From NCBI RefSeq assembly GCF_052425735.1, contig NC_135766.1, positions 11,532,001 through 11,596,000 on the forward strand: a stretch of DNA of 64,000 bases, given 5' to 3'. The stretch comes from Oculina patagonica. Its lineage: Eukaryota. Positions 1 through 64,000 of the stretch are shown here, piece by piece (position 1 is the first letter of the stretch; the number at the start of each line of letters is the position of its first letter). Position numbers and translations under genes: made by a program. The notes under the pieces are model-generated. The model saw only the letters and a list, made by a program, of their open reading frames with translations, had not been told where the DNA came from and searched no databases.

Positions 1-239
1 TAAAATTGTCACATGATTGATTCCCACATGTTGCCAGTTTAAACCTGAATATACTTTAGTGACATTTATAGCTATGTTATATGTAATATGAACATCCCAG
101 AACCCAATCAGATAAGGCTACATGTGAATACTGACACTTTATTACATGTAAGTTTTGAAACCATTCTGGGTTCATGACAAAACTATTTTGTTTTGGCATG
201 ATTGTAGATTACCCCGGCACTTTTTTGCATAACTGAAAT

Positions 240-920
240 GACTGCCACCGCAGTCTGCAGTCACCATACAAATATCAAAAATTATTTCATGCTGAACTGA
301 TTTTAATGTCACCGCAGTCCACGGTCCACGGTCCGTCACAAAAAGTTTGGTGTTTAGATTGCCTGCCACTGCGTAGTCACGCATTTCTTGTCTGCCACCG
401 TGGTCCGCAGTCCCATAGTGAACACATGGGACAGAATGTTTTGTGTTTAGAGAGGCCTACTTATTCATTTCGGTTAGCCTAAAATGCACTTTGGTTAGCC
501 TGTTCACGGTTAGCTATCTATATTTGTAAGGGCAACACTATATATTGTTAACATGTAGAATTCTGGGTACACTACGGACTGCGATTTGGTTGCTTGCAGT
601 TAGCCTTTATATTGTGTTCAGGATATCTACTGTTCTTAAATCCACTACGGGACTGCGGACCAGGGTGGCAGGCGATTATAACATTTACTAGCATTTCTTA
701 GAATCGACTACGGGACTACGGGCCCTGGTGGCAGGCGATTAGCAGACTTTGTATTATTTTCAAATAAAACACTATGGGACTGTGGACCGCGGTGGCAGGC
801 AATTATAACAATTAAATCCAATTTTGATGAATGGAATGCATGACTGCCGACTGCGTTATGAGTGAAATATAACTTAACAACAAAATTTCACTGCGGACTG
901 TGGACCACGGGAGCAGATGA
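240..920. repeat. Degenerate array of a ~25-bp motif (GGACTGCGGACCACGGTGGCAG), copies in both orientations
   Basis: Reverse copies at about 242-420 (ctgccaccgtggtccgcagtccc) and forward copies at about 575-915 (gggactgcggaccagggtggcagg), spaced roughly 60 bp apart. Confidence 0.6.
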
Positions 921-1024
921 ATAATGGCGGGGTATTCTACGAAAATATTACGAAAATTTACGAAATTACTATCGCAGACCATAAATTTACTCTAGCACAG
1001 GCTTAAGTGTCTTCAATAGTGTAA

Positions 1025-1264
1025 AGGTCGGGACAACTTATGCGACTTGACAGGTCGCGGCGACAAGTCGCTCCATGTGTACTGCTTACAACTAAGTCGC
1101 TGCAACAAGGTGTTTGTTTGGTGCACAAACAGCTAATTTGGAAGAGGGGGAATGCAAACTAGTTTTCCATATTCAATATGGCGAAAATACATGACGCGCT
1201 CTCAAACTAGGCGACTGTCGCCGCGGCGTGTTGCAGCGACGTGTCGCCTAGTGTGTCCAGACCT
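1025..1264. mobile_element. PIF/Harbinger-like MITE
   Basis: Termini aggtcgggaca...tgtccagacct, flanked by TAA at 1022-1024 and 1265-1267. Confidence 0.55.
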
Positions 1265-1590
1265 TAATGGCAGTTTAATTATAATGTGTGGTTCCAAAAA
1301 TATCCATACCTACCCCAAGATTGGATCCTTCCGACCCCCTGGAACTTTCAGTTTAGCTTCATACTTTATTTTAAAAATTTGGGCTATTGCGCCCTCCCTC
1401 CCCTTCAGAATTTCCATTGACCATCCTTGGGGTGAGTATCAAATTTTCTGGAACCGCACAATGTAGGCATTTACTTATAAAAGTACTGTAAGCTGCAGAT
1501 TTATTCAGACTAATCTATTTTTTAACCTTTTCACATTTTCCTGTTTTCTATGGAATATATAATTATATATTGTTTTTACTGGTTTCACTT

Positions 1591-1591
<1 letters not shown>

Positions 1592-1640
<49 letters not shown>

Positions 1641-4600
1641 CCTTTATTTAATCACGATCTGTCTGGATCGACAAACTGCTGAAATTAAGTTTTTTAAATA
1701 TGGGGTCCATTCTCGCTTTTTTGCAAAACTGCTTGTGGTTGGTAGCGTTATTAAAGTAGCTTGACACAAAATTCCATAAGACTGCACCTCTGTGCTGGAT
1801 TGAGTTCTTTAAAAAGGACGTTGAAAATCGTGGGACAACCGCTTATTTGTGTCCTCTTAGGTTGTAGGGTCCCTGTCTCCACGTTACTAAATTGAAATCG
1901 TTTTAGGAATCTTTTCGATTACAACATTGTAAAACAGCTTAATAAGACTGAGTTTGTATAAATCGAGTATTGAGTCCCACTTAGTGATTTCCATCACCGT
2001 ATCCGATGGTGTGTCCCATGACAAGTTGAAGATAATAGGCCTTATTCTTATTCCCCGACGGCCCTGGGACGAGAGCCTTCTAAACATGAATGCGAGGCTA
2101 ATGCGGGGTACTTTGCTCGGAATTGCAAAGAAACATATGACAAATTGTGACTGGGTTGCCGAAAAACCTTAAAAATTATAAACGCTTTGAGGATCTTGAG
2201 CTAGGAGGTGATCTGCAGGCTAGAGGGATACCAGGGTCAATCAGAAAAATTAGAAGATCTGGTAGAACTGACCGAGAAGACTAACAAATTTCCTTGAAGT
2301 AGTTGAATCGGGGTAGTGCAAGTCAGTCATCGAGTCGCATGGCAATAACCCCAATCTGTTAATATTTGTTTTGATTGTACATCCGACTTGCCAGAGGCAA
2401 TAGACTTAACTTGGAGAGATTTGTATTGCTATTATTTAAAAAAAAGTAAGAATAAATATCTGAAGGCATGCTGCGTATTGACTTCATATTTTGATCGGCA
2501 TATGGACAAAAACAACTGAACGAAATGATGGTGCATTAATTATTTATAAATTCTTTTGCTGTTAAATGCTCTCATTGTTTAGTTAAAAGAATAGCTTTTA
2601 ATTCCACTGAACTGATTTCTTTCACACTCTGACTGCTATTTTTCTGCGCTGCTGCGAAACGTCTTTAAGAGAAATAGTAAATTTAATTAATGTTCTCGAA
2701 CGCCGGTTCAAGCAAACTGGCAAAATCACAAGATCTAAACTTCCAAATTCCTTTCGCCCCTAAATCATCGAATGTTCGAATAAAAGATAATTTTCTCAGC
2801 TCTGTCAAGTGAGAATATCGATAATTTAATGATCATTTAATATTCTTCCACGAAAATAGTCTGAAGCAGAACTGGATGTTTCAAATTAAAATCTCGCACG
2901 CACATTAAGATCGGAAAACTCACTAAATTACAAAGCAATTTACAAATTCGTTTTGGAGCTAACTACACGCAATTTTTGAGTAAAAGGCTAGATTTTCATT
3001 TGGCTCAGGTGATGCTGTTAATCGTTTCACGCTCATTTCATGATCTTGCAGTGAAAAAAGTTATCACAGCGCTAGCTTTTGTTTACGTTTGTTACTGAGA
3101 TATGTGTGCGTGATCAAATTTAATTTAGCATCAAGGAAGTTTAATCCCTCGCTTAAGTCGGATATACACTGAAAATAAACATAACAGATTAGCTGGAAAC
3201 ATAACCTGGTGTTGAAGTTTACTTCGCAAGTATTGCTGACTCGAAACCGTTCCCGACGATTCAGTGTAAATTTGTTAGCCTTCTTGGTCAGTTCTACCAG
3301 ATCTTCTAATTATTTCTGGTTGACACTGGTATCCCTCTAGCCCGCAGGTCACCGTCTAGCTCTAGATCCTCAAAGCGTTTACAATTTGTAAGGTTTTTCG
3401 GCAACCCAGTCGCAATTTTCCATTCGATTTCCATTTTTCTTTGCAATTTTGAGCAAAGTACCCCGCATGAGCCTCGCATTCATGTTCAGAAGGCTCTCGT
3501 CCCAGGGCCGTCGGGGAATACGAATAAGGCCTATTCTCGCTGCCCTGCGATGCAATGTTTCAAGTGCTTGTATGTGGTCAGAGTTGTTACAACCCCCCCC
3601 CCCCCCCCCCCCCCCAGACAATGATGCCATACGTAACAGACGGCAGTATGACTTTGAAATAAAGGTCGAGGAAAGCTCTTCTTTTCAAAAATGAACATTT
3701 TTTCAGCAGGTTTAACTTCTTGGAGAAATTTCTTTTCAGATCTTAAAGGTGTTTCGACCAGGTGAGCTCATGGTCTATGATGACACCCAGCAGCCTTGTG
3801 TGGTGCACCCATGAGATTGTAGTCGAGCCAATTGTGATGAGAGGATGTGGCCCAATGAAAGAACCTCTATGTAACAGCATTGCCTCGCATTTTGTAGAGT
3901 GTGGTGTAAGGGAGTTGGTAACACACCATTCGTTAAGTTCATTAAGTGCTTTGTTAAATATAAGAAGACTACAGGCTTCATCAATAGTTGAGCCGATACA
4001 GTAGACTGTTGTATCGTCAGCGTACAGATATAGGGTGCCCGAAGATACGGCGTCTGGCATGTCGTTGGTATATAGGCTGAGCAGGCACGGACCTAGGACT
4101 GATCCTTGTGGAATGCCACAGGTCACCTTCAGCTTTTTTGACTGGGTAGAGTTCACTACTGTAATCTGCGATCTTTGATTCAGGTAGTCCGTCAACTAAA
4201 ATAAGAGGTGTCCCTCGATCCCAAATCTATGCTTTAGTTTAGATAAAATAATTTTATGGGAAACACAGTCAAATGCCTTTTTGAAATCCACGAAGGCAGT
4301 AGCAACCACTAAATTTCTGTCAAGGGCTTGCCTCCAACATTCCGTGAGATGAACCAGCAATAGTTGGGTCGAGTGGTTCTTGCGGTAAGCCCATTGTTTG
4401 TCAGTGAGTAGACCGTTATCCATGACAAGTTCTACGATTCAAGAATTTTACTTGGTACACTGAGTAAGGAGATGGGTCGGTAATTACTCGTGTCAGTCGT
4501 GTCGTCCTTTTTGAAAACAGGGCATAGGTGTGCCGTCTTCAATTGGTCAAAAACATTGCCTTTCTCAACACTTAGCGAGTACAACTAGGTGAGCGGTGGA

Positions 4601-5286
4601 ACAACTTCTGGTTCAGCTATACGCAATAACTTAGGAGTTATTTGGTCTGGTCCCGTGGCTTTGTTAGTTTTTAGGGCTTTAATTTTGCTCGATATCAGCT
4701 TTTCCGAGATTTGAATGTTAGAGACCGTTTGTATCGTTGTTGCATCTCTGTCATCCCTTTCTGTGGCGATTGCAGGGTTCCTTGAGAGATTTTCACCAAT
4801 GCTTGCGAAAAAAGCATTTATCAAGTTTGCTTTTTCTTCGTCCCGAACAGCGAGAGTGTTATCGTGTCGTTTTAGAGGCCCAATTTGAGGTCTTCTCTTT
4901 GGGTTTGTTGCATCGGAGAGAATCTTCCAATACGCTGCAGTGGATTTCGCAGATTCGATTTTTTCACGGAAGAAGTTTGCTTTCGCTTTTCTTACGTCGG
5001 CGTTTATTACATTCCTGACTTTTTTGTATCTGGCCCAGGCAGTCTCGTCTTTAGTAGCCACAACAGACTTGAATAATTTGTATCGGTAATTCATCTTTCT
5101 TCTCATTTCATTTGTAATCCACGGTGCGCTCTTGCTTCGGATTTTAATCTTTTTTAGAGGTGCATGTTTGTCGCAGATTTCTTTAAAAAGCCAGTTCCAT
5201 GCCCATAGCACATCATCCATATCTTCAAACGTGTTTGCTACATGAAATGATTGTTTGTTTCTTCTTTTTTTCTTGGTAAGAGTCAT
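1592..5286 (-). mobile_element. 5'-truncated, decayed L2/CR1-group LINE (reverse transcriptase ORF2 in fragments)
   Basis: ORF pieces 4585-5286, 4196-4423 and 3743-4195 contain PWIT, KATGPD, DFKKAFD, GIPQGSVLGP and YADDTT; stops and frameshifts lie between them. The 3' end is AATAAA plus a (TTA)n tail at 1592-1650. A MITE interrupts it at 2037-3532. Confidence 0.9.
2037..3532. mobile_element. Non-autonomous DNA transposon with ~270-bp TIRs and 2-bp AT TSD (ISL2EU/PHIS-like)
   Basis: Termini aggccttattc...gaataaggcct with AT at 2035-2036 and 3533-3534. Removing it restores the LINE reading AARIIFNLSWD. Confidence 0.8.
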
Positions 5287-5362
5287 GTATCATTTTCTGC
5301 TTCTCATTTTTGGATTATTTGGGACGCATAAATTAATAATCTCCAAAAAATCACCCAATCAG

Positions 5363-5597
5363 TAGACGTGAAGTCGTAGAGATCGATCGTTAAGTCCGAC
5401 GGGCCGCCATCTTGGTTCATGAACGCAAAAGAAAACTGGGGAGAGTGCAAAAACCCCGTGGGTAGGGATGCGGGGTGTCTGCAGCTTGGAGGTGCGAATT
5501 TTGCACTCTCCCCAGTTTTTCGCTCACGTTCATGAACCAAGATGGCGATCGATCTCTACGACTTCACGGAAAAAGTAGGGGAACGGTGAACAGTCTA
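5363..5597. mobile_element. Palindromic MITE, TAG...CTA termini, 9-bp TSD (Academ-like)
   Basis: TSD cccaatcag at 5354-5362 and 5598-5606; internal inverted repeat cgtgaagtcgtagagatcgatcg. Confidence 0.75.
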
Positions 5598-5677
5598 CCC
5601 AATCAGTAAATAAATCGGTAACATTTTTCCTAGTTGATCATCAACTGGAAATTCATTAACGTAAATGTAAAACGTTT

Positions 5678-5710
5678 GCTCTGACGAAGGGTAATGCTCG
5701 AAACATCAGC
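5678..5710 (+). ncRNA. Degenerate minimal hammerhead-ribozyme motif of a Penelope-like element remnant
   Basis: gct-CTGACGA-agggtaatgctc-GAAAC-atc-agc: hammerhead core boxes with gct/agc closing stem I. Confidence 0.45.
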
Positions 5711-5837
5711 TTTTTAAAATTCACTACTGCGATTTACCAACTTACAATCAACTAAGTGTTTCTCTCTCTCTCTCTCGCCGACGGCGGACGCTGCACAACA
5801 GTTTCTTAAAACTGAAAACCTTGAACATTTGTCTTAC

Positions 5838-7515
5838 CTTCCTTTCCATCCTCCTCTGCCTTTTCCGCCCAAGAGTTAAAAATGCTCCTTTGCTGTTTTT
5901 GATAGAGCATGGCTTCTAAGAGATAATAAATCTTGATACGGTCATGATGTTCCACTGGAAGGAGAAGGTGGTCTGACTTCAAAGAAATGTTCAAGGCAAG
6001 TTCAAAGTTTGGCTTATCAAGTTCAAATCTGTTGAAAGCTGTGATGTATTCTTTGTCCAAAAGAGCTGAAATATCCTTCAGTTTGGACATGAAAAGGTTA
6101 CAAAACCTGTCTCTTGCCTTCTGGTAATCTTTCATGAAAACGGTGCTGTTACCGATGCTCCTTAAAAACTTTCGCATCAACGGATGAATGTCGTAGGAGA
6201 GGACCTTCGCCTTTGGGTCAACCGATACTACTATGCTATTTCGCAAGCCCTCCAGCTGTATAACAGCTTCCGACAAGTCCACCCCGAGGATGGTAGCGGC
6301 TGCTTCGGCAGAGAAAGGGCGGCCACATAACGACACTGAAACGGCACTCTCTTTTAGCCTTTCACTCGGCAGGAAGAAAAACATTTTTCTCAAGCAGTTC
6401 TCTTGTTCTTTGTCAATCCCTTCCTTTTTGTAATCAAATATTTCTCTCTCCTGTGTAACTTTCTCTGTCGGAGGTAATCCCGTTTCTGGGATTCCGATCA
6501 CTGCCTCTTCCTCTATGGTTTCAAGAAGCTTTTTGTCATCTGCTGTCTTCTGCCTTAAGATGGCGGCCATTCCGTTCAGGATAAGGGGATTCCCTCGGCA
6601 CATTTGTACCAACTTATCCCGACTTTGATCTTCTTCGAGGCTACGATTTCCATAGGTTTGAAGTAGTACACTTGAGACCGCTTTATCTAATGCTTTAACT
6701 TCATAATTATCGACAAGAGAATCACCGTGACGAATCGCAGTTCTCGAAGTCAACAAAATCTTCAACTTTGATTTTCCCTGAACACGTTGAAGTCTTCGGA
6801 GAAACGTCATAAAGTTGATATTCTGGTCCTTGGCAGCGTCTCCTTCTCCCCCCGCAAACTGGTCAACATTATCTAGAAGTAACAGCATGTCGCTTTCGTC
6901 GTTTTGCATCAGTTGTTGTATTTGACCGATGACTGGATTTGCTTCATAGCTTACGACCGTTCGCTCTGATTCCGTTAAAGCGTTTAGAACGTGGAAGTGA
7001 ACGCTTTTCATCTCAGTTATTCCTCTAAAGTCGACTTTAAATTTTCTGCCAGGCCACTTTGATAAAGTTTTAATGGCTAGCGTTGTCTTGCCTACCCCAC
7101 TTGATCCATACAAATTCACAACACTCGAACTGCCTGTTGTTAGCTTTGTCATAACTTTCTCTAAGTCGTGAACTCTGCCAGTTAGATCTTCTTTTGTCTT
7201 TACAGCCTTTCGCTGGCGTATTGTTTTGAAGCCTTGGATCTTTTCTTGGATGCTCTCCTTCTTGGTTGTTTTCGGAGTTGAAAACCTCTCTAACAAAGTT
7301 AGATTGTCCTCCGACACGAGACCTTGAGTGGCAAATAAATGCAAACAAGAATATAGATCTCGCTCTTGTTGATCTTCAAATTTGCCTTTAAAATTTCTTT
7401 TAATAGACGAAACGGCAACTTCGAGTTCTTCAGGGCTTAATTCACTTGAAACGTCTTTAAGAAGTTTGTCAAGATCAGGAGAAATCTCTCCTATCGCTGT
7501 TTCGAGCGACGCCAT
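5838..7515 (-). CDS. DED + NB-ARC-type STAND NTPase (NLR/APAF-like immune receptor), first coding exon; later exons not found in the window
   Basis: Starts at ATG 7515 (MASLETAIG). N-terminus is DED-like (LLKDVSSELSPEEL...GLVSEDNLTLLERF). Walker A GSSGVGKTT, Walker B LLLLDNVD, sensor ILLTSR, CRGNPLIL and an MHD-like YDIHPLMR are present. Ends at a GTAAG donor at 5837 (phase 1). Confidence 0.85.
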
Positions 7516-9824
7516 CTTCGCCAAATATATCATGATATGTGGCACCACAATGCAATAAAGTTATGCAGAAGTATAATCAGACATTGTTCATAAAATGATG
7601 AAAACATTCACGCCACCCTCGACCTACAGAGAGCTGTCTTATTTTCCGCATTTAATCTGTACTACAGCTGGTCACAAAGATAAGAAAATTTTAGCACCAA
7701 AGCCATCATCATCCACTCAATTAATTAACTGGTCATGATAAAGAGCATAACCGCGGCAATAATGTTTTGACAAGTGCGAAACACGCAACGCTCAAGGGCA
7801 TAACTGATGAAAATATCTACTAATGATAAAGATGAAATGTTTATTTGTCAAGAGCGTGCATGGGAGAAAGGAAAATATCTGAGTTCCCGATGGGAATCGA
7901 ACCCATGGTAAAAAATCTGTTGTTTTGAGACGACATTTCGGCATTATACTGACGCAAGCACAAGTACAAGCATAACAGCTCTCATTTCACCGTGAAAACG
8001 GCTTTGACGCAAGCATTAGCACAAGGATCAATTTTTTTTTCGTTTTCTTGAGCTTGTTCTTGCGTTCGTGTGAAAACAAAACACCGCATAAGCACAAGAA
8101 AATTGTTTACGTCTGACCATGTCTAGCCAATTACTGAGCACTCGCTTCAAACACCCCCGCGTCTGAGCATTTGAACAAATTAGCGGAGGCAGGACCTTCT
8201 TATTTGATGAAAAGTGCTTTGAAAAGAGTAAATAATAGAAGGTTAAAAATATTAAAATAAATCAGATGTTCATTCAGGGTAACATGGTCCTTTACATAAG
8301 TTTTGGGAAGTATTGAGTGACGATGAAACAGAAGAATTTAATCAAAATTAACGTTGTTAAATCTTATTTAAGAAGCCTGTTCATAAACGTCATACAGCGT
8401 CCGCTTGGTAAATTGTAAACTGGGAGTCATAAAACGGCTTTGTATACCAGTCAGCGAACTCTGCCTACCCTACCCTATAAGGGGTTCAGTGCAGGCGAGA
8501 GACTCCATGATAACTTGCATGCGCATGTAACCTATCCTGGATTCTTGCACTTCTTCCTTCTGGACTCAATATATATTGATATATTTATTTTCCTTTCGGA
8601 CTGCTATGTACTCCAATTCAATTACGAAAAGGAAAAAAGTTTACTGAAGATCTAAGAACACAGTAAAGAAACCTAAATATAAGATTATCCGATTGCAGCT
8701 TTTGCTATGCAACCATGACATTTTACTGTCTGAGTAATTCGAAATTCCATAACATTTCACTGGCGACGGAATCGGAGTCGTAATCGGAAGCGCAGTGTTA
8801 CGATCTAGTGAGCATCAAACAGACGGAGTCGTAAACAAAGTTCAGCTTTCGCTTATGACTTCGTCGCCTATGATCCAGTGAAAACTAGATTGTTGGAGTC
8901 GCAAGCAGAAAGGAAGCACTCGGAGGGTGTGAGAACCAGCATCATGGTTGGTTTGTTTTTCGCTCTTGTCTGCGACTCTGACAATCTAGTTTTCACTAAT
9001 ATATAAGCGACGGAGCCATAAGAGGAATCGAGAGAAAATGGAAACGTTCTGTTTCTTTAGACTCTGATCCCGTAGAGCTTATGAAGATTTATGAGTAAAA
9101 AACGTTTCGAGGGTAAGATTACATCGATGACAGACTTCACATGTCGTAATATGGAAAATTCGAGGCACTTTTTTTCGCTTGATTGACAGTTTCTTTGTTC
9201 TCACGGTGGCTCGCATGACTGCGATTTCTCGGAATTTGTGTTCAACTTCTCGGAAATCATGACTTTTTTTGCAAGTCAAAATTACATCATTATTTGTGCA
9301 CGGTCGTCCCATTTTGTTTAACTTAGCCCTGTTATCACAAAACAACAGGTGATTGCAAGGGTCTTTGGACAGCACATAAATAATTTTATTAACTATGACG
9401 ATTTTTTTTTCAAACTTCGTAAAAGGCAATGTTACATTGGTCTTTATACTGATAAATTTATGCTGACTTATTTAACCATATTCTTCGCAACCGCTTCACT
9501 CGCTTAAAAGCTACCAAATACATAAATAATTTATTTCTTCCTAATAGACGAATACTAACTTTTACAGGACCTAGTCGTCAACCGTATAATTTTAGATAAA
9601 GATAAAGCTGGTTTCCGCACTCTAGCGATCAAAAAAGGCATTTAGCGCCAATGATATATAACTGACTAGGAATCAGCTAGCATTGTACATAAGCACAAAT
9701 AAAATGTCCAGCTAATTACGTCTGCGTCGTTTATAAACACGACCATAGTCTAATTATTGGAAGCTGTCGCTGTTTTCTTAAGTTCAGACATGCTTATGCT
9801 TATGCGCTAGTTCAAAATCAGCTT

Positions 9825-11355
9825 CTATAACTCCTTGCAAAGTTCCACGATGACCGCTGAATCCAAGTAAATCTTGTCAACTCCAACATCTTCAACTTCG
9901 TTGCCAATCCAACTGCCCCCTCCTTCTTTATCGAGAACAAGTTGTTGTTCCGTATTCTGCGCCTTTCGGTAGATTTCAATGAAGGGGATACCAACGCGCC
10001 GTTGACGATAATTTTCTTGCGCCAATCTTCGCTGAGGAGCACCATAGGCCGACTTAACAGGTTTGAAAGACTGCACAGAATTAAATTCGTAAATTTTGTG
10101 AGTTTCAGCGAGTTCCCCGTCTTCGCCAAAGCCATAAGGATAGATCGCAGCAGTCTGATACCTTGACAGTATACTCTTTAACTCGCACTTCCATTGCTTA
10201 TTAACTAACAAGTCGAACAATGTTTTGTCTTCTCCTTTAAGCAAATGTGGCTGCAGACCTTTTGAGATGTACTTGTGTTTTAAAAGCAATCCAACTTTCG
10301 GCGAAGAACGTTGCCTTTGACTTTGAATCTTCTTAAGCTCGATGTCCACATTAGCAAGAGCTTTCGAGCTTAAGGAGGGACTTTCTGCACTGCATTCGAA
10401 ATGCTCGTCAAGATAAACAGTGTCTTCGGACTCACGGCTGCTAATAATATCGTGATAGCTTGGCGACCATTGTGAGGTGATAATGTTGTAAGTGATGGTA
10501 ACTCTGTGTCCTTTGAGGACAGGTTTGACTTCATGAATGCAGTCGCTGTAAAATGCGGCCCACTGAATTCTGCTCGTGTCTCCGGAGTACTGCGAAAAGT
10601 CAAAGACGTGTTGCAAGCCGTCATGGTTAACAAGCAACTCACCGCCTTTGTGAGGCGAAGGAAGACAAACGACCAGAGTTCCGATCCTATTATGCACCTA
10701 TCATTTAAGCCCGAGAGGGGGGGGGGGGGGGGGAAAGGAGTTGCGTATCATGCTGTGATCAGATGGACTGTCGACGTGGCGGTTTGGGTTCTTTTGGGTT
10801 TGGGGGGGGGAAATTTTTTTTTAAAAAAAAGGCAAAAACCCTCCTTCGCCGTAAACGTTGACTTTATAGAGAACCAGCTCTACATGCCTGCCAGGAGCAA
10901 GTTTATCCTCGATATGTGCTTTGATGGGTTCCATTCCAGGATGTCTTCTTATTCGGAGCCTCGCTGATTCAATCTCGTAGGCCAGACGAACCTCGGGATC
11001 AAGCACTGTTTTCATTTCTTTTATGTCTCCAAACGGTGCGGGATTGCAGTATTCCAGCAGTTCATCTAAAGGAAGATTTGGCAAGGTGAATGCTTCCCAG
11101 TTTATACTTTCTGCTTTTGTTGCTTCACTTCTAAAACGCAATTCTCCATATCTGATGGCCGTAAACTTCCTCTACAGCAGAACAAGGGTTTGGATAAAGC
11201 ATGCTTGAGACTATCGATAAGTGGATCGCAAATTTTGATCTCTTCTTTGAAACGATACGTTTCTTTGATATGATGACTGTTAACTACATAGCCCAATGGA
11301 CGGAGTTTTCTACTTCTTGCTCGTATTCAAGAGATCTATGGTCGGTTTCCTTTGG
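9825..11355 (-). pseudogene. 2OG-Fe(II) dioxygenase copy 1 (disrupted)
   Basis: Split over ORFs 11102-11296, 10821-11141 and 9825-10697. The start-codon segment is deleted relative to copy 2. Two homopolymer-rich insertions (about 10683-10745 and 10787-10833) flank the HxD codons. Confidence 0.85.
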
Positions 11356-11507
11356 AATTTGGAGTTGCGACAACCTCTTTGGTGGTTATTTAGAAAACGA
11401 GTTACTTCTAATTGACAGGTAGAGTCGCGTGTCTATTATCTTGACGCAAAGTAGCGTCACGCGATTCTACTAGCCAACCAGGTGTAGCTGGGAATTCTTA
11501 GAAAATA

Positions 11508-11936
11508 CAGTGCCGTAGCAAGGGGAGGGGCCGGGGGGGCCCGTGCCCTCCCCAGTTTTTTTCCCAAAAAGTAAAAAACAGACCTGTATAAAATGTTGAA
11601 AATAAAATTTTATCTCCCGAGAAGTTTGAATCAATAACATTTGTACTTCTTTTCATTTTCAATGTACGTAGGAAAATAATATAAAAGCCAAAAACTAAAA
11701 CAAATCAGAAATCGTGACAACAATGTGAAAACAATGTCTCAAAAATGTCTCAAATTTGCGATATGCGTAAATCACAAATAGCTCTTGGAGAACGCTGGAA
11801 ATAGCATTTCCAAGCCTCTAGATTTCAAAATTTTCGGGGGGAGCATGCCCCCAAACCGCCCTAGCAGCTCGCGCCTCCAGCGCTCGTGTGCCCCCCCCCC
11901 CCCCCCCCCACTTATTTTACCCTTGCTACGGCACTG
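11508..11936. mobile_element. MITE with 17-bp TIR CAGTGCCGTAGCAAGGG and 5-bp TSD (hAT5-like)
   Basis: TSD aaata at 11503-11507 and 11937-11941; empty site visible in the paralogous spacer near 15282. Confidence 0.9.
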
Positions 11937-13149
11937 AAATAGGTACATTGCTTCCGCCGGAAATAGCTACCAATTCCAAGAAAGGACGAACCTTGTTTAC
12001 GCCGGATGTACAAGGACTGAGCCAAAAACAAACAACTAACCACGAGCTTCTGTTTGCAAAATCTATAACCGTCTATGTTTCACGTTATGCGTCAGATTGC
12101 CATTGCATTTTGATTGTTGTAATCGTCATTTTTTGGATTTTAGATTTGTAAATGTATCCACAAGAGAAATAAAACAATTTACGTTTTTAATGTAAGATAG
12201 CTGCGCGTTGATATGAAGATTCGTTACGAAATCATGCTCTAAAATGATTATTTAAGGAGTTTGACTGTTTGGAGTTGTCATTTGATGGCATCTCCGTTTT
12301 TGGTCCACTTCAATCTCGGAATTTTACGTTAGCATTATGCCTGATCCATGTTTAGTACGTTACTTGTATTATCTATTAAGGCCCTTTATGTCTGTAAACA
12401 TCAGGTTTCAGATTCTCAATATACATACACTTTTTTTTTTTTTCATTTATTTTCTTTACTTTATTATTATGTATTTTTCCGTGTATTGGGATGTTCCATC
12501 TTCCTGGTTTTATTGACGGCTGAAATTTAATGCCATTTTCGTTTCATTGCTTGCATGATTAACAGTTTCTTTGTTCTCTGGTTACCTGCATGACAACAGA
12601 TGTTTCTCGGAATTTGCATTCAACTTCTCGGAAACTATAGCAGAAAATTCTTTTTGCGAGATTTTAAAATCCTGTTTGTAATCCAAACTTGCATAATTAA
12701 TAATCTACTGGTAACATAGGATTTTGTGCTACCTCTTTCCATTTATAATAATGATACTTGATAATTCTGCGCGGTCGTCCAGTTTGCAATCGCATATTAT
12801 ACAGACATAATAAGACTCCATAACAGACAACTGCGTGTTTGCACCAATTAGTCTTAAAGTAAAAATAACATCGTTTAGTATACTACTATCTACGGATCCT
12901 AGCTGTCATTGTATAATTAAAACATGGCCATGGTTTTTACGGCAAACAGTAAAAGCATATTGTTAGCAGAAAAAGATACAAGCTTAAATTAAAAGCAGTG
13001 TTGAGAGGACAACATGAAATATCGACTATTGCAATGATTTGAGCATGTTTTTCTTTGTAAATCACAACATATACATAAGCATAAGCTAAAAAATAACGAG
13101 ATTTCGTGTTGGACATACTAATTAATAATGCTATAGTAAAAATCAGCGT

Positions 13150-14622
13150 TTACAGCTCCTTGCAAAGTTCCACGATGACTGCGGAATCCAAATAAATCTT
13201 ATCTACGCCACAATCTTCAATTTCGTTGCCGACCCACGAGCCTTCTCCTTTATTATTACGCACCGGTTCAAGATGGGCATTCTCTGTCGGCTTTCTGTAA
13301 ATTTCAATAAAGGGGATACCAACGCGCCATTGACGAAATCCTCTTTGTAAGTATCCCCTTGAACGATCACCAGAGACCAACCACGGAGGCTTGGAAGACT
13401 TTGAAGTGACGTGGAATTCGTAGATTTCGTGAGTCTCTTCATAATCTAAGTCGGCATCATCCTCATAAACTAAAAGGATCGCGGCAGTCTGATACCTTGA
13501 CAGTACACTCTTTAACTCACACTTCCACTGCTGATCAACTAAGAAGTCGAACAATGTTTTGTCTTCTCCTTTAAGCAAATGTGCCTGCAGACCCTTTGAG
13601 ATGTACTTGTGTTTTAAAAGAAATCCAACCTTGAAAGGTGAACTACTCCTTTGCCTTTGAATCTTCTCAAGCTCAACGTTCACATTAGCAAGAGCTTTCG
13701 AGGCTAAAGAAGGACTTTCTACGCTGCATTCAAAATGCTCCTGCGCAGAAACAGGGTCTTCGGGCACACGGCTGCTATTAATAAGGGGATAGCTTGGTGA
13801 CCATTGTGAAGTGATAATGTTGTAAGTGATGGTAACTCTGTGTCCTTCAAGGACAGGCTTGACTTCATGAATGCAGTCGCTGTAAAATGCGGCCCACTGA
13901 ATTCTGCTCGTGTCTCCAGAGTGCTGTGAAAAGTCGAAGACGTGCTGCAAGCCGTCATGGTTAACAAGCAACTCACCGCCTTTGTGAGGTGAAGGAAGAC
14001 AAACGACCAGAGTTCCTATCATGTTGTGATCAGATGGATTGTCGACGTGCCGTTTGAAAAACCCTCCTTCGCCGTAAACGTTGACTTTATAGGGAACCAG
14101 CTCTATATACCTGCCAGGAGTAAGTTTATCCTCGATGTGTGCTTCAATCGATATTTCTCCAGGATATCTGTGTATTTTGAACCTTGCTGATTCGATTTCG
14201 TAGGCCAGACGAACCTCAGGATCAAGCACTGTTTTCATTTCTTTTATGTCGCCAAACGGTGCTGGATTGCAGTGCTTCAGCAACTCGTCCAAAGGAATAT
14301 TTGGAAAACTGAATTCTTCCCAGTGATCTTTGTCTTCTTCTGAATTTGTTGGCTTCACTTTTAATATGCACTTCTCCATATCTGATGGCCGTAAACTTCC
14401 CCCACAGCAAAACACGGGTTGGGATAAAGCATGCTCGAGACTATCGATAAGTGGATCGTAAATTTTGATCTCTTCTTTGAAACGATACGTTTTTTTGATA
14501 TGATGACTGTTGACTACATAGCCCAATGGAGGACTGTGGACCGAGTTTTCTACGGCTTGCTCGTATTCAAGGGGTCCATGGTCGGTTTCCTTTGGCCGCT
14601 GTTTAGCAAAAGCTTCAGCCAT
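13150..14622 (-). CDS. Intronless 2OG-Fe(II) dioxygenase domain protein, 490 aa (copy 2, intact)
   Basis: Single ATG-to-stop ORF. YKVNVYGEGGFFKRHVD...GTLVVCLPSPHKGGELLV...AAFYSDCIHEVKPVLEGHRVTITYNI gives the HxD...H facial triad plus the 2OG-binding Arg. Confidence 0.9.
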   Translation of the reverse strand: MAEAFAKQRPKETDHGPLEYEQAVENSVHSPPLGYVVNSHHIKKTYRFKEEIKIYDPLIDSLEHALSQPVFCCGGSLRPSDMEKCILKVKPTNSEEDKDHWEEFSFPNIPLDELLKHCNPAPFGDIKEMKTVLDPEVRLAYEIESARFKIHRYPGEISIEAHIEDKLTPGRYIELVPYKVNVYGEGGFFKRHVDNPSDHNMIGTLVVCLPSPHKGGELLVNHDGLQHVFDFSQHSGDTSRIQWAAFYSDCIHEVKPVLEGHRVTITYNIITSQWSPSYPLINSSRVPEDPVSAQEHFECSVESPSLASKALANVNVELEKIQRQRSSSPFKVGFLLKHKYISKGLQAHLLKGEDKTLFDFLVDQQWKCELKSVLSRYQTAAILLVYEDDADLDYEETHEIYEFHVTSKSSKPPWLVSGDRSRGYLQRGFRQWRVGIPFIEIYRKPTENAHLEPVRNNKGEGSWVGNEIEDCGVDKIYLDSAVIVELCKEL

Positions 14623-14681
14623 TTTCGAATTTGAGTTTGCAACAACTAAACCTCTTTGTTAATGGTTTACAAAAGGGGTTA

Positions 14682-15178
14682 TGTATCAGTCAAATCGAAG
14701 GTTCAACATCCCCCCCCGGGCATACCCCGGGCATTTGACGCCTTTATCGTCCCTGGGGGTGGGGAACTTGATCACTACACATATGGGGTTGGGAATTTGA
14801 ACTCTAACCTCGATTTCGTACTACGTGTCCCAGTGAGTGAACGTGGGTTGATAAATCATGGCGAAGGCCGAAATAAGGTCCAAAATGACGAGTTAAAGGA
14901 TTCATAAAGAAAAGATTGCCACTTTGTGACAACTTGGATAAAAAGCGAAGGGTTACAAAGGCTTTTTCCTGTATTTTAGACTTGTCTGCAGACTTGGCGC
15001 GTGAATTAATTCTCGAAAAAAGGCATTTTTAATGACGTGAAATGGATCTATGGTGGGGCATTTGAACGGCTTTTTGGCCCTGGAAGGGGGGAATTTGAAC
15101 ACAAATTTTTCAAAAATTCAAATGCCCGGGGTGTTGCCCGGGGGGGGGGGATGTTGAACCTTCGATTTGACTGGTACA
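14682..15178. mobile_element. PIF/Harbinger-like MITE about 60 bp upstream of the copy-2 start codon
   Basis: TIR tgtatcagtcaaatcgaaggttcaacatccccc / gggatgttgaaccttcgatttgactggtaca; TTA TSD at 14679-14681 and 15179-15181; empty site near 11402. Confidence 0.9.
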
Positions 15179-15219
15179 TTACTTCTGATTGACAGATAAA
15201 CTCGCGTCCCTATTCATTC

Positions 15220-15971
15220 TTGACGCAAAGTAGCGTCACGCGATTCTACTAGCCAATCAGGTGTAGCTGGGAATTCTTAGAAAATAGGTACATTGCATCC
15301 GCCGGAAATAGCTACCAATTCCAAGAAAGGACGAACCTTGTTTATGCCGGATGAACAAGGACTGTGCCAAAAACAAACAACTAACCATGGCTTCTGTTTG
15401 CAAAGTCTACGACCGTCTATGTTTCACGTTATGCGTCAGATTGCCATTGCATTTTGATTGTTGTTATCGTCATTTTTTGGATTTTTGATTTGTAAATGCA
15501 TCCACAAGAGAAATAAAACAATTTACGTTTTAAATGTAAGATAGCTGTGCGTTGATACGAAGATTCGTTACGAAATCATGCTCTAAAATGATTATTGAAG
15601 GAGTTTGACTGTTTGGAGTTGTCATTCGATAACATCTCCGTTTTTGGTCGACTTCAATCTTGGAATTTTACGTTAGCATTATGCCTGATCCATGTTTAGT
15701 ACGTTACTTGTATTATCTATTAAGGCCCTTTATGTCTGTAAACATCAGGTTTGAGATTCTTAATATACACACACGTTTTTTCATTTATTTTCTTTAATTT
15801 AATATTATGTATTTTTCCGTGTTTCGGAATGTTCCATCTTCCTGGTTTTATCGACGGCCGAAATTTAATGCAATTTTCGTTTCATTGCTTGCGTGATTGA
15901 CAGTTTCTTTGTTCTCTGGTTACCTGCATGACAACAGATGTTTCTCGGAATTTGCATTCAACTTCTCGGAA
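15220..15971 (-). promoter_or_regulatory. Putative promoter of the oxygenase: inverted TGACGC pair, CCAAT box and four GAS-like TTCNNNGAA sites
   Basis: tgacgcaaagtagcgtca, agccaatcag, TTCTTAGAA 15274, TTCCAAGAA 15319, TTCTCGGAA 15942 and 15963. The same four sites occur upstream of copy 1. Confidence 0.35.
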
Positions 15972-16078
15972 ACTATAGCAGAAAATTCTTTTTTCGAAAT
16001 TTTAAAATCCTGCTTGTAATCCAAACTTGGAAAATTAATAATCAACTGGTAACACAGGATTTTGTGCTACCTCATTCA

Positions 16079-17839
16079 TACGGTGTACGATGAGTATCAT
16101 GCGTTAAAATCTTGAAAAGGTACATGAAATCTTGAAAAAATACATAAAATCTTGAAAAGTGACATGAAATCTTGAAAAACACGAAAAAATCTTGAAAACA
16201 AAGTGAAAAATCTTGAAAAACGCGAAAAAATCTTGTAAAACGCGAAAAAATCTTGAAAACGCGAAAAAATCTTGAAAAACGCGAAAAAATCTTGAAAACG
16301 CGAAAAAAATCTTGAAAAACGCTAAAAAATCTTGAAAAACGCAAAAAATCTTGACAATGCGAAAACAATCTTGAAAAACGCGAAAAAATCTTGAAAAACG
16401 GTAAAAAGTCTTGAAAAACGCAAAAAAATCTTGGAAAACGCGAAAAAAATCTTGAAAACGCGAAAAAGCTTGAAGATTAATAAAGGTGAAATGAGATATT
16501 GATCTCACGTGAGACAACGTGCTTGCATGTTGAATACATGTCTGTTAGGCCAAACACTACTCCCTTTGAGCTGTTTCGGTAAAAGTATTGGTTGAGATTT
16601 GCGTTTTGGAACTCAACTAACTGCCTCCATTTTTTTATTCGTTTTGTCTCGTTACTTGCATCCAACAAATAAATTTTATTACAGTTTGATTACTGGATTT
16701 GAAGTCTCCAGGATGCGGTAACGATGATCTCTTCTGGCAATTTTTTTATTCTTAAGCAAGACTCGAGTTTCGGTTCTTCAGTGGAACTCATCAGTTGCTC
16801 CTAAAGTCTCGTCCAATTATTTGAAATCATTCGATTTGCCGTTTTTGTACAAATCTCAACACCCAAGCTAAGGGGAGCTTGAAAAACTGAAATAACTCAC
16901 AATGCTTTGAGACTGCATTACCCTTGAAAGGACTCGGATCTTAGATCTTCGCATCCGTTGAAAAGACACAATCCTGCGAGCTGACCGCACGCTTATGATA
17001 AACAAAATCATTGTTCGAGATAGTCTGCAGAACAGGCGGTTTTTATATTTTTCATTCGCGCTTCGCGCTCGCCCTCGCGTGACCCGCTAAATAATAACCT
17101 AGCACTTCGCGCCTCGACCCGCAAAATAAACCGCCTGTTCTGCAGGCTATGTTCGAGAGGTCTACTGATCCGATACACGTTCCAGACAGTGAGACAACAA
17201 TATTCTTTTAAAGGACTGATAAACGACTTTTAGCTTAACATGCCACAGAACAAGCAAACAAAATGGCATTAATATTTTTACTGAAACAGCTCTAGAGATC
17301 TAGAGAACGTAAAATCCATAATTAAACAGACTGAAGGTTAACTTTAAGCGGCCAACGGGAGTCGTGTTTGGCCTAACAGACATGTATTCAACAAGCACGT
17401 CGTGTCACGTGAGATCAAGATCTCATTTGACCTTTTCATGATAATTTTCAAGCTTCCAGCGTTTATATCAAGATTTTCGCGTGATTTTCAAGATTGTTTG
17501 GCGTTTTTCAAGTTTTCTCGCGTTTTTCAAGATTTTTTCGCGTTTTTCAAGATTTTTTTACGTTTTCAAGATTTTTTCGCGTTTTCAAGATTTTTCGTGT
17601 TTTTCAAGATTTTTCGCGTTTTCAAGATTTTTTTCGCGTTTTCAAGATTTTTTCGCGTTTTTCAAGATTTTTTCGCGTTTTTCAAGATTCTTCACTTTGT
17701 TTTCAAGATTTTTTCGTGTTTTTCAAGATTTCATGTCACTTTTCAAGATTTTATGTATTTTTTCAAGATTTCATGTAACTTTTCAAGATTTTATGTATTT
17801 TTTCAAGATTTTAACGCATGATACTCATCGTACACCGTA
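16079..17839. mobile_element. Foldback-type non-autonomous transposon: ~490-bp TIRs containing ~20-bp tandem minisatellite arrays, 6-bp TSD
   Basis: Termini tacggtgtacgatgagtatcatgcg / cgcatgatactcatcgtacaccgta; (aaaatcttgaaaaacgcgaa)n on the left arm and its complement on the right; TSD cattca at 16073-16078 and 17840-17845; empty site near 12735. Confidence 0.9.
17021..17149. mobile_element. Palindromic MITE, TAG...CTA termini, 9-bp TSD (Academ-like), nested in the foldback element
   Basis: tagtctgcagaacaggcgg / ccgcctgttctgcaggcta; TSD tgttcgaga at 17012-17020 and 17150-17158. Confidence 0.85.
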
Positions 17840-18256
17840 CATTCATTTATAATAATGATACTTGAATAATTCTGCGCGGTCGTCCAGTTTGCAATCGTAT
17901 ATTATACAGACATAATCAGATTCCATAACAGACAACTGCGTGTTTGCACCAAATTATTAGTCTTAAAGTAAAAATAACATCGTTTAGTATACTACTATCT
18001 ACGGATCCTAGCTGTCATTGTATAATTAAAACATGGCCATGGTTTTTACGGCAAACAGTAAATGCATATTGTTAGCACAAAAAGATACAAGCTTAAATTA
18101 AAAGTACTTTTGATAGGACAACATGAAATATCGACTATCGCAATGATTCGAGCGTGTTCTTCTTTGTAAAAACACAACATAAAGTTAAGCATAAGCTTGA
18201 AAAGAACGTGTTTTCTTGTTGGACATACTGATTAATGCGATAGTAAAAGTCAACGT

Positions 18257-19586
18257 TTACAGCTCCTTGCAAAGTTCCACGATGACTGCGGAATCCAAAT
18301 AAATCTTGTCTACGCCACAATCTTCAATTTGGTTGCCGACCCACGAGCCTTCTCCTTTATAATCACGCACTGGTTCAAGTTGGACATTCTCTGTCGGCTT
18401 TCTGTAAATTTCAATAAAGGGGATACCAACGCGCCATTGACGAAAACCATGGTGTATCCATCCCCTCGAACGATCACCAGAGACCAACCAAGGAGGCTTG
18501 GAAGACTTTGAACTGACGTTGAATTCATAGATTTCGTGAGTCTCCTCATAATCCAAGTCCTCTCCCAAAAGGATCGCGGCAGTCTGATACCTTGTCAGTA
18601 CACTCTTTAACTCACATTTCCACTGCTTATCAACTAAGAAGTCGAACAATGTTTTGTCTTCTCCTTTAAGTAAATGTGGCTGGAGACCCTTTGAGATGTA
18701 CTTGTGTTTTAAAAGAAATCCAACCTTGAAAGGTGAACTTCTCCTTTGCCTTTGAATCTTCTCAAGCTCGACGTTCACATTAGCAAGAGCTTTCGAGGCT
18801 AAAGAGGGACTTTCTACGCTGCATTCAAAATGCTCCTGCACAGAAACAGGGTCTTCGGGCACACGGCTGCTATTAATAAGGGGATAGCATGGTGAGCATT
18901 GTGAAGTGATAATGTTGTAAGTGATGGTAACTCTGTGTCCTTCAAGGACAGGCTTGACTTCGTGAATGCAGTCGCTGTAAAATGCAGCCCACTGAATTCT
19001 GCTCGTGTCGTCAGAGTGCTGTGAAAAGTCGAAGACGTGTTGCAAGCCGTCATGATTAACGAGCAACTCACCGCCTTTGTGGGATGAAGGAAGGCAAACC
19101 AGTGGCGGATCGATATCCAAACCTTGAACTAAGGAGGGCCCCTTTTTGCCTGTGTACACTCAATACATTTTTGGCGGGGGAGTCACTAACAAAACTCTTT
19201 TACCAAAAATAAGGAGGGGGCCCGGGTCCCCCGAGCCCCGCCCTTAGGTCCGCCACTGCAAACGGCCAGAGTTCCTAACACGTGTTGCAAGCCGTCATGG
19301 TTAACGAGCAACTCACCGCCTTTGTGGGATGAAGGAAGGCAAACCAGTGGCGGATCGATATCCAAACCTTGAACTAAGGAGGGCCCCTTTTTGCCTGTGT
19401 ACACTCAATACATTTTTGGCGGGGGAGTCACTAACAAAACTCTTTTACCAAAAATAAGGAGGGGGCCCGGGTCCCCCGAGCCCCGCCCTTAGGTCCGCCA
19501 CTGCAAACGACCAGAGTTCCTATCATGTCGTGATCAGATGGATTGTCCACGTGCGGTTTGAAAAATCCTCCTTCGCCGTAAACGTT
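18257..19586 (-). pseudogene. 2OG-Fe(II) dioxygenase copy 3 (5'-truncated, MITE-disrupted, internal duplication)
   Basis: The 3' part is nearly identical to copy 2. A MITE sits in the LVVC codons, 19035-19277 is duplicated at 19280-19522, and homology stops near 19586. Confidence 0.88.
19100..19258. mobile_element. 159-bp MITE with CAGTGGCGGA termini and 5-bp TSD (hAT5-like); second copy at 19345-19503 arose by tandem duplication
   Basis: TSD caaac on both sides; empty site in copies 1 and 2. Confidence 0.88.
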
Positions 19587-19854
19587 TAATTATGAACTCT
19601 CTACCAAGTCTGTCACTGTGCCCCTGACAATACAAGTAACTGTTGAAAATAAGACAAAGTGAAGGCTTTTTATTAGACAGAGTCTGATTCGATGACAATA
19701 CACGGCCATAGCTAATTACAGGGCAACCCAGGCACTTGCTTCGGTAAAAATTTGGAACTTGTTTATTCTTTAGGTTTTTGTAAGAGGCTATGCATTAGAA
19801 AAACAGTAGAACCTCTATTAAGCGGCCATCCTCGGGAAAATGGCAACTGGCCGC

Positions 19855-19923
19855 CGACCGGTTAGCTCAGTTGGTACAGCGCCGGACTACCGTGCGGGAG
19901 GTCTCGGGTTCGAGTCCCAGACT

Positions 19924-19960
<37 letters not shown>

Positions 19961-21207
19961 CATGCTGCCTTTGCAATAACATCTGCAAATGGTTAGATAT
20001 TCTAGTCTTCTCGGATAAGGTGGATAAACCGTAGGCCCCGTCTCCTGCATCTTCAGTGTCACGGTCAGCAGGGGACGTAAAAGAACCCGCACACTTATCG
20101 TAAAGAGTAGGGCAGGGGCGGATCCAAGGGGGGGGGGGTGGATTGGGTGGCTAGCCACCCCCCTTGATCCACCAGAAAAATGAAAATAAACACATTAAAA
20201 AAGTAAATAAGGACAATGAAACTGGGTAAGGTGAAAAAAGTGTTAACATGTTTAGCTTAAGTAAATTTGAAATATTTGTTTACATCCACCTTCCTTAGCC
20301 AGGCGGCCGTTCAAAGTTAAGGACGGCCACTTTTCCGAAAAAGAAGATTTTCGACAGCCTGTTTTACGAATTTTCTGTGCTTAATGTAACAAAACATGTG
20401 TGTATAATTTAACATTCCTTTTAGCTTTCAAGAGTTGTTTTAGCCTTGCTGGCATGATTTTCTTCTCCATTTAAATATTTTTAGCGAGTTTTCTTACCAT
20501 TTGCTTCGCATCGACGCGATTTCACAAGCAAAGCCGCTGTTCTTAAACTGGAAAACATTGACTCACCCAGTTGTCCCCAGGCCACTTTGCCAAGGGCTAA
20601 AAATTTCCACACACGTGGGTGAGCAAAACAACGCATATCTGTTCTTTCGTGTAAGTTCGTGGCTTGTCAACATTTCAATCACTGTTCATAAGAACTAGAG
20701 TTTCTGTCCCAAATATAATTCAAGGTAAGTTGAGAAAAGAATAGTTTTGCCAAGTTATCAAGGAAAAACAGCGATTTAATAAGTTAACTGAAAGCTGTTT
20801 AAAGCTGCTCAGAATCGCGGAAATCACGTCTAAGAGGCTTCAACTTTTCAGACTTTTCCGAGAGGGGACGCCCCCAGACCCCCCTAGGGGGATGGAGCCT
20901 ACGGTCCCATGAAGTATTGGCCTCAGATCCAAAAAATTTGAACTCCCACTTTCAAAATCCTGTATCAAAGCCTGATATCCCTCCCCCGATAAAAAAACTG
21001 GAGCTAAAACAAGATAGTAAACAAAAAATTTTGGTAAACAGCCACCCCCCGTTGAAAAATCCTGGATCCGCCCCTGTAGGGCATGGAGTTCCCGGTGTTG
21101 TGGACTGGTCTTTCCCCATTGCAATGTTGTACTGTTGAAATGCTCGGAGATATTAGCTATATAAAGCTACTCTTCAAATCCGAGGGTAAAGAAAAGTGAT
21201 GTATGTA
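19855..21207 (+). mobile_element. tRNA-derived SINE, interrupted by the MITE at 20113-21076
   Basis: A box ttagctcagttgg, B box ggttcgagtcc, (atgt)n tail, TSD tggccgc at 19848-19854 and 21208-21214. Confidence 0.8.
20113..21076. mobile_element. MITE with CAGGGGCGGATCCA TIRs and 5-bp TSD (hAT5-like)
   Basis: TSD taggg at 20108-20112 and 21077-21081. Confidence 0.88.
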
Positions 21208-22305
21208 TGGCCGCTTAATAGAGATTGGGTTCGTCGGAACTTAGCATAAGGCCTTTTACTAAAGGTCGCGTTATTTCAATACAAAATAGCTTGAAAAGGA
21301 ATCACAGAATCACCTAAGACGACAATAATCCCGTATTTGAATGATTTTATCAGCCATCGCTTTCCTTTTTAGATTCTTGTCTTTCCGACCTTGTTGAAAA
21401 CAAGGCCAAACATTGTATATTACATTCTTGCTGCCGCTGAATAGGGGCAAAAACGCTTAACAGGGGTGGCCGTACCCGCGTTTAAAAGGGGTTTTATTTA
21501 CAGTATTATACTGACAAAAGATTCGGGACTTTAATAACTGGCCGCTTAATGGGTGGCCGCTTGATAGGGGTTCGACTGTACTTAAATATGAAAGAAGAGT
21601 TTTGTTTCTGATATTGCCTCGGTGAGAATTTTTGTATGGCTACGGCACTGCAGTGACACAAGGGCACTGGAGTACAGTTACACGAAAAAGCCTTACCTTT
21701 GAGGTGGGTCAAATTTTTTCGTACATTTTATTCATATTGCATGTACAACTCTCTTTCTTTGCAGGTAGTATCAGGGTCATTGACATGACAGTGATTGGTC
21801 TCTTTGGTTCAGCTTCAGAAGTAGGAACTTTAACAGGAACATTGTTATTATTGTAAATCAAGTCACTGGTCTGTACTATACACAGAGTTGAGGTCAAACT
21901 TCAAATGTGGCATTTATCAATCTTGGGGCAACACAGGACAAAGCAAAATAATTACTTGAGTGAAGTTTGGTTGATTTTTTTGAACATGTAACATGTCTTT
22001 TTTCGGCCCTTCAGAAAACATGCCTTTTTTGTGAGCTTAGCACTGTAATGTATATCAACTCCATCACGCAAGCTCAAGAACCACTGTACATGTAAAAAGA
22101 CTGTCAGAGATAAGTTCAGAAATTTGTAAGTTCCATACGCATGAGGACATGAAGGTTTAATACCGAATAATGATTAATTCCTGACATTTCCTTTTAGGGA
22201 AACAAATAAAGTGAGGTCTTATAAACTCAGCGGTCAGTTTTGCAGCTGTGTGCCAACCCTTGTGACCTTCAAATTAGCAACCTTTTCCTGTCACTACACT
22301 TTTTT

Positions 22306-22345
<40 letters not shown>

Positions 22346-22394
22346 GGGGGGGGGGGGGGAAGATCACAACTTTGGGGTAGCTTATGTTTGTATC

Positions 22395-22689
22395 AAAGGT
22401 AAAGTCTGTATACGAGCCAAGTGGCCCATCAGGCTGGAGCGTATCCCGGTTTCAGTAGCATGAAGCGACTAGGAGTATTTCTACTCCCCCCTGGATGGGA
22501 TGCTTGTCCATTGCAGCATTACTCCCCAGCACTAAATTCATCGGTACCTATTTATACACCTGGGTGCAGAGAGGCACTGTGAGAGTAAAGTGTCTTGCCC
22601 AAGAACACGATGCTATGTCCCGACCAGGGTTTTACCCAGACCACTTGATCTGGAGTCCACTGTGTTAACCACTAGGCCACTGCACCTCC
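22395..22689 (-). mobile_element. tRNA-derived SINE with CORE-like central domain
   Basis: The minus strand reads gtggcctagtggttaa...tcttgggcaagacactttactctcacagtgcctctctgcacccaggtgtataaat, a typical SINE2 head and core. Confidence 0.65.
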
Positions 22690-22699
22690 TGGCGGCCAG

Positions 22700-22839
22700 N
22701 NNNNNNNNNNNNNNNNNNNNNNNNNNNNNNNNNNNNNNNNNNNNNNNNNNNNNNNNNNNNNNNNNNNNNNNNNNNNNNNNNNNNNNNNNNNNNNNNNNNN
22801 NNNNNNNNNNNNNNNNNNNNNNNNNNNNNNNNNNNNNNN
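22700..22839. other. Assembly gap (140 N)
   Basis: Run of N characters. Confidence 1.
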
Positions 22840-23997
22840 AAGAATTACAATGATTTGACTATTCGAATAAGAACTTTATATATAAACATATTATTTACAT
22901 AATAATAAAAACAGTGTCTTTAAGAATGTAGAAAAATAGTAAAAGCGACTTCGAGAGCAATAATAAAAGAAGAACTATATATTAAAAAAAAAATATTCGA
23001 TCTAGATTGCAGTACGAGAATTCTCTACTTGAAAGTCCATGTCATAAATGTCAATGTTCCTGTTTCTCTTTACAGTTCTTGATCCCCTTAGGCAGATTAA
23101 GGCGGATCGGAGGATCGCAAATGAGACTTTTGATCTGATCCAAGACACCGTTGTTGCGTAATCCTCCCCTTTCTTTGCGGCGATTAATTCTGCAAGCCTA
23201 CTGTGATACCTCTTGCACCCCTCGCCCATTCCTCCGGTGGATGTAAACACCAATGGAGTGAAAGTTCCCTGTTCTACTTGAAGAACCCTGTCTGCGTAAG
23301 CCCTCTTCTTCTCATTCTCATGGTTACGGTATATCTGCTTGAGGGTTTGGTCCTTGTAGGAATCCGCGTTGGGGTGACACACCCTCACATCAAAGAACGC
23401 GGATCTCTGCTTCTCCCAAAACCCCCGGGCATGTATATCTAGGCGAGTATCTGGCGTTGTGTTAGCGCCGCTTGGTAGCCTCTCTCCAGTCAGTTCTTGA
23501 AGGACGGGCTCTATTTCGACATCATTACAGACCATCTTAAGCAAGTCAGCCTCGAGGTCACGGAGTTCATTATGGCGCTGAATTATGAATCCGCCTCTCC
23601 TACAAATCATTGCATGATCGATTGTAAAGGCGTCACCGCACACGCACACTGTCGGCTTGTCGTCAATTTCCCAGTCGTACCTGAGCTTTACAGCATCTCG
23701 GAACTCGCCTTTATTCAGGTTGTAGCCCATGTCCTTTAGTGGGAGGACCGTGAGCCAGTTAGAAGCACCTTTCTCGGTTGCGAGATCAATGGCTCGTTGT
23801 GTCTTCTGAGGTAGAGACTCCCTGACATTGCCAAGCCTAGTCTGAAGCGCTTCGTTGGTTTCTCTTCGCACGCACTGCTGTAGTGTCTTGACAGCAGTAT
23901 CAGCCGGTGTTTCATGATCCTGTGCGATTATTTTCTCGACCAGGGGCGCTGTGATCTTGGTTGACACCTTGAATTGGGACGCTGCATCCTGGCTTGG

Positions 23998-23999
<2 letters not shown>
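22840..23999 (-). mobile_element. 5'-truncated CRE-like non-LTR retrotransposon (zinc finger plus restriction-like endonuclease C-terminus)
   Basis: ORF 23002-24000: [13 protein letters not shown]...HAMIC, RHNELRD, RLDI...FFDVRV...[22 protein letters not shown]. The 5' junction abuts a (TAA)n tract. Confidence 0.75.

Positions 24000-24066
<67 letters not shown>
23999..24066. repeat. (TAA)n microsatellite; similar tracts at 1592-1638 and 47475-47530
   Basis: Direct reading. Confidence 0.95.
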
Positions 24067-26105
24067 TACTAGCTTTTTATCAGTCAATCAATCATCATTG
24101 ACAAGTGAAAACCTTTATTTAATACACACAATAGAAATTCCAGCACTTACTTGAAAGTTAGTGTTACCCAAAAAAGCTAAGAAATATAATTGTATCACAA
24201 GCTGTTATATATTACCTAGTAAATATATGAACAGTAAGATTGTGTTTCAGTGAGGCTAAGACCATTTTTCCTAAAATCGCATGTTAACACATCAATGCGT
24301 CATGTGCACTACACTGAGTGTTGACACAATGCCTTGCAAGGCTAAAAAGGTTACATGAAATTACTAAAAATGTCCTTTGTACACTACACTGGGCGTCAAC
24401 ATGACAACATCTTGAGGTTATAAAAACTGAGTTACTGTACATGACCACTGGTATGATCGTGAGTAACAAAAATAATATCAAGCACACCTTTAGGTTAATA
24501 AAATATAAATGTGCCCTTTATACACCATGACACTGGGTGTTAAACGACATAGCACCTAACACTGCTAGTTTGCTTGCATGAAAAGCTTGATAATAAGTGT
24601 CCACACTTGTTGTCTACATGGCACCTATTAAAATTAAACTTCTCTTGTTATAATCCTGAATAACAGGTAATAAAATTGAGTGTCCATTGTACACCACACT
24701 GGGTGTTGACATGGACACCTTAAGTTGCTGTATGTATGAAAAGTTCCAATATGTCCAAGCACTCTTGTAATAACAATTGAGTCAGTCTGCTTTCAAGAAC
24801 ACTGCATCAGTTGCCAGGAACCACAGGGTAGTCAATCACTGAAAACTAATCAATATTTATAAACTGCCTAGTAAGAGCAGTTTTCAACAACAATGGCCAA
24901 ACACAACAAAATGTAAACAACATAATTAACCAATGAGAACTCAGAGCAAATACCATGCAGGTGACTACAGGGAATTGTGGAAAAGTGCACCTTCAAACTC
25001 CAAAACATTGAAATCAGGAGAGTAAATTTCCGAGGCTTGTTTAGATTGACTTATACAGTACTATTCTGACTAGTAGAGATGCAGGCATGCATGGCATTTG
25101 CTATTTGTGTGCTCTAGACCAAAAAAATCACCAAAACCGTTATTTGACCATGTGACTAATAGAACTACTTGAAAGAGCCATATTTATAGGCTAGCCTGCA
25201 AGCAGGCTTAACTGTGGGTCACGCATGTGAGCAGCAAAGCTGGGAGAAAGAGTTGGCTCCTGCTGGCTGGGTTCTCTCGCCGACTCATTCTCACAGCTTT
25301 GCCAGTTGTGTATGTGACCCCAAAGTGAGCCTCATTGCAGGCCATTTTGTAAGTATAAGGTTTTAAATTTTATTAAGAAATGATAGCATGTCAGAGGGTA
25401 TCACCGCAGTAAAAATTCTTGGGGGACCGTAATAGAGTATTACAGTAACTGTAACACTCCTTTGTGTATAAGCTTGGATTTAAAATTATCCTCAATTTTG
25501 AGGACAATTTTGAAGCCAAACATAATGCAATTGTGTATAATTTTCCTCAAAACTTCATTTCTCAAGATGTAATTCCCTTTTTGGATAACTTTTCAGCCTC
25601 TCGCTCTACTTTTCAATGATCACAGCAAGTAGTTAACTCTATTGTTAAGATATTAATAGCGAATTATCAAAATTGTTGATTGACTTCCCTGGGCTTAAAT
25701 TTGGCATCCAGTTGCTTTCCATCAAGTGTGGTCTGGTTGGGCTGCAAACAAAGATAAAGACATAATAATTATTATTTAGTAGGAAAATTAACAAATTAGA
25801 GATTGAAATGCTTGATGTTTTCATTATTAAACTAAATTCATTCAGTGTTTATGGGAATCAGTTATCATTTCATAATAAGTCATCAGAAATAATCAAGATT
25901 GTCCAGCTCAGTTATCTACAGTACCGCTCAGAAATAAGCGTCCCAAAATAAACGCTAAATACGCATATCCTTATGCACATACGCATGCATGTACATGTAT
26001 CATTGATTACATTTTCAGCAGACAAATTCCTAAAGCATTGATTGCAATAATTGCCCATTTACCAGTTTTCAATCAATTATAATATGTTATAACCAATGAT
26101 CAGTA

Positions 26106-27007
26106 CAGTAAAAACCCGCGTGCAAGAACATATACCTGCCAACTCTGATCACGCCTTAGGCGTGAGTCTCACGCCTGCGAGTTGAAAAGTTCGATCTCAC
26201 GCCAACTCACGCTTACGAACCAATTTCTCACGCCTAGTCGAAAAATGTGAGTTATTACAACCATAACTGACACACTTTCCAAAAATATGTAAACTCAAAC
26301 CAATGTAAGAAACGAAAACTCCATGTAAAATAAGTTAATGACAACACTTTCCCCGAAATCTCAGAGTTTCGACAAGAAAAGCATTGGGAACGAGGTCGTA
26401 TTTTGCAAAACACGTCCATGCAATCGGTTCGGGATATGTTTGAAACGTCTTCGGAATACTTTGGACGTCTTCAGAAAACTTCGGACATTGTTGTATCGCC
26501 TTCGGAAATCCTGGCACTCTCAGGATAAAAATCTCACGCCTTTGACCCAGAAAAAGTTGGCAGGTATAAGAACATAGGGATTTAAGAACCTTCTGGCAGA
26601 AATTTGCTTTTTTAATACCCCAAAATATAAGAACCTGTTTAGCCAAACAAATTCCAACAGGTTCTTATATGTGGGGTTTAACTATTTAATTTATATATTT
26701 TTTTACCAAAAACCAAAAAAGTGACAGATCTTGATGGAAAGATACATTTTATATACAGTACTGTATCATTGATCAATTAATGTTGTTGGACTTTTGGCAA
26801 CATGGGTACATTAATAAATATCTATAATGAAGAACAGACCAGATTTTATACTATTTTCTGATAATCAACAACAATGTCTACTCTGTAAAAATTAAGAACC
26901 TAATTAAGAACATACTTAGCCTAAACTGTCAATAAGTACCCCATAATACAAGAACCTGTTTTTCCAAACTCTGAAAAAAGTAGGTTCTTACACACGGGTT
27001 TTTACTG
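26106..27007. mobile_element. Tc1/mariner-pogo-like MITE (TA TSD) with a nested 8-bp-TSD element at 26132-26567
   Basis: ta-cagtaaaaacccgcgtg...cacacgggtttttactg-ta; nested atacctgccaact...agttggcaggtat with TSD aagaacat at 26124-26131 and 26568-26575. Confidence 0.8.
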
Positions 27008-27325
27008 TACTTCACTACAGTACTTTCTAATATTTTTTCGTTGAATCGCATTTAGCAAATGCAAGTTTGACCTGTTCAACCCCGGCCAGGCTTACAAACA
27101 CTGCCGCTCTGGTTATATTCTGGAACAACAGGCTGGATATTCAAGGATTACATGTACATGTCGCAATAATTTCATTTATTCTGTCGTCTATTAGTAACTG
27201 CTTTATGGAAAGATAGAACCCACAAAAATGACCTGCTCCCAACATGTGTCTTCATAGCTCAGTTGGTAGAGCACTGCACCATTATTGCGGAAGTCGTGAA
27301 TGGATTCGAATACCATTGAAGCACC

Positions 27326-27366
<41 letters not shown>

Positions 27367-27649
27367 GGGGGGGGGGCCGGCTTCTTTTTCCCCAGTTGCT
27401 TTACAATTGTAATTGGTAGGCTTGTGTCTTAATTTTTGTTTGGTAATAATTTTTGGTAATAATTTTGTTGAACACAGACAGGCCACAAGTGTGGGGTTTT
27501 TACAACTTTGGACCTTTAATTACATGTACCGGTACATGTAAACGAAAAATGCTAAATATATCACATTATATTCAGGGGACTGCAGGATTAAATTATAATG
27601 GAAATTCAAATAATGGAAAGATACAAAGAATGAATCAAACAATTCATAC

Positions 27650-30600
27650 CAGAAGCCAGGCTCAACATGAGCTTAACCAGTTCTTCAAACTGTTTCTCCC
27701 AGCTGTACTTCTCATCATAAGATGAACGCAGGATTGCAGCCTCCTCAAGCCTTGTCTTCCTGTCAAGTTTTCGCAACTTCTTGATTGCCTTGGCCCACGC
27801 CTTGGCATCCTCAGAATCCACAGTGGATGATGAACCAAACTTGACCTCTCTCAGGGCTTCGCCAAATCCTGAATCCCCATGTACCAGGATGGGCAGACCA
27901 GCAGATAACGCTGCAAGAGCCATCATTCCAAATCCCTGTTCACCTGAAGGCATGATGGCAAGGTCTACCTCGCAGAACAATCTTTTCAAATCTTCTTCAC
28001 TACTTGGAAGGCTTCGAAAGGTTAGCTGAGTTTTAGCAATACCACACTGGAGAAATTTCTTGACAAATTGTCCATGCTTTCCTTTTGCTGCACCAACATA
28101 CACAAGGTGATAAGCTTTGTCATTCAACTTTGCCACTGCTTCAGCGGCAGTGTTAAGTCCCTCTTGTTCAAAATTGTCAGGGTTACTACCACCAAAGATT
28201 AAGATGCGAAACTTTGTTCCATCAGTAGTAGCATGTTTAACATCAGAAAATTGTTCCAGTATACCTGGAGTTAGCGGGAAAATATCTTTGTTGCGGCAAC
28301 GGCGAGAAAATTCATCAGATGTCTTTGGTCCAATGGTAACAGGAAGATCAGCCATTTCACTCAGTCCAACATTTCCTCCGATTGTTAATCCAAAACGTTT
28401 GTTGCAAGCCAGTCTTAATTCTTCCAAGCATTCCAAATCAGTGAACCAATCTTCAAAAGAGTCAGATGCAACATAAATGCTCTTGCACTGGTGACGTTCC
28501 TTGAAAATTTGTGCAATTTTGCCAAACCTCTCACCTACACCAACTACAATGTCATTGGCGAGGTTTTGTGGTGGAAAGTTCAACCACTCAACAGGGTCAT
28601 CAAAACCTGGCTGTTTCTTTGCTTCAACAATGGTAACACCATAACTGGCAGCTTCTCTCTTGTAATTTTCAAACCATAATGTTTCTGGGACCAAGTAAGT
28701 GACTTGAACCTGTGAGAACTTTGCCAGTTGAATAGCCAACTCTCTGGATAAGAATGAAGAATCAAATAATGAAAAATGCCATTGGGCTGCCACGATGGTA
28801 ACTTTTAATGGATTGTCTGAGGTATACATGGAACTTCCATTGCATTGCTCTGTTATTTCTCCAACACAGCTTGAAGTCTTACCTGCGTAATGCTGCAACA
28901 GAGGAGCATACATGTATGTGTCACATTAGCTGACTCAGCATTAATAAGTATTCACATAAGTGACATGTTGCTGACATTTTATATTCAAAATAAATTGTAA
29001 GCTGAGTTTTTCATTAGAAATTGGATTTAAAACACTATCAAGTAGCATCTACAACATTAATTTACAAAATTAAATCTTAATGGCACTACACATACATGTA
29101 CATGCATACCTTTCGTCTCTCTTCTTAAGAAAAGAAGGAGGGAGCTGAAATCTTAAAGGTCAAATGAACAGAAATTTCGATTTTTTTTATTTTTTGCCCA
29201 TGTGTTTATTAAGAGCCAAATAAACATATCTTGAAGTTTCAAAGTAATCGGACATTGCATTGCAGAGATATTGCAAGTTGAAAAATGCTTTTTTCAGGCC
29301 TTCATAATCGTAGAGAGCTCGGAAAAATTGTCGGAAAATTGTCGGAAATAAAAACTTAATTGTGACGTCACATTTGGTGTTTTTGAAGACGACCGCAGAC
29401 CGATTCCCCAGACCGATCCTTAGTATTAAAATAAATGTGTTGAGTGACATTTCAAGCGGTTTTTTCGTTCTGTTTGGCCTTTTTTCAGTTGATTGTTTGC
29501 TGGTTGTTTTTCAGAAACGCACATTTTTTTTAAAAATAAAATAGCTTAAAGCTCAAAAATAGCTTAAACTTTTGTTTGCTGTCGTTTTGCATATCATGTG
29601 AGACATAGGTAGTTTACACGCTGGTATGAAAACAAATCAGGAATCTCTATTGTTCTTTCTCATTAGCATTTAACGAGCAAAAGGTTTAATAAGCAGAATT
29701 ATCTGCACGTGCGTTTATACCTCTGCATGTGCGTTTTGAATCTTGGCACATTTCAAAGCCGTTCTCTGCAAAACAACAACGTGAAATGACCAAATCCTGC
29801 GTATTTTGAACTACGTCAGCCACAACGGTTAATTTTTATTGGGGTTGAATGCTCTCTTTAAATATTCAGCGGGAGCTAGTTCTTAAAGTGATAAAAAAGC
29901 AGAATAATTCCGGAAAGTTGCGAGAATATAAAATATAAATTCATTTTCCATTAGGTCTACGTTGTCGTTGACGTTGCCGTCGTCGTTGCTTTTAGCTCTC
30001 TATTGTCTCGAACTTTGAAAACCAGTGCGGTCTGATCTGCAGAATCGGTCTGCGGTCGTCTTCAAAAACACCAATTATGACGTCACAAACTCGTTCCATT
30101 CCTTCCATTGCAGTGCGCAGTCATTCATTAAAAACGTTTTCGTGAAGCCTTGGGAAATCTTCGTATTTTTTGCTGTAATTCACGCTTTAAGGTCCGGAAA
30201 GCAAAATTTTTTTTAAATTTTACTCAATAATGGATAGTTTAAGTGTTTGGTTGGTTAAAATGGCATTTCAAAATTTCTGTTCATTTGACCTTTAATATCT
30301 GACAAAATGTCACAGAACATACATGTTTACTTTTATTTAATAAGTGGTAACTACACTGTACATGATAATAATTAATTGCCAGTGACATTTTCTTGTTGTA
30401 TTAAAGGACCCTAGTCAGCCTGTGCCATTTTCGATGTCATTGAAATTATGAAAACTGTTTGGTGAAGCGAAATCTTATTGTACTGCTGTAAGTTGTGTTA
30501 CTGGAAGTCTGTTTAATTACCTTAAGCAGTTTCACAGTGATCTCTTTGGTTTATACACGCTCCGCGTAAAATATTATACAGAAACTCTTGTATGTAGACA

Positions 30601-32841
30601 AAAACAAAGGCGTTGCTGACTAGGGTCCTTTGAAGGTGGTACATGTACCAATATACATCATCCTATAACTCAGTACAAGCTCGAGCAATTTGAATTGAAA
30701 GTCGCAAGTTGCGACGAGCAAACTGTCAATCAAAATCGGAACATTGCGCCACAACATCGTAAGGTTCCCATCAAAAGAAGATCCGGCTTGACTGTTATGT
30801 TTGAATCTAAAATAACTACTGTTAGAGTTATTTCTGTACATTCTACTGGTACAAGTAGAGTTATTTTAAAAAGTAAGAAAAGAATTGTCAAAAAGAGTTA
30901 AGGTAGTGATGAAAATGAATTTGAGCCATGCCCACCAAACAAGATTTTGGCACCATTTGGGCGTTTCTTTCAGTTTGGATGATCACTCTGCTAATTTAAT
31001 ATGAGATAACAAACTGGTCAATCTCTGGGGCCTTAACATAATGACTTTACTAGAGACACCCTAGTGCAACCGAATATGGTTCCTTTTTATGTACTGATCA
31101 AATTGAAATTTCAACATCCCAACTGCCCCAGGACAGGCATCTAAACTTAATTTTAAAAAGTGGTTTTTGAAATTCCCATACCCTGGGCCAGAAACGATGT
31201 TAAAACATTAGCCCGGGGTCATATCACAAACACAAATACCCTCACCCCAAGACATGCATGGCAACAATGAGGAACAGATACTGACTGGATTCCCTATCGC
31301 TGTTTTACAAACCAATAGAAAGTATGACCTTGATGGGTTTTCGTGAAAGTAAAATTTTATTTTTTTAAGCTAAAAAAGAAGTGACTTAGTTGGGACAATA
31401 CTTCCAAGGTCCAATATTCAGAAAATATTGGACTTGTGAAAGTTCACACAAAAAACACAAAATTACCAGTTAAGCTAATTTATATGCTAAATATCAAGAT
31501 GGCATCAATGGCACCACATCCAGCCAAATTTGTTCAAATTCCCTTTTCCATAGGGAGGGGGGTGAATAGGGGTACACAAATCCGCCGATCGTGCTATTTT
31601 TTGGCTAAATCCGTCAATCCGTTACCATTTTCATTCAATTCCAAATCCGCATTTCTTGTAAACTTTGTGTCGTATAGTTTCTCTTCAACGGACAGTAAAT
31701 GTTGTTTTCATGCCAATTTTTCAAGAAGATTCTTTTCATTGCTTGTTTTTGCAACAATTCCACCAACATACCGACGATGGCCGGATCCGGACGTCGTTTA
31801 GTATCCATGATAGGAACTTCCTGACATAAAAAGTCCGAAATCGGCTCCAAAATTCTCAGCTTACCCGCAATCCATTGTATTTTCGAAATAAGCGAATCCG
31901 CTCAATATTTTGCAAAAATCCACAATCCGTGCGCTTTTTAAGGTTAAGGTCATTGCCCTGTTTTGCATTGCGCATCCCTACTGCGCAGAATTTTACACGT
32001 AATTAGCGCGCGCGCGTGAGCACATCAACAAAATGGCGGCTTTTTTCTATGCGGCTTAGTCCTCGAGAGAAGTAAATTGTCACTTTCCCTTAAACGAGCC
32101 TGGTGACCTATCAATTTTTTCTCATATTTTGGGTGTAGCGATCAAATTCTTTCTGTAAAATGAAAACAGATCAATTCATGTGTTTGAAAAATAAAAAAGT
32201 GTACTTTGCCAGTACTCGCAGAGGAATTATAAAGGAATTATATGGAATATACATGGTCGTCCTGCTCCTAAACGAATCTGGTGACCCCCCTTTTTTATTT
32301 CAAAATTTAAGTTCCCTTGAAGTAATAAACCAGTAGGCGAAGTTTGGTTAAAAATCTATGTTCAGTTTTATTTCGGGGCAATGACCTTAAATCCGTCGAG
32401 CCGCAAACCTTTTCACCCAACCCTATATGATGTCAAATTCCCTACCCCCAAAAAACATTACAGTAACTGCCTATGTCAAATTCACGTCTATCAGAGAACA
32501 TCAACGAGTCAAATGCCAGCTTACGCCGAAGGGGAAATTATCAATATCTCTAAGTACTTACTGTACTACAAATTATGAAAAACAATTAGCGAGGGATTAC
32601 GGTTCTTCAATCAGAAAGGACTTCAGAAAGGTAAAACGGAAAAATAGTACATAATGAAATGATACCTAACCAAAATTTTCATTTAGATCACCTAAGCAGA
32701 AGGCTAAAGAAAAAAGTAAAGAACCCTGAATCTTACCAGTGTGTCCGGATGCGCATAAGTAACTGCAGGAGGACGAATCCAATGCTCATCTTCGACTTCT
32801 AGTCTTGGTATTTTCGAAGGAATGGCCTCTTCCTCGTCCAT
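27650..32841 (-). CDS. GT-B (GT4/Glycos_transf_1-like) glycosyltransferase-fold protein, paralog A; exons 32841-32737 and 28892-27650, 3' end uncertain
   Basis: Exon 1 MDEEEAIPSK...HPDTL ends at a GTAAG donor (phase 0). Exon 2 follows ttgcag (phase 0) and contains RELAIQLAK, DLAIMPSGEQGFGMMALAALSAGLPILV and YSWEKQ; it ends at a GTATG donor (phase 1). Confidence 0.8.
29157..30291. mobile_element. Kolobok-like non-autonomous element (TTAA TSD) in intron 1
   Basis: ttaa-aggtcaaatgaacagaaattt ... aaatttctgttcatttgacct-ttaa. Confidence 0.8.
31948..32386. mobile_element. Kolobok-like MITE (TTAA TSD)
   Basis: ttaa-ggtcattgccc ... gggcaatgacc-ttaa. Confidence 0.75.
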
Positions 32842-35288
32842 GTTACCAAGCTTTATACAGCTGATCCGTCTCTACATCTTGTAGTGTTTTCACAAATTTC
32901 TCATCTGTACCCAGACGTCTTTTCTGTTGTTCAACATGTAGCTAAAAGACCGAAAAAAGTGAAAACTATTCTGCGTGAGACGCGTACGACTCTGACACTT
33001 GCTTCGCCAAGCAGTTTTTTCAGCCACCCGGCAATTTCGTGCCCAGGGTCTTCTCCGTTTTAAAAAGAAATGAACTGATATTGTCCTGGCAAGGCTCCTG
33101 GCAACAATCCCTGGCAACATGTGCAAAGTGCGTGGAAATTATTCAAATAGGACCTTCAAAAGTGTGGAAAATTCGACTCAGATATTAAAGGAAATGTGGT
33201 CTTTTTGAGACGACATTTTCGCTTCATACTGACGGCTTCTTAATCTTAATAGAATATATATTCCAAAAGATTACATATCTCGCCTTACCGGTTTTGCTTT
33301 TCGCCGAGCTGGTTATGGGTTCGATTCCTCACCTGTGAACCATTTATATAAAAGATTGAGGTCTTTGAGGTCTTATTTATAAAGCCATAATATCAACTAA
33401 AAAATTGAATTTAGTGTTGCATTGAATCAAGAGATATTGCAAATTTCACGTGTAAAAAATTGCCTCCAGTTACTATAGACTGTACACAGTCCCCCTTTTT
33501 TCCAACACACAAAACACGAGAGAAACGGCGAGCGAAGCGTGCGTGAAGCTGGAGTCCAGTTTTCCCGCGATTCTTTTCCCGCATTCAACAATCGAAGAAA
33601 AATACGAACAAAGAGAGGGCTGTGAACAGTCTACGGGAACCTTATTCTTGTCGATTCTTTCTTATTTTCGTGCGTATTAGATTTCGCGATTTTCATGTTT
33701 TGGAAAAAAAAATGGCGAAAATTCATACTCGCGAAAATTAAGAGACAGATTCTGAATTTTTCGAGAATCGTCCGACAGAAAGGGAATTTCAATTTTATTT
33801 TTATTTGCCCCAAATAAACCTTTTAGTAAACTATTTTCGAAAATGACATTAAACGGTTCAGTTTCCTTTAACTTTTTTTAAAATTAAGAAAAGTTAAAAA
33901 TTCGAAAAGCAAATCCACCGTGGCGACCATTTTGGATGAAATTTAAGGTGTTTTCACGACACTCGTGTATACATACCAAACAACTACTCAGTATACCCTT
34001 TACACAGCTGTTTAGGTATCTCTTGAAGTTTATTTTCAGATATATTTTGTTTGAAAATATCACGTTTAAGAAAAGTTACGATCTTCGACAACCGACCCAT
34101 TTCTAGAACATAAACGACAGGGCGAATATTAGCTAACTTCAAGATTGTCAAAAGCGGTCTGGTATATTGTTTTGGAGTTAAAAAACAACACCAAATTGAA
34201 GCTAAACCTTTCTTCTCTCTGTCTGAAAAATATTACTGGTGGCCCGTAAAAACTGTTCCGCTGAGAGAATTAACCATAAAGGCTGTTTTTCGCTCTGACT
34301 CTCTCTATTTATAGTAACTATTTGTGAATTTGTCCCGAAATATAATTCTTCCTAGCGGCTTTTGTACCGTAAAGATCCCGATTAATGCCACGAAAGAACT
34401 TGAACGTTTAAACAGGTTTTAAAATTCAGTGTGCATCGGTCTTGGTAGTTGCCCTAGTATGAAAGAACAGCTTTCGTTGCGGGATTAGTAATTAGGAAGA
34501 TGTACGTTTCGGTCTCGACATTCTGTCTGGATGTGAACGGCGTGGTATAAATTAAATTAAAGGCAAATCACGCTTCTCATAGATAGAACAAAATAAAACA
34601 TAATCCGACCCAATTTACTTAAAACATGTTCATGCTACAAAATCCTTACTTGTGAGAGCGTGATATGATGGATAAATTTATAGAAAAGAGCCACAACTTA
34701 TCATGAAACAGGAAATATTATCTGTTTGTTTATTTCCGCTTCAAGTCCTTCAATAACTTGAGAATTAGTTAAGGCATTTGATACTGCGAAGCCGTCCTGC
34801 TTTCTTTTCACATCGGTCAAAAGAATGATCATTTATGCTAAAAAAAGTTGAATCGATCGATTTTATATGAAGAAAAAGAAAGTGACAAAATCCTTCGATA
34901 CAACGATTTTCCGTAAACATATTCATCACGCAAAATTTGTCATTCACAAACATCGTCTTCATTTCCTCGACTTTAATTTAAATACTTCATTTTCGGACAG
35001 ATGATTATAAAGCTTTAACACGTACCTTAATTCTTCCGCAGTGTATAAAATGAAAAGGACCCGCTTCTCGCCGATTATTAATTAGAGAGAAGGGACTTTT
35101 ACACCTAAAAGTTTTTTGTGTTGCGTGACAAAAACGCCAAAATACATGCATAGTTAATTAGATTCAGGAAAACAGTACGCAATATTTTTACGCTGTGGTC
35201 ACATTTCGCAGAATTTTTACTCTTTTTTGTGATCTACTTGTGAATGTTTTTTAACAACAAATACTTTTAGATATTATTTCTCGCCATT

Positions 35289-38200
35289 ATGGCGTGCTGT
35301 AGCTATTCGGAATTGGTGAGTGGGGATTGTGGATCAAGCCTTGATAACCCAACTAACATCAAATGTGTTACTTTACGCGAGTGCACGAAGGAAGTCTACA
35401 GTCACCTAGTTTTTTGCAAAGTTAGCGACGACAGCGAGATTGATACTGAATGGAAGTTATTGCTTGCAAGAGCAGGTAATGTGCAAAATTCGATGTATAA
35501 TGAGACTCATTTTTACAATATTTCACACTAACAATAATTCCGCCGGCAACAACAAGGAAATAATACCAAGTTTGTTGTTGTTTAGGTGTATTTGAAGTTG
35601 ATGAATCTCACCTAGCAATGAACATATGCCCTCGTCATCGGGACTTGTTTGGTGTGCGCTGGAGGTCTTCTAAGACAAACTGCACCATACCAGATGAAAT
35701 AGCTTCCCACAAATCAAAAGCGAAAGGCCTTTGTGGTTTACGGAGAAAGCAGTCACAATTTGTCTACCACAGAACCCAAAAGCTTATTCCAGTAGGGTCC
35801 AGTGAGTACCATGATGTTTTAAAGAAAACCATATATACGTACTAATTCAGTGGTGTTGTTTTAAAGTTAACCATATACACGTGCTAATTCAGTGGTTCAG
35901 TTGACCTGTTGACGGTTTAATTAAAATCCGGACAACAGACGATACAGCGTCTGATCATTGTAGTCCAGTCTTAACTCCTGTCACCCTGGCAATGTTATTA
36001 TCACACCAATAGGAGAATTTAAATATCCGTTATATATCTAAAATTGTTTTTGTACTTTATTAGAAATTTGCAAGCGATGTAAAGAGCATCTCACAGGAAG
36101 TTTGAGCATTGACGCAAGCTTTCAAAGTTTTCACGATCAGCCAGAGCTAGTGACACCAAATGTGATAGAGGAGCCCACTCCAAAGTCTTTAACAATTAAG
36201 GTAAGAATTTGAACAAACGGAATAATCATGCCTAACAGAATGATAGTTGTTATCTTAAGGCCATTTTCAGTGACACATTAATATATCAACCATGATAATA
36301 AAAAGAGGAGCTTAACGCGGTTTTCTTTCTTTGCAGGCACGTAAAGAAGTCTCAAGCTCGTCATCTGATGAATTAACCGAAGGCATCAGGGGCATTAAAA
36401 TTACTGACGAGAGCTACTTACTTTCCTCTGATGCTGGAAGCGAGGTGTCATCAACAACCGATGCGAGTGGGGCCTCTTCTGACGATTGCGCTCGCCGTCA
36501 GAAATTAAACGTGTTCTTAGAGGAGTGTGGAATCCAACCACTTGGAAGGGCGTGGCTTGCATGGCGTGAAATTAGCGAGAGAACAAAAGAGAGATATCTG
36601 AAGCAGACATCAGAGATCATGTCCTCAGTGCTTAGGGTAATTTCTTCAGAAAACTACCCTGATCTGTGGAAAGAACTGCAATCTTCATGCATTGTGAACG
36701 ATATGCTGGGCATAAGTCAAACAACTCTTCCCTCCGAGGTGGCCTACTTGGAAGCTCTTGCGGAGGCGTACAAATTGGCGAAGAGCTGGGATACCCGCCG
36801 ACAAGTATTGTCTACCATGGCTGGTGTGGCAAGTTTTAAGTCTATTTCAGAATATATCCCAGGGCTCACACGATACCGTTTTACTATGGCTAACCTGCAT
36901 GGCCTTCAGCATGGCCGGGGCGCCCAAGTCCCAAAGAAGAGCACTCCACATTTTCGAATAGACAGACAGCAGCTTGACCACTTTCTAAGTTTCATCACGA
37001 GCCCACATTTAATTCAGGATCTGCCTTTTGGGGAGAAGCACTTACAGCTGTCGAATGGGAAAGTGCTAACAGTGCCGAACGTAATCCGCACTATGATTCC
37101 CAATCGAATTGTGTTGCAGTATAAGCGTTTTTGCGCCGAAAGCAATTTCAAGCCATTTAGCGATAGCACTATGCTTCGAGTGTTATCCGAATGCAGTGCA
37201 TCAGTGCGAAAGTCGCTACAGGGTCTCGATTATTTAGCAGCTGATGGTTCACGCGCCTTTGATACCCTGGCAGAGATAATAGAGGTAGTCTCCTCCAAAG
37301 CAGATGGGGGCAAAAAGTGGGCAGATGAGATGCGAGAGACTCTAAAAGAGGGAAAATTTTATTTGAAAGGAGATTATAAGGTAAGGTTTGGCCTAGTCAG
37401 TTCCGGACTCTTTCTAGTAAGGGCGAGCGAAAAAGCGAACTTTTCCCAACCTCGCATCTTCGCTCACCACCAACTATCGATAGCCTGGAATAGACTATTT
37501 TCCAGGTAAATACACATCTCATACATATATGTTTGGATTTATCAAAACCAGGTCAAGGAAATTTTCACCGTTTTAAGTGCAAATCGCTGTAAACGCGTTT
37601 TTTCTCGCCAGAATCTCCAAACTCGATGATATAAAAACTAAAGGGAATGTCAGTCTTTTTTTCTCTTCTCCTCTCTCTTCTCTACCTTTCAGCGCTGTAT
37701 TTCTTTTTTCCCTTTCCTGTTGCGTTTTAAGCCAATTCCCGCAGTAACGTACTTTTTCAAGAATACTGACGTCAGACATATATATATATCCATTGTTTGA
37801 CTGTAGGTTCATGTTAATGATCAGTCACATGTGGCAGACCATTGTACTGTGTTCGCTTTGAGTGACAAATCTGATGCAGACTTCAGAAAGGAGTGTGACC
37901 ACAGTCACGACGAGGTATGTGACCAATGTGAGGCCCTCAGTGCTGCAGTAGAAGATATCAAGAAAGTTGTTCAGAATGCTGCTTTTGATTCAATTGACGA
38001 CAAAGAGGAGTATTTATACCTGTGTCACACCGCTGCGCATGCAATACAAGCGAAGAAATGCCACCAGTTAAGATCCGTCCGTCAAGACCAGGCTCGCCTA
38101 GATGTAATTGAAAGTTTAAATGAAGAAAGAGTGTTTATAGTGAGTGATTGGGCGATGAAATTTCTTCCACAAATGTTTCGAGAATCCCAGCAAGATTGGT

Positions 38201-40132
38201 TTGGTAAAAGGGGGATATCTTGGCATATCTCTGTTGTGTTTCGTCGCCTAAGTGGTGTTCTACAGTCACAAGCGTTTGTTCATGTAATCCAATCTTGTTC
38301 ACAAGAAAGCCACGCTGCTGTGATGATAATGCAGCACGTTCTGCAAACGCTGAAAAGTGAACACCCAGAGGTAACCCAGGCATTCTTCCGCCAAGATAAT
38401 GCCGGGTGTTACCACTGCTCCAACACAGTCTCGTCTCTAGCACAAATGGAAAGGGTGGTTGGCATCAAAGTTATAGGCGTGGATTTCAGCGATCCTCAGG
38501 GTGGCAAGGGGCCAGCTGACAGGCTTGCTGCCACCTGCAAATGCCACATCAGAATTCATATTAACGAGGGTCACAATGTAACAACCGCACAAGAAATGAA
38601 AGAAGCTTTGCTCTCACATGGAGGAATTGCAGGCGTAAGAGTAGCTGTAATACCTTGTATAGAGGAGCCCTCGGTGCTGGAGCAGAAGATACCTGGGATA
38701 AACAAGCTTAACAATTTTGCATTCACTGACGATGGGCTCCTGGTCTATCGCGCTTACGGCATTGGGCCAGGCAAAAGCCTCAGTTTGCACACCGACTCAG
38801 GTAAATGGTTTACATAGTTCGTATTATTATTTAAAGAACAAGGACGGCAGCAATCATTTTACATTTATTCTGTAACAAATTAGATACACATTTACGGCAC
38901 TGTGGACAGTCATTTTTCACCCTTGTGTAAACACGTGTTCTTACGCAGGGACCGCGCAAGAAAAATTTGAGTGGGGGGCGGGGGGTGGCTGCAGGTCGAA
39001 CCCTGGAGTGACTCAACTTAGGGGAGTCGGTTGGAGGACAGGGGCATGCTCCCCCGGGAAAAAAATAAAAAAAATAACGCTACTCACTGACCTTCAGGGT
39101 CAGCATTAACTTTTTTTATGTTAGTAACTGCTGTTACTTTCGTCCTTCACAAACTAAATCAATAATATGGCTTCCAGAAACAAAATATTTTCAGTGATTT
39201 TTCGTTTGTTTTTTATTCATTATATTTTTTTTCTGTTACTGTAAAAAAGTGGGGGGGGGGGGGAAGCCCCCTAGCCCCTCCCTTTGAGCGGTCCCTGTTA
39301 CGTTTGCTGTTCTTTGTTGACAGGCGCTGTTACATCCATCTCCACTCCATTTTCTGCTGGTGACTTCAAAGAAGTGGCGCAGAAGCCAGTTAATACGCAA
39401 ACCCATTGCTCTACATCTGAGGCGGCCGAAAATGTCCAGGAGTCAGATTCAGAAGGATCTGGAGAAGCTGCTGTGTTTTCCTGCCCGCAAGAGGGGTGTG
39501 TTCGCGTTTTTCAGCGACTTTCCTCGCTTGAAAAACATCTTTCACTTGAATCTTGCACCAAAACACTGGAGAGACAGTCTTTATCAGACATCGCTAAGAT
39601 AACGTATGCTTCTCTGCTGCAAAAAGGCGCGGCACCAATTCCAAGTACGTGTCCCACGTCTACTGAACACCGCGTTGTTTCCTCGTCTATTCTTTCAGAA
39701 GGTTGGGCCCTTAGAGCCCCCCAAAAATCCTACAGATTTAATACAAAACAGAAGGAATATTTGGAGGCCAAGTTCAATGTTGGTCAAGTTACTGGAAGAA
39801 AAGTGAATCCCGATGTTGTCGCTAAAGACATGCGACGCGCAAGAGACGAGGGCGGAGAGAAACTTTTTTCTAGTTCCGAATTCCTAACGTTCCAACAAGT
39901 CACTTCGTTCTTTTCCCGTCTTGCTGCAAAAAGGCGACAGCAATTAGCCACTGAAGAAGACGTATGTGCAGCAACAGAAGAGGAAAACTTTTGTACGGCA
40001 AGAGAATCTGTTCTGTCGTCCTTAGATCTGCAACATCCGATAACATATGACCAATTCAACATTTGTGCATTGGTCCGGGAGAGCGTCATCCATGTCATGA
40101 TTGTTATCATAATAGTCGTCCCTAGAAATTAA
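35289..40132 (+). CDS. Sola3-type DDD transposase, 6 exons, about 1128 aa
   Basis: Exons 35289-35475, 35586-35801, 36064-36200, 36337-37380, 37807-38800 and 39324-40132; all GT-AG and phase-compatible. Motifs SDWAMKFLP, DWFGKRG, QDNAGCYH, GKGPADR; C-terminal zinc finger and homeodomain-like helices. Confidence 0.85.
38946..39297. mobile_element. MITE with CAGGGACCGC termini and 5-bp TSD (hAT5-like) in transposase intron 5
   Basis: TSD ttacg at 38941-38945 and 39298-39302. Confidence 0.85.
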
Positions 40133-42340
40133 CTTTTTTGTTGTGTTATATGACACTGTGTCATCTGACAAGATTTAGTAGAATACGTGTTTGCATATTA
40201 TGAGGCCCGAAGTATTACTTTTTCAAACCTATTTTATACCCCACCTGTTTCTCCACGGATCTGTCTATTTTTATGCCTTTTTTTATCGAGAAGGTGGTGG
40301 TGAGAGTGGAGGGTGATCGCCTTTTGTATGAATTATACCAACTGGTGCACCCTCTCATTGGGAGATTAAAATGTAATTTAGATTCCAATCGCTTTGCCCC
40401 GCCGCACCTCCCCTGAGGGAAGTTTGTAGGGTGATCAGACGCAAGGGAAATTACCGTGACTGGGGCTGTGTCACGTAATTGCATTCCGTGAGTTTGCGCG
40501 CGAACAAACGGTTGGTAACAATATCACACACCAGGTGCTGTTTATAGAAATGTTATATAGTGCAGAATCGTTTCACTTGTTAAAACGTCGAGTTTGGAAA
40601 CATTTCTGCCGCCCAGTTGATCATTTCTAGCGGTTGTTTAGTTTGGTTGGTTAGGAACATTGTAGACATTTATGTAAGTATATTGTGTGTACATTTAAGA
40701 AGTAATATTTATAATTTATGATCACAAACAAGCCGCAGTTTCGTTACTATTTATGTTAACACCGAGGTTATCTTTGCAACTATCGTGATGGTTAATTCAG
40801 TTTTTTTTTTAAACAGCAAAGGTTCAGGACGAGACAAATGCAAATATTAGCCGTCACGAAACTGGAAGTTTTAAATTCGTTTGAGTCACTTCCAGTAGGG
40901 TCAGCAATGCTCAAATAAATACGTTCCCCCTTAAAGAAAATAATGTTAAACATTAATAGATTTAAGCACATAAAAGGTGATTTTAACATTACACAACCGT
41001 AGTTTTGCACAATAAGACAACCTGAACTATCATTGAAGGGACGCAAATGTTTACTTTTCTCTTTTCCTTCTGTAAACACGCCGACGGTTTGATTTATTCC
41101 CGGGTAGTTTTTCTGTGATTTAATTAAGATAAAGAAATACTTACGCTCCCATCATTAAGGACTTTATACCATGAACATGTTTTAAGTAAATTGGGTCGGA
41201 TTATGTTTTATTTTGTTCTATCTATGAGAAGCGTGATTTGCCTTTAATTTAATTTATACCACGCCGTTCACATCCAGACAGAATGTCGAGACCGAAACGT
41301 ACATCTTCCTAATTACTAATCCCGCAACGAAAGCTGTTCTTTCATGCTAGGGCAACTACCAAGACCGATGCACACTGAATTTTAAAACTTGTTTAAACGT
41401 TCAAGTTCTTTCGTGGCATTAATCGGGATCTTTACGGTACAAAAGCCGCTAGGAAGAATTATATTTCGGGACAAATTCACAAATAGTTACTATAAATAGA
41501 GAGAGTCAGAGCGAAAAACAGCCTTTATGGTTAATTCTCTCAGCGGAACAGTTTTTACGGGCCACCAGTAATATTTTTCAGACAGAGAGAAGAAAGGTTT
41601 AGCTTCAATTTGGTTTTTTTTTTAACTCCAAAACAATATACCAGACCGCTTTTGACAATCTTGAAGTTAGCTAATATTCGCCCTGTTGTTTATGTTCTAG
41701 AAATGGGTCGGTTGTCGAAGATCGTAACTTTTCTCAAACGTGATATTTTCAAACAAAATATATCTGAAAGTAAACTTCAAGAGATACCCAAACAGCTGTG
41801 TAAAGGGTATACTGAGTAGTTGTTTGGTATGTATACACGAGTGTCGTGAAAACACCTTAAATTTCATCCAAAATGGTCGCCACGGTGGATGTGCTTTTCG
41901 AATTTTTAACTTTTCTTAATTTTAAAAAAAGTTAAAGGAAACTGAACCGTTTAATGTCATTTTCGAAAATAGTTTACTAAAAGGTTTATTTGGGGCAAAT
42001 AAAAATAAAATTGAAATTCCCTTTCTGTCGGACGATTCTCGAAAAATTCAGAATCTGTCTCTTAAACACGCGAATTTTACCTACATCTACATTATGGGGG
42101 TCTTGCAAAGGGAGGCATGCTCCCATCACTGCAAGACATAAAATAAAGAACAAAAAAGCAGTGGGGGGGGAGGCCTTAAAAAATATATAATAAAATATGT
42201 ACATAAGAAAAGAAATTTGTAAAAAAATGGAAATACCTATACATCAAGTAAATTTAGAATTAATCAACAACATCCTCTGTCGCGATATAGAATCCAGAAA
42301 AAAGTAAATTTAAATTATACTACATTATAGAAGAAAACAA

Positions 42341-42704
42341 CAGCTGCCTCCGTAAGATCTGCAATATCTACTGGCCCAACAAGATCACAAATGAGGAACT
42401 GTATAAGAAGACGGACAGAATGAATGTCTCTTGAAATTAGGAATCGCAGGCTGCGATGGCCTCGTCATGTGCAAAGAATTCCCAACGACAGGATAACCAA
42501 AGTTGTCATGAGATGGGCTCCAACTGAAAGGAGAAAAATAGGCAGGCCAAAAACCACCTGGTTATGGACTGTGATGAAAGAGCTGGGAGAGATGGGTCTA
42601 TCATGGGGCTAAACGCAGACCAAAGGTCAAGGCAGGGTTGGGTCGCGAAGTATTCAGTTGCGGCCTAATGTCCCCGACGGGTTGACGAGGTTGAGTGAGT
42701 TGAG
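42341..42704 (+). mobile_element. 5'-truncated RTE-like LINE 3' end
   Basis: Translates as CLRKICNIYWPNKITNEELY / RRLRW..HVQR / RKIGRPKTTW; (tgag)n tail; 16-bp TSD ttatagaagaaaacaa at 42325-42340 and 42705-42720. Confidence 0.85.
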
Positions 42705-42951
42705 TTATAGAAGAAAACAATACTGACGTGAATTCTAAACGTTGCGAGTCACTGGCGTTTTGGTATTTGTTCTGTATTAAAACTGTCATTTTCTGACCTT
42801 GAAACTATGTTTCTGCTCTTGTTTTCGACCACTTTCTCCCTCTGATCTGGTGTGTGAGCAGTCTCTCTTTTTCGCTAAAAAATCCGTGAAGCGAAAACAG
42901 CGCGAGATTTTTTAGCGAAAAAGAGAGACTCCTCGCAGTCTAGCTGTGCAG

Positions 42952-43111
42952 TAGTCCAGTCCCTAAAATCTCTCTTCCGCGCACCCTTTATGTAGGGTTT
43001 GAACTCAGGCGCAAGAAGAGAGAGTCCTTAAAGAGAAACTCTCTTTCCTCGCGCCTGGGTTCAACCCCTACATAAAGGGTGCGCGGAAGACAGAGTTCAG
43101 GGACTGGACTA
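42952..43111. mobile_element. Palindromic MITE, TAG...CTA termini, 9-bp TSD with one mismatch (Academ-like)
   Basis: Near-perfect 160-bp hairpin; flanks gctgtgcag and ggtgtgcag. Confidence 0.75.
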
Positions 43112-44884
43112 GGTGTGCAGCAAAGATGTTTGGTAAACGGACCCCCTCAGATCAGGGTTTGGAGCATTCAAAGCAGGCAGGGTTTTGCCAATGAACAGAG
43201 GCCATGCGGTGACAGTTTCACTGTTTTACTGTCAAAACTGAAATGAAACCGATTGGCCCAGGCTATCCCCGTCATTTTTAGCCGACAGGAGACTATCGTC
43301 TAGGACGACCAAAGGGTAAACTATAAATCGGCCACGCCCGATTAATAAGTCCTTGACGGTTCTTGTCGTTTTTCGGTGCCTATTCATCTTCGGCATCTTT
43401 CTCATCCACCTCTCGTTCTGTCCTGTGTCTGTCATCACACGAAAGAAAAGCTGATTCTCAAAAAATCTGCCACAAAAGGAAATTGACAAAAACAATATGA
43501 AAACCATATATCGAAAGTTTCTTATTCTAAAATTTTATCATACGTCTTAATTCAGAGCTACAAAGAAGTTCCTCCTTTTGAGTTATTGATACTGTTCTTA
43601 CAGTACCTCTTTCCACTAGCGAAATTTTACAAAATTCCTTCGCGGCGAAAAGGTAGCGCGAATCCAGAACAGACTCCAATCGAGAGTGGGTTAATTCTAG
43701 ATTACTATTAATTAACTATTACAACATTCATTTTTAAAATAGTTTCCCAAGCCGACTAAGCTAACTAAACGTCGAGTGTATCTTTCAGTAAACAAAACAT
43801 GCCGTTATGACGCCGGAAATCCAGCTCACGCATACTATACCCCGTGACTCACGCAAACCTCCGACTTACGTGCTACTACAGTCATTCCTTTCTAAACATT
43901 TTTTTTGACCACCACCGTACCTTTCTACCCAAAAAACTCATGAAACCGCCCGGTTTTAACCTGTTTTAACCTTTCAAAAATTAGAGCGTTCGAAACTAAA
44001 TAAGATCCGTAATCACAAACAACATACAGCCGTTTACCAGCACTCTTTAAAACTCCTGAAACCCTTCAAAATCAGGCAAAATAAATCTTTGAAATAACCT
44101 TTATCAATGTTTCTTATTTTTTATTCAGTTCTATAAAATGCCTTTCATACACTACTGTCAAACAAAAATTTCAATTTCCTCAAAGTTTCAAGACAAAAGA
44201 ATAACAAATATTTCGTGCACAATGTAATTTGATTAAGCCAATATTATCACGCCTAAAAATACTTCAAGCAATTCAGTGAAAACCCGTTTTTTTTTCGTAT
44301 CAACGAAAACCACTTTCGAATAATCAATACATGAAAAAAACAATAAGATCAAAAGGAAGAAAGGAACCTTTCTAATTATTTGAAGACTTTCAAAGCCGTG
44401 ATATTATGCATCCAATCCGCGATAAAATTTAATTACAACAAAATCCAAGTTCTCATTTTGAAGTCCATTTTTTTCAGTTGATACCTTTATCCAACTTGTG
44501 AAAAATTCCATTCAAGTTCCTATTAATACTGTACATTCCCAATGTTTTGCTCAGGTCTTCAGAAGCGTCTTACTAACCAAATCTAAAATAATTCCAAAAC
44601 ATGCTGTACAAACATTCTACTCTTTGTGACAAACGACTTGACGACCAATTGTTCAGAAATGAAAATCGACACAGTTCTTGCTAAATAAAAAAAAAGTTTT
44701 ACGGCGGAGTCAGGCTCAAAAAATATACCGCAAGATCACACCCCCATTCATAGTCAGAAACCAGCAAACCATCTAGTTTGCTAAAAAAAACACTGCGTGA
44801 CATCAATGACGTTACCTTTTTCATTTACAAAAATAACTTTAACTTGTCAAAGTAAGTGCAATTTCACAATGGTGAATATCAGTA

Positions 44885-45908
44885 CAGTATGGGGCCCAGT
44901 TCTCGGCCGAGTCCAGTTCTCGGCCACTTTGTGTTTAACGCGTTTTTTCACACTCCAGTTGAATTAAAAGAAAAAGGTATTTCCTTCAAACGATAGACTG
45001 ATTCATGTGCTTTAAGTATCTTGAGTTTGATCGTTCAATTCGATATAGAAAGCTCACACGTCGAGTTTACGCGGAGGTAGGTGAATTTGCATTCCCGAAA
45101 AATTTGTTTGTTTACGGCTCCTTAAAATTCATGGATGTAGTTAAATTCGTATTTTATCCAAAAGCCCCCACCATACGAGCTAATTTTTGGCATGTGAAAC
45201 GTAGAATAATTCAGCTTTCTGCTTTAGTTAACTTTTCGTTGAACCGTTGTATTTTTTGGTCTTAATTTACTTCGAAATTTTTTCTTGCGACGTTGGCGTA
45301 TTTGCCAGTTCTCGGCCACCCTGCTCGCTATCACAGCTTAGCGCTTGGTTTTTAATATAATTTCATCTGCTGCTGCCAGAATGAAAGAAATAAATGTTTT
45401 AAAAATAAAGTTCAATCTTATCTCTAAGTTTTGAGCTGACTCTTGTCTTGTCTATTATTTCTACAACACCTAAATCTTTCAAGACCTTTTCACTGCAAAA
45501 TAAACCATCTAAATGCACGGGTCACACAATGCGGTTTTGCCAGAACCTGCACATAGGCAACTAGGCGCGTTAAAATCCTTCTTTTCTAAAGTAAAACAAA
45601 GCCTCATAAAAATAATTTGGGATCGATATAACATAAATAGGTTTACAGAGTGATTTTATGACTGTGAAAATTAATTGAGCATTTTTTTACAGATAATTAC
45701 GCACAAGCTTTTTAGTGGCCGAGAACTGGGCCCACAAATGGAGCTTTTATTTTTATTATTGCTCGGCCAAATTAATTTTTGACCAGCTTTACACCAAAAA
45801 GCTGAATAATGTAGCTAGCTCTGGGAGAAATTTCAAGTTCCTGCGGTTCTTCTGAGGTAAGAAATACAAGTTTACGTCAAAAGTGGCCGAGAACTGGGCC
45901 CCATACTG
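44885..45908. mobile_element. Tc1/mariner-pogo-like MITE (TA TSD)
   Basis: 24-bp TIR cagtatggggcccagttctcggcc; internal copies of ccagttctcggcc. Confidence 0.85.
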
Positions 45909-47079
45909 TACTTTGCCCCGTAAGCTTTTTTCTCTGTCCTTCCGCCGAAGCAAAAAAACACAACCTGATTACACATTAACCCAAAAGTCGACCAAGTGTG
46001 CCTGTAACGATTTCCTGTCAAAACTAAAATGAAAACCATTGCGGTATGCGTCACCCGTAGCGGTTTTGTAGCAACCCAAAGCTATCCCCGTCTTTTTGGC
46101 CGACAGGAGACTATGCTCTAGGACGACCAAAGGGTAAACTATAAATCGGCCACGCCCGATTAATAATTAAGCGTAAGAAAACTTTTATTGAATTCAATTA
46201 TTTAAACTAAATAAAATAAAATAAAAGAGATTAGTACAGGGTAATCTACATGGTCCTTTACAAAATTAAATCAAAGTTAACGTTGTCAAATCTCATAACG
46301 AGCCTGTTCATAAACGCCACACAGCGTCCCTTTTGAAAATTTTAAAATAGCAGTGACATGTACAGCTGGGAGGCCTTGTAGTCAGTCCAATCAGCGAATT
46401 CTGCGAACCCAGCCTTATAAAATGGTTCAGCCAAGGAGGGTTTCCCAGGTAACTAAGTCACTATAACAACTTCAGCGTCCATGTCATCCAAAATGATACT
46501 ACTGGTGTTGGACTGGTTTTGATGCGCAGTCTTGCTTTCAGTTGACTGATCGTAGGCCCATTTCTTATCTATGGCAAAATATAACGAACTGTTGCGAAAA
46601 CTTTCTACCGGTTCCCACCACCTTCGGATTTCCGCTTCCCGCCCTCTAGTCTCCCGCCTATGCCCTTTTTCTCCTGGGTCACTGCCTGGGTCACTGCCTT
46701 CCGCACTCTAACGATCAACAAAATCAGCGTTAAGCGCAAATGATCTATAACTGACAAGGGTAGAAAGTCTGTGGAAACAGTCAGCTTTGTACATAGGTAC
46801 ATATTTCCCACTAATTAAGTTTGCGTCGTTTATAAACACGACATTAGTATAATTATAGAAGCAAACTGCCTTGTAGTCCAGTCAGCGAATTCTACCTACC
46901 TCACCCTATAAAAGGGCTCACCCCAGGCAAGATATGAGAGAGTCTAGAATAACTTGCAAGCCCATGTTAGTTATCCTGGATTTTCGCTCTTTTCCCGTCT
47001 GGGATCAATCTTTACATTGGGCGGGGTAAGTTAGGATAGTTCAGGGACAGGACTAATTCCTTCGAGGTATTTATACAAT

Positions 47080-47363
47080 AGAGCAGTTTTCAATTGAGTG
47101 TCGTAAAACCAAAACCAATGTAATTACTTTGGCCAATCACAAAAGACACGGACAATCCAGTGAACCAATCAAAACTCGAAGCAAATACATGTAACCGGCA
47201 CGAAGCGCGGGAAAACTTGCGCGAGCGAGTCACGATTGGGTTTGGTTTTAGTTCTGATTGGCTGAAAAAAGTGGCGCGAAATTTTAAAGCCAATCACTGA
47301 GCGTAGTAATTCAAAACCAAAGCAAACGCAATTTACTTTCGACACTCAAGTGAAAACCGCTCT
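47080..47363. mobile_element. MITE with AT flanks
   Basis: at-agagcagttttcaattgagtgtcg ... cgacactcaagtgaaaaccgctct-at. Confidence 0.7.
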
Positions 47364-47474
47364 ATACTGTCTTCAACACTCGTATCAAGCTCTCTGCTAT
47401 TACATGGAAAAGTTTGAAGAGAAAGATAAGTGTACATTAAAATTTGCTAGATCCAATGAAACTGACAAGAGAGA

Positions 47475-47528
<54 letters not shown>

Positions 47529-49519
47529 TACTGAATGATTCGCGAAGGTTGTTTGAAAAAAAAAATCGAATTTTGTGCGAATTGCATGTAAGAAACCAAT
47601 CACAGGCGACGATGGCTGACTGACGGATTGCGTCACGGTTGAGCAAAGGATCACGGGTAAATTTGAGGATCTAAACCGCCTTTTTAGTGCAGAATGCACT
47701 TTTGTGATGGTTTGGTGGGCAGTCGTGTGATAAACCCCTAACGCGCTAATGTGTAAACTTTTAATCACCAATTAATTAATTAAGACGAGATTTTTTTGAA
47801 CTTCGAGCAACGCGCGGCCAAAATTCCCATGATGCCATTCGTCACTCGTCGGCATTCACGTGTGTTTCGCGTCCGGAGGAATGGAGAGTTCGCTTTTCTC
47901 CTTTCTCTTCGCTTTTTACCCATCTGAACGAACGGATATGAAGCAATTACTTTGGTAGAAGAAACTCCAAGTATGTAAACTGATATTTGGCCCCGATAGA
48001 AATTAGATAAAGGACTATAAAACGTCGTGATATGCATTTAACGCGGTCTGTTCTTGGAGAAGTGTGACTGATCCGGCCGGTCAACTTTCAATAACAGCAT
48101 GGAGAATCCAGTAATAAAAGGTACATGTAATATTTTACCTGTAAAAGTAATTAGTTCTTTCGTTTAGAAACAACCCTTCCTAACACAGAAATCCATTTGA
48201 AGGAACAGTTTGAAGCACCGATTGCAATATTACGGGAATATTATGACAGAGGAATTGATTTTTAGTGCAGTGTAGATTTTTTTTCGCTAGCATACTCATT
48301 CCCTTGTGATATCCTCGATCCTTGAGGGAAATTTGCGATTCTACCCTGCATTTTTATGAACTTTATTTATAAGAACATTGTTAGAATAGAGGTTTAGCCT
48401 TAAATGGTTCTGTTTCACCTTTAGAATTCTTGAACACAAGCACAATAGCATTCTTGGGATTCCCATGGATTTGTTGATCACAAATCGATCCCCGCGTGCG
48501 AAATAAATATTATTTATATTTCTTTTCAGAGAATATTCTCTTAAAACCTTGTTGTACTGAGGATTACCCACCTAAGGCAATTTATTTTATACATATTACA
48601 CTCGATACTAACATTCTTCAAGTCAAATATATTTGAACCGGTTGTTTTTTCTTCAACTCAAACTTGTAGGCTAACGCAATGTCAACAATAAAACATTGGC
48701 CGTTCAACAAGGATCAGCTTTCTTCTGGTAAGTACTGAGTTAATGAACATACTGTCATTTCGAACTTCATATATAGTGATTTTACTTTGTACGACATAAT
48801 GTTCTTGGAACTGTGACTTTTGCTCAGCAATTACGCTTCTTTCGCAACGGAAATAATTGCCTCTAAATTGAATAATGAAGCAACGTGTTCAACGCTTCAT
48901 CCTTGATTATTTGCGTTGTGTACCAGACAGTTATCATTACAAATCAGTCCTTTAAAGAATAAGCTTGCTAGTGCTGTTTAAGTTGATATGATTTCGTTTT
49001 GAACCGGTTATACGATTGCAATTTGAAAATGCGCGAGCTTGGTTTGTTTATATTGAAATTCGATAGCTGCTGCGATCGAAAAATTCTTTCACGTGCCAAG
49101 ATTCTTTTTCGACGCGTCGATGCCAAGCTGAAAATATTTCGCTTGCACGCTTTGTATTTGGACGTCGATATTTTATGGTTTTGTGAAACCGTTATGGCCA
49201 GGTCACATCATTTCCATTCTTTATCAGAAATATAAAGCTATTTCATTTTAAACACTGTTACTGAGTACTTGTCCACTTGGAATGACAACTTAATCGATCT
49301 GTCGGTTTTGTAAATGCCATTTATTTGCGGTTTCTTATAGGTCAGTATTTGTTTGGGTTTGAGGTAAAACTTTCCTTTGATCAGAAATTCTTTTTCCTTG
49401 TTTTAAACATCAAAATTCCCGCCTTTTTCCTGAGCTGGTGACCGTCACGGAAAGCGCGGCAAAGTTGGCGCGCAGCGCGACGCAAGCCATCCGGCTTTTG
49501 CTATTGTTGTGTCGCCAAC

Positions 49520-49963
49520 ATGTCTGCAAAACGGCCGAAGTTCCCACTCAGGTAGTATAGAATTTGCAAGCGTTTCATTTGGAGTACTACAGTTTATCGT
49601 ATTTCTTAAGTTAAACCATAAAAAATACTAATTTCACTTAAATGCTGTGACATTATAGTGCCAATGCAATAATGCTTAAGCGCCGAAAAATGCAGACGGG
49701 AAGTTACAAGGTGCAAGGTGTTGTTTTTCCGGAAAAAGTAGAGAGGTATTTTTTTTTTCAAATCTGAATTTCATCCTAATCAATCAAATCTTGCAAGAAG
49801 AGAATTTAAGTTTTCTTTTCCTACAATTGCATTATATTTCAGAACCCCCGAAGAGATCGAAAAACAACAGGAAGAGGAATTGAAGAGAAGAATGGAGCTA
49901 GAAGAAAGATTGGCAAAGGAAAAGAAAAAGAAAGAAAACAAAAAGAAAATAATAAATTTATAG
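49520..49963 (+). CDS. Predicted 3-exon, 79-aa basic/coiled-coil protein inside the second Sola3 element
   Basis: gccaacATG start; exons 49520-49551, 49659-49745 and 49843-49963; two GT-AG phase-2 introns (107 and 97 nt); open frame MSAKRPKFPLSANAIMLKRRKMQ...EEELKRRMELEERLAKEKKKKENKKKIINL; CpG-rich upstream region. Confidence 0.55.
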
Positions 49964-50718
49964 ATTGGCATAATATGCAGCATTGTTTATTAGCTATCAA
50001 TCTGTGAGCTGTGTTTTCTTTCTTTTCAACATCTTTTCTAAATTAATAGCCTATCCTAGACCTTTTAGCTGAGCGATTCCTCAACCAACCCCCACCCCTT
50101 GGGTTTGCACTCGTTACTCTCCCACTGTTTTTATTTTTGCCGATTGTAAGAGAATATAGAGGGTCTGTAAACACACTAATTTAAATGTATGAAACATTTT
50201 TTTTAACAGTATGTCATAATAAACCTCCAGTGAGCGTGAAAAATTGTTTAAAACTATGTAATTATTGGTATAATTTCCCTTCAAGTCAGTATAGTTCTCT
50301 TATGATTTAAGGGATCCTTTTGACTCACTCTCAATCCTATACTGTTTATTGACCCTCGCTCCTCAAAGATATTTTCGGATTTAAAATTCAAACAAATTAA
50401 GGTACAATCACTATATTCTATTGGAAACGTAGAAAGTGCGATTCTAAAGTGGCAAAACATCATGCTAAGGACCTGTGTCCTCAAAATACTGACAAACAAA
50501 ATCATTGTCACAGGTTCACTAATATCTCAGAAATATAATGATTCTCAAGATGCTATAATTTCAGGGTTTGTGACAATCCTTCATGTCAGCTTGAAAATGT
50601 TCTTGCAGGATCACATAGTGTTATGATAACAACTACTTATTGACTAGTGGGAGGCCTGGATGGAACACATTTTGGCTAGAGGTCATGGCATACAGACTAA
50701 ATACAGCTTAGTCAACAA

Positions 50719-51148
50719 CCCAGGGGGGTACTCCAGATTCCAAGTGATGGGGACGATCGAAGCTTTTTTTTCGGGGGGGGGGGGGATTTAAATTTTCGAT
50801 TCCGGGATTTTTTTGGGTAGGAAAGTTTTCGCAAGTATTCTGGGGGGTGGTTTGATTTAAGTAGGGATTTTTGGGGGTATTCAAAACAATCTGAAGATCT
50901 GTGGTAGTGCCCGCGTATCCTGGCCGCATAGTTCTGCGAATATAGTACAAACAAACTTGTGTCCTTTCTGGAAATGTTTAAGGCTTGGAAATTCTGCATG
51001 GAATTTTTTGGGGGGTCAATTTTTGGTCTAGGGCTTTTTGGGGGGTTTTGTTGGAAGCCTGGGGGATTTTTTTTTTAGTTTGATTTTCACCTCCATTCGA
51101 TCATCCCTGTCACTTGAAATCCGTAGTACCCCCCCCCCCCCCCCGGGG
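50719..51148. mobile_element. MITE with CCC-type termini nested in the second Sola3 element
   Basis: gggggtactccagattccaagtgatggggacgatcgaa / ttcgatcatccctgtcacttgaaatccgtagtaccccc inverted repeat. Confidence 0.6.
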
Positions 51149-51436
51149 GCAATGAGCATTTTATTATGTGACCGATTTAAATTTCAAATCGTTTGTATCT
51201 CGCCAAAATCATCTTGCAGCCCCCGAACAGGGTCATAATTTTTTTTGTATCCACTGATGTGAAAGACCCTGACATGGAAATTTTCTTAGTAGTTTTGATG
51301 TAAAAAGCGCTCAGTGCATGGGCTATACGGTCACATAACAACACACTCATGTTGTGTAATCAAGAAAAATACAATGTTTAGATCCAACTAACACTATTTG
51401 TATCACAAATGATTATATATTATAGATAAAATTGCA

Positions 51437-54400
51437 TCACCGATGGTGATATCGAGACCAAAAGCTCTTTATTTGGCTCTCCTTTAACTTGTTTTGTTCC
51501 CCGAGTTTCCGTACCATTTCTTCTTGGCACATTGCAGCCGTATAACGCTTGTTTCTGTCATCGACACCCTTCATATAGCATTCAATCATGATTTGTTTCT
51601 GTTGTTCACTGAAGCGCTTGTTTGTTCTGGCAGGGCGGTTACATTTGTCTGCCTTTCCAGGGATTGCATAGAGCCAGGCCTTCTCGTCTTTGCTGAGTTC
51701 ACATGTTGAACTGACCGGTTGTGGCTGTGTGCTTTTTATTTCAGCAACTATATCTGTGACTAGATTATTGTTTGTATTTGTTTTAGGTGTAGCTTTTCCA
51801 CAAGAACCTTGGTGTTTTTGCAGATTTCCTTTGCGCAGGAAAGACTTGCCACAGTCTATACAAGTGTTACCTCCACGATCAGGTACATTAGTGATGATGC
51901 TTGTTGGCCTAGAACTGCCAGTGTCTTCCTTTTTTTTAGCAGTCGTAGTTTGCCTCTGTGGCAAATCTTTAACAGTAATTGCCTTTTCAAGTGAAAAGTT
52001 ACTGGTTGCTCCTGTGCTTTCGCATTCTAAATGCCCCCAGAGCTTTCTAAGTTTCAAACATTCGTATGTTTTTGTTTCAGACAGCCTTGTTTGATTTCGT
52101 GCAGTAATCTGTTTCAGCTTGTTGTCATTGCCATAAATATACTCAAAATCTGAATATTCTGTGATCCCATTCATTGTCTTTGCTGATTCTGGTTCCTTTA
52201 ACCTATCAATGTTGACACCATAGACATGTGTTCCCCTTAGCCGTCCATTCGTTCCTTTTTCAATTTGTTCCCCTGAGACCACATCGTTCCCTTCTCTTCT
52301 GTATCGTTTCAGAGAAAACTTTAACGTGGCATAGTGCCCATCCAGCTTCGTCTTCCCTTTCTGGGGCTCAAAATTTCGAAAACTAGAGACGTATACTCCT
52401 GTATGCAAAAATATATTTGGCAACCACAGCACAAGTGATGTGTTTTTATAATGTGCCCCATTGTCGGTCCACAAAATTATGTTAGTGATTTCGGGGTGAA
52501 GTTTTTTAAAATTCCTTATGGACTCTTCTAAACAAGTGGCTGAAAAATACCAATTCTGTTTGTCATCTGATTCACTGTATATGTCGTGGAATTCTGTAAA
52601 TACTTCTCCGGAGTCTTCTCTTTTGAAAAAGAACATTGAACCGTATAGCGATACCCCCTTTTTTGCAAACCAATCTTTCTGAGGTTCAAATAGTTTTTGG
52701 AAAAGAAGTTTCATCATATAGTCAGCAACCATAACTGCTTCGCCTGGGACCAGCTTGTTTATGTCTATTAAAAACTGCTCCCTCTGATACTTGCCTCTGA
52801 TAATATGCCCTATGTAACTGTTTAAGTTTTTTTCTATTTGGGTAATTTGGTCCACCACGTTTGGGTCATTAACTGTGTTGCAAATTTCTTTCAGATCCCT
52901 TATTATGTGAAAGATTTGTAGGCAGCTGTGGCACGTTTCTTGGTGGTCCATGATGCTACCACATGGCGGATTGTCAGACAGCCAAAGGCTAGCGCAGTGG
53001 GTTGCACAGTTGCTGTGGGTTCTCAAATTAGCTTGAAATTCGGACAGCAGGTAACCTTTCAATGTCTTAGCTCTAGTTATTAAGGCTGGAGTTGTATCCG
53101 GTTTCTGATTGCTCCGCAAAGTTTCTCCCAGTTGGGTTAACAGTTGGCCCAGTTGAATGAAATTCTCAGCCCCAAGCTCCGTGCAAATGTTACATAGGCC
53201 TGCTTTTTCTGCCATGATTTTAAAATTACCTGCAGAAATGCCCTTAAAAAATGTGCTGAAACTGATGGCTTTGATCTTTAACTGTTGCCATTCTTGTTTG
53301 TAACGATCGTATAATGCAGATTTGTTTTGTTTCAACCACAGGACAGGTTGATTTCCACCTCCTAACAATTCACTAACCCATGACTTTTGTTTCCCTTCAC
53401 AGGAGGCAGTTTTGTACGACGAGTATTCCACACTGTCAGGATGGTGAATAAATTCCAGCACAAAAGCTATGGTTTCTGGTGGAAGTTTCTGACAAGGTCT
53501 CCGATTCACTTTAGGCACTGAAGCTCCTGGACCGCACACCTTGCTATGAAGTCTAGCTTTTGTTATCTCGTAGTCAGTGCAAAATACCTCTTCTCCTCGA
53601 CTGTTTGTATATTTAAAAATCTCCTTAAGTTCCTTATTTGTATACTGTTGTGCAACACAGCTTAAAAGTTCAACTCGTTTGGGGCTTCCAGGCTTCTCTC
53701 TGGAATAACTGAGTGCTAATCCTTCCACAATGTTAGCATTTCCATGCTTCTTTTTATCCTGCATAAAATGTTGAATTATTTTTAAGTTTCAAGGAGATAC
53801 TACAAGTAAAATGCTTCCATGTACTTTTCAAGTTCGAAAGCTCTACCAGTCTAAATCATAATCTTGGTTTTCACTGCCATGACAAGAAACAATAAAATGG
53901 AATCCACTGAACGAAAAAAGTCGAATTTGAAATGAAACAGAAAATTAATAATGATAATTGAACTGCGTGGAATGCAATTTGGACAACACGAAGTTCAATT
54001 ACCACTTTATTACAACCTTTTTGAAATCGCACAATTTAATCTCGCAAATACAGGATTTTAGTCAGTATAAAATGCTAAATATTGATCCAGTAACAGGTTT
54101 TTAAAATTGTTCCTTTCTCATTGGCTGCAGTAGAGATGCAATTTAGAGCACAAAGTGGTGCAAATAATTATTTGTGAATAAATCGCACTGCTGAGATCCA
54201 ATCAGATTGCAAGGATCACCAGTGATTTCAAAATGGATGTAATAAAATTTAATATAGAAATAACTTGTCTAAGTCTCAAGTCTGTGCGGTATTCCATTCT
54301 TGACTTATTTGTTGTCAGCAAGCTGTTTTGTCTCTTGTTTTGCAAGATATCTATTAGCGGAGTGTTCCAATGCAAAATGAACATTTTACAGGGGCTTTAA

Positions 54401-55349
54401 TCCCAGATACGAGGCATTTGAAGTAAGGCGAGCAGCTGGGGGCTGGGTAGAGTTATTCATTCAATTGAATAAGAAACACATTATCACATTTTTAGTTGAA
54501 TATATATCAAGTTCCAACCTTTCAAATATGGATCAGCATCCTTACAATCCTCTCTAACAATGTATGACCCTCCCCGAAACCCGGCCCTTCCTAACTCTTG
54601 GATTTTGATACAGTCATAACTATTTGAAAGCTCAGGCCTTGAAAAAGTTACTAATTTTAACATGACCTTTGTTGTGATGATTATTTCTCAATTTAATTGA
54701 ATATAAAACTCTACCTGGTCCCTTGCTCAACCTCAAAACAGCCAATAGATCATTTACTGGAAGCATTTTTTAAAACTACCTGCTGTTCCTTTTCAAATTC
54801 CTCTTCCAGAATCTCCTTGCAAATTTCTTCATAGGAGGCACCCATCTTCTCGACATCTGCTTTCAGTTCATTCATTTTTTGTCTTGTGCACATTTTGAGT
54901 TTTTTCTTAATTCTTCGCTTCGTTCGTTTCGATGCATTTGCAAAAGACGATGGAGGTCGTCCAACTGAATCAGTTTTCACCGAACTGCTTGGTGATAAAA
55001 TGCTGTTCTGAGTGCTGTTTTTGTTGCTGCTTGATAACCTGTGGAGCCTAACGTAACATGCTGCACAGCACCTTAAGTTTGCAGACAAGGCCACACTGTC
55101 AAACTCGTTTTGTACCAAGGCATTTCGTATGTCAGTGGGCAATTCACCCACTGACTGTGGCACAGACTTTAAATGTTTTATCTTATACTGGGGTGTTTTG
55201 CATTTTGATGCCGAACATCTCAAGCGACTTGTGTCATTCCTGCATTCCTGGCAAGTTCTTCCAATGGTTTTGTTCTTATTATCCTTGATGGGACGAGATT
55301 CACTTTTTGTGACATTTTTTAAACAGTTTATGCAAGTTACTGAAGACAT
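51437..55349 (-). CDS. Sola3-type DDD transposase, 2 exons (55349-54780, 53758-51437), about 963 aa
   Basis: Phase-0 GT-AG intron; motifs ADYMMK, DWFAKKG, WTDNGAHY, GKTKLDG; N-terminal Cys clusters; C-terminal CIDC...H...C finger and RFSEQQK...QIKSFW helices. Confidence 0.85.
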
Positions 55350-58300
55350 AGTACAATCTCAGCACGATTTTGAACTGAATTGACGGAAGTTAATAAATTC
55401 TTGACAAACAAGTGCTGTGATAAATGAAACTAGCTATAACAAAACAAAAAGCCTAAAACTCTCAAATACTAGACTACTAAAACTGACTCGAGGTGAAAAC
55501 ACCACTCAGGAAATATTTAGCCAGGGAGCTCACTCGCCATTGGCGGTTTTCAGTGAGTCCCTGAAGATAATAATAAATTACAAAAAATAATACCCAATTT
55601 ACAATCCTAGTTATAAGACCTCGATAAAATATTTTTATAAAACCCACTCAAAAGTCCCAAATTATTCAAAAAAAGGTTACAATTGCAATAGAAAAATTAT
55701 AAGGAACAAACTTCACTAATTTTAGAATTACTTGACAAAACAAGTACTCAAAAAAATCTACTGGTGTAAATTTGCAGAAACTAAGATTAGAACCTGTAAT
55801 AAAACAGCAAGCCTGACACAAAAATTCTCAAATAAGACCCGACAAAACTACACTCGAGAAACTAATAAACAAACAATTACGTGACAAAACGCACTCTTAA
55901 ATAATCTACTCGGGTGTAAATTTCCAAACTATGGAACTGGCCAAAAACAACCAGCCAAGAAAAATCCAATGAATACAAAAATTAGAAAGCAAATACTTGG
56001 CTACTAAAAACAGAACCCAACAAAAACGCTACTCGGGAATTAAACGGCAAAATTCACAACAAATAGAAAGCGGAAAAATTGCCAATAAATTTCGAACAAA
56101 TACAATTCCAAAAAATTACCGTATGAAACTGACACTTGCAAATAACTTTGAATGAAAACAAACGAGCTGAGATTGTAACTATCAACAGCTTTGCCTTTTG
56201 CGAAGTTGCAAAAAAAGTTTCCGTTCTCAGGTAGCCGGCCGGCGCCGGCTAAGGCGGGAAAATGGTTGGCAGCCGGCGTGTCTTTCCCGCCATACAAGCA
56301 AGCCAAAGCTACATGAATTTTACAGTGCTCAACTTCGAATATAAGATCAAAGACAAGACAAAGAATATATGTAAACAACTGTTCATTATTTAATTGTAAA
56401 ACAACAAACATTCCTAGCTTACAATAAACATTTGTAAACGTCATTATTTCTGGAAATCCAATCTCAAAATCCGATCTAAACGAACGATTAAAAATCTGCC
56501 GACAGACACAATTTCCTTCGCCTACAGGCCATACTGCTTAGAACCGAAAATACGGTACAAATACACTGGACTCACCGCTTCTAAAGCTTCGTCGAAGCTT
56601 CCCAGATCTTCCTCCCGACGTAACCGAGTAAAACTTCGAATAAAATCGTTCATAACTCGCCCACTTTCAACAAAAACATCACAAAACCGCTCTCCCTTCT
56701 CATCGAACAACATGGACGCGCGTTCTGATCGAAAGTGAAATGCGCGCGCAAGTTCTTATGGGATTTTTGACCGCTGGCCTCTTGCATTGCTCGAAGTTCA
56801 AAAAAATCTCGTCTTAATATCAATTAATTAATTATTCCTTGTGGAGGGGGTGGGGGTGGGGAGCACCTGACCGTACCCCTAGGTAAAACCTGGAGCACAT
56901 CTACGTTACTTTCATATGAAGATCTCAAACGTATATATTTGTTTCAGAAAACCCTTTGCTCTCCTTGTGGTACTACTCAACGTAATTTACACCAAACGCA
57001 TGCGCAGATTAGTCTACGTTGTTTTCTGGAACTATCATGAACATCGCTTGTATTGCGTGTCTGCGGTAGGCTTCCTGCAGACTTCTTGGCGCCAAGTAAA
57101 AACCGCAAATTAATTAAATTAGATTTGGAGACTTTCACAGCGCTTTCGTAATTAGGTATGCAAAAACTTGCACCGGGATTTTCGGCGTGAACACCTGATA
57201 ACCAGGAAACAAATATCCTAGCTGTACTGCGTTTTAAAAAACCTGTCGAAAAATATGTTTTTTGATTAGATTTGTTTCTTTAGGTTTTGAGAATCGTCTT
57301 TCGTGCAGTCTAAACCGTAACTTAATTAAATTAAACAAATGTCATCGATGCCGCCGTAAAACAAACAAAAAACAAAAGTTTCATGTTATCGCATTTTCAA
57401 GGAAGACAAAAGTATTTTGTTACAAACGAACAAAAGTGTCGTGTTATGTTTGCAAAGATTAGCGTAAGGAACACCTGGGAAAGAATACTAGTAGCCTGTG
57501 AACAGTTTTTCCGAACGTAAAGTAAAGCAAATAAACACGAACATATATAAAACATCATACTTTCAATTGTTCCATATTGCATTCTGCACTTACCAAATCA
57601 TCGAGATTTTCTTTTCTTCTTTCCTCACTATTACGGACACCTTTGGGACCACGATTTGGTGTCCGCAATAGAAAAGTCCGCAGTAGCGGGAGTTATTTTC
57701 AGTAATTCTCATTCGCTGGGACTTAAACTCCTGTCCGTAATAACGGGGTGTCCGCAAGGCGGGAGTTGACTGTAGTCGGAAAGCTGGGTTCTTATATTCA
57801 TCTCACGCTGGCATGTTTCTTCTCCCGCCTGGGTACAACTACTACATAGGGCGAGGAAAGGAAAGATAGGAGGCGTAAGTCACTTTATAGAGGCTTTATT
57901 TCCAACATGTACTACAGATCAGCGGCGAGAGCTTACGAACGAGAATAAAGAACTGATTCTCATCGCGAATCGATACTAGTGTGTTGCCTCAAAAACAAAC
58001 TATGAAATAGTTAAAATATTTACATTTGTTATAAATAGATACATGTATATATAAAGAGAGAAATAATACATAAGCTATATACAATATACGTACAATAAAA
58101 TTTGTACAAGAGAAACTTTTACTTCTTTAAGAAGATAACCTAAAATGTAAATTAATGTTAATTCTTATGGCTTTGCCTAAAATAAAAACACATTGTTCCC
58201 TTAAACTCGTTCACGTATTTCTTTTGGTAGTTGACTTGAAAATGTGATAATACAGCGGGTTGTAAAATTGCGGCTTCCTTCACTTTTAACTACATATTTT

Positions 58301-58755
58301 GGGCGGAACTAAGTTACGCTGACAACTGTGGATTCAGTGAGGGGAATGTCAGCGCTTATAGTTGAACATTTATTTACATGCATGAACTACAAAAATTGGG
58401 ACAGACACCGGATTTTTAAGTGGTTATAAATGTCAATAATGGATCGGAGGATTTACAGATCCGATCCTTAATGACGATTCACGTTTTTAACACATGAACA
58501 GTTCGAGCAAAACGGTGTGATTATAAAATCACTCTTCCTGCCACTAAACACTGACGGCCAGGTTTCTTTTGAAGTGCAAGACAAAACCGCGAGAAAAGGC
58601 CATACAGCATGTTTTACTTGCTTTATCATAAGACCGTCTGAGTGAGTATACGTATAAAAAGACGATCAATTACAATCTACCATTACTAACTTTTAGCTCA
58701 TTTTCCTATTTACCTAAATAAGCCAGTTTACAAGAAAGATCTGTGAAAGATGGAC

Positions 58756-61700
58756 TTAACAGTTATGGTCCACCAAACAAAACTTTTCCGCAAGATCTTT
58801 ACGATCCACTAAAGGATGACACAAGGCGTCATGTAAAACTTGGAAAGTTGCACCTGTTGCACCTTTAGCTTGTTTCCATTTCAATAACATTTTAAATGCC
58901 TTTTCACAGCATTCCTCATTATCTTTATGAATTGCATCTAGCGCTGCTTCATCGTTTTCCAATAACCGACGCCCAAACACTTTCCATTCCTTGACGACTT
59001 CCTTTGCCAGTCTTTCCAGGTCATCATTTTCAGGTGTGCCTCCTTTAACTGAAACCAAAAGAACACAATTAAAGTCCTACGTTATAAAATTTGAGTTGAC
59101 ATGATTTGCTAAGGAGGTCAAGGAGTGAGGGATAGCAAAAGGTTTTTTTTGTGAGCGTAATTGAATATCTCTTGGCGTGAACTGGCATACGTGAAATGAT
59201 TGGGGTTTTTTATGCACTCGCGAAACGTCATCTGTTAAATTGGCTTTGAGTAGTGGTTTACCGTAATTATTATTTTACGTCGAAAAAAAAATTACTTAAG
59301 TAAATTTATCTGGTCGAATGACTGAGAACAATCACGATGCCACTGCCCAGGAGTATTGCAGGGTCGTTCAGTTCACCAGGTAAGACTACCAATGAGCAGT
59401 CGCGTTTTGGACAATGCACGTGCAGTGCATACAATTAACCTTTTGCCAGGCGCACCGTGTTGCATGTGGAACATGAGTGAAGAATGCTTGGGTTTAGACG
59501 TTTTCTTCATATCATCCCATGAGACGTAATATTTAGTTAACTGGAAATACACGTAATCTCTGTTGAGCTTGTTAAATAAATCTCTGCCGCAGCAGCCATT
59601 TTAACAAGGGAAAATTATACTGGGGACATCACGTTTACCTGGGGTGGTGTAACCACGGATACTGCTACTGCTACTATTACTATTTTTGTTGTTGTTTATA
59701 TTACCTGCACGGTGCGCAGACGTGTGTTTGGAACGTTTTGTGCAGGTACATGATGGCGATTCTCTCTTTCGTTTTACAGAAGAACCTCAAAAGGAAAACA
59801 GGAGTTAATATAAGAGACAACTGAAATTCTCAGTTTTTATAGAAAAACATGAAACTTGAGGTGATTTGAGGAGCAAGAGTGATTAGTTTCACTCGTGCTG
59901 TCAGCGTCCGTTGGCGTGCTAGCGTTGGTAATACCTCAGGCTATTTAGCTTGTGGGCAGGGTCTAAACGGTTTCCTTTTGCGACTTATGCGTACGTCATC
60001 GCACGTGCTTTCTGCGTGCTCTGTCTTTCTTTACAGCATTCCCCTTCCCTCCCCTCTCTGAGGCAGCGTTCTCTCCCCGGTTCCGGGGATTATAGGTTTT
60101 ATTTTACTGTGTTTATATATTTTTTGACATTGTGATTGTTAGCACACTCACTAGTATTTCCACTGATCCTTGCAAGCCTACGGGGATGATGGCCGGGTAA
60201 AGGTTGAGGGCAGACCAATGGGGTGTTACATGTATGTTCTACTACGCTGGGCTGGTTTTGCAATCGTAGCCACTAAGCTTAAAATTCATGTCCAGTGCAG
60301 AAAACTGTACCAACGTGTATTTAATAAAATCACCAAAGTTGGGCGATTTCTCTATCAAAAATGTTGGCTCTACATCTTGGATTCAGATTATTTTAAATCA
60401 ATGACAAAATTTACCTTGATTATGTGTAGTCTGCGCACTGATTTCGTTTGACGATTTGGTACTTGAGCCTGAAGGTAATTGCTTTTGCTTTGCAGTAGAA
60501 TGTGTACAGTTGTTAGAAGTTCCTAAAAGAATTGGAAAACAATATTAGGACAAAGCTGACATCATTAGACAGAAGAACATGATGCGGTAAAGAAAATAAA
60601 CAGCCCGTTAAGCTGACTTGTGGAATAGAGTTCTTTGAATTTCAATTTTCCGAGGTCATTTAAAATTTGACTCAGACTAATGACTTATTGACTTGTTTAA
60701 CTCATAAAAACTTTATTACTTAGCTTAGCACTATAAGGAGGGGGCTTTGCGTCTTTTCATTTTCCAAAGTTTTGCCTTCAAGAGTGTCCTTAAGCCTCAT
60801 TAAACTTACTAGTGGAATAAACATTTTTTAGAGCCTTCAAGTCCACGTAGAGTTTTTCCTCCTCAGGGCGGGATTGTTGTAGTAAGCCCCACTGAAAAAG
60901 CATTGACTACTTGGCCTGGAAAATGAATTGAATCCATGTTGGACTAAACAGTGCACGTTTCTTGGACTTAAAACACATTTGTACCATGTTCTCGTCTAAA
61001 ATTAAACCAGCAGCGTTAACAGCAATTTTCACAGATTCAGTTGATGTATAACATGCTGCAATTAAGATGATCACATGTTATGTACATGTTAATAGCCAGC
61101 TCACATGGGGGTGGAACGTTTACTTAATGCAAACGAGGGTACATGTAATTGTGTTCCTGTTCACTGCAGCATATTAGTTAAAAATCCACAAAATATGAAA
61201 AAAATCATACCACAAACCACAGTGAACATTTCTTTAATCAGATCCTCACAAGGTTTCTCCCAGCTGTACTTTTCATCATAATGCGAGCGCAGTAGTGCAG
61301 CCTGCTCGAGCCTTGTCTTTCTGTCTGTTTCTCGCACCTTCTTGATTGCCTTGGCCCACACCTTGGCATCATCAGAATCCACAGTGGATTTCCATGATGT
61401 ACCAGTCTCGACCTCTCTTAGAGCTTCACCACACTCTGAATCTTCGTGCACCAGGATAGGCAGACCAGCAGATAAGGCTGCAAGAGCCATTCCAAATCCC
61501 TGTTTACTTGAGGGCATGATGGCAAGGTCTGCTTTACAGAACAAGCGTTTCAAGTCTTCTACACATCTTGGAAAGCTTTGAATGGTTAATTGACGTTGTG
61601 CAACACCACAGTGATAGAATTTTTCAGCAAACTGCACTTGTTTTGCTTTTGACACACAAACAAACAGAAGGACATATGATTTGTCTTTCAACTCTGCCAC

Positions 61701-62426
61701 TGCATTAGCAGCAGTGTGAAGTCCCTCTTCGTAGAAATTCTCAGGGTCAAAACCACCACTTATCAACACACGAAACTTTCTTCTGTCAGCAATAGCATGG
61801 CTTACATCAGAAAGGTCACTGAGTATACCTGGAGGAAGTTCAAACACTTTCTTCCTGTAGAAACGGAGAGACGCAGAAAGTTCATCAGCCATCTTGGGTC
61901 CGATGGCAACTGGAATATCAGCCATTCGACTAAGTTGGACAGTAGTCATTATTTGAGAACTGCTGTTAGTGATGCTGGCCAATTTCTCAAGGCAGTGTTG
62001 GCCTTCAAAGAGCATCTCTTCCAGCGGGTTAGAAGCAACAAAAACACTCTTGCAATGGTGACGTTCCTTGAACAATTGTGCAATTTTTCCAAGCCTCTCA
62101 CCTACACCAACTACAATGTCAGTCGTAAGGTCTTGTGGTGGGAAGATCAACCAATCAACAGGGTCATCAAAACCTGGCTGTTCCTTTGCTTCAACAATGG
62201 TAATACCATAACTGGCAGCTTCTCTCTTGTCCTTTTCACTACACGAATCTTCTTCTGGAACAAACAAAGTGACTCTCATCCAAGGGATTTTTGCCAATTT
62301 AATGGCAAAGTCAATGGCAAAAGTTGATTGGGATGACGAGTAGGGAACAGCAACGTGCAGTGGACCGCTGGAGGAAAAACTTCCACTTTTGTCTACTGTA
62401 CATTTTGAGCTGTTATCAGAGCAACA
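58756..62426 (-). CDS. GT4-fold + DEATH-domain fusion protein, paralog B; exons 62426-61211, 60468-60415 and 59048-58756, first exon not located
   Basis: The GT exon is homologous to 27650-28892 with the same intron phases. A 54-nt phase-1/phase-1 linker exon (GSSTKSSNEISAQTTHNQ) follows. The terminal exon LERLAKEVVKEWKVFGRRLL...AFKMLLKWKQ...ATFQVLHDALCHPLVDRKDLAE is a DEATH fold. Confidence 0.82.
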
Positions 62427-64000
62427 CTGCAATAGCAAAGCAGAATGTTTTAGAGCAAAACCGACTGTGCATTAATACTTTTTGTATATGTACCATGAGT
62501 GGTACTATTTTACTATATAAACTGCTTAACTAATAGATTCCATTTTGCAAACAAATTATACAAGTTACAAATTATTTGAGATATCTCTTTCTTCATATTT
62601 TAACCAAATATGGTCGAGTAGATGATGTCATCATTTTGCTTATTTGCATATTTTATAAACTTGAATATCTCTGGAAAGAAACGAGATATTTGAAAACAGT
62701 AAACAGAGTTTTTTCTTCTCACACAGACTTCTTGCTCATGTTTTAAAACGCTTTATACAATAACCGAGCTAGTATTGCGTCTGTTGTGATTGGGTGATGC
62801 CTGTCATCTATTAGAGTACAGACGCACAGATTCAGTTGCACAAAGCAATCCGTCACTTACATGCCAATTGATATTTGGAAAGACCTTCCATCTTCTTTGA
62901 AAGACTTAAGTGTGTTAGCATTTCCCAAGCAAATAAAACGTTACCTCCTGTCAGAACAAAAACTAAACTGATTCTCCACTAAACTAAGTCTGTAAATTCG
63001 TAAGTCCTCTTCCCTATTGTTACTTATTAATCACCTGCTTTTTATACTATTGATAACAGTAATTGTACGGGGAGCTAACTTAAAAACCTACCGGTTCATT
63101 TAGCTCCCCAGCTCAATACTAAATTAACTACAAATTCCTGTAATACCTTATTTCTATTTAATTAAGAATACGAACACAATGTTCTGTAAACTTTAATATG
63201 AGCGAAATAAAATTATTATTATTCAAGAAATCATTGAAATCTGTATGAAAGTGTTTGACTGATGTTGTACAGTTGGAAGACGCTGCGGGAAACAAATGAA
63301 TGGGGGTTGAACACTTTGGTTAATGCTTACAGATTTGAGCAACTTTTCAAACCGGAATAAAGGTTAGTTTTTTCATAACTGACTTTCAATATACCATTTT
63401 TCTGCTTATTTAATCGGTTTAATAACAGAGCTTCGTGGTTACGGAAACTTTATATATCATGAAGTCACTTTTGAAAATGTACGTTGCTAAGCAAATGAAA
63501 CGTCAAGTTTAGTAAAATGCATTATTTTGTCATGTTTATAACTGCTGTTTGTTTTATATTTTAATTTTTTTATTAAAAAAACTGCTTCAAAAATTGCTGC
63601 TTCAAAATAATCTGTCCTCCTCAACAAAAAAATACACAATTATAGCGGAGCTCCTAAGCGTAGCACCATAACCATGAAAGAAGGAACACTATCGAAATGA
63701 GTTTTCATGGTCAACATGGATAGCGGCATGGTTCGCGGGCGCGTACGTACGGCGTACATACCTAGTACGGAGTCGCGCAACATGGCGGCCATAGTTTGAT
63801 GGTAGAAAGAGTGAAGCAAGAAGGCCGTATAAAGGCGGCCTTTGAAATTTAAAGAGGTTTGAAAAGAAAAACAAGAAGCAATGAAACAAAATGTGGCTGA
63901 AAATTACGTGTAGAAAGTAATCGACCGCCAAAAAAGTGGACATTGAGAGCCATAATCGATCGATGACTTTCGTGTCTATCTGTAAAGCCAGCATCGTACA

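Follow-up and report, generated by a model that had tools for sequence, protein, structure and literature searches.

The 64,000-nt stretch analysed here (the window; Oculina patagonica C9:11,532,001-11,596,000) contains four host gene units belonging to three families, the rest being transposon sequence (Table 1). The GT4, STAND, death-fold and oxygenase genes of this stony coral are of immune type and genuinely clustered, and the immune-gene island proposed in the first-pass annotation holds as a description. The window is probably a slice of a C9 cluster of at least 260 kb, made up of lineage-expanded innate-immunity-type genes and grown by repeated tandem and segmental duplication, in which the units are independent and their co-orientation is a by-product. 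The STAND units would be DED-like/NB-ARC/TPR genes, acting as Apaf-1/NLR-like sensors; the GT4-exon units would consist of a modular GT4 exon spliced to nothing (GT4a), to Death (GT4b) or to Roc-COR; and a ZU5-Death gene would be a further unit. The PHD-type oxygenase gene would have resided in the cluster from a time before several coral lineages diverged, being copied with its neighbours while extra copies decay. The interval originally annotated, 5838-62426, is bounded by exact exon edges, the STAND donor (5838) and the GT4b acceptor (62426).

Table 1. Features of the window (positions counted from its first letter).
Feature	Position	Strand	Description or basis
STAND intron, window part	1-5837	-	Pfam RVT_1, self-blastn, TPR exon positions in all paralogues
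Inverted repeat within STAND intron	2031-2291 / 3268-3538		self-blastn
Reverse-transcriptase fragment within STAND intron	3743-4195		Pfam RVT_1
STAND exon 1, DED-like/NB-ARC	5838-7515	-	559 codons, conserved start MASLET
2OG copy A	9828-11361	-	pseudogene, three frames, 66-85% identity to copy B
2OG copy B	13150-14622	-	sole intact copy of the array, 490 aa, single exon
Inverted minisatellite arrays between copies B and C	16079-16568, 17353-17839		self-blastn
2OG copy C	18260-19589	-	truncated pseudogene
Assembly gap	22700-22839		within intergenic non-coding, repeat-like transposon DNA
LINE-like retrotransposon ORF fragment, 5'-truncated	23002-24087	-	not a host gene
GT4a	25722-32841	-	RefSeq LOC144665715-like, 455 aa; P0130 mapping at 98%
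GT4a coding exons	32737-32841, 27650-28892 (GT4 domain), ~25722-25741	-
8.3-kb DNA transposon	33738-42065	+	924-bp terminal inverted repeats, 98% identical, three ORFs
Old copy of oxygenase array-STAND intergenic DNA (8335-9757)	46264-47009		self-blastn
DNA-transposon transposase ORF	51437-53764	-	775 aa; "Sola3" is the name given in the first-pass annotation only
GT4b-DEATH, window part	57880-62426	-	frame open over 565 aa
GT4b-DEATH exons	61211-62426 (GT4, KQGFGM-ALAAL), 60415-60522, 59705-59785, 57880-59048	-
GT4b-DEATH exon 57880-59048	57880-59048	-	Death domain, stop 58756-58758, 3'UTR, poly(A) ~57880

As annotated at first pass, every host gene (STAND, the 2OG copies, GT4a and GT4b-DEATH) lies on the minus strand; the plus-strand ORFs at 36331-40132 are inside a transposon and are not host genes. 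For four units of three families, a one-strand arrangement has a chance of ~0.25 and is not significant alone. The same-strand run spans about -70 kb to +153 kb, a consequence of the units having been copied from one another. In the duplication map, the segment from -36.3k to +14.6k corresponds to +87k to +131k, with 97-99% identity in the left part and 86-92% in the STAND-oxygenase part. The homology stops at ~14625, which leaves GT4a out of the duplicated unit. STAND and oxygenase each carry stops in the duplicate block. Non-coding pieces had also been described as shared between upstream regions. The sharing was confirmed, as 8335-9757 and 46264-47009 have three ~150-bp pieces in common at 72-74% identity; the upstream location was not, since the sequence at 46.3-47.0 kb is no promoter. 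It is separated from GT4a exon 1, 13 kb further downstream, by the 8.3-kb transposon, and the GT4b poly(A) site is 11 kb upstream of it. The shared piece was found again at 94% in the segmental duplicate, and elsewhere only as ~50-bp palindromic dispersed matches. Direct-repeat segmental duplication accounts for both the co-orientation and the shared DNA, which are thus not signs of the co-regulation that had been read from them.

The intergenic space is filled by high-copy elements. The LINE-like ORF has at least 187 candidates genome-wide, many of them 98-99% identical and in a nested 5'-truncation pattern, and the ORFs of the 8.3-kb transposon, which sits ~0.9 kb upstream of GT4a exon 1, have at least 221 genome copies. 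For the transposase ORF, at least 316 candidates were detected, including copies on C4 and C11 with 100% identity, and the element appears to be a recently active DNA transposon. The assembly gap follows the stop codon of the LINE-like ORF at a distance of ~165 bp on the 3' side. The closest host features are the copy C remnant and the terminal mini-exon of GT4a, and the gap interrupts no host reading frame.

The STAND exon scored 48.9 bits with Pfam NB-ARC and 34 bits with NACHT and carries a Walker A motif (GSSGVGKT) and a Walker B-like motif (LLLLDN). It terminates in a consensus donor (AAG/GTAAGA), and the TPR sensor exon (~447 aa) lies beyond the window at -4359 to -5657; the donor and the in-frame join are predicted by homology to the Desmophyllum model P0284. 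The intron measures ~10.2 kb versus ~1 kb in paralogues, an enlargement due to transposon debris. About 10 STAND paralogues were counted, nearly all within C9:11.51-11.84 Mb. Of the two death-fold domains reported earlier, DEATH was confirmed in a frame-preserving spliced exon, while support for DED comes only from the family and the fold. With 16.9-19.8 bits for DED, the STAND copy in the window stays below the cut-off of 35.9; within the family, 22 of 25 members matched DED and none of the 25 matched another death-fold class. The top ~37 Foldseek matches were all DEDs, yet with E ≥ 0.067.

GT4a matched Pfam GT4-conflict with 158.9 bits, and both of its E-x7-E glutamates are substituted (EQGFGMMALAAL); both are likewise absent from GT4b. 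Together with the GT4 at +67k, these two belong to a conserved old subfamily without the E-x7-E glutamates. GT4 exons are modular and all start past the same LLQ/CAG acceptor, with at least 113 candidates genome-wide and nine mapped across 264 kb; Death exons number at least 109. GT4b-DEATH has at least one further 5' exon outside the window (+65877-66127). Contigs from 4 runs, drawn from 3 studies, showed the Death exon spliced in frame to GT4b, with GT-AG ends, and the Death domain reached 36.6 bits against a cut-off of 22.6. In the cnidarian repertoire of NLR-like and Apaf-1-like STAND proteins, the N-termini are death folds and the sensors are of TPR, LRR or WD40 type; GT4 has undergone lineage-specific expansion with variable fusions (PMC8195603, PMC8260672). 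The present genes resemble this repertoire in their DED-like, NB-ARC and TPR architecture, in "conflict"-type GT4 (PF20706), in the joining of GT4 with STAND, ROCO and Death-like domains and in huge copy number. They differ in the glutamate-less subfamily, in the short Ser/Lys-rich linker that connects GT4b to Death with no NTPase, TRADD-N or repeats between, and in that GT4b may have a second glutamate-less GT4 in front.

At +103.5 to +111 kb, a candidate DED-NB-ARC-TPR-GT4 gene is reported, a sister STAND-TPR with a C-terminal GT4, for which adjacency, strand and a strong acceptor agree. The direct TPR-to-GT4 junction was out of phase in the splice check, so this fusion is only partly verified; it argues that the GT4 and STAND families cooperate in some form. 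The TPR exon of the window's STAND runs to a conserved stop without GT4, and this protein might use GT4a or GT4b-DEATH in trans as non-catalytic ligand-binding subunits, a reading with which the modular GT4 exons and their common acceptor are consistent. We consider such an arrangement quite improbable, as the sister GT4 keeps its E-x7-E intact and shares only ~41% identity with GT4a/GT4b, and no docking domain is common to the proteins.

The whole cluster contains 5 oxygenase copies, of which a single one is intact. The GenBank model of copy A (ACROYT_G030860) places an "intron" over the breaks. Copy C retains a C-terminal 285 aa that is 90.5% identical to copy B, with fragments for its N-terminal part and a 252-bp tandem duplication at 19032-19528. 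Copy B matched Pfam 2OG-FeII_Oxy_3 (44.4 bits), has all catalytic residues (H192, D194, H252 and R262, in invariant columns) and carries a conserved C-terminal domain with no function assigned. Foldseek searches with its AF2 model (pLDDT 74.7) gave PPHD, PHD2 and a Dictyostelium prolyl hydroxylase as best matches (6t8m among the matches). The modelled fold identifies a putative PHD-type prolyl-hydroxylase-like enzyme; a nucleic-acid (JBP/TET-like) oxygenase was rejected, the fold being closest to protein prolyl hydroxylases. Hydroxylase-then-glycosyltransferase pathways operate in Skp1 modification by PhyA/Gnt1 in Dictyostelium and in base J synthesis by JBP/JGT, and the first-pass annotation named them as a known precedent. 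The oxygenase shares the PHD/prolyl-hydroxylase fold with the Skp1 system and has GT-fold genes close by, unlike JBP in its own fold. In contrast to both pathways, GT4a and GT4b have lost the catalytic glutamates and cannot be the glycosyltransferase step after the hydroxylase, and no GT4 was found within 10 kb of the oxygenase at any of 8 loci from other species.

The linkage expected in other corals was recovered in part: the oxygenase accompanies STAND or death-fold genes in two to three assemblies, and GT4 in none of the 8 loci. The order is Death-oxygenase-STAND-TPR at one locus (L024) and STAND-TPR-ZU5..Death-oxygenase at another (L023/L025), and at a third other-coral locus a Death ORF lies 3.4 kb from the oxygenase. 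With ~10 STAND genes in 529 Mb, chance adjacency to the oxygenase is ~4e-4 per locus. Same-family neighbours in other corals, at this level of chance, indicate that the linkage is inherited and that the oxygenase is no random passenger of recent Oculina duplication. The PHD-type hydroxylase might act with the linked ZU5-Death and/or DED-NB-ARC-TPR genes, without GT4; for example, oxygen-dependent proline hydroxylation of those proteins could tune cell-death or immune signalling. The oxygenase lies 2.0-2.3 kb upstream of a same-strand STAND both in Oculina (twice, via duplication) and in L024, immediately past the ZU5..Death gene in L023/L025 and past the Death ORF in L024, and its intact catalytic residues and a fold nearest protein rather than nucleic-acid hydroxylating oxygenases fit such a role. 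However, no oxygenase-STAND/Death link exists at L001, L002 or the P0010 locus, nor in a sea star (L029) or in a more distant coral (L028), whose oxygenase has BTB-BACK-PHR genes on its flanks. The partner STAND also varies among species (a 39% class versus the main class), as does position, the Oculina ZU5-Death gene having no oxygenase behind it. Cluster copies are often pseudogenes, including one with an in-frame stop in another coral; no STAND, Death or scored GT4 matches surround the distant C7 oxygenase array; and none of the 120 best oxygenase homologues is fused to STAND or Death. On balance, we regard this partnership as unlikely.

The first-pass annotation had proposed a larger co-regulated module, in which GT4-DEATH and/or pseudo-GT4a serves as sensor or adaptor, death folds couple it to DED-STAND, and the oxygenase makes or removes a modified ligand. 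All the parts are present, adjoining and on a single strand, GT4b-DEATH is a real spliced transcript, and GT4 domains have been proposed as effectors or sensors of STAND systems (PMC8195603). The glutamate-less GT4s, the eight foreign oxygenase loci without a GT4 nearby, the position of GT4a beyond the duplicated unit, the shared pieces outside promoters and the joint decay of STAND and oxygenase in the duplicate block all stand against it. Assemblies of DD, DED, CARD and PYD domains rely on homotypic adaptor coupling. In bacterial and metazoan conflict systems, the EAD principle likewise places one adaptor on both an NTPase and a neighbouring effector, which couple by homotypic contact (Kaur et al. 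2020/2021, PMC8195603), and death-fold and EAD coupling are both homotypic (PMC8195603). The window resembles this layout in that its STAND NTPase has a helical adaptor at the N-terminus and an "effector-type" GT4 protein close by carries a helical adaptor as well. Its adaptors, however, belong to different death-fold classes, DED-like in STAND and Death in GT4b, with no similarity (E ~1), so the defining homotypic pair is missing and the proposed coupling is not supported. The sole same-class partners nearby are the Death domain of the ZU5 gene (32% identity) and a Death exon at -69.8 kb (93%). The module is therefore highly improbable.

The favoured reading, independent units in a duplicating cluster, has close parallels in Acropora. 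Non-syntenic regions (nSRs) there are enriched in TPR, NACHT, glycosyl transferase group 1 and Sola-3, hold tandem-duplication clusters of TPR, NACHT, CHAT and glycosyl-transferase-group-1 genes with transposons, and undergo recurrent tandem duplication through NAHR, with unrelated neighbours co-amplified by hitchhiking (PMC12314368). The two systems share GT group 1/GT4, STAND NTPase and TPR families, transposon density including a Sola-type transposase (a first-pass name here), recent tandem and segmental duplication, and a co-amplified unrelated enzyme gene with pseudogenised copies. They differ in the passenger, a PHD-type 2OG oxygenase here and a P450, sulfotransferase or carboxylesterase there, and in that the oxygenase linkage is older than one species. 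GT4 expansion and GT4-STAND and GT4-ROCO fusions were also catalogued previously (PMC8195603). The gene families and the duplication mode thus have published precedent, and the oxygenase linkage in other corals is the non-trivial result. In the cluster, the STAND protein would oligomerise upon NTP binding and signal via homotypic DED contacts, and GT4b-DEATH would bind through its GT fold without catalysis and take part in assemblies of Death domains rather than of DEDs. The oxygenase would be a protein hydroxylase residing in the cluster mainly by inherited linkage or hitchhiking, and this inherited linkage could be selected.

Outside four host units, the window consists of transposon sequence (see table). 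The first-pass annotation had placed every host gene on the minus strand, and the STAND gene, the 2OG-oxygenase array, GT4a and GT4b-DEATH all lie there, the long plus-strand ORFs falling without exception inside a transposon. The limits given in that annotation, 5838 and 62426, coincide exactly with exon edges. Host-gene status was rejected for the ORFs at 23002-24087, 51437-53764 and 36331-40132, all of which are high-copy transposon ORFs. The assembly gap at 22700-22839 falls within repeat-like sequence that codes for nothing, immediately past the 3' end of a LINE-like ORF; the nearest host features are about 3 kb away on either side, and no host reading frame runs across it. The DNA transposon at 33738-42065 has unusually long terminal inverted repeats (924 bp) and is inserted only about 0.9 kb upstream of the first GT4a exon. 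The three ORFs in it resemble parts of a single transposase (about 1000 aa), apparently from the superfamily that also includes the 775-aa ORF at 51437-53764.

Features of the window, with the evidence or copy-number observation for each
Feature	Coordinates	Strand	Evidence or state
STAND gene exon	5838-7515	minus	Pfam NB-ARC and NACHT
2OG oxygenase copy A	9828-11361	minus	broken, three frames
2OG oxygenase copy B	13150-14622	minus	intact, 490 aa
2OG oxygenase copy C	18260-19589	minus	truncated
GT4a, three exons	32737-32841, 27650-28892, ~25722-25741	minus	Pfam GT4 and mapping of P0130
GT4b-DEATH exons	62426-61211, 60522-60415, 59785-59705, 59048-58759	minus	contig joints, GT-AG ends
LINE-like fragment	23002-24087		at least 187 copies, many 98-99% identical, nested 5'-truncation pattern
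Transposase ORF	51437-53764		at least 316 candidates; 100% identical copies on other chromosomes
8.3-kb element	33738-42065		924-bp inverted repeats, 98% identical; at least 221 copies; all long plus-strand ORFs

The reading ranked most likely, and held here with reasonable confidence, is that the genes are independent of one another and belong to an immune cluster prone to duplication. In the 529-Mb genome, where the window occupies C9:11,532,001-11,596,000, 200 kb of flanks were mapped for family members and duplicated blocks (signed coordinates continue the window numbering). The segment from -36.3k to +14.6k is a segmental duplicate of +87k to +131k, with 97-99% identity in the left part and 86-92% in the STAND-oxygenase part (5815-14625 versus +123.9k to +131.1k), and the order GT4, STAND-TPR, STAND-TPR, oxygenase occurs twice. 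GT4a lies outside the duplicated unit, since homology stops at about 14625. In the other copy, both the STAND gene and the oxygenase contain stop codons. This duplication accounts for the shared gene orientation, and the same-strand run itself spans -70 kb to +153 kb. Non-coding pieces shared between upstream regions had also been proposed: 8335-9757 and 46264-47009 do match at 72-74% identity, but as an old intergenic copy located in no promoter. The shared piece has a 94% identical counterpart in the duplicate block; its other occurrences are all palindromic fragments of about 50 bp. The Oculina cluster is of a kind already described in corals. In Acropora, recurrent tandem duplication expands regions rich in TPR, NACHT, glycosyl transferase group 1 and Sola-3 elements, and unrelated neighbors are co-amplified with them (PMC12314368). 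In the Oculina cluster, too, TPR, STAND and GT genes have recently been duplicated, in tandem or as segments, and are interspersed with transposons.

The STAND exon begins with a conserved start (MASLET) and encodes NB-ARC (48.9 bits, cut-off 23.5) and NACHT (34 bits, cut-off 26.7) Pfam matches, a Walker A motif (GSSGVGKT, residue 137) and a Walker B-like motif (LLLLDN, residue 211). Its 3' edge is a consensus donor (AAG|GTAAGA). Outside the window, at -4359 to -5657, a TPR exon of about 447 aa was identified that is homologous to a Desmophyllum gene model (P0284); donor and acceptor are consensus and phase-compatible, and homology to that model predicts that the two exons join in frame. The TPR exon lies about 1 kb downstream in every STAND paralogue, and 10.2 kb away in the window copy, past reverse-transcriptase and transposon debris. 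The family has about 10 members, nearly all at C9:11.51-11.84 Mb.

The N-terminus of the STAND protein scored 16.9-19.8 bits against the Pfam DED profile (PF01335), below the cut-off of 35.9; PF01335 is present in the precomputed annotation of a few relatives. Across the family, 22 of 25 members match DED (best E 4.6e-7), and none of the 25 matches Death, CARD or PYD. An AlphaFold (AF2) model of this region (pLDDT 67) was compared by Foldseek, and the top matches, about 37, are all DEDs, including PEA-15, caspase-8, cFLIP and FADD, with a TM-score of up to 0.79 by target, an rmsd of 2.3-2.9 A and a best E of only 0.067. The RxDL motif, a feature of classical DEDs, is absent from the N-terminus, where the corresponding stretch reads LLERFSTPKT. 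Of the two death-fold domains claimed by the first-pass annotation, the Death domain (PF00531) stands, the ORF at 58759-59076 scoring 36.6 bits against a cut-off of 22.6; the other is sub-threshold, hence our term DED-like for this predicted domain, which family specificity backs and the Foldseek matches, at that E-value, suggest. From its domain families, the DED-like/NB-ARC/TPR protein would act as an Apaf-1/NLR-like switch that signals via homotypic DED contacts.

The GT4b-DEATH gene was examined by comparing contigs from four runs in three studies with 57000-62600. None of the runs is recorded as RNA, and we infer an RNA origin of the contigs from their spliced joints and poly(A) tail. Two intron-skipping joints were each observed in all four runs, and the Death exon was reached by one 449-nt contig; a loose end in poly(T) places the poly(A) site at about 57880. 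On the minus strand, each of the three introns is bounded by GT and AG. GT4b joins the Death exon in frame through two mini-exons, yielding an open 565-aa frame in which a Ser/Lys-rich linker, and no NTPase, connects the GT4 and Death domains. A loose contig end was also found at the start of the GT4b exon. The gene may be GT4-GT4-DEATH and extend beyond the window, because a well-formed internal exon at +65877-66127 fits this loose end with three mismatches and is phase-compatible with the donor of the next upstream GT4 exon at +67k.

Several further observations concern this locus. In contigs of two runs from one study (X1 and X2), position 62428 is joined back to 61326, a step back of 1103. 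A circular RNA is disfavored as the cause, 61326 having no canonical splice signal; the joint could be a paralogue chimera in the assembly, a tandem-GT4 transcript or a back-splice. Contig depth at 57000-57934 is 20-100 times that of the neighboring GT4b-DEATH 3'UTR in all four runs, and 56814-57610 is 93.5% identical to +132433 to +133210 in the duplicate block; the stretch looks like a highly expressed or multi-copy repeat directly downstream of the poly(A) site. The genome contains at least 109 Death exons. The closest paralogue of the GT4b Death exon (-69805 to -69494; 93% aa identity) lies 128 kb away, and its 3'UTR is 85% identical at the nucleotide level. No GT4 exon is detectable upstream of it; apparently the Death exon and its UTR were transferred together, as one module, to another gene. 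A 3-kb tandem duplication (99% identical) adjoins this exon, and the observation also covers -71605 to -70594.

From its domain families, GT4b-DEATH would be a non-catalytic GT-fold protein that joins Death-domain assemblies. The first-pass annotation had gone further, proposing a co-regulated module coupled by DED-DEATH contacts, which finds no support: the two domains belong to different Pfam classes, and the STAND DED and GT4b Death domains align at E of about 1 (BLASTP). According to the EAD principle and death-fold biology, the same adaptor class is needed on both partners (PMC8195603), whereas the proposed pairing would bring together a DED-like and a Death domain. In EAD-type coupled conflict modules, the NTPase and its neighboring effector share one adaptor family (PMC8195603), an arrangement absent between the window's STAND gene and GT4b.

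Both GT4 genes have strong matches to the GT4-conflict family (PF20706; 158.9 bits for GT4a and 151.1 for GT4b, cut-off 26), of which at least 113 candidates were found genome-wide; a sequence search of the PDB with GT4b gave no match. A RefSeq model (P0130, LOC144665715) maps to GT4a at 98%, making GT4a an annotated RefSeq gene; the identity of 98%, not 100%, hints at another haplotype or individual. All GT4 exons start directly after a conserved LLQ, which corresponds to a translated ...TTGCAG acceptor, and the domain is a modular internal exon attached to varying partners. In the sister STAND-TPR gene of the right-hand flank (+103.5 to +111 kb), which has an adjoining GT4 exon, a direct TPR-to-GT4 splice was rejected as out of phase, which requires either a further exon in between or a different donor. 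This junction also counts against a weaker reading, in our view improbable, in which a GT4-less STAND gene uses stand-alone GT4 proteins in trans.

In an alignment of 24 GT4 sequences, the E-x7-E motif was found in two states. Neighboring GT4 exons retain it (SEGFGLIALEAL), and both glutamates are replaced in GT4a (EQGFGMMALAAL), in GT4b (KQGFGM-ALAAL) and in the +67k exon. The loss is common to a whole, well-conserved GT4 subfamily in other corals; GT4a, GT4b and this subfamily are maintained GT4-fold proteins, probably without catalytic activity, and are not genes in decay. Intermediate states were also observed, namely TEGFGLIALQAL at -36k, where the second Glu is changed to Gln, and TGEFGLTALAAL at +87k, in the front GT4 of a ROCO gene. 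These imply that the catalytic glutamates were lost more than once in the cluster.

The oxygenase belongs to PF13640 (44.4 bits, cut-off 27). Copy B looks catalytically competent, given that the HxD...H iron triad (H192, D194, H252) and the 2OG-binding R262 are invariant across 24 homologues. Searches of the PDB by sequence, with the protein and with its profile, gave no match, and only the fold search succeeded: the best Foldseek match to the model (pLDDT 74.7) is P. putida PPHD (4iw3, E 5.6e-8), followed by human PHD2, Dictyostelium 6t8m and a Trichoplax PHD, with about 180 columns at 18-23% identity. The modeled fold is closest to protein prolyl hydroxylases, and the enzyme is a predicted protein hydroxylase; the fold has no resemblance to that of JBP/TET- or AlkB-type enzymes. 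The family is not specifically microbial, and a horizontally acquired oxygenase of microbial type finds no support, as homologues are spread over many corals, sea stars, Physarum, an oomycete, a charophyte and many fungi. One protein record, P0042 (ACROYT_G030860), maps to copy A (9828-11141) at 97-100% identity. Between copies B and C lie two inverted minisatellite arrays (16079-16568 and 17353-17839, about 84% identical), which may have mediated a rearrangement that truncated copy C. Near a distant oxygenase array at C7:27.6-28.2 Mb, no STAND, Death or scored GT4 match was present among the matches listed genome-wide.

Eight foreign oxygenase loci were examined with 10-kb flanks each. Of the six coral loci with at least 67% identity, two or three show linkage of the oxygenase to STAND and/or Death genes. 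On an 824-kb contig (L024), a Death ORF, the oxygenase, STAND and TPR all lie on one strand, with an oxygenase-STAND spacing of 2 kb, like that of the window. The oxygenase there carries an in-frame stop, and the STAND gene is an orthologue of the other Oculina subfamily (69-76% to the +151k and +173k genes, 39% to the window's gene). A 25-kb contig (L023/L025) carries STAND, TPR, ZU5..Death and oxygenase, and at the P0013 locus two oxygenase copies were found with a Death ORF 3.4 kb away. No cluster-family linkage was observed within the flanks of L001 (Polinton-like genes only), L002 (MULE transposase), the P0010 locus (retrotransposon ORFs), L028 (the 59% coral; BTB-BACK-PHR genes on both sides) or L029 (the sea star Patiria; an HMG-box gene). 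At none of the eight loci did a GT4 lie within 10 kb of the oxygenase. On the 824-kb contig, about 240 kb separate the STAND genes from a GT4 of the glutamate-less subfamily. A hydroxylase-then-glycosyltransferase pathway is accordingly left without backing, with E-x7-E missing from both GT4a and GT4b and no GT4 within 10 kb of the oxygenase in other species.

In Oculina, the STAND-TPR-ZU5..Death unit is kept at +155.9 to +168.6 kb, with no oxygenase following it. A 1.6-kb self-inverted repeat (L021, +170350 to +171950; 79% identity) sits at the exact oxygenase position of the other two corals, with the ZU5-Death gene on one side and the STAND gene of the 39% class on the other, and may be the scar of gene loss or relocation in Oculina.

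Side observations touch on the oxygenase's surroundings elsewhere. The closest foreign oxygenase (L001:1-9196, 78% identity) is 0.8 kb from a Polinton/Maverick-like gene run with a Pox_A32 packaging ATPase, an rve integrase and a 1417-aa ORF. This oxygenase may be cargo of a giant transposon or simply its neighbor. In the more distant coral (L028:4221-17216), the BTB-BACK-PHR genes flank an oxygenase tandem pair, and Physarum proteins P0052, P0053 and P0078 fuse the same oxygenase family to BTB-type domains (PF02214, PF16017). This recurring oxygenase-BTB association is independent of STAND and GT4. Skp1 is a BTB/POZ-fold protein and the substrate of a PHD-type hydroxylase, and by analogy the association may point to the oxygenase's real partners.

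The oxygenase is an old resident of the death-fold/STAND cluster in one group of corals. Its linkage is far beyond chance, estimated at about 4e-4 per locus from about 10 family members in 529 Mb. It speaks for a functional pair of oxygenase and death-fold gene with GT4 not included, a weaker reading that we consider rather unlikely: the oxygenase's neighbor and position vary between species, copies often decay, and linkage is lost at greater distance. A further reading, highly speculative and improbable, is a cassette conserved in one coral lineage in which a PHD-type hydroxylase is tied to ZU5-Death and DED-NB-ARC-TPR proteins. There, 2OG- and oxygen-dependent hydroxylation of a cluster protein would gate an apoptosome-like assembly, the active sister-STAND GT4 might glycosylate it, and the glutamate-less GT4-DEATH proteins might recognize the modified state. 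Innate immunity would then use a hydroxylation/glycosylation switch like that of Skp1. Under the preferred reading of independent genes in a duplication-prone cluster, the oxygenase would, from its domain family, be a protein hydroxylase carried along through linkage. The Death domains of GT4b and the ZU5 gene share 32% identity.

The families of intracellular immune-type genes on which corals depend are very large and change fast, and how such families expand, and which neighbors truly cooperate, matters for research on coral disease and symbiosis. Oculina patagonica, a facultatively symbiotic and invasive coral, provides a worked example in which a suggestive 'island' was mostly built by duplication of blocks. 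The analysis also corrects gene models, with a GT4-DEATH fusion that is transcribed and a predicted STAND gene whose TPR exon lies past a 10-kb intron full of transposon sequence, and describes a catalytic motif lost across a whole GT4 subfamily. The element worth pursuing is the prolyl-hydroxylase-like oxygenase that stays beside death-fold genes in several corals. If this link is functional, it would connect oxygen sensing to coral cell-death signaling; if not, it would be a clean example of hitchhiking.

Follow-up and report, generated by a model that had tools for sequence, protein, structure and literature searches.

Two glycosyltransferase-like genes of the coral Oculina patagonica, here called gene A and gene B, belong to an old monophyletic clade of GT4-conflict domains with a degenerate nucleotide-sugar site, which most likely serves as a non-catalytic recognition or docking module in immune-type gene clusters. 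The status of both genes as pseudo-enzymes is well supported. They lie in a 64,000-nucleotide stretch of contig NC_135766.1 (positions 11,532,001 to 11,596,000; hereafter the window, to whose first letter the coordinates below refer). ORF A occupies 27606-28913 on the minus strand and encodes 435 aa, while ORF B occupies 61161-62438 on the same strand and encodes 425 aa. The two proteins are 57% identical and correspond to the two diverged, still-open frames of about 400 codons that an initial annotation of this DNA had described. Both match the Pfam model PF20706 (GT4-conflict) well above its cut-off of 26 bits, with 158.9 bits for A and 151.1 bits for B, over model positions 15-385. They share the overall fold and length of that family, and general group-1 glycosyltransferase models of Pfam match them as well. 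A and B sit inside the same coral lineage-specific expansion as the canonical GT4-conflict copies, next to STAND, ROCO and Death genes; however, their scores are only about half of those of the canonical copies in the genome, and every canonical donor-site residue tested is absent.

Gene A (LOC144665715) consists of three exons on the minus strand, and its product is scarcely larger than the dead domain. The main exon (~27648..28919), delineated by the ORF, the PF20706 match and tblastn, contains the whole dead GT4-conflict domain. The first coding exon (32737..32841) encodes 35 residues of the NCBI model and was located by tblastn with 100% identity to residues 1-35 of that model (P0001). The last short coding exon (25722..25742), encoding AQPDHT and the stop, is an exact match to the C-terminus of P0001, with a putative border. 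Additionally, ORF A is 99% identical to the NCBI protein of LOC144665715, and residues 28-450 of P0001 match the main exon with 98% identity in tblastn. The existence of the NCBI gene model suggests that gene A is transcribed.

The segment of A that corresponds to the EX7E motif, PSGEQGFGMMALAALSAGLP, is encoded at 27891..27950 on the minus strand (residues 322-341), inside the interval 27880-27965 given in the initial annotation. It holds Q326 at the site of the first glutamate of the motif, A334 at the site of the second, and E325. The segment of B reads PSSKQGFGM-ALAALSAGLP (61458..61514, minus strand, residues 309-327), with a one-residue deletion and K at the position of the acid typical of the clade. 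Both motif sequences and their coordinates had been reported correctly. At least 61 other GT4-conflict copies, scoring 277-320 bits, served as an in-genome control. The sequence PSRTEGFGLxxLEALSAGLP occurs in 29 of the 30 canonical-set copies that were read, and in at least 34 copies overall. Since the length and the flanks of this canonical segment match those of A and B, the substitutions of E by Q and of E by A are unambiguous. The segment PSfnEsFGLvaMEA of C. glutamicum MshA also aligns residue for residue with the motif columns of A and B. The original assignment of the EX7E columns thus holds against MshA as well as against 34 or more paralogs of the same genome, and the canonical copies of the genome bear out that both glutamates were replaced in A and B alike.

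The canonical copies were aligned with 120 sequences closely related to A, and ten key columns were tabulated for each genome copy examined. At A positions 50, 51, 126, 150, 242, 251, 325, 326, 334 and 345, the 34 or more canonical copies carry G, G, H, H, R, K, T, E, E and S, whereas A carries F, D, V, S, G, E, E, Q, A and H, and B carries two gaps followed by V, S, G, E, K, Q, A and H. L032 and L034, the remaining clade members of the genome, resemble A and B at these columns; the four dead copies together read F/L/-, D/-, V, S/L, G/S, E/G, E/K, Q, A and H, and the pattern recurs over the 120 homologues. Specifically, the Gly-Gly loop is replaced by F/L-D or a gap, the invariant His of the canonical GHG by V (V126 of A, placed at 28536..28538 on the minus strand by alignment), and the His of VH by S. 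The diphosphate-binding segment, GRGD.EDF.LKG in canonical copies, reads GGSNPDNFEQEG in A (28161..28190, minus strand), with G242 for Arg and E251 for Lys, and B likewise carries G and E where canonical copies carry R and K.

The canonical profile aligns with the GR..KG and E..E segments of MshA, which from the MshA/PimA literature we take to be the diphosphate clamp and the ribose/sugar contacts, respectively; at the corresponding positions, A carries G, E, Q and A. When the profiles of the dead clade and of the canonical copies were compared (hhalign), they matched with a probability of 100 at 44% identity, and the same replacements were seen. As read from these alignments, the loss at the donor site of A and B is far wider than the EX7E motif, with six further canonical residues gone. 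Because both Glu, the Arg, the Lys, the Gly-Gly loop and two His are all missing, A and B are almost certainly unable to bind a nucleotide sugar or to transfer one. This strongly supports, at the level of sequence, the earlier proposal that the domain is kept for something other than catalysis.

An AF2 model supports retention in A of the GT-B fold of GT4 type, comprised of two Rossmann-like domains, as the initial annotation had proposed. The model, computed from a 79-row alignment, has a mean pLDDT of 76.8 and a pTM of 0.72. Its top Foldseek matches in the PDB are the GT4 enzymes MshA, BshA, WaaG and PimA, with E values of ~1e-11 to 1e-9 and TM scores, taken by target, of up to 0.61-0.70. 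These retaining GT4 enzymes of solved structure, with which A shares the two-Rossmann GT-B architecture, are its best PDB matches by sequence as well as by fold. In A, pLDDT falls below 50 for residues 151-211, which make up the second half of the N-domain, whereas a control model of a canonical copy (pLDDT 86.6 from only 30 rows) shows well-ordered helices and strands over the matching stretch. Judging by model confidence, the half of the N-domain on the acceptor side thus seems to be degenerate in A as well.

Gene B is a transcribed gene whose product joins a dead GT4 domain in frame to a Death domain. The exon with the dead GT4-conflict domain (61210..62428, minus strand) was placed by the ORF and PF20706, with its ends taken from spliced contigs. 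It is followed on the same strand by a linker exon at 60413..60521, a further linker exon at 59705..59783 (borders within 1-2 nt), and the last coding exon at 58756..59048, which holds the Death domain and the stop. Contigs from four public runs of three studies were placed on 58400-62700. The splice joints 61210|60521 and 60413|59783 are present in these contigs, with GT..AG ends on the minus strand, and the frame stays open across both linker exons. One contig of 449 nt (run X2) runs on into 59048 and suggests the lower border of the second linker exon. The runs comprise only ~100-300 million letters for a genome of 529 Mb, and, given the splice joints as well, we infer that they are RNA.

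When the exons are joined, a single open frame spans the GT4 domain, a basic linker and the Death domain up to the stop. The Death domain matches PF00531 with 36.9 bits against a cut-off of 22.6 (E 4.1e-09). The splice joints, the open frame and the PF00531 match together establish B as a transcribed dead-GT4-Death protein. An upstream exon of gene B lies beyond the window, ~3.4 kb upstream (L034:353-607, minus strand), and is similar to the N-terminus of an Orbicella clade member that bears a Roc-type P-loop remnant. A search for extra domains in 79 clade members returned one weak Roc match (Orbicella) and otherwise GT4 models only, a count that says little on architecture since ORF calls of one exon make up the majority of these database entries.

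In the mechanism that we consider best supported, the dead domain, which retains the GT-B fold with its nucleotide-sugar site dismantled and has an acid in place of the Lys of the diphosphate clamp, would act as a non-catalytic recognition or docking module among active GT4 effectors. In B, the domain would couple a bound partner to Death-fold signalling, and A would represent the stand-alone version of the same module. The partner might be an active GT4 paralog, the substrate of that enzyme, or a pathogen factor directed against enzymes of this kind. An adaptor or decoy role, linking GT4-type interaction to Death-fold signalling, is the one we favour by inference, and the Death fusion of B is suggestive of a non-catalytic function. 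A structure-based pairing prediction of A (34-422) with the canonical copy L015 (24-416) returned a score of 0.01 against a mark of 0.32, which speaks neither for nor against such an interaction. A more specific proposal, which we put forward tentatively, is that the clade, being older than the deepest coral split, comprises decoys or docking modules for active GT4 effectors with a Death-fold readout. If true, the trigger would be a pathogen factor, an active enzyme or a substrate binding the dead domain, and corals would possess, with a glycosyltransferase fold as its basis, an animal equivalent of the integrated decoys found in plant NLRs.

The retained fold and cleft-forming strands, the new invariant residues near the cleft and the Death adaptor fused in B would also suit a non-catalytic ligand sensor, in which the old cleft binds a free sugar, a nucleotide or a microbial glycan and the Death domain signals. 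We regard this alternative as unlikely, since the charge reversal of the clamp, with Lys changed to Glu and Arg to Gly, speaks against nucleotide-sugar ligands; it also overlaps with the docking-module explanation, the sole difference being what kind of partner is bound.

The dead clade has gained constraints of its own. An acid (E/D) occupies position 325 in 97% of the clade and position 251 in 98%, where canonical copies carry T and K, respectively. H345 (27879..27881 of A, minus strand, placed by alignment) is found in 100% of the clade, whereas 90% of the canonical copies have Ser, and it constitutes a clade-specific new constraint near the old EX7E segment in the sequence. K138 is invariant in the dead clade as well. 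The WL..PP segment, W373 and the YSW segment are conserved in the dead clade and the canonical copies alike, and these shared surfaces are candidates for a family-specific interaction.

The three replaced positions could in principle mark an enzyme with a rebuilt site, in which E/D325, E251 and H345 form a new catalytic or donor centre for a diphosphate-free donor or a hydrolytic reaction; judging by the alignment with MshA, all three would lie in or beside the donor-cleft segments of GT4. We consider this improbable. B is devoid of the acid at 325 and L034 of that at 251, degeneration has also reached the Gly-Gly loop, both His and residues 151-211 of the N-domain, and the raised dN/dS described below is opposite to what a new catalytic constraint would lead one to expect. 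The initial annotation had pointed to the E one position before Q326 as a possible compensating acid. The clade does keep an acid there, but B has K, and an acid at 325 would be insufficient because the Arg, the Lys, the second Glu, the Gly-Gly loop and the His are lost as well.

The loss of the donor site is old, as had been suggested. A maximum-likelihood tree built from 112 sequences separates the dead from the canonical ones by a single branch with an SH-aLRT of 100, and the Q/K...A/L state is common to all ~75 members of the dead clade. A and B fall in this one clade, and we therefore attribute their state to one inherited ancestral loss rather than two independent events. The O. patagonica genome contains four copies of the dead clade, which are located among canonical copies between 11.448 and 11.600 Mb of contig C9. 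Outside this genome, the clade is represented by named sequences of Orbicella faveolata, Porites lobata and Pocillopora verrucosa. Porites is one of the 'complex' corals, while Oculina, Orbicella and Pocillopora are 'robust' corals. Since members occur in both groups, the loss is older than the deepest scleractinian split, which the dead state spans at roughly 50% identity. The clade signature was found in only ~10 sequences in a search of 1.84 billion representatives.

We estimated dN/dS by the Nei-Gojobori method with bootstrap intervals. Among the four dead copies of the genome, the values range from 0.49 to 0.76, with intervals that exclude 1 in four of the six pairs and touch it in the other two. 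Against two foreign relatives, the dead copies give 0.48-0.88; the highest value, 0.88 (CI 0.63-1.27), is that of A with its closest foreign relative, which implies that recent constraint on A is weak. For intact paralogs from this genome, compared at similar dS, the median is close to 0.25. Selection thus still acts on the dead clade but is relaxed, with a constraint two to three times weaker than in intact paralogs, as expected after the loss of catalysis. It is fairly uniform over the length of the protein: divided by region, the medians are 0.54 for positions 37-150, 0.64 for 151-211, 0.58 for 212-300 and 0.42 for 301-420. A diversifying-selection region or hypervariable recognition surface was considered but is not supported, no region being consistently above 1 in this crude region-wise dN/dS.

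All four dead copies of the genome retain open frames of ~400 codons each. In a neutral, substitution-only simulation, no more than 0.5% of such frames were still open at 0.1 substitutions per site. In addition, ~88 columns are at least 95% conserved over the dead clade, and the combination of four open frames out of four, the neutral expectation and the conserved columns argues that the clade is not decaying. At these near-invariant columns, B deviates at 8, A at 2 and the median clade member at 1, and the one-residue deletion of B falls in the helix after GFG. B, the more derived copy, may be drifting.

Selection had been proposed earlier as the measure of simple decay, with dN/dS near 1 as its sign; the values obtained, 0.5-0.9, are raised and stay below 1 in most pairs, and neutral decay is incompatible with the four open frames. 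That A and/or B are young pseudogenes of a fast-turnover family, with frames open by chance, would account for a dN/dS two to three times that of intact paralogs, for the deviations and the deletion of B, for the absence of an NCBI protein for B among the matches and for the presence of a true pseudogene (L050) in the same cluster, but it is very improbable and, for the clade as a whole, largely refuted, because the dead state is common across the deepest coral split with its near-invariant columns, all four copies are open against the neutral expectation, the bootstrap intervals exclude 1 in most pairs, and the transcript of B is correctly spliced, with the GT4 part and the Death domain in one frame.

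On the canonical side of the tree, only two further losses were found, L050 and L052. L050, with two stops in its frame, is a genuine pseudogene. L052, located in the same region of the chromosome, forms the front GT4 of a ROCO gene nearby, and its R, K, E and E have become S, Q, G and A, so that Arg, Lys and both Glu are lost as in A and B. Unlike A and B, however, L052 represents an independent loss inside the canonical clade, keeps the Gly-Gly loop and both His, and shares one polypeptide with an intact GT4. In the wider family, the complete R-K-E-E quartet is present in 46 of the 97 domain instances in which all four positions could be read, a rough fraction since representatives over-weight divergent and possibly broken sequences. 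This proportion suggests that erosion of the donor site is recurrent in the GT4-conflict family. At least one change in the Arg-Lys-Glu-Glu quartet thus affects about half of the 50%-identity representatives of the family, which means that domain counts overstate its enzymatic repertoire.

The nearest mechanistic precedent is GtfB (Gtf2) of the streptococcal and staphylococcal GtfA-GtfB O-GlcNAc transferase, a non-catalytic partner with a GT-B fold that accompanies an active GT4-like enzyme. GtfB likewise has a GT-B fold without the donor-site residues and works as a binding subunit; it is, however, bacterial and unrelated to A and B at the clade level. In a literature search that included pseudo-glycosyltransferases and EX7E, we found no described inactive coral GT4 clade. 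The only match on pseudo-glycosyltransferases, the validamycin enzyme VldE, is an active C-N coupling enzyme and hence no fit.

The coral GT4 expansion is among the largest and least understood immune-type gene families of invertebrates. Metazoan and bacterial GT4 effector domains have been described by Kaur, Iyer, Burroughs and Aravind (eLife 2021, PMC8195603), and the passages of that paper on GT4 treat the domain as a catalytic effector and make no mention of an inactive clade. The coral expansion and its fusions are covered there and in PMC12314368, whose passages on GT4 or glycosyl transferase also present the domain as an effector enzyme. Against the picture of active effectors drawn in the GT4 passages of PMC8195603, the present analysis places a conserved clade that is apparently unable to use a nucleotide sugar, with transcription inside it shown here for B. 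Because pseudo-enzymes are common, the finding adds detail to a known family and does not amount to a new kind of system. The dead clade, and above all the dead-GT4-Death protein, offers a tractable entry to finding binding partners. The genomic surroundings form a cluster of STAND, ROCO and GT4 genes, and an NB-ARC/NACHT exon is located at window positions 5806-7548.

Among 97 domain instances drawn from across the wider GT4-conflict family (50% clustering, representatives P0190–P0337), only 46 retain in full the Arg-Lys-Glu-Glu quartet, which comprises the canonical GR..KG pair and the two EX7E glutamates. The second Glu has been lost separately in several unrelated lineages, including P0219, P0234, P0235, P0242, and P0244. 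Close to A and B lies L052, the front GT4 of a neighbouring ROCO gene (G000:C9:11619197-11620384), where the Arg, Lys, and both Glu are replaced by S, Q, G, and A, respectively, while the Gly-Gly loop and both His are kept. The tree places L052 within the canonical clade, and its loss of all four residues is independent. Another canonical-clade copy, L050 (G000:C9:11495901-11497091), carries two in-frame stops and a Gln in place of the second Glu. L050 is a true pseudogene within the cluster that holds A and B, to which it offers a useful contrast.

Within the dead clade, A (window 27606-28913) was compared with its paralog L032, which is 80% identical. The synonymous divergence is 0.31 in the N-domain and 0.095 in the C-domain, and since the latter is three times lower, the data suggest gene conversion between the two copies.

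The GT4 exon of gene B is spliced at its 5' end to an exon located some 3.4 kb past the window end (L034:353-607, minus strand), in the interval that separates B from L034, the dead copy next to it. This upstream exon keeps the frame with the GT4 exon and contains a P-loop remnant, GxxxxGKT. It matches, with 34% identity (E 6e-9), the N-terminus of the dead-clade member from Orbicella, for which Pfam gives a weak Roc call. If the upstream exon continues from the GT4 exon of L034, a two-GT4 protein would result. Additionally, contigs from two runs of one study (X1 and X3) contain a joint within the GT4 exon of B that goes back 1103, from window position 62428 to 61326. This joint could reflect back-splicing into a circular RNA, a chimera of tandem copies, or an error of contig assembly.

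Also on the minus strand of the window is an open frame of 580 aa (5806-7548) in which a STAND ATPase domain of the NB-ARC/NACHT type is recognised (E 7e-13); this NLR-like exon is located about 20 kb from gene A. A further minus-strand frame, intronless and 490 aa long (13150-14622), matches the 2OG-Fe(II) oxygenase domain with E 3e-11.

Follow-up and report, generated by a model that had tools for sequence, protein, structure and literature searches.

In this study, we report, from the minus strand of a chromosome-scale contig (C9) of Oculina patagonica, a protein-coding gene in which an exon for a glycosyltransferase-like GT4-conflict module (GT4b) is joined through two linker exons, of 108 and 81 nt, to an exon for a C-terminal Death domain. 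At its 5' end the GT4b exon is joined to a further exon (exon B) located 3.4 kb upstream. The full gene rather probably consists of seven exons and would encode a protein of about 1059 aa, in which an acidic start of 32 aa is followed by a first GT4 module (GT4a), an acidic disordered linker, GT4b, the basic linker or linkers and the Death domain. The features below are numbered by the window, that is, the whole stretch of 64,000 nt that was analysed; upstream positions beyond its end are given as window equivalents.

61211 to 62426, minus strand: GT4b exon, 1216 nt, with a phase-0 acceptor and a phase-1 donor, encoding a 405-aa GT4-conflict module (predicted GT-B fold)
61479 to 61502, minus strand: degenerate EX7E motif in GT4b (QGFGM-ALA), from the alignment with MshA 3c4q
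60415 to 60522, minus strand: linker exon (e108), 108 nt, phase 1 to 1, encoding GTSNNCTHSTAKQKQLPSGSSTKSSNEISAQTTHNQ; joints in runs X1 to X4
59705 to 59785, minus strand: basic linker exon (e81), 81 nt, phase 1 to 1, encoding GSSVKRKRESPSCTCTKRSKHTSAHRA; joint in four runs and in a 449-nt contig of X3
58756 to 59048, minus strand: Death-domain exon (Pfam PF00531), with a phase-1 acceptor and a TAA stop at 58758-58756
58374 to 58755, minus strand: 3' UTR to the first AATAAA, with contig coverage down to 58400 in all runs
62427 to 64000, minus strand: 3' part of the 3.4-kb intron between exon B and GT4b, where depth falls almost to zero (62423-62571) and contigs have loose ends (62428)
66120-65876 (window equivalents, beyond the window), minus strand: exon B, the upstream linker exon, recognized by a 30-mer match of X3 and X4 contigs

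The transcript evidence consisted of assembled contigs from four public runs (X1 to X4) of three studies, the runs being presumed to be RNA. Contigs were placed on positions 58400-62842, clear of two interspersed repeats (62843-63224 and 63640-64000, with at least 40 genome copies) that lie inside the intron between exon B and GT4b. Over this range the exons were covered by contigs of all four runs, the introns were mostly bare and GT..AG joints were present. A second AATAAA was found at 57900, past the first one. Canonical splice sites were located after 61211 and 60415 (donors) and before 59048 and 62426 (acceptors), and the edges of the GT4b exon read ttgcag/TGTTGC at the acceptor and TTTGTG/gtatga at the donor, the slash marking the cut. 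The original prediction had proposed three exons, with a 54-nt exon connecting donor 61211 to acceptor 60468 and donor 60415 to acceptor 59048. Its donor 61211 was correct, but a joint 60521->61210 (cut +1) in all four runs places the acceptor in use at 60522, and the supposed 54-nt exon is the 3' half of the 108-nt one. Both sites of the second junction are genuine; nevertheless, the joint 59783->60413 (cut +2), again in all four runs, connects 60415 to 59785, at the 81-nt exon that had been overlooked. In all, two of the four junctions predicted proved wrong. The remaining join, 59705->59048, was not among the listed joints and was read from a single assembled contig of X3, 449 nt in length, which matches in pieces of 97, 108, 81 and 163 nt with zero mismatches, the Death-exon piece covering 58886-59048. 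This contig spans GT4b, e108, e81 and the Death exon in frame, as had been predicted for a glycosyltransferase fold spliced to a C-terminal Death domain. The corrected stretch of four exons has 565 open codons and ends at the TAA of 58758-58756. In addition, contigs of X3 and X4 extend past 62426 into a 30-mer with a single copy in the genome, the 3' end of exon B (65876). Since acceptor 62426 is in use and its partner exon lies 3.4 kb upstream, the stretch from GT4b to Death is not the whole gene, and the count of three exons falls at this end too.

The assignment of the 61.2-62.4 kb open reading frame to a glycosyltransferase fold was borne out by Pfam. The ORF at 61164-62438 (minus strand) matched PF20706 (GT4-conflict) with 151 bits against a cut-off of 26 (E 5.8e-44, model positions 15-384 of 385), and GT4a matched the same family with 152 bits. 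The AF2 model of GT4b (pLDDT 87, pTM 0.83) has strands and helices alternating in two halves, and its best Foldseek matches were MshA (1.2e-15), sucrose-phosphate synthase, BshA and PimA (E 1e-15 to 1e-11). On this model, GT4b is predicted to adopt a GT-B fold with two Rossmann-like domains. This fold is common to MshA (3c48/3c4q), BshA and WaaG (2iv7), with Foldseek E-values of 1e-15 to 1e-13 and a sequence identity of 12-16%; unlike them, GT4b has Gln (61502-61500) and Ala (61481-61479) in place of the first and second glutamates of EX7E. The region reads KQGFGM-ALAA in GT4b and EQGFEMIALAA in GT4a, as compared with NESFGLVAMEA in MshA, QEAAGIVLLEA in WaaG and TEGFGLIVLEA in the C-terminal GT4 of the neighbouring ROCO protein. 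Neither module thus carries the EX7E motif of the retaining enzymes of CAZy family GT4. The motif is also missing in 58 of the 60 nearest relatives, and its loss, as read from these sequences, is clade-wide and old rather than recent decay. Given that both glutamates are lost, GT4a and GT4b are probably binding modules and not sugar-transferring enzymes. It must be noted that many members of the clade retain a Glu one residue ahead of the lost first one, so that some residual activity of GT4a is possible.

The Death domain, expected at 58.8-59.0 kb, was likewise recognized. Its ORF (58759-59058, minus strand) matched PF00531 with 36.9 bits (cut-off 22.6, E 4.1e-9, model positions 2-81 of 86), and a phmmer match to the RIPK1 death domain was obtained (3.6e-4). 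The AF2 model has six helices (pLDDT 82) and superimposes with TM-scores of 0.79-0.82 on the death domains of p84/THOC1, RIPK1 (0.82) and TRADD. All of the top 29 structural matches were death domains; the small size of the domain keeps their Foldseek E-values at 6e-3 or weaker. Other effector-Death proteins of corals carry C-terminal Death domains 39-48% identical to this one, in the combinations HEPN_DZIP3-Death (P0179), PNP_UDP_1-Death (P0251, P0196), Trypsin_2-Death (P0197) and Ank-Death (P0172). In all of them the Death domain begins at a common (V/I)K-x-G-x-P boundary or exon start, often after a basic linker, while the N-terminal modules are unlike those of the GT4-Death gene. In the search of protein representatives with the Death exon nothing exceeded 65% identity, and GT4 was absent from the ten longest relatives. 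The five closest paralogues of the Death exon (L008-L012) had no GT4 within 10 kb and no Pfam domain in their flanking ORFs.

The seven-exon model was built from two comparisons, one with a second coral, where the exons keep their order, phases and splice sites, and one with a paralogue that has a matching promoter and first exon. It yields a clean ORF of 1059 aa in which every site is of the AG/../GT type, and from it we infer the joins of the start exon to GT4a and of GT4a to exon B (67056 to 66120 in window equivalents). In this model the putative start exon occupies G000:C9:11602968-11603063, GT4a C9:11599056-11600196 and the Death exon C9:11590756-11591048. At a collinear locus in another coral assembly (L013) the six downstream exons are all retained, in the same phases and with the stop. 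In this ortholog the exon set is open at a dS of about 0.3, and dN/dS values of 0.35-0.58 were obtained for the GT4 exons, exon B, e108 and the Death exon. The linker e108 is conserved and duplicated in L013, and e81 shows 73% aa identity to its counterpart there. Immediately ahead of exon B the ortholog carries a stop in frame, which excludes a translation start at the 5' end of this exon. The ORF extension upstream of exon B, MQMVVTLAYCLCFYDLLV, considered as a signal-peptide-like start, was discarded on account of this stop. Upstream of GT4a the sequence is collinear with the annotated neighbour LOC144665715, with a near-identical 5' UTR and ATG; the candidate start exon is open over 32 codons and has a phase-0 donor. 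It seems, then, that the gene has a promoter and a start exon of its own, both copied from the neighbouring GT4 gene. A conserved block at window-equivalent 69256-69375 was rejected as a coding exon, having stops in all frames in both species. The gene sits within a cluster of paralogous GT4-conflict genes.

In the 1059-aa model we found neither an NTPase nor any signal peptide or membrane segment, and among ORFs of more than 110 aa on the minus strand of 58.7-71.1 kb only the two GT4 exons were detected. The absence of an NTPase between the glycosyltransferase and Death domains, as originally proposed, extends to the upstream exons of the model: none of the modelled exons matched an NTPase, NACHT and NB-ARC included, and Roc matches were confined to a separate upstream gene. 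Consequently, the predicted protein lacks the NACHT, NB-ARC or Roc-COR that would place it among NLR, STAND or ROCO proteins. The product of e81 has a pI of 11, and GSSVKRKRESPSCTCTKRSKHTSAHRA resembles a bipartite nuclear-localisation signal, a role that it may have.

Searches for an annotated protein were carried out with several parts of the gene. The GT4b exon, compared with proteins of 223-709 aa, gave a best match of 72% identity, with no Death domain in the best 120. Exon B matched only an unspliced genomic ORF in a DNA-type Logan contig. When the Death region of a 1136-aa relative (P0123) was compared with proteins of 625-1988 aa, only P0123 itself was recovered, and for a 775-aa ORF at 51.4-53.8 kb no encoding contig was on record. 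Public annotation neither confirms nor contradicts the gene model, and blank searches of this kind do not mean that the gene is unannotated.

With respect to the extent of the gene, the seven-exon model must be weighed against a reading with two genes, in which GT4a stands alone and the Death transcript begins at or just upstream of exon B, with translation from an internal Met (GMETVDQ...) and a GT4-Death product of about 590 aa. We regard this as possible, if not likely. The join of exon B to GT4b is the only upstream one seen in RNA, for which coverage spans 58400-62842, and the Met of GMET(V/A)DQ is kept in the ortholog. Moreover, the clade is dominated by stand-alone GT4 genes, published GT4+DEATH proteins are of about 525 aa, and two other loci in the genome resemble simple GT4-Death genes. 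However, GT4a has a conserved phase-1 donor instead of the AQPD-type terminal exon of its stand-alone paralogues, and the phase-1 acceptor of exon B is conserved as well. Ahead of the Met, exon B is itself conserved as coding sequence (length difference a multiple of three, 68% aa identity, dN/dS 0.58), and the interval from GT4a to exon B showed no conserved block resembling a promoter. A longer transcript, which would run from the upstream ROCO gene (GT4-Roc-COR-GT4-TM) and carry these exons at its 3' end, so that an NTPase would precede them, is highly improbable. The C-terminal GT4 exon of that gene lies on the same strand about 10 kb upstream of GT4a and has a phase-1 donor, which does not directly fit the phase-0 acceptor of GT4a. 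In addition, GT4a has its own ATG exon, with a 5' UTR about 95-97% identical to the first exon of an annotated gene, and in the other coral no GT4 or Roc ORF was found in the 10 kb upstream of the orthologous GT4a.

The seven-exon gene could also be a transcribed but decaying duplicate, a pseudogene put together from shuffled exons of GT4 and Death that serves no function. The lost catalytic motif, the lack of a match among the annotated proteins searched and a GT4a shorter than its ortholog by about 24 N-terminal codons would agree with this, as would a contig in X1 and X2 with a frame-breaking back-join of 1103 nt (62428->61326) inside GT4b, a join that may stem from a genomic tandem duplication, a circular RNA or an artefact. 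Against these observations, none of the seven exons is interrupted and their splice sites are canonical, the exon set has stayed open in the second species with dN/dS well below 1, and the EX7E loss is shared by the clade; decay is therefore very unlikely. Barely credible, in turn, is an active glycosyltransferase tethered to Death that glycosylates partner death domains as the arginine-GlcNAc transferases NleB/SseK of enteric bacteria do. In those enzymes a glycosyltransferase is functionally tied to death domains; bacteria secrete them as effectors, they modify proteins of the host in trans, and their fold is GT-A. The Arg of LGRRL, which we take to be the position targeted by NleB in FADD, is nearly invariant in this Death family, and GlcNAcylated death domains (TRADD and RIPK1) are among the best structural matches. 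This Arg is, however, a general structural feature of death domains, GT4a and GT4b have each lost both EX7E glutamates, and the predicted GT-B fold of GT4b differs from that of NleB. The parallel with NleB/SseK drawn in the original prediction is accordingly one of analogy, and neither a relationship nor a common activity is indicated.

The combination of GT4 and Death is not a new architecture: it was already catalogued for corals in 2021. Figure 6-source data 1 of Kaur et al. (2021, eLife 10:e70394; PMC8195603) lists GT4+DEATH proteins of 524 and 526 aa in Acropora digitifera and a DEATH+GT4 protein of 506 aa in Branchiostoma floridae (XP_002594622.1), together with GT4+DEATH+sGTP+sGTP, GT4+GT4+GT4+IG, GT4+NACHT and sGTP+GT4+TM. 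These entries show GT4 recombined with Death, GTPase and NACHT modules and, in some cases, repeated in tandem, although the string GT4+GT4+DEATH is absent from that table (PMC8195603). The predicted Oculina protein, with both domains in one polypeptide and no NTPase, falls in the GT4+DEATH class of these authors, and its ROCO neighbour corresponds to their sGTP+GT4+TM type. The SIG+GT4+DEATH proteins of A. digitifera (XP_015748513.1 and XP_015748512.1, LOC107328287) likewise have GT4-conflict followed by a C-terminal Death domain without an NTPase, and they belong, as the Oculina gene does, to a large lineage-specific expansion of GT4 in corals. They differ, compared by description, in having a single GT4 and a predicted signal peptide, whereas the Oculina protein probably has two GT4 modules and an acidic N-terminus with no hydrophobic segment. 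At least two further loci with GT4 and then Death are present in the same genome (G000:C4:50069313-50074317 and C4:49929965-49934967). As in the C9 gene, the GT4 exon has a phase-1 donor and a phase-1 Death exon follows 3.6 kb downstream on the same strand; in contrast, their GT4 starts at its own ATG, keeps EX7E (TEGFGLAALEA) and is about 41% identical to that of C9. In the first of them the intact GT4 spans C4:50073220-50074317. No linker exons were detected at these C4 loci, which were predicted from genomic DNA.

Regarding function, the protein may combine an effector or sensor with an adaptor, in the manner put forward for conflict systems of metazoans and bacteria. Its Death domain would dock it by homotypic death-fold assembly onto Death-bearing scaffolds of the STAND, ROCO or TRADD-N type, and the GT4 modules would bind a nucleotide-sugar, a glycan or a partner protein as sensor, regulator or decoy. 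The sensor-adaptor or decoy idea of the original prediction is compatible with the loss of the EX7E glutamates, but the two-domain layout attached to it is not supported, the protein having probably three domains (GT4-GT4-Death). A more specific and quite unlikely version is a pseudo-enzyme receptor, in which the ligand of two dead tandem GT4 modules is a nucleotide-sugar or a glycan from a microbe or symbiont, and its binding releases the Death domain to nucleate death-fold assembly, possibly in the nucleus in view of the basic linker, with no NTPase switch.

As the architecture had already been catalogued, the current picture is unchanged, and the main use of the corrected exons and of the probable tandem arrangement lies in annotation. 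In corals, immune-type gene families assembled from a small set of shuffled modules have grown enormously, and almost none of them has been tested; this gene offers a clear case, with transcripts, in which a GT4-like module is connected directly to a Death adaptor. The GT4 modules of C9, without catalytic glutamates, and their C4 paralogues, with them, provide a contrast for deciding between enzyme and binding function. If the receptor mechanism were true, corals would have a way of passing from sugar sensing to death-fold signalling that needs no NTPase.

The window corresponds to C9:11532001-11596000 of the 529-Mb O. patagonica genome (G000), and the gene studied lies on the minus strand. 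Pfam assigned a 425-aa ORF (61161-62438, -) to GT4-conflict (PF20706, E 5.8e-44, 151 bits, near full-length match) and a 100-aa ORF (58756-59058, -) to Death (PF00531, E 4.1e-9), which bears out the glycosyltransferase fold and the DEATH domain of the original prediction. The AlphaFold model of the first exon, GT4b, had a GT-B fold (pLDDT 87), with MshA, BshA, sucrose-phosphate synthase and PimA as its closest structures; that of the Death exon comprised six helices (pLDDT 82) and superposed on the death domains of RIPK1, TRADD, p84 and ankyrin with TM values of 0.74-0.82. The exon model is as follows.

Proposed exons of the GT4-Death gene (positions above 64000 are window-equivalent, that is, the same numbering extended upstream, outside the window)
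71063-70968, minus strand: putative start exon, 32 open codons, phase-0 GT donor; copy of the LOC144665715 start
68196-67056, minus strand: GT4a, upstream GT4-conflict exon (Pfam 2.6e-44), 1 kb upstream of exon B
66120-65876, minus strand: exon B, acidic, 82 codons, donor AAG/GTAAGA; joined to 62426 in X3 and X4
62426-61211, minus strand: GT4b, GT4-conflict exon
60522-60415, minus strand: linker exon, 108 nt; joints in four runs
59785-59705, minus strand: extra linker exon, 81 nt, canonical acceptor and donor; 60415 to 59785 joint
59048-58756, minus strand: Death exon

Splicing was followed in Logan contigs of four sequencing runs from three studies (X1-X4, presumed RNA), mapped over 58400-62842. 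Contig coverage tracked the exons, most intron bins were empty and the joints had GT..AG ends. Since 61211 was joined to 60522 and 60415 to 59785, each in all four runs, the small exon is 108 nt long and not 54 nt as had been proposed; the predicted donors (61211 and 60415) were correct, but their partners (60468 and 59048) were replaced by 60522 and 59785. In one X3 contig (449 nt, 0 mismatches), 97 nt of GT-exon sequence run through the 108-nt and 81-nt exons into 163 nt of Death-exon sequence, which links the GT and Death exons on one assembled molecule. The 59705 to 59048 joint has no separate entry and follows from the piece lengths of this contig, which add up. The corrected four-exon stretch contains 565 open codons, with the stop at 58756-58758. 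The X1 and X2 Death-exon contig carried 14 mismatches and its loose end corresponded to 81-nt-type exons of a paralogue at C9:11.46 Mb; it represents a like join in a different gene. In addition, contigs of X1 and X2 (709 and 790 nt) joined 62428 back to 61326 (1103 nt back). This non-canonical joint, which would shift the frame by 2 nt, was seen only in these two runs of one study, and is what a tandem duplication covering most of the GT4b exon, a circular molecule, or a reverse-transcription or assembly artefact would produce.

Between 58.7 and 71.1 kb, no minus-strand ORF other than the GT4 exons exceeded 110 aa, and Roc GTPase matches were confined to a separate ROCO gene further upstream. 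The predicted union of a GT fold with Death without an NTPase is therefore upheld by the X3 contig and this ORF search, and no upstream exon adding a NACHT or NB-ARC domain came to light as far as 71.1 kb, a stretch in which the exon 1 to GT4a and GT4a to exon B joins are those that we infer.

The GT4b exon does not open the gene. Its acceptor at 62426 is in phase 0, a stop lies 16 codons upstream of it (12 codons before a TTG), and the first in-frame ATG is not before residue 53. The X3 and X4 contigs continue from 62426 into TAGAAGAGAAGAAACAAGAGGACATAGAAA, a 30-mer with a single genomic occurrence (C9:11597878-11597907), which is the 3' end of exon B. GT4a is 61% identical to GT4b, both having a phase-0 acceptor and a phase-1 donor; the short AQPD-type exon with which stand-alone paralogues end is missing from GT4a. 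Over 3 kb upstream of GT4a the sequence is collinear with the 4 kb that precede LOC144665715, an annotated GT4 gene in the window whose first exon (32841-32737) falls within the collinear stretch; the copy has a near-identical 5' UTR and ATG. Joining the seven exons gave a clean 1059-aa ORF with every splice site canonical, encoding a protein with an acidic N-terminus and no hydrophobic segment.

The same arrangement was found in another coral (ENA assembly ERZ25067872, L013/L014), where GT4a (71% aa identity), exon B (60%) and GT4b (69%) are collinear and lead on to a duplicated 108-nt exon, an 81-nt exon (73%) and a Death exon that retains its stop (74%), splice sites and phases being conserved throughout. 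No GT4 or Roc ORF was present in the 10 kb upstream of the ortholog's GT4a. In L013/L014 the coding part of exon B is preceded, four codons upstream, by an in-frame stop, and the sole acceptor common to both species (accag/AGAGCC, phase 1) matches the phase-1 donor of GT4a. Between the two species, dN/dS was 0.42 for GT4a, 0.58 for exon B, 0.48 for GT4b, 0.42 for the 108-nt exon and 0.35 for Death; the 81-nt exon, of only 26 codons, gave 0.89. The collinear ortholog, the phase-1 acceptor of exon B, the missing AQPD-type exon and the dN/dS values together suggest that GT4a belongs to the same gene as GT4b-Death, and the protein is probably GT4-GT4-Death.

Several features of these exons are also worth recording. 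O. patagonica GT4a (start 68196) lacks about 24 codons, PNGASRCMGKIMKQCSNGSYSSYS, right after the acceptor, present in the ortholog (L013:3066-3145) and most paralogues, and the N-terminal strand and loop of GT4b are degenerate (PLHVAVPYSSSQSTF; KVTLLxxEWxSxxGGLST in intact relatives). The ortholog's 108-nt copies lie at L013:11633-11737 and 12305-12409, and the C9:11.46 Mb paralogue has several 108-nt/81-nt-type exons upstream of its Death exon (L008:4188-4292, 9034-9138, 3882-3959, 6276-6335 and 8731-8808); these small phase 1-1 linker exons look like freely amplifiable spacers. Upstream of GT4a, the 5' UTR, ATG and first codons (G000:C9:11602968-11603190; window-equivalent 70968-71190) are about 95-97% identical to those of LOC144665715 (32737-32960), the remainder of the start exon and the introns being far more diverged; this pattern suggests that the promoter and start region were recently converted or have been conserved by selection. 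The intron upstream of GT4b holds two interspersed repeats about 360-380 bp long (62843-63224 and 63640-64000), with at least 40 scored copies at 93-98% identity spread over all chromosomes; they seem to represent a young family of SINE or MITE type.

Retaining GT4 enzymes carry an EX7E motif. In our alignment it reads NESFGLVAMEA in MshA, QEAAGIVLLEA in WaaG and TEGFGLIVLEA in the C-terminal GT4 of the neighbouring ROCO gene; the corresponding site is KQGFGM-ALAA in GT4b and EQGFEMIALAA in GT4a. The motif is missing in 58 of the 60 nearest relatives, both orthologs among them, so its loss is old and clade-wide, and the GT4 sequences have been under constraint since. Judged from sequence, GT4a and GT4b would be binding or regulatory modules, not enzymes.

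The Death exon belongs to a large set: at least 87 related Death exons, each a single full-length exon, occur in the genome, with clusters on C4, C5, C2 and C9, the tight ones at C4:49.7-50.2 Mb, C5:30.1-30.7 Mb and C2:2.47-2.69 Mb. GT4-conflict exons with high scores number at least 61 genome-wide, 17 scored copies forming a run at C9:1.57-2.19 Mb. The closest Death paralogue (G000:C9:11462195-11462479; L008:1695-1979) is 93% identical in amino acids and 93% in 3' UTR DNA, is transcribed in X1 and X2 with an 81-nt-type exon joined to the Death exon, and has no GT4 within 8 kb upstream. Two near-duplicate loci (G000:C4:50069313-50074317 and C4:49929965-49934967; L016 and L017) contain a GT4 ORF of 397 aa with its own ATG and intact EX7E, and a phase-compatible Death exon 3.6 kb downstream on the same strand; they are candidate two-exon GT4-Death genes whose enzyme may be active. 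Related Death domains in other corals have an identical (V/I)K-x-G-x-P start boundary and are C-terminal on HEPN_DZIP3, PNP_UDP_1, trypsin-like, ankyrin, ZU5 and WD40 proteins, often preceded by a basic linker. This layout follows the 'effector or sensor plus death-fold adaptor' pattern of Kaur et al. 2021 (PMC8195603).

More than 500 GT4 paralogues, a lineage-specific expansion with variable fusions, have been reported in Acropora digitifera (Kaur et al. 2021, PMC8195603). The architecture class is already catalogued there: Figure 6-source data 1 lists SIG+GT4+DEATH (XP_015748513.1 and XP_015748512.1; 524 and 526 aa), GT4+DEATH+sGTP+sGTP and DEATH+GT4 (Branchiostoma, 506 aa), together with GT4+GT4+GT4+IG, GT4+NACHT and sGTP+GT4+TM; a GT4+GT4+DEATH string is absent from it. 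Of the original prediction, the GT-Death union without an NTPase stands, the exon model has been corrected, and the two-domain layout gives way to a probable GT4-GT4-Death. It is a genuine gene, both transcribed and conserved, whose modest interest lies in the tandem EX7E-less GT4 modules and in a basic linker resembling a nuclear-localisation signal.
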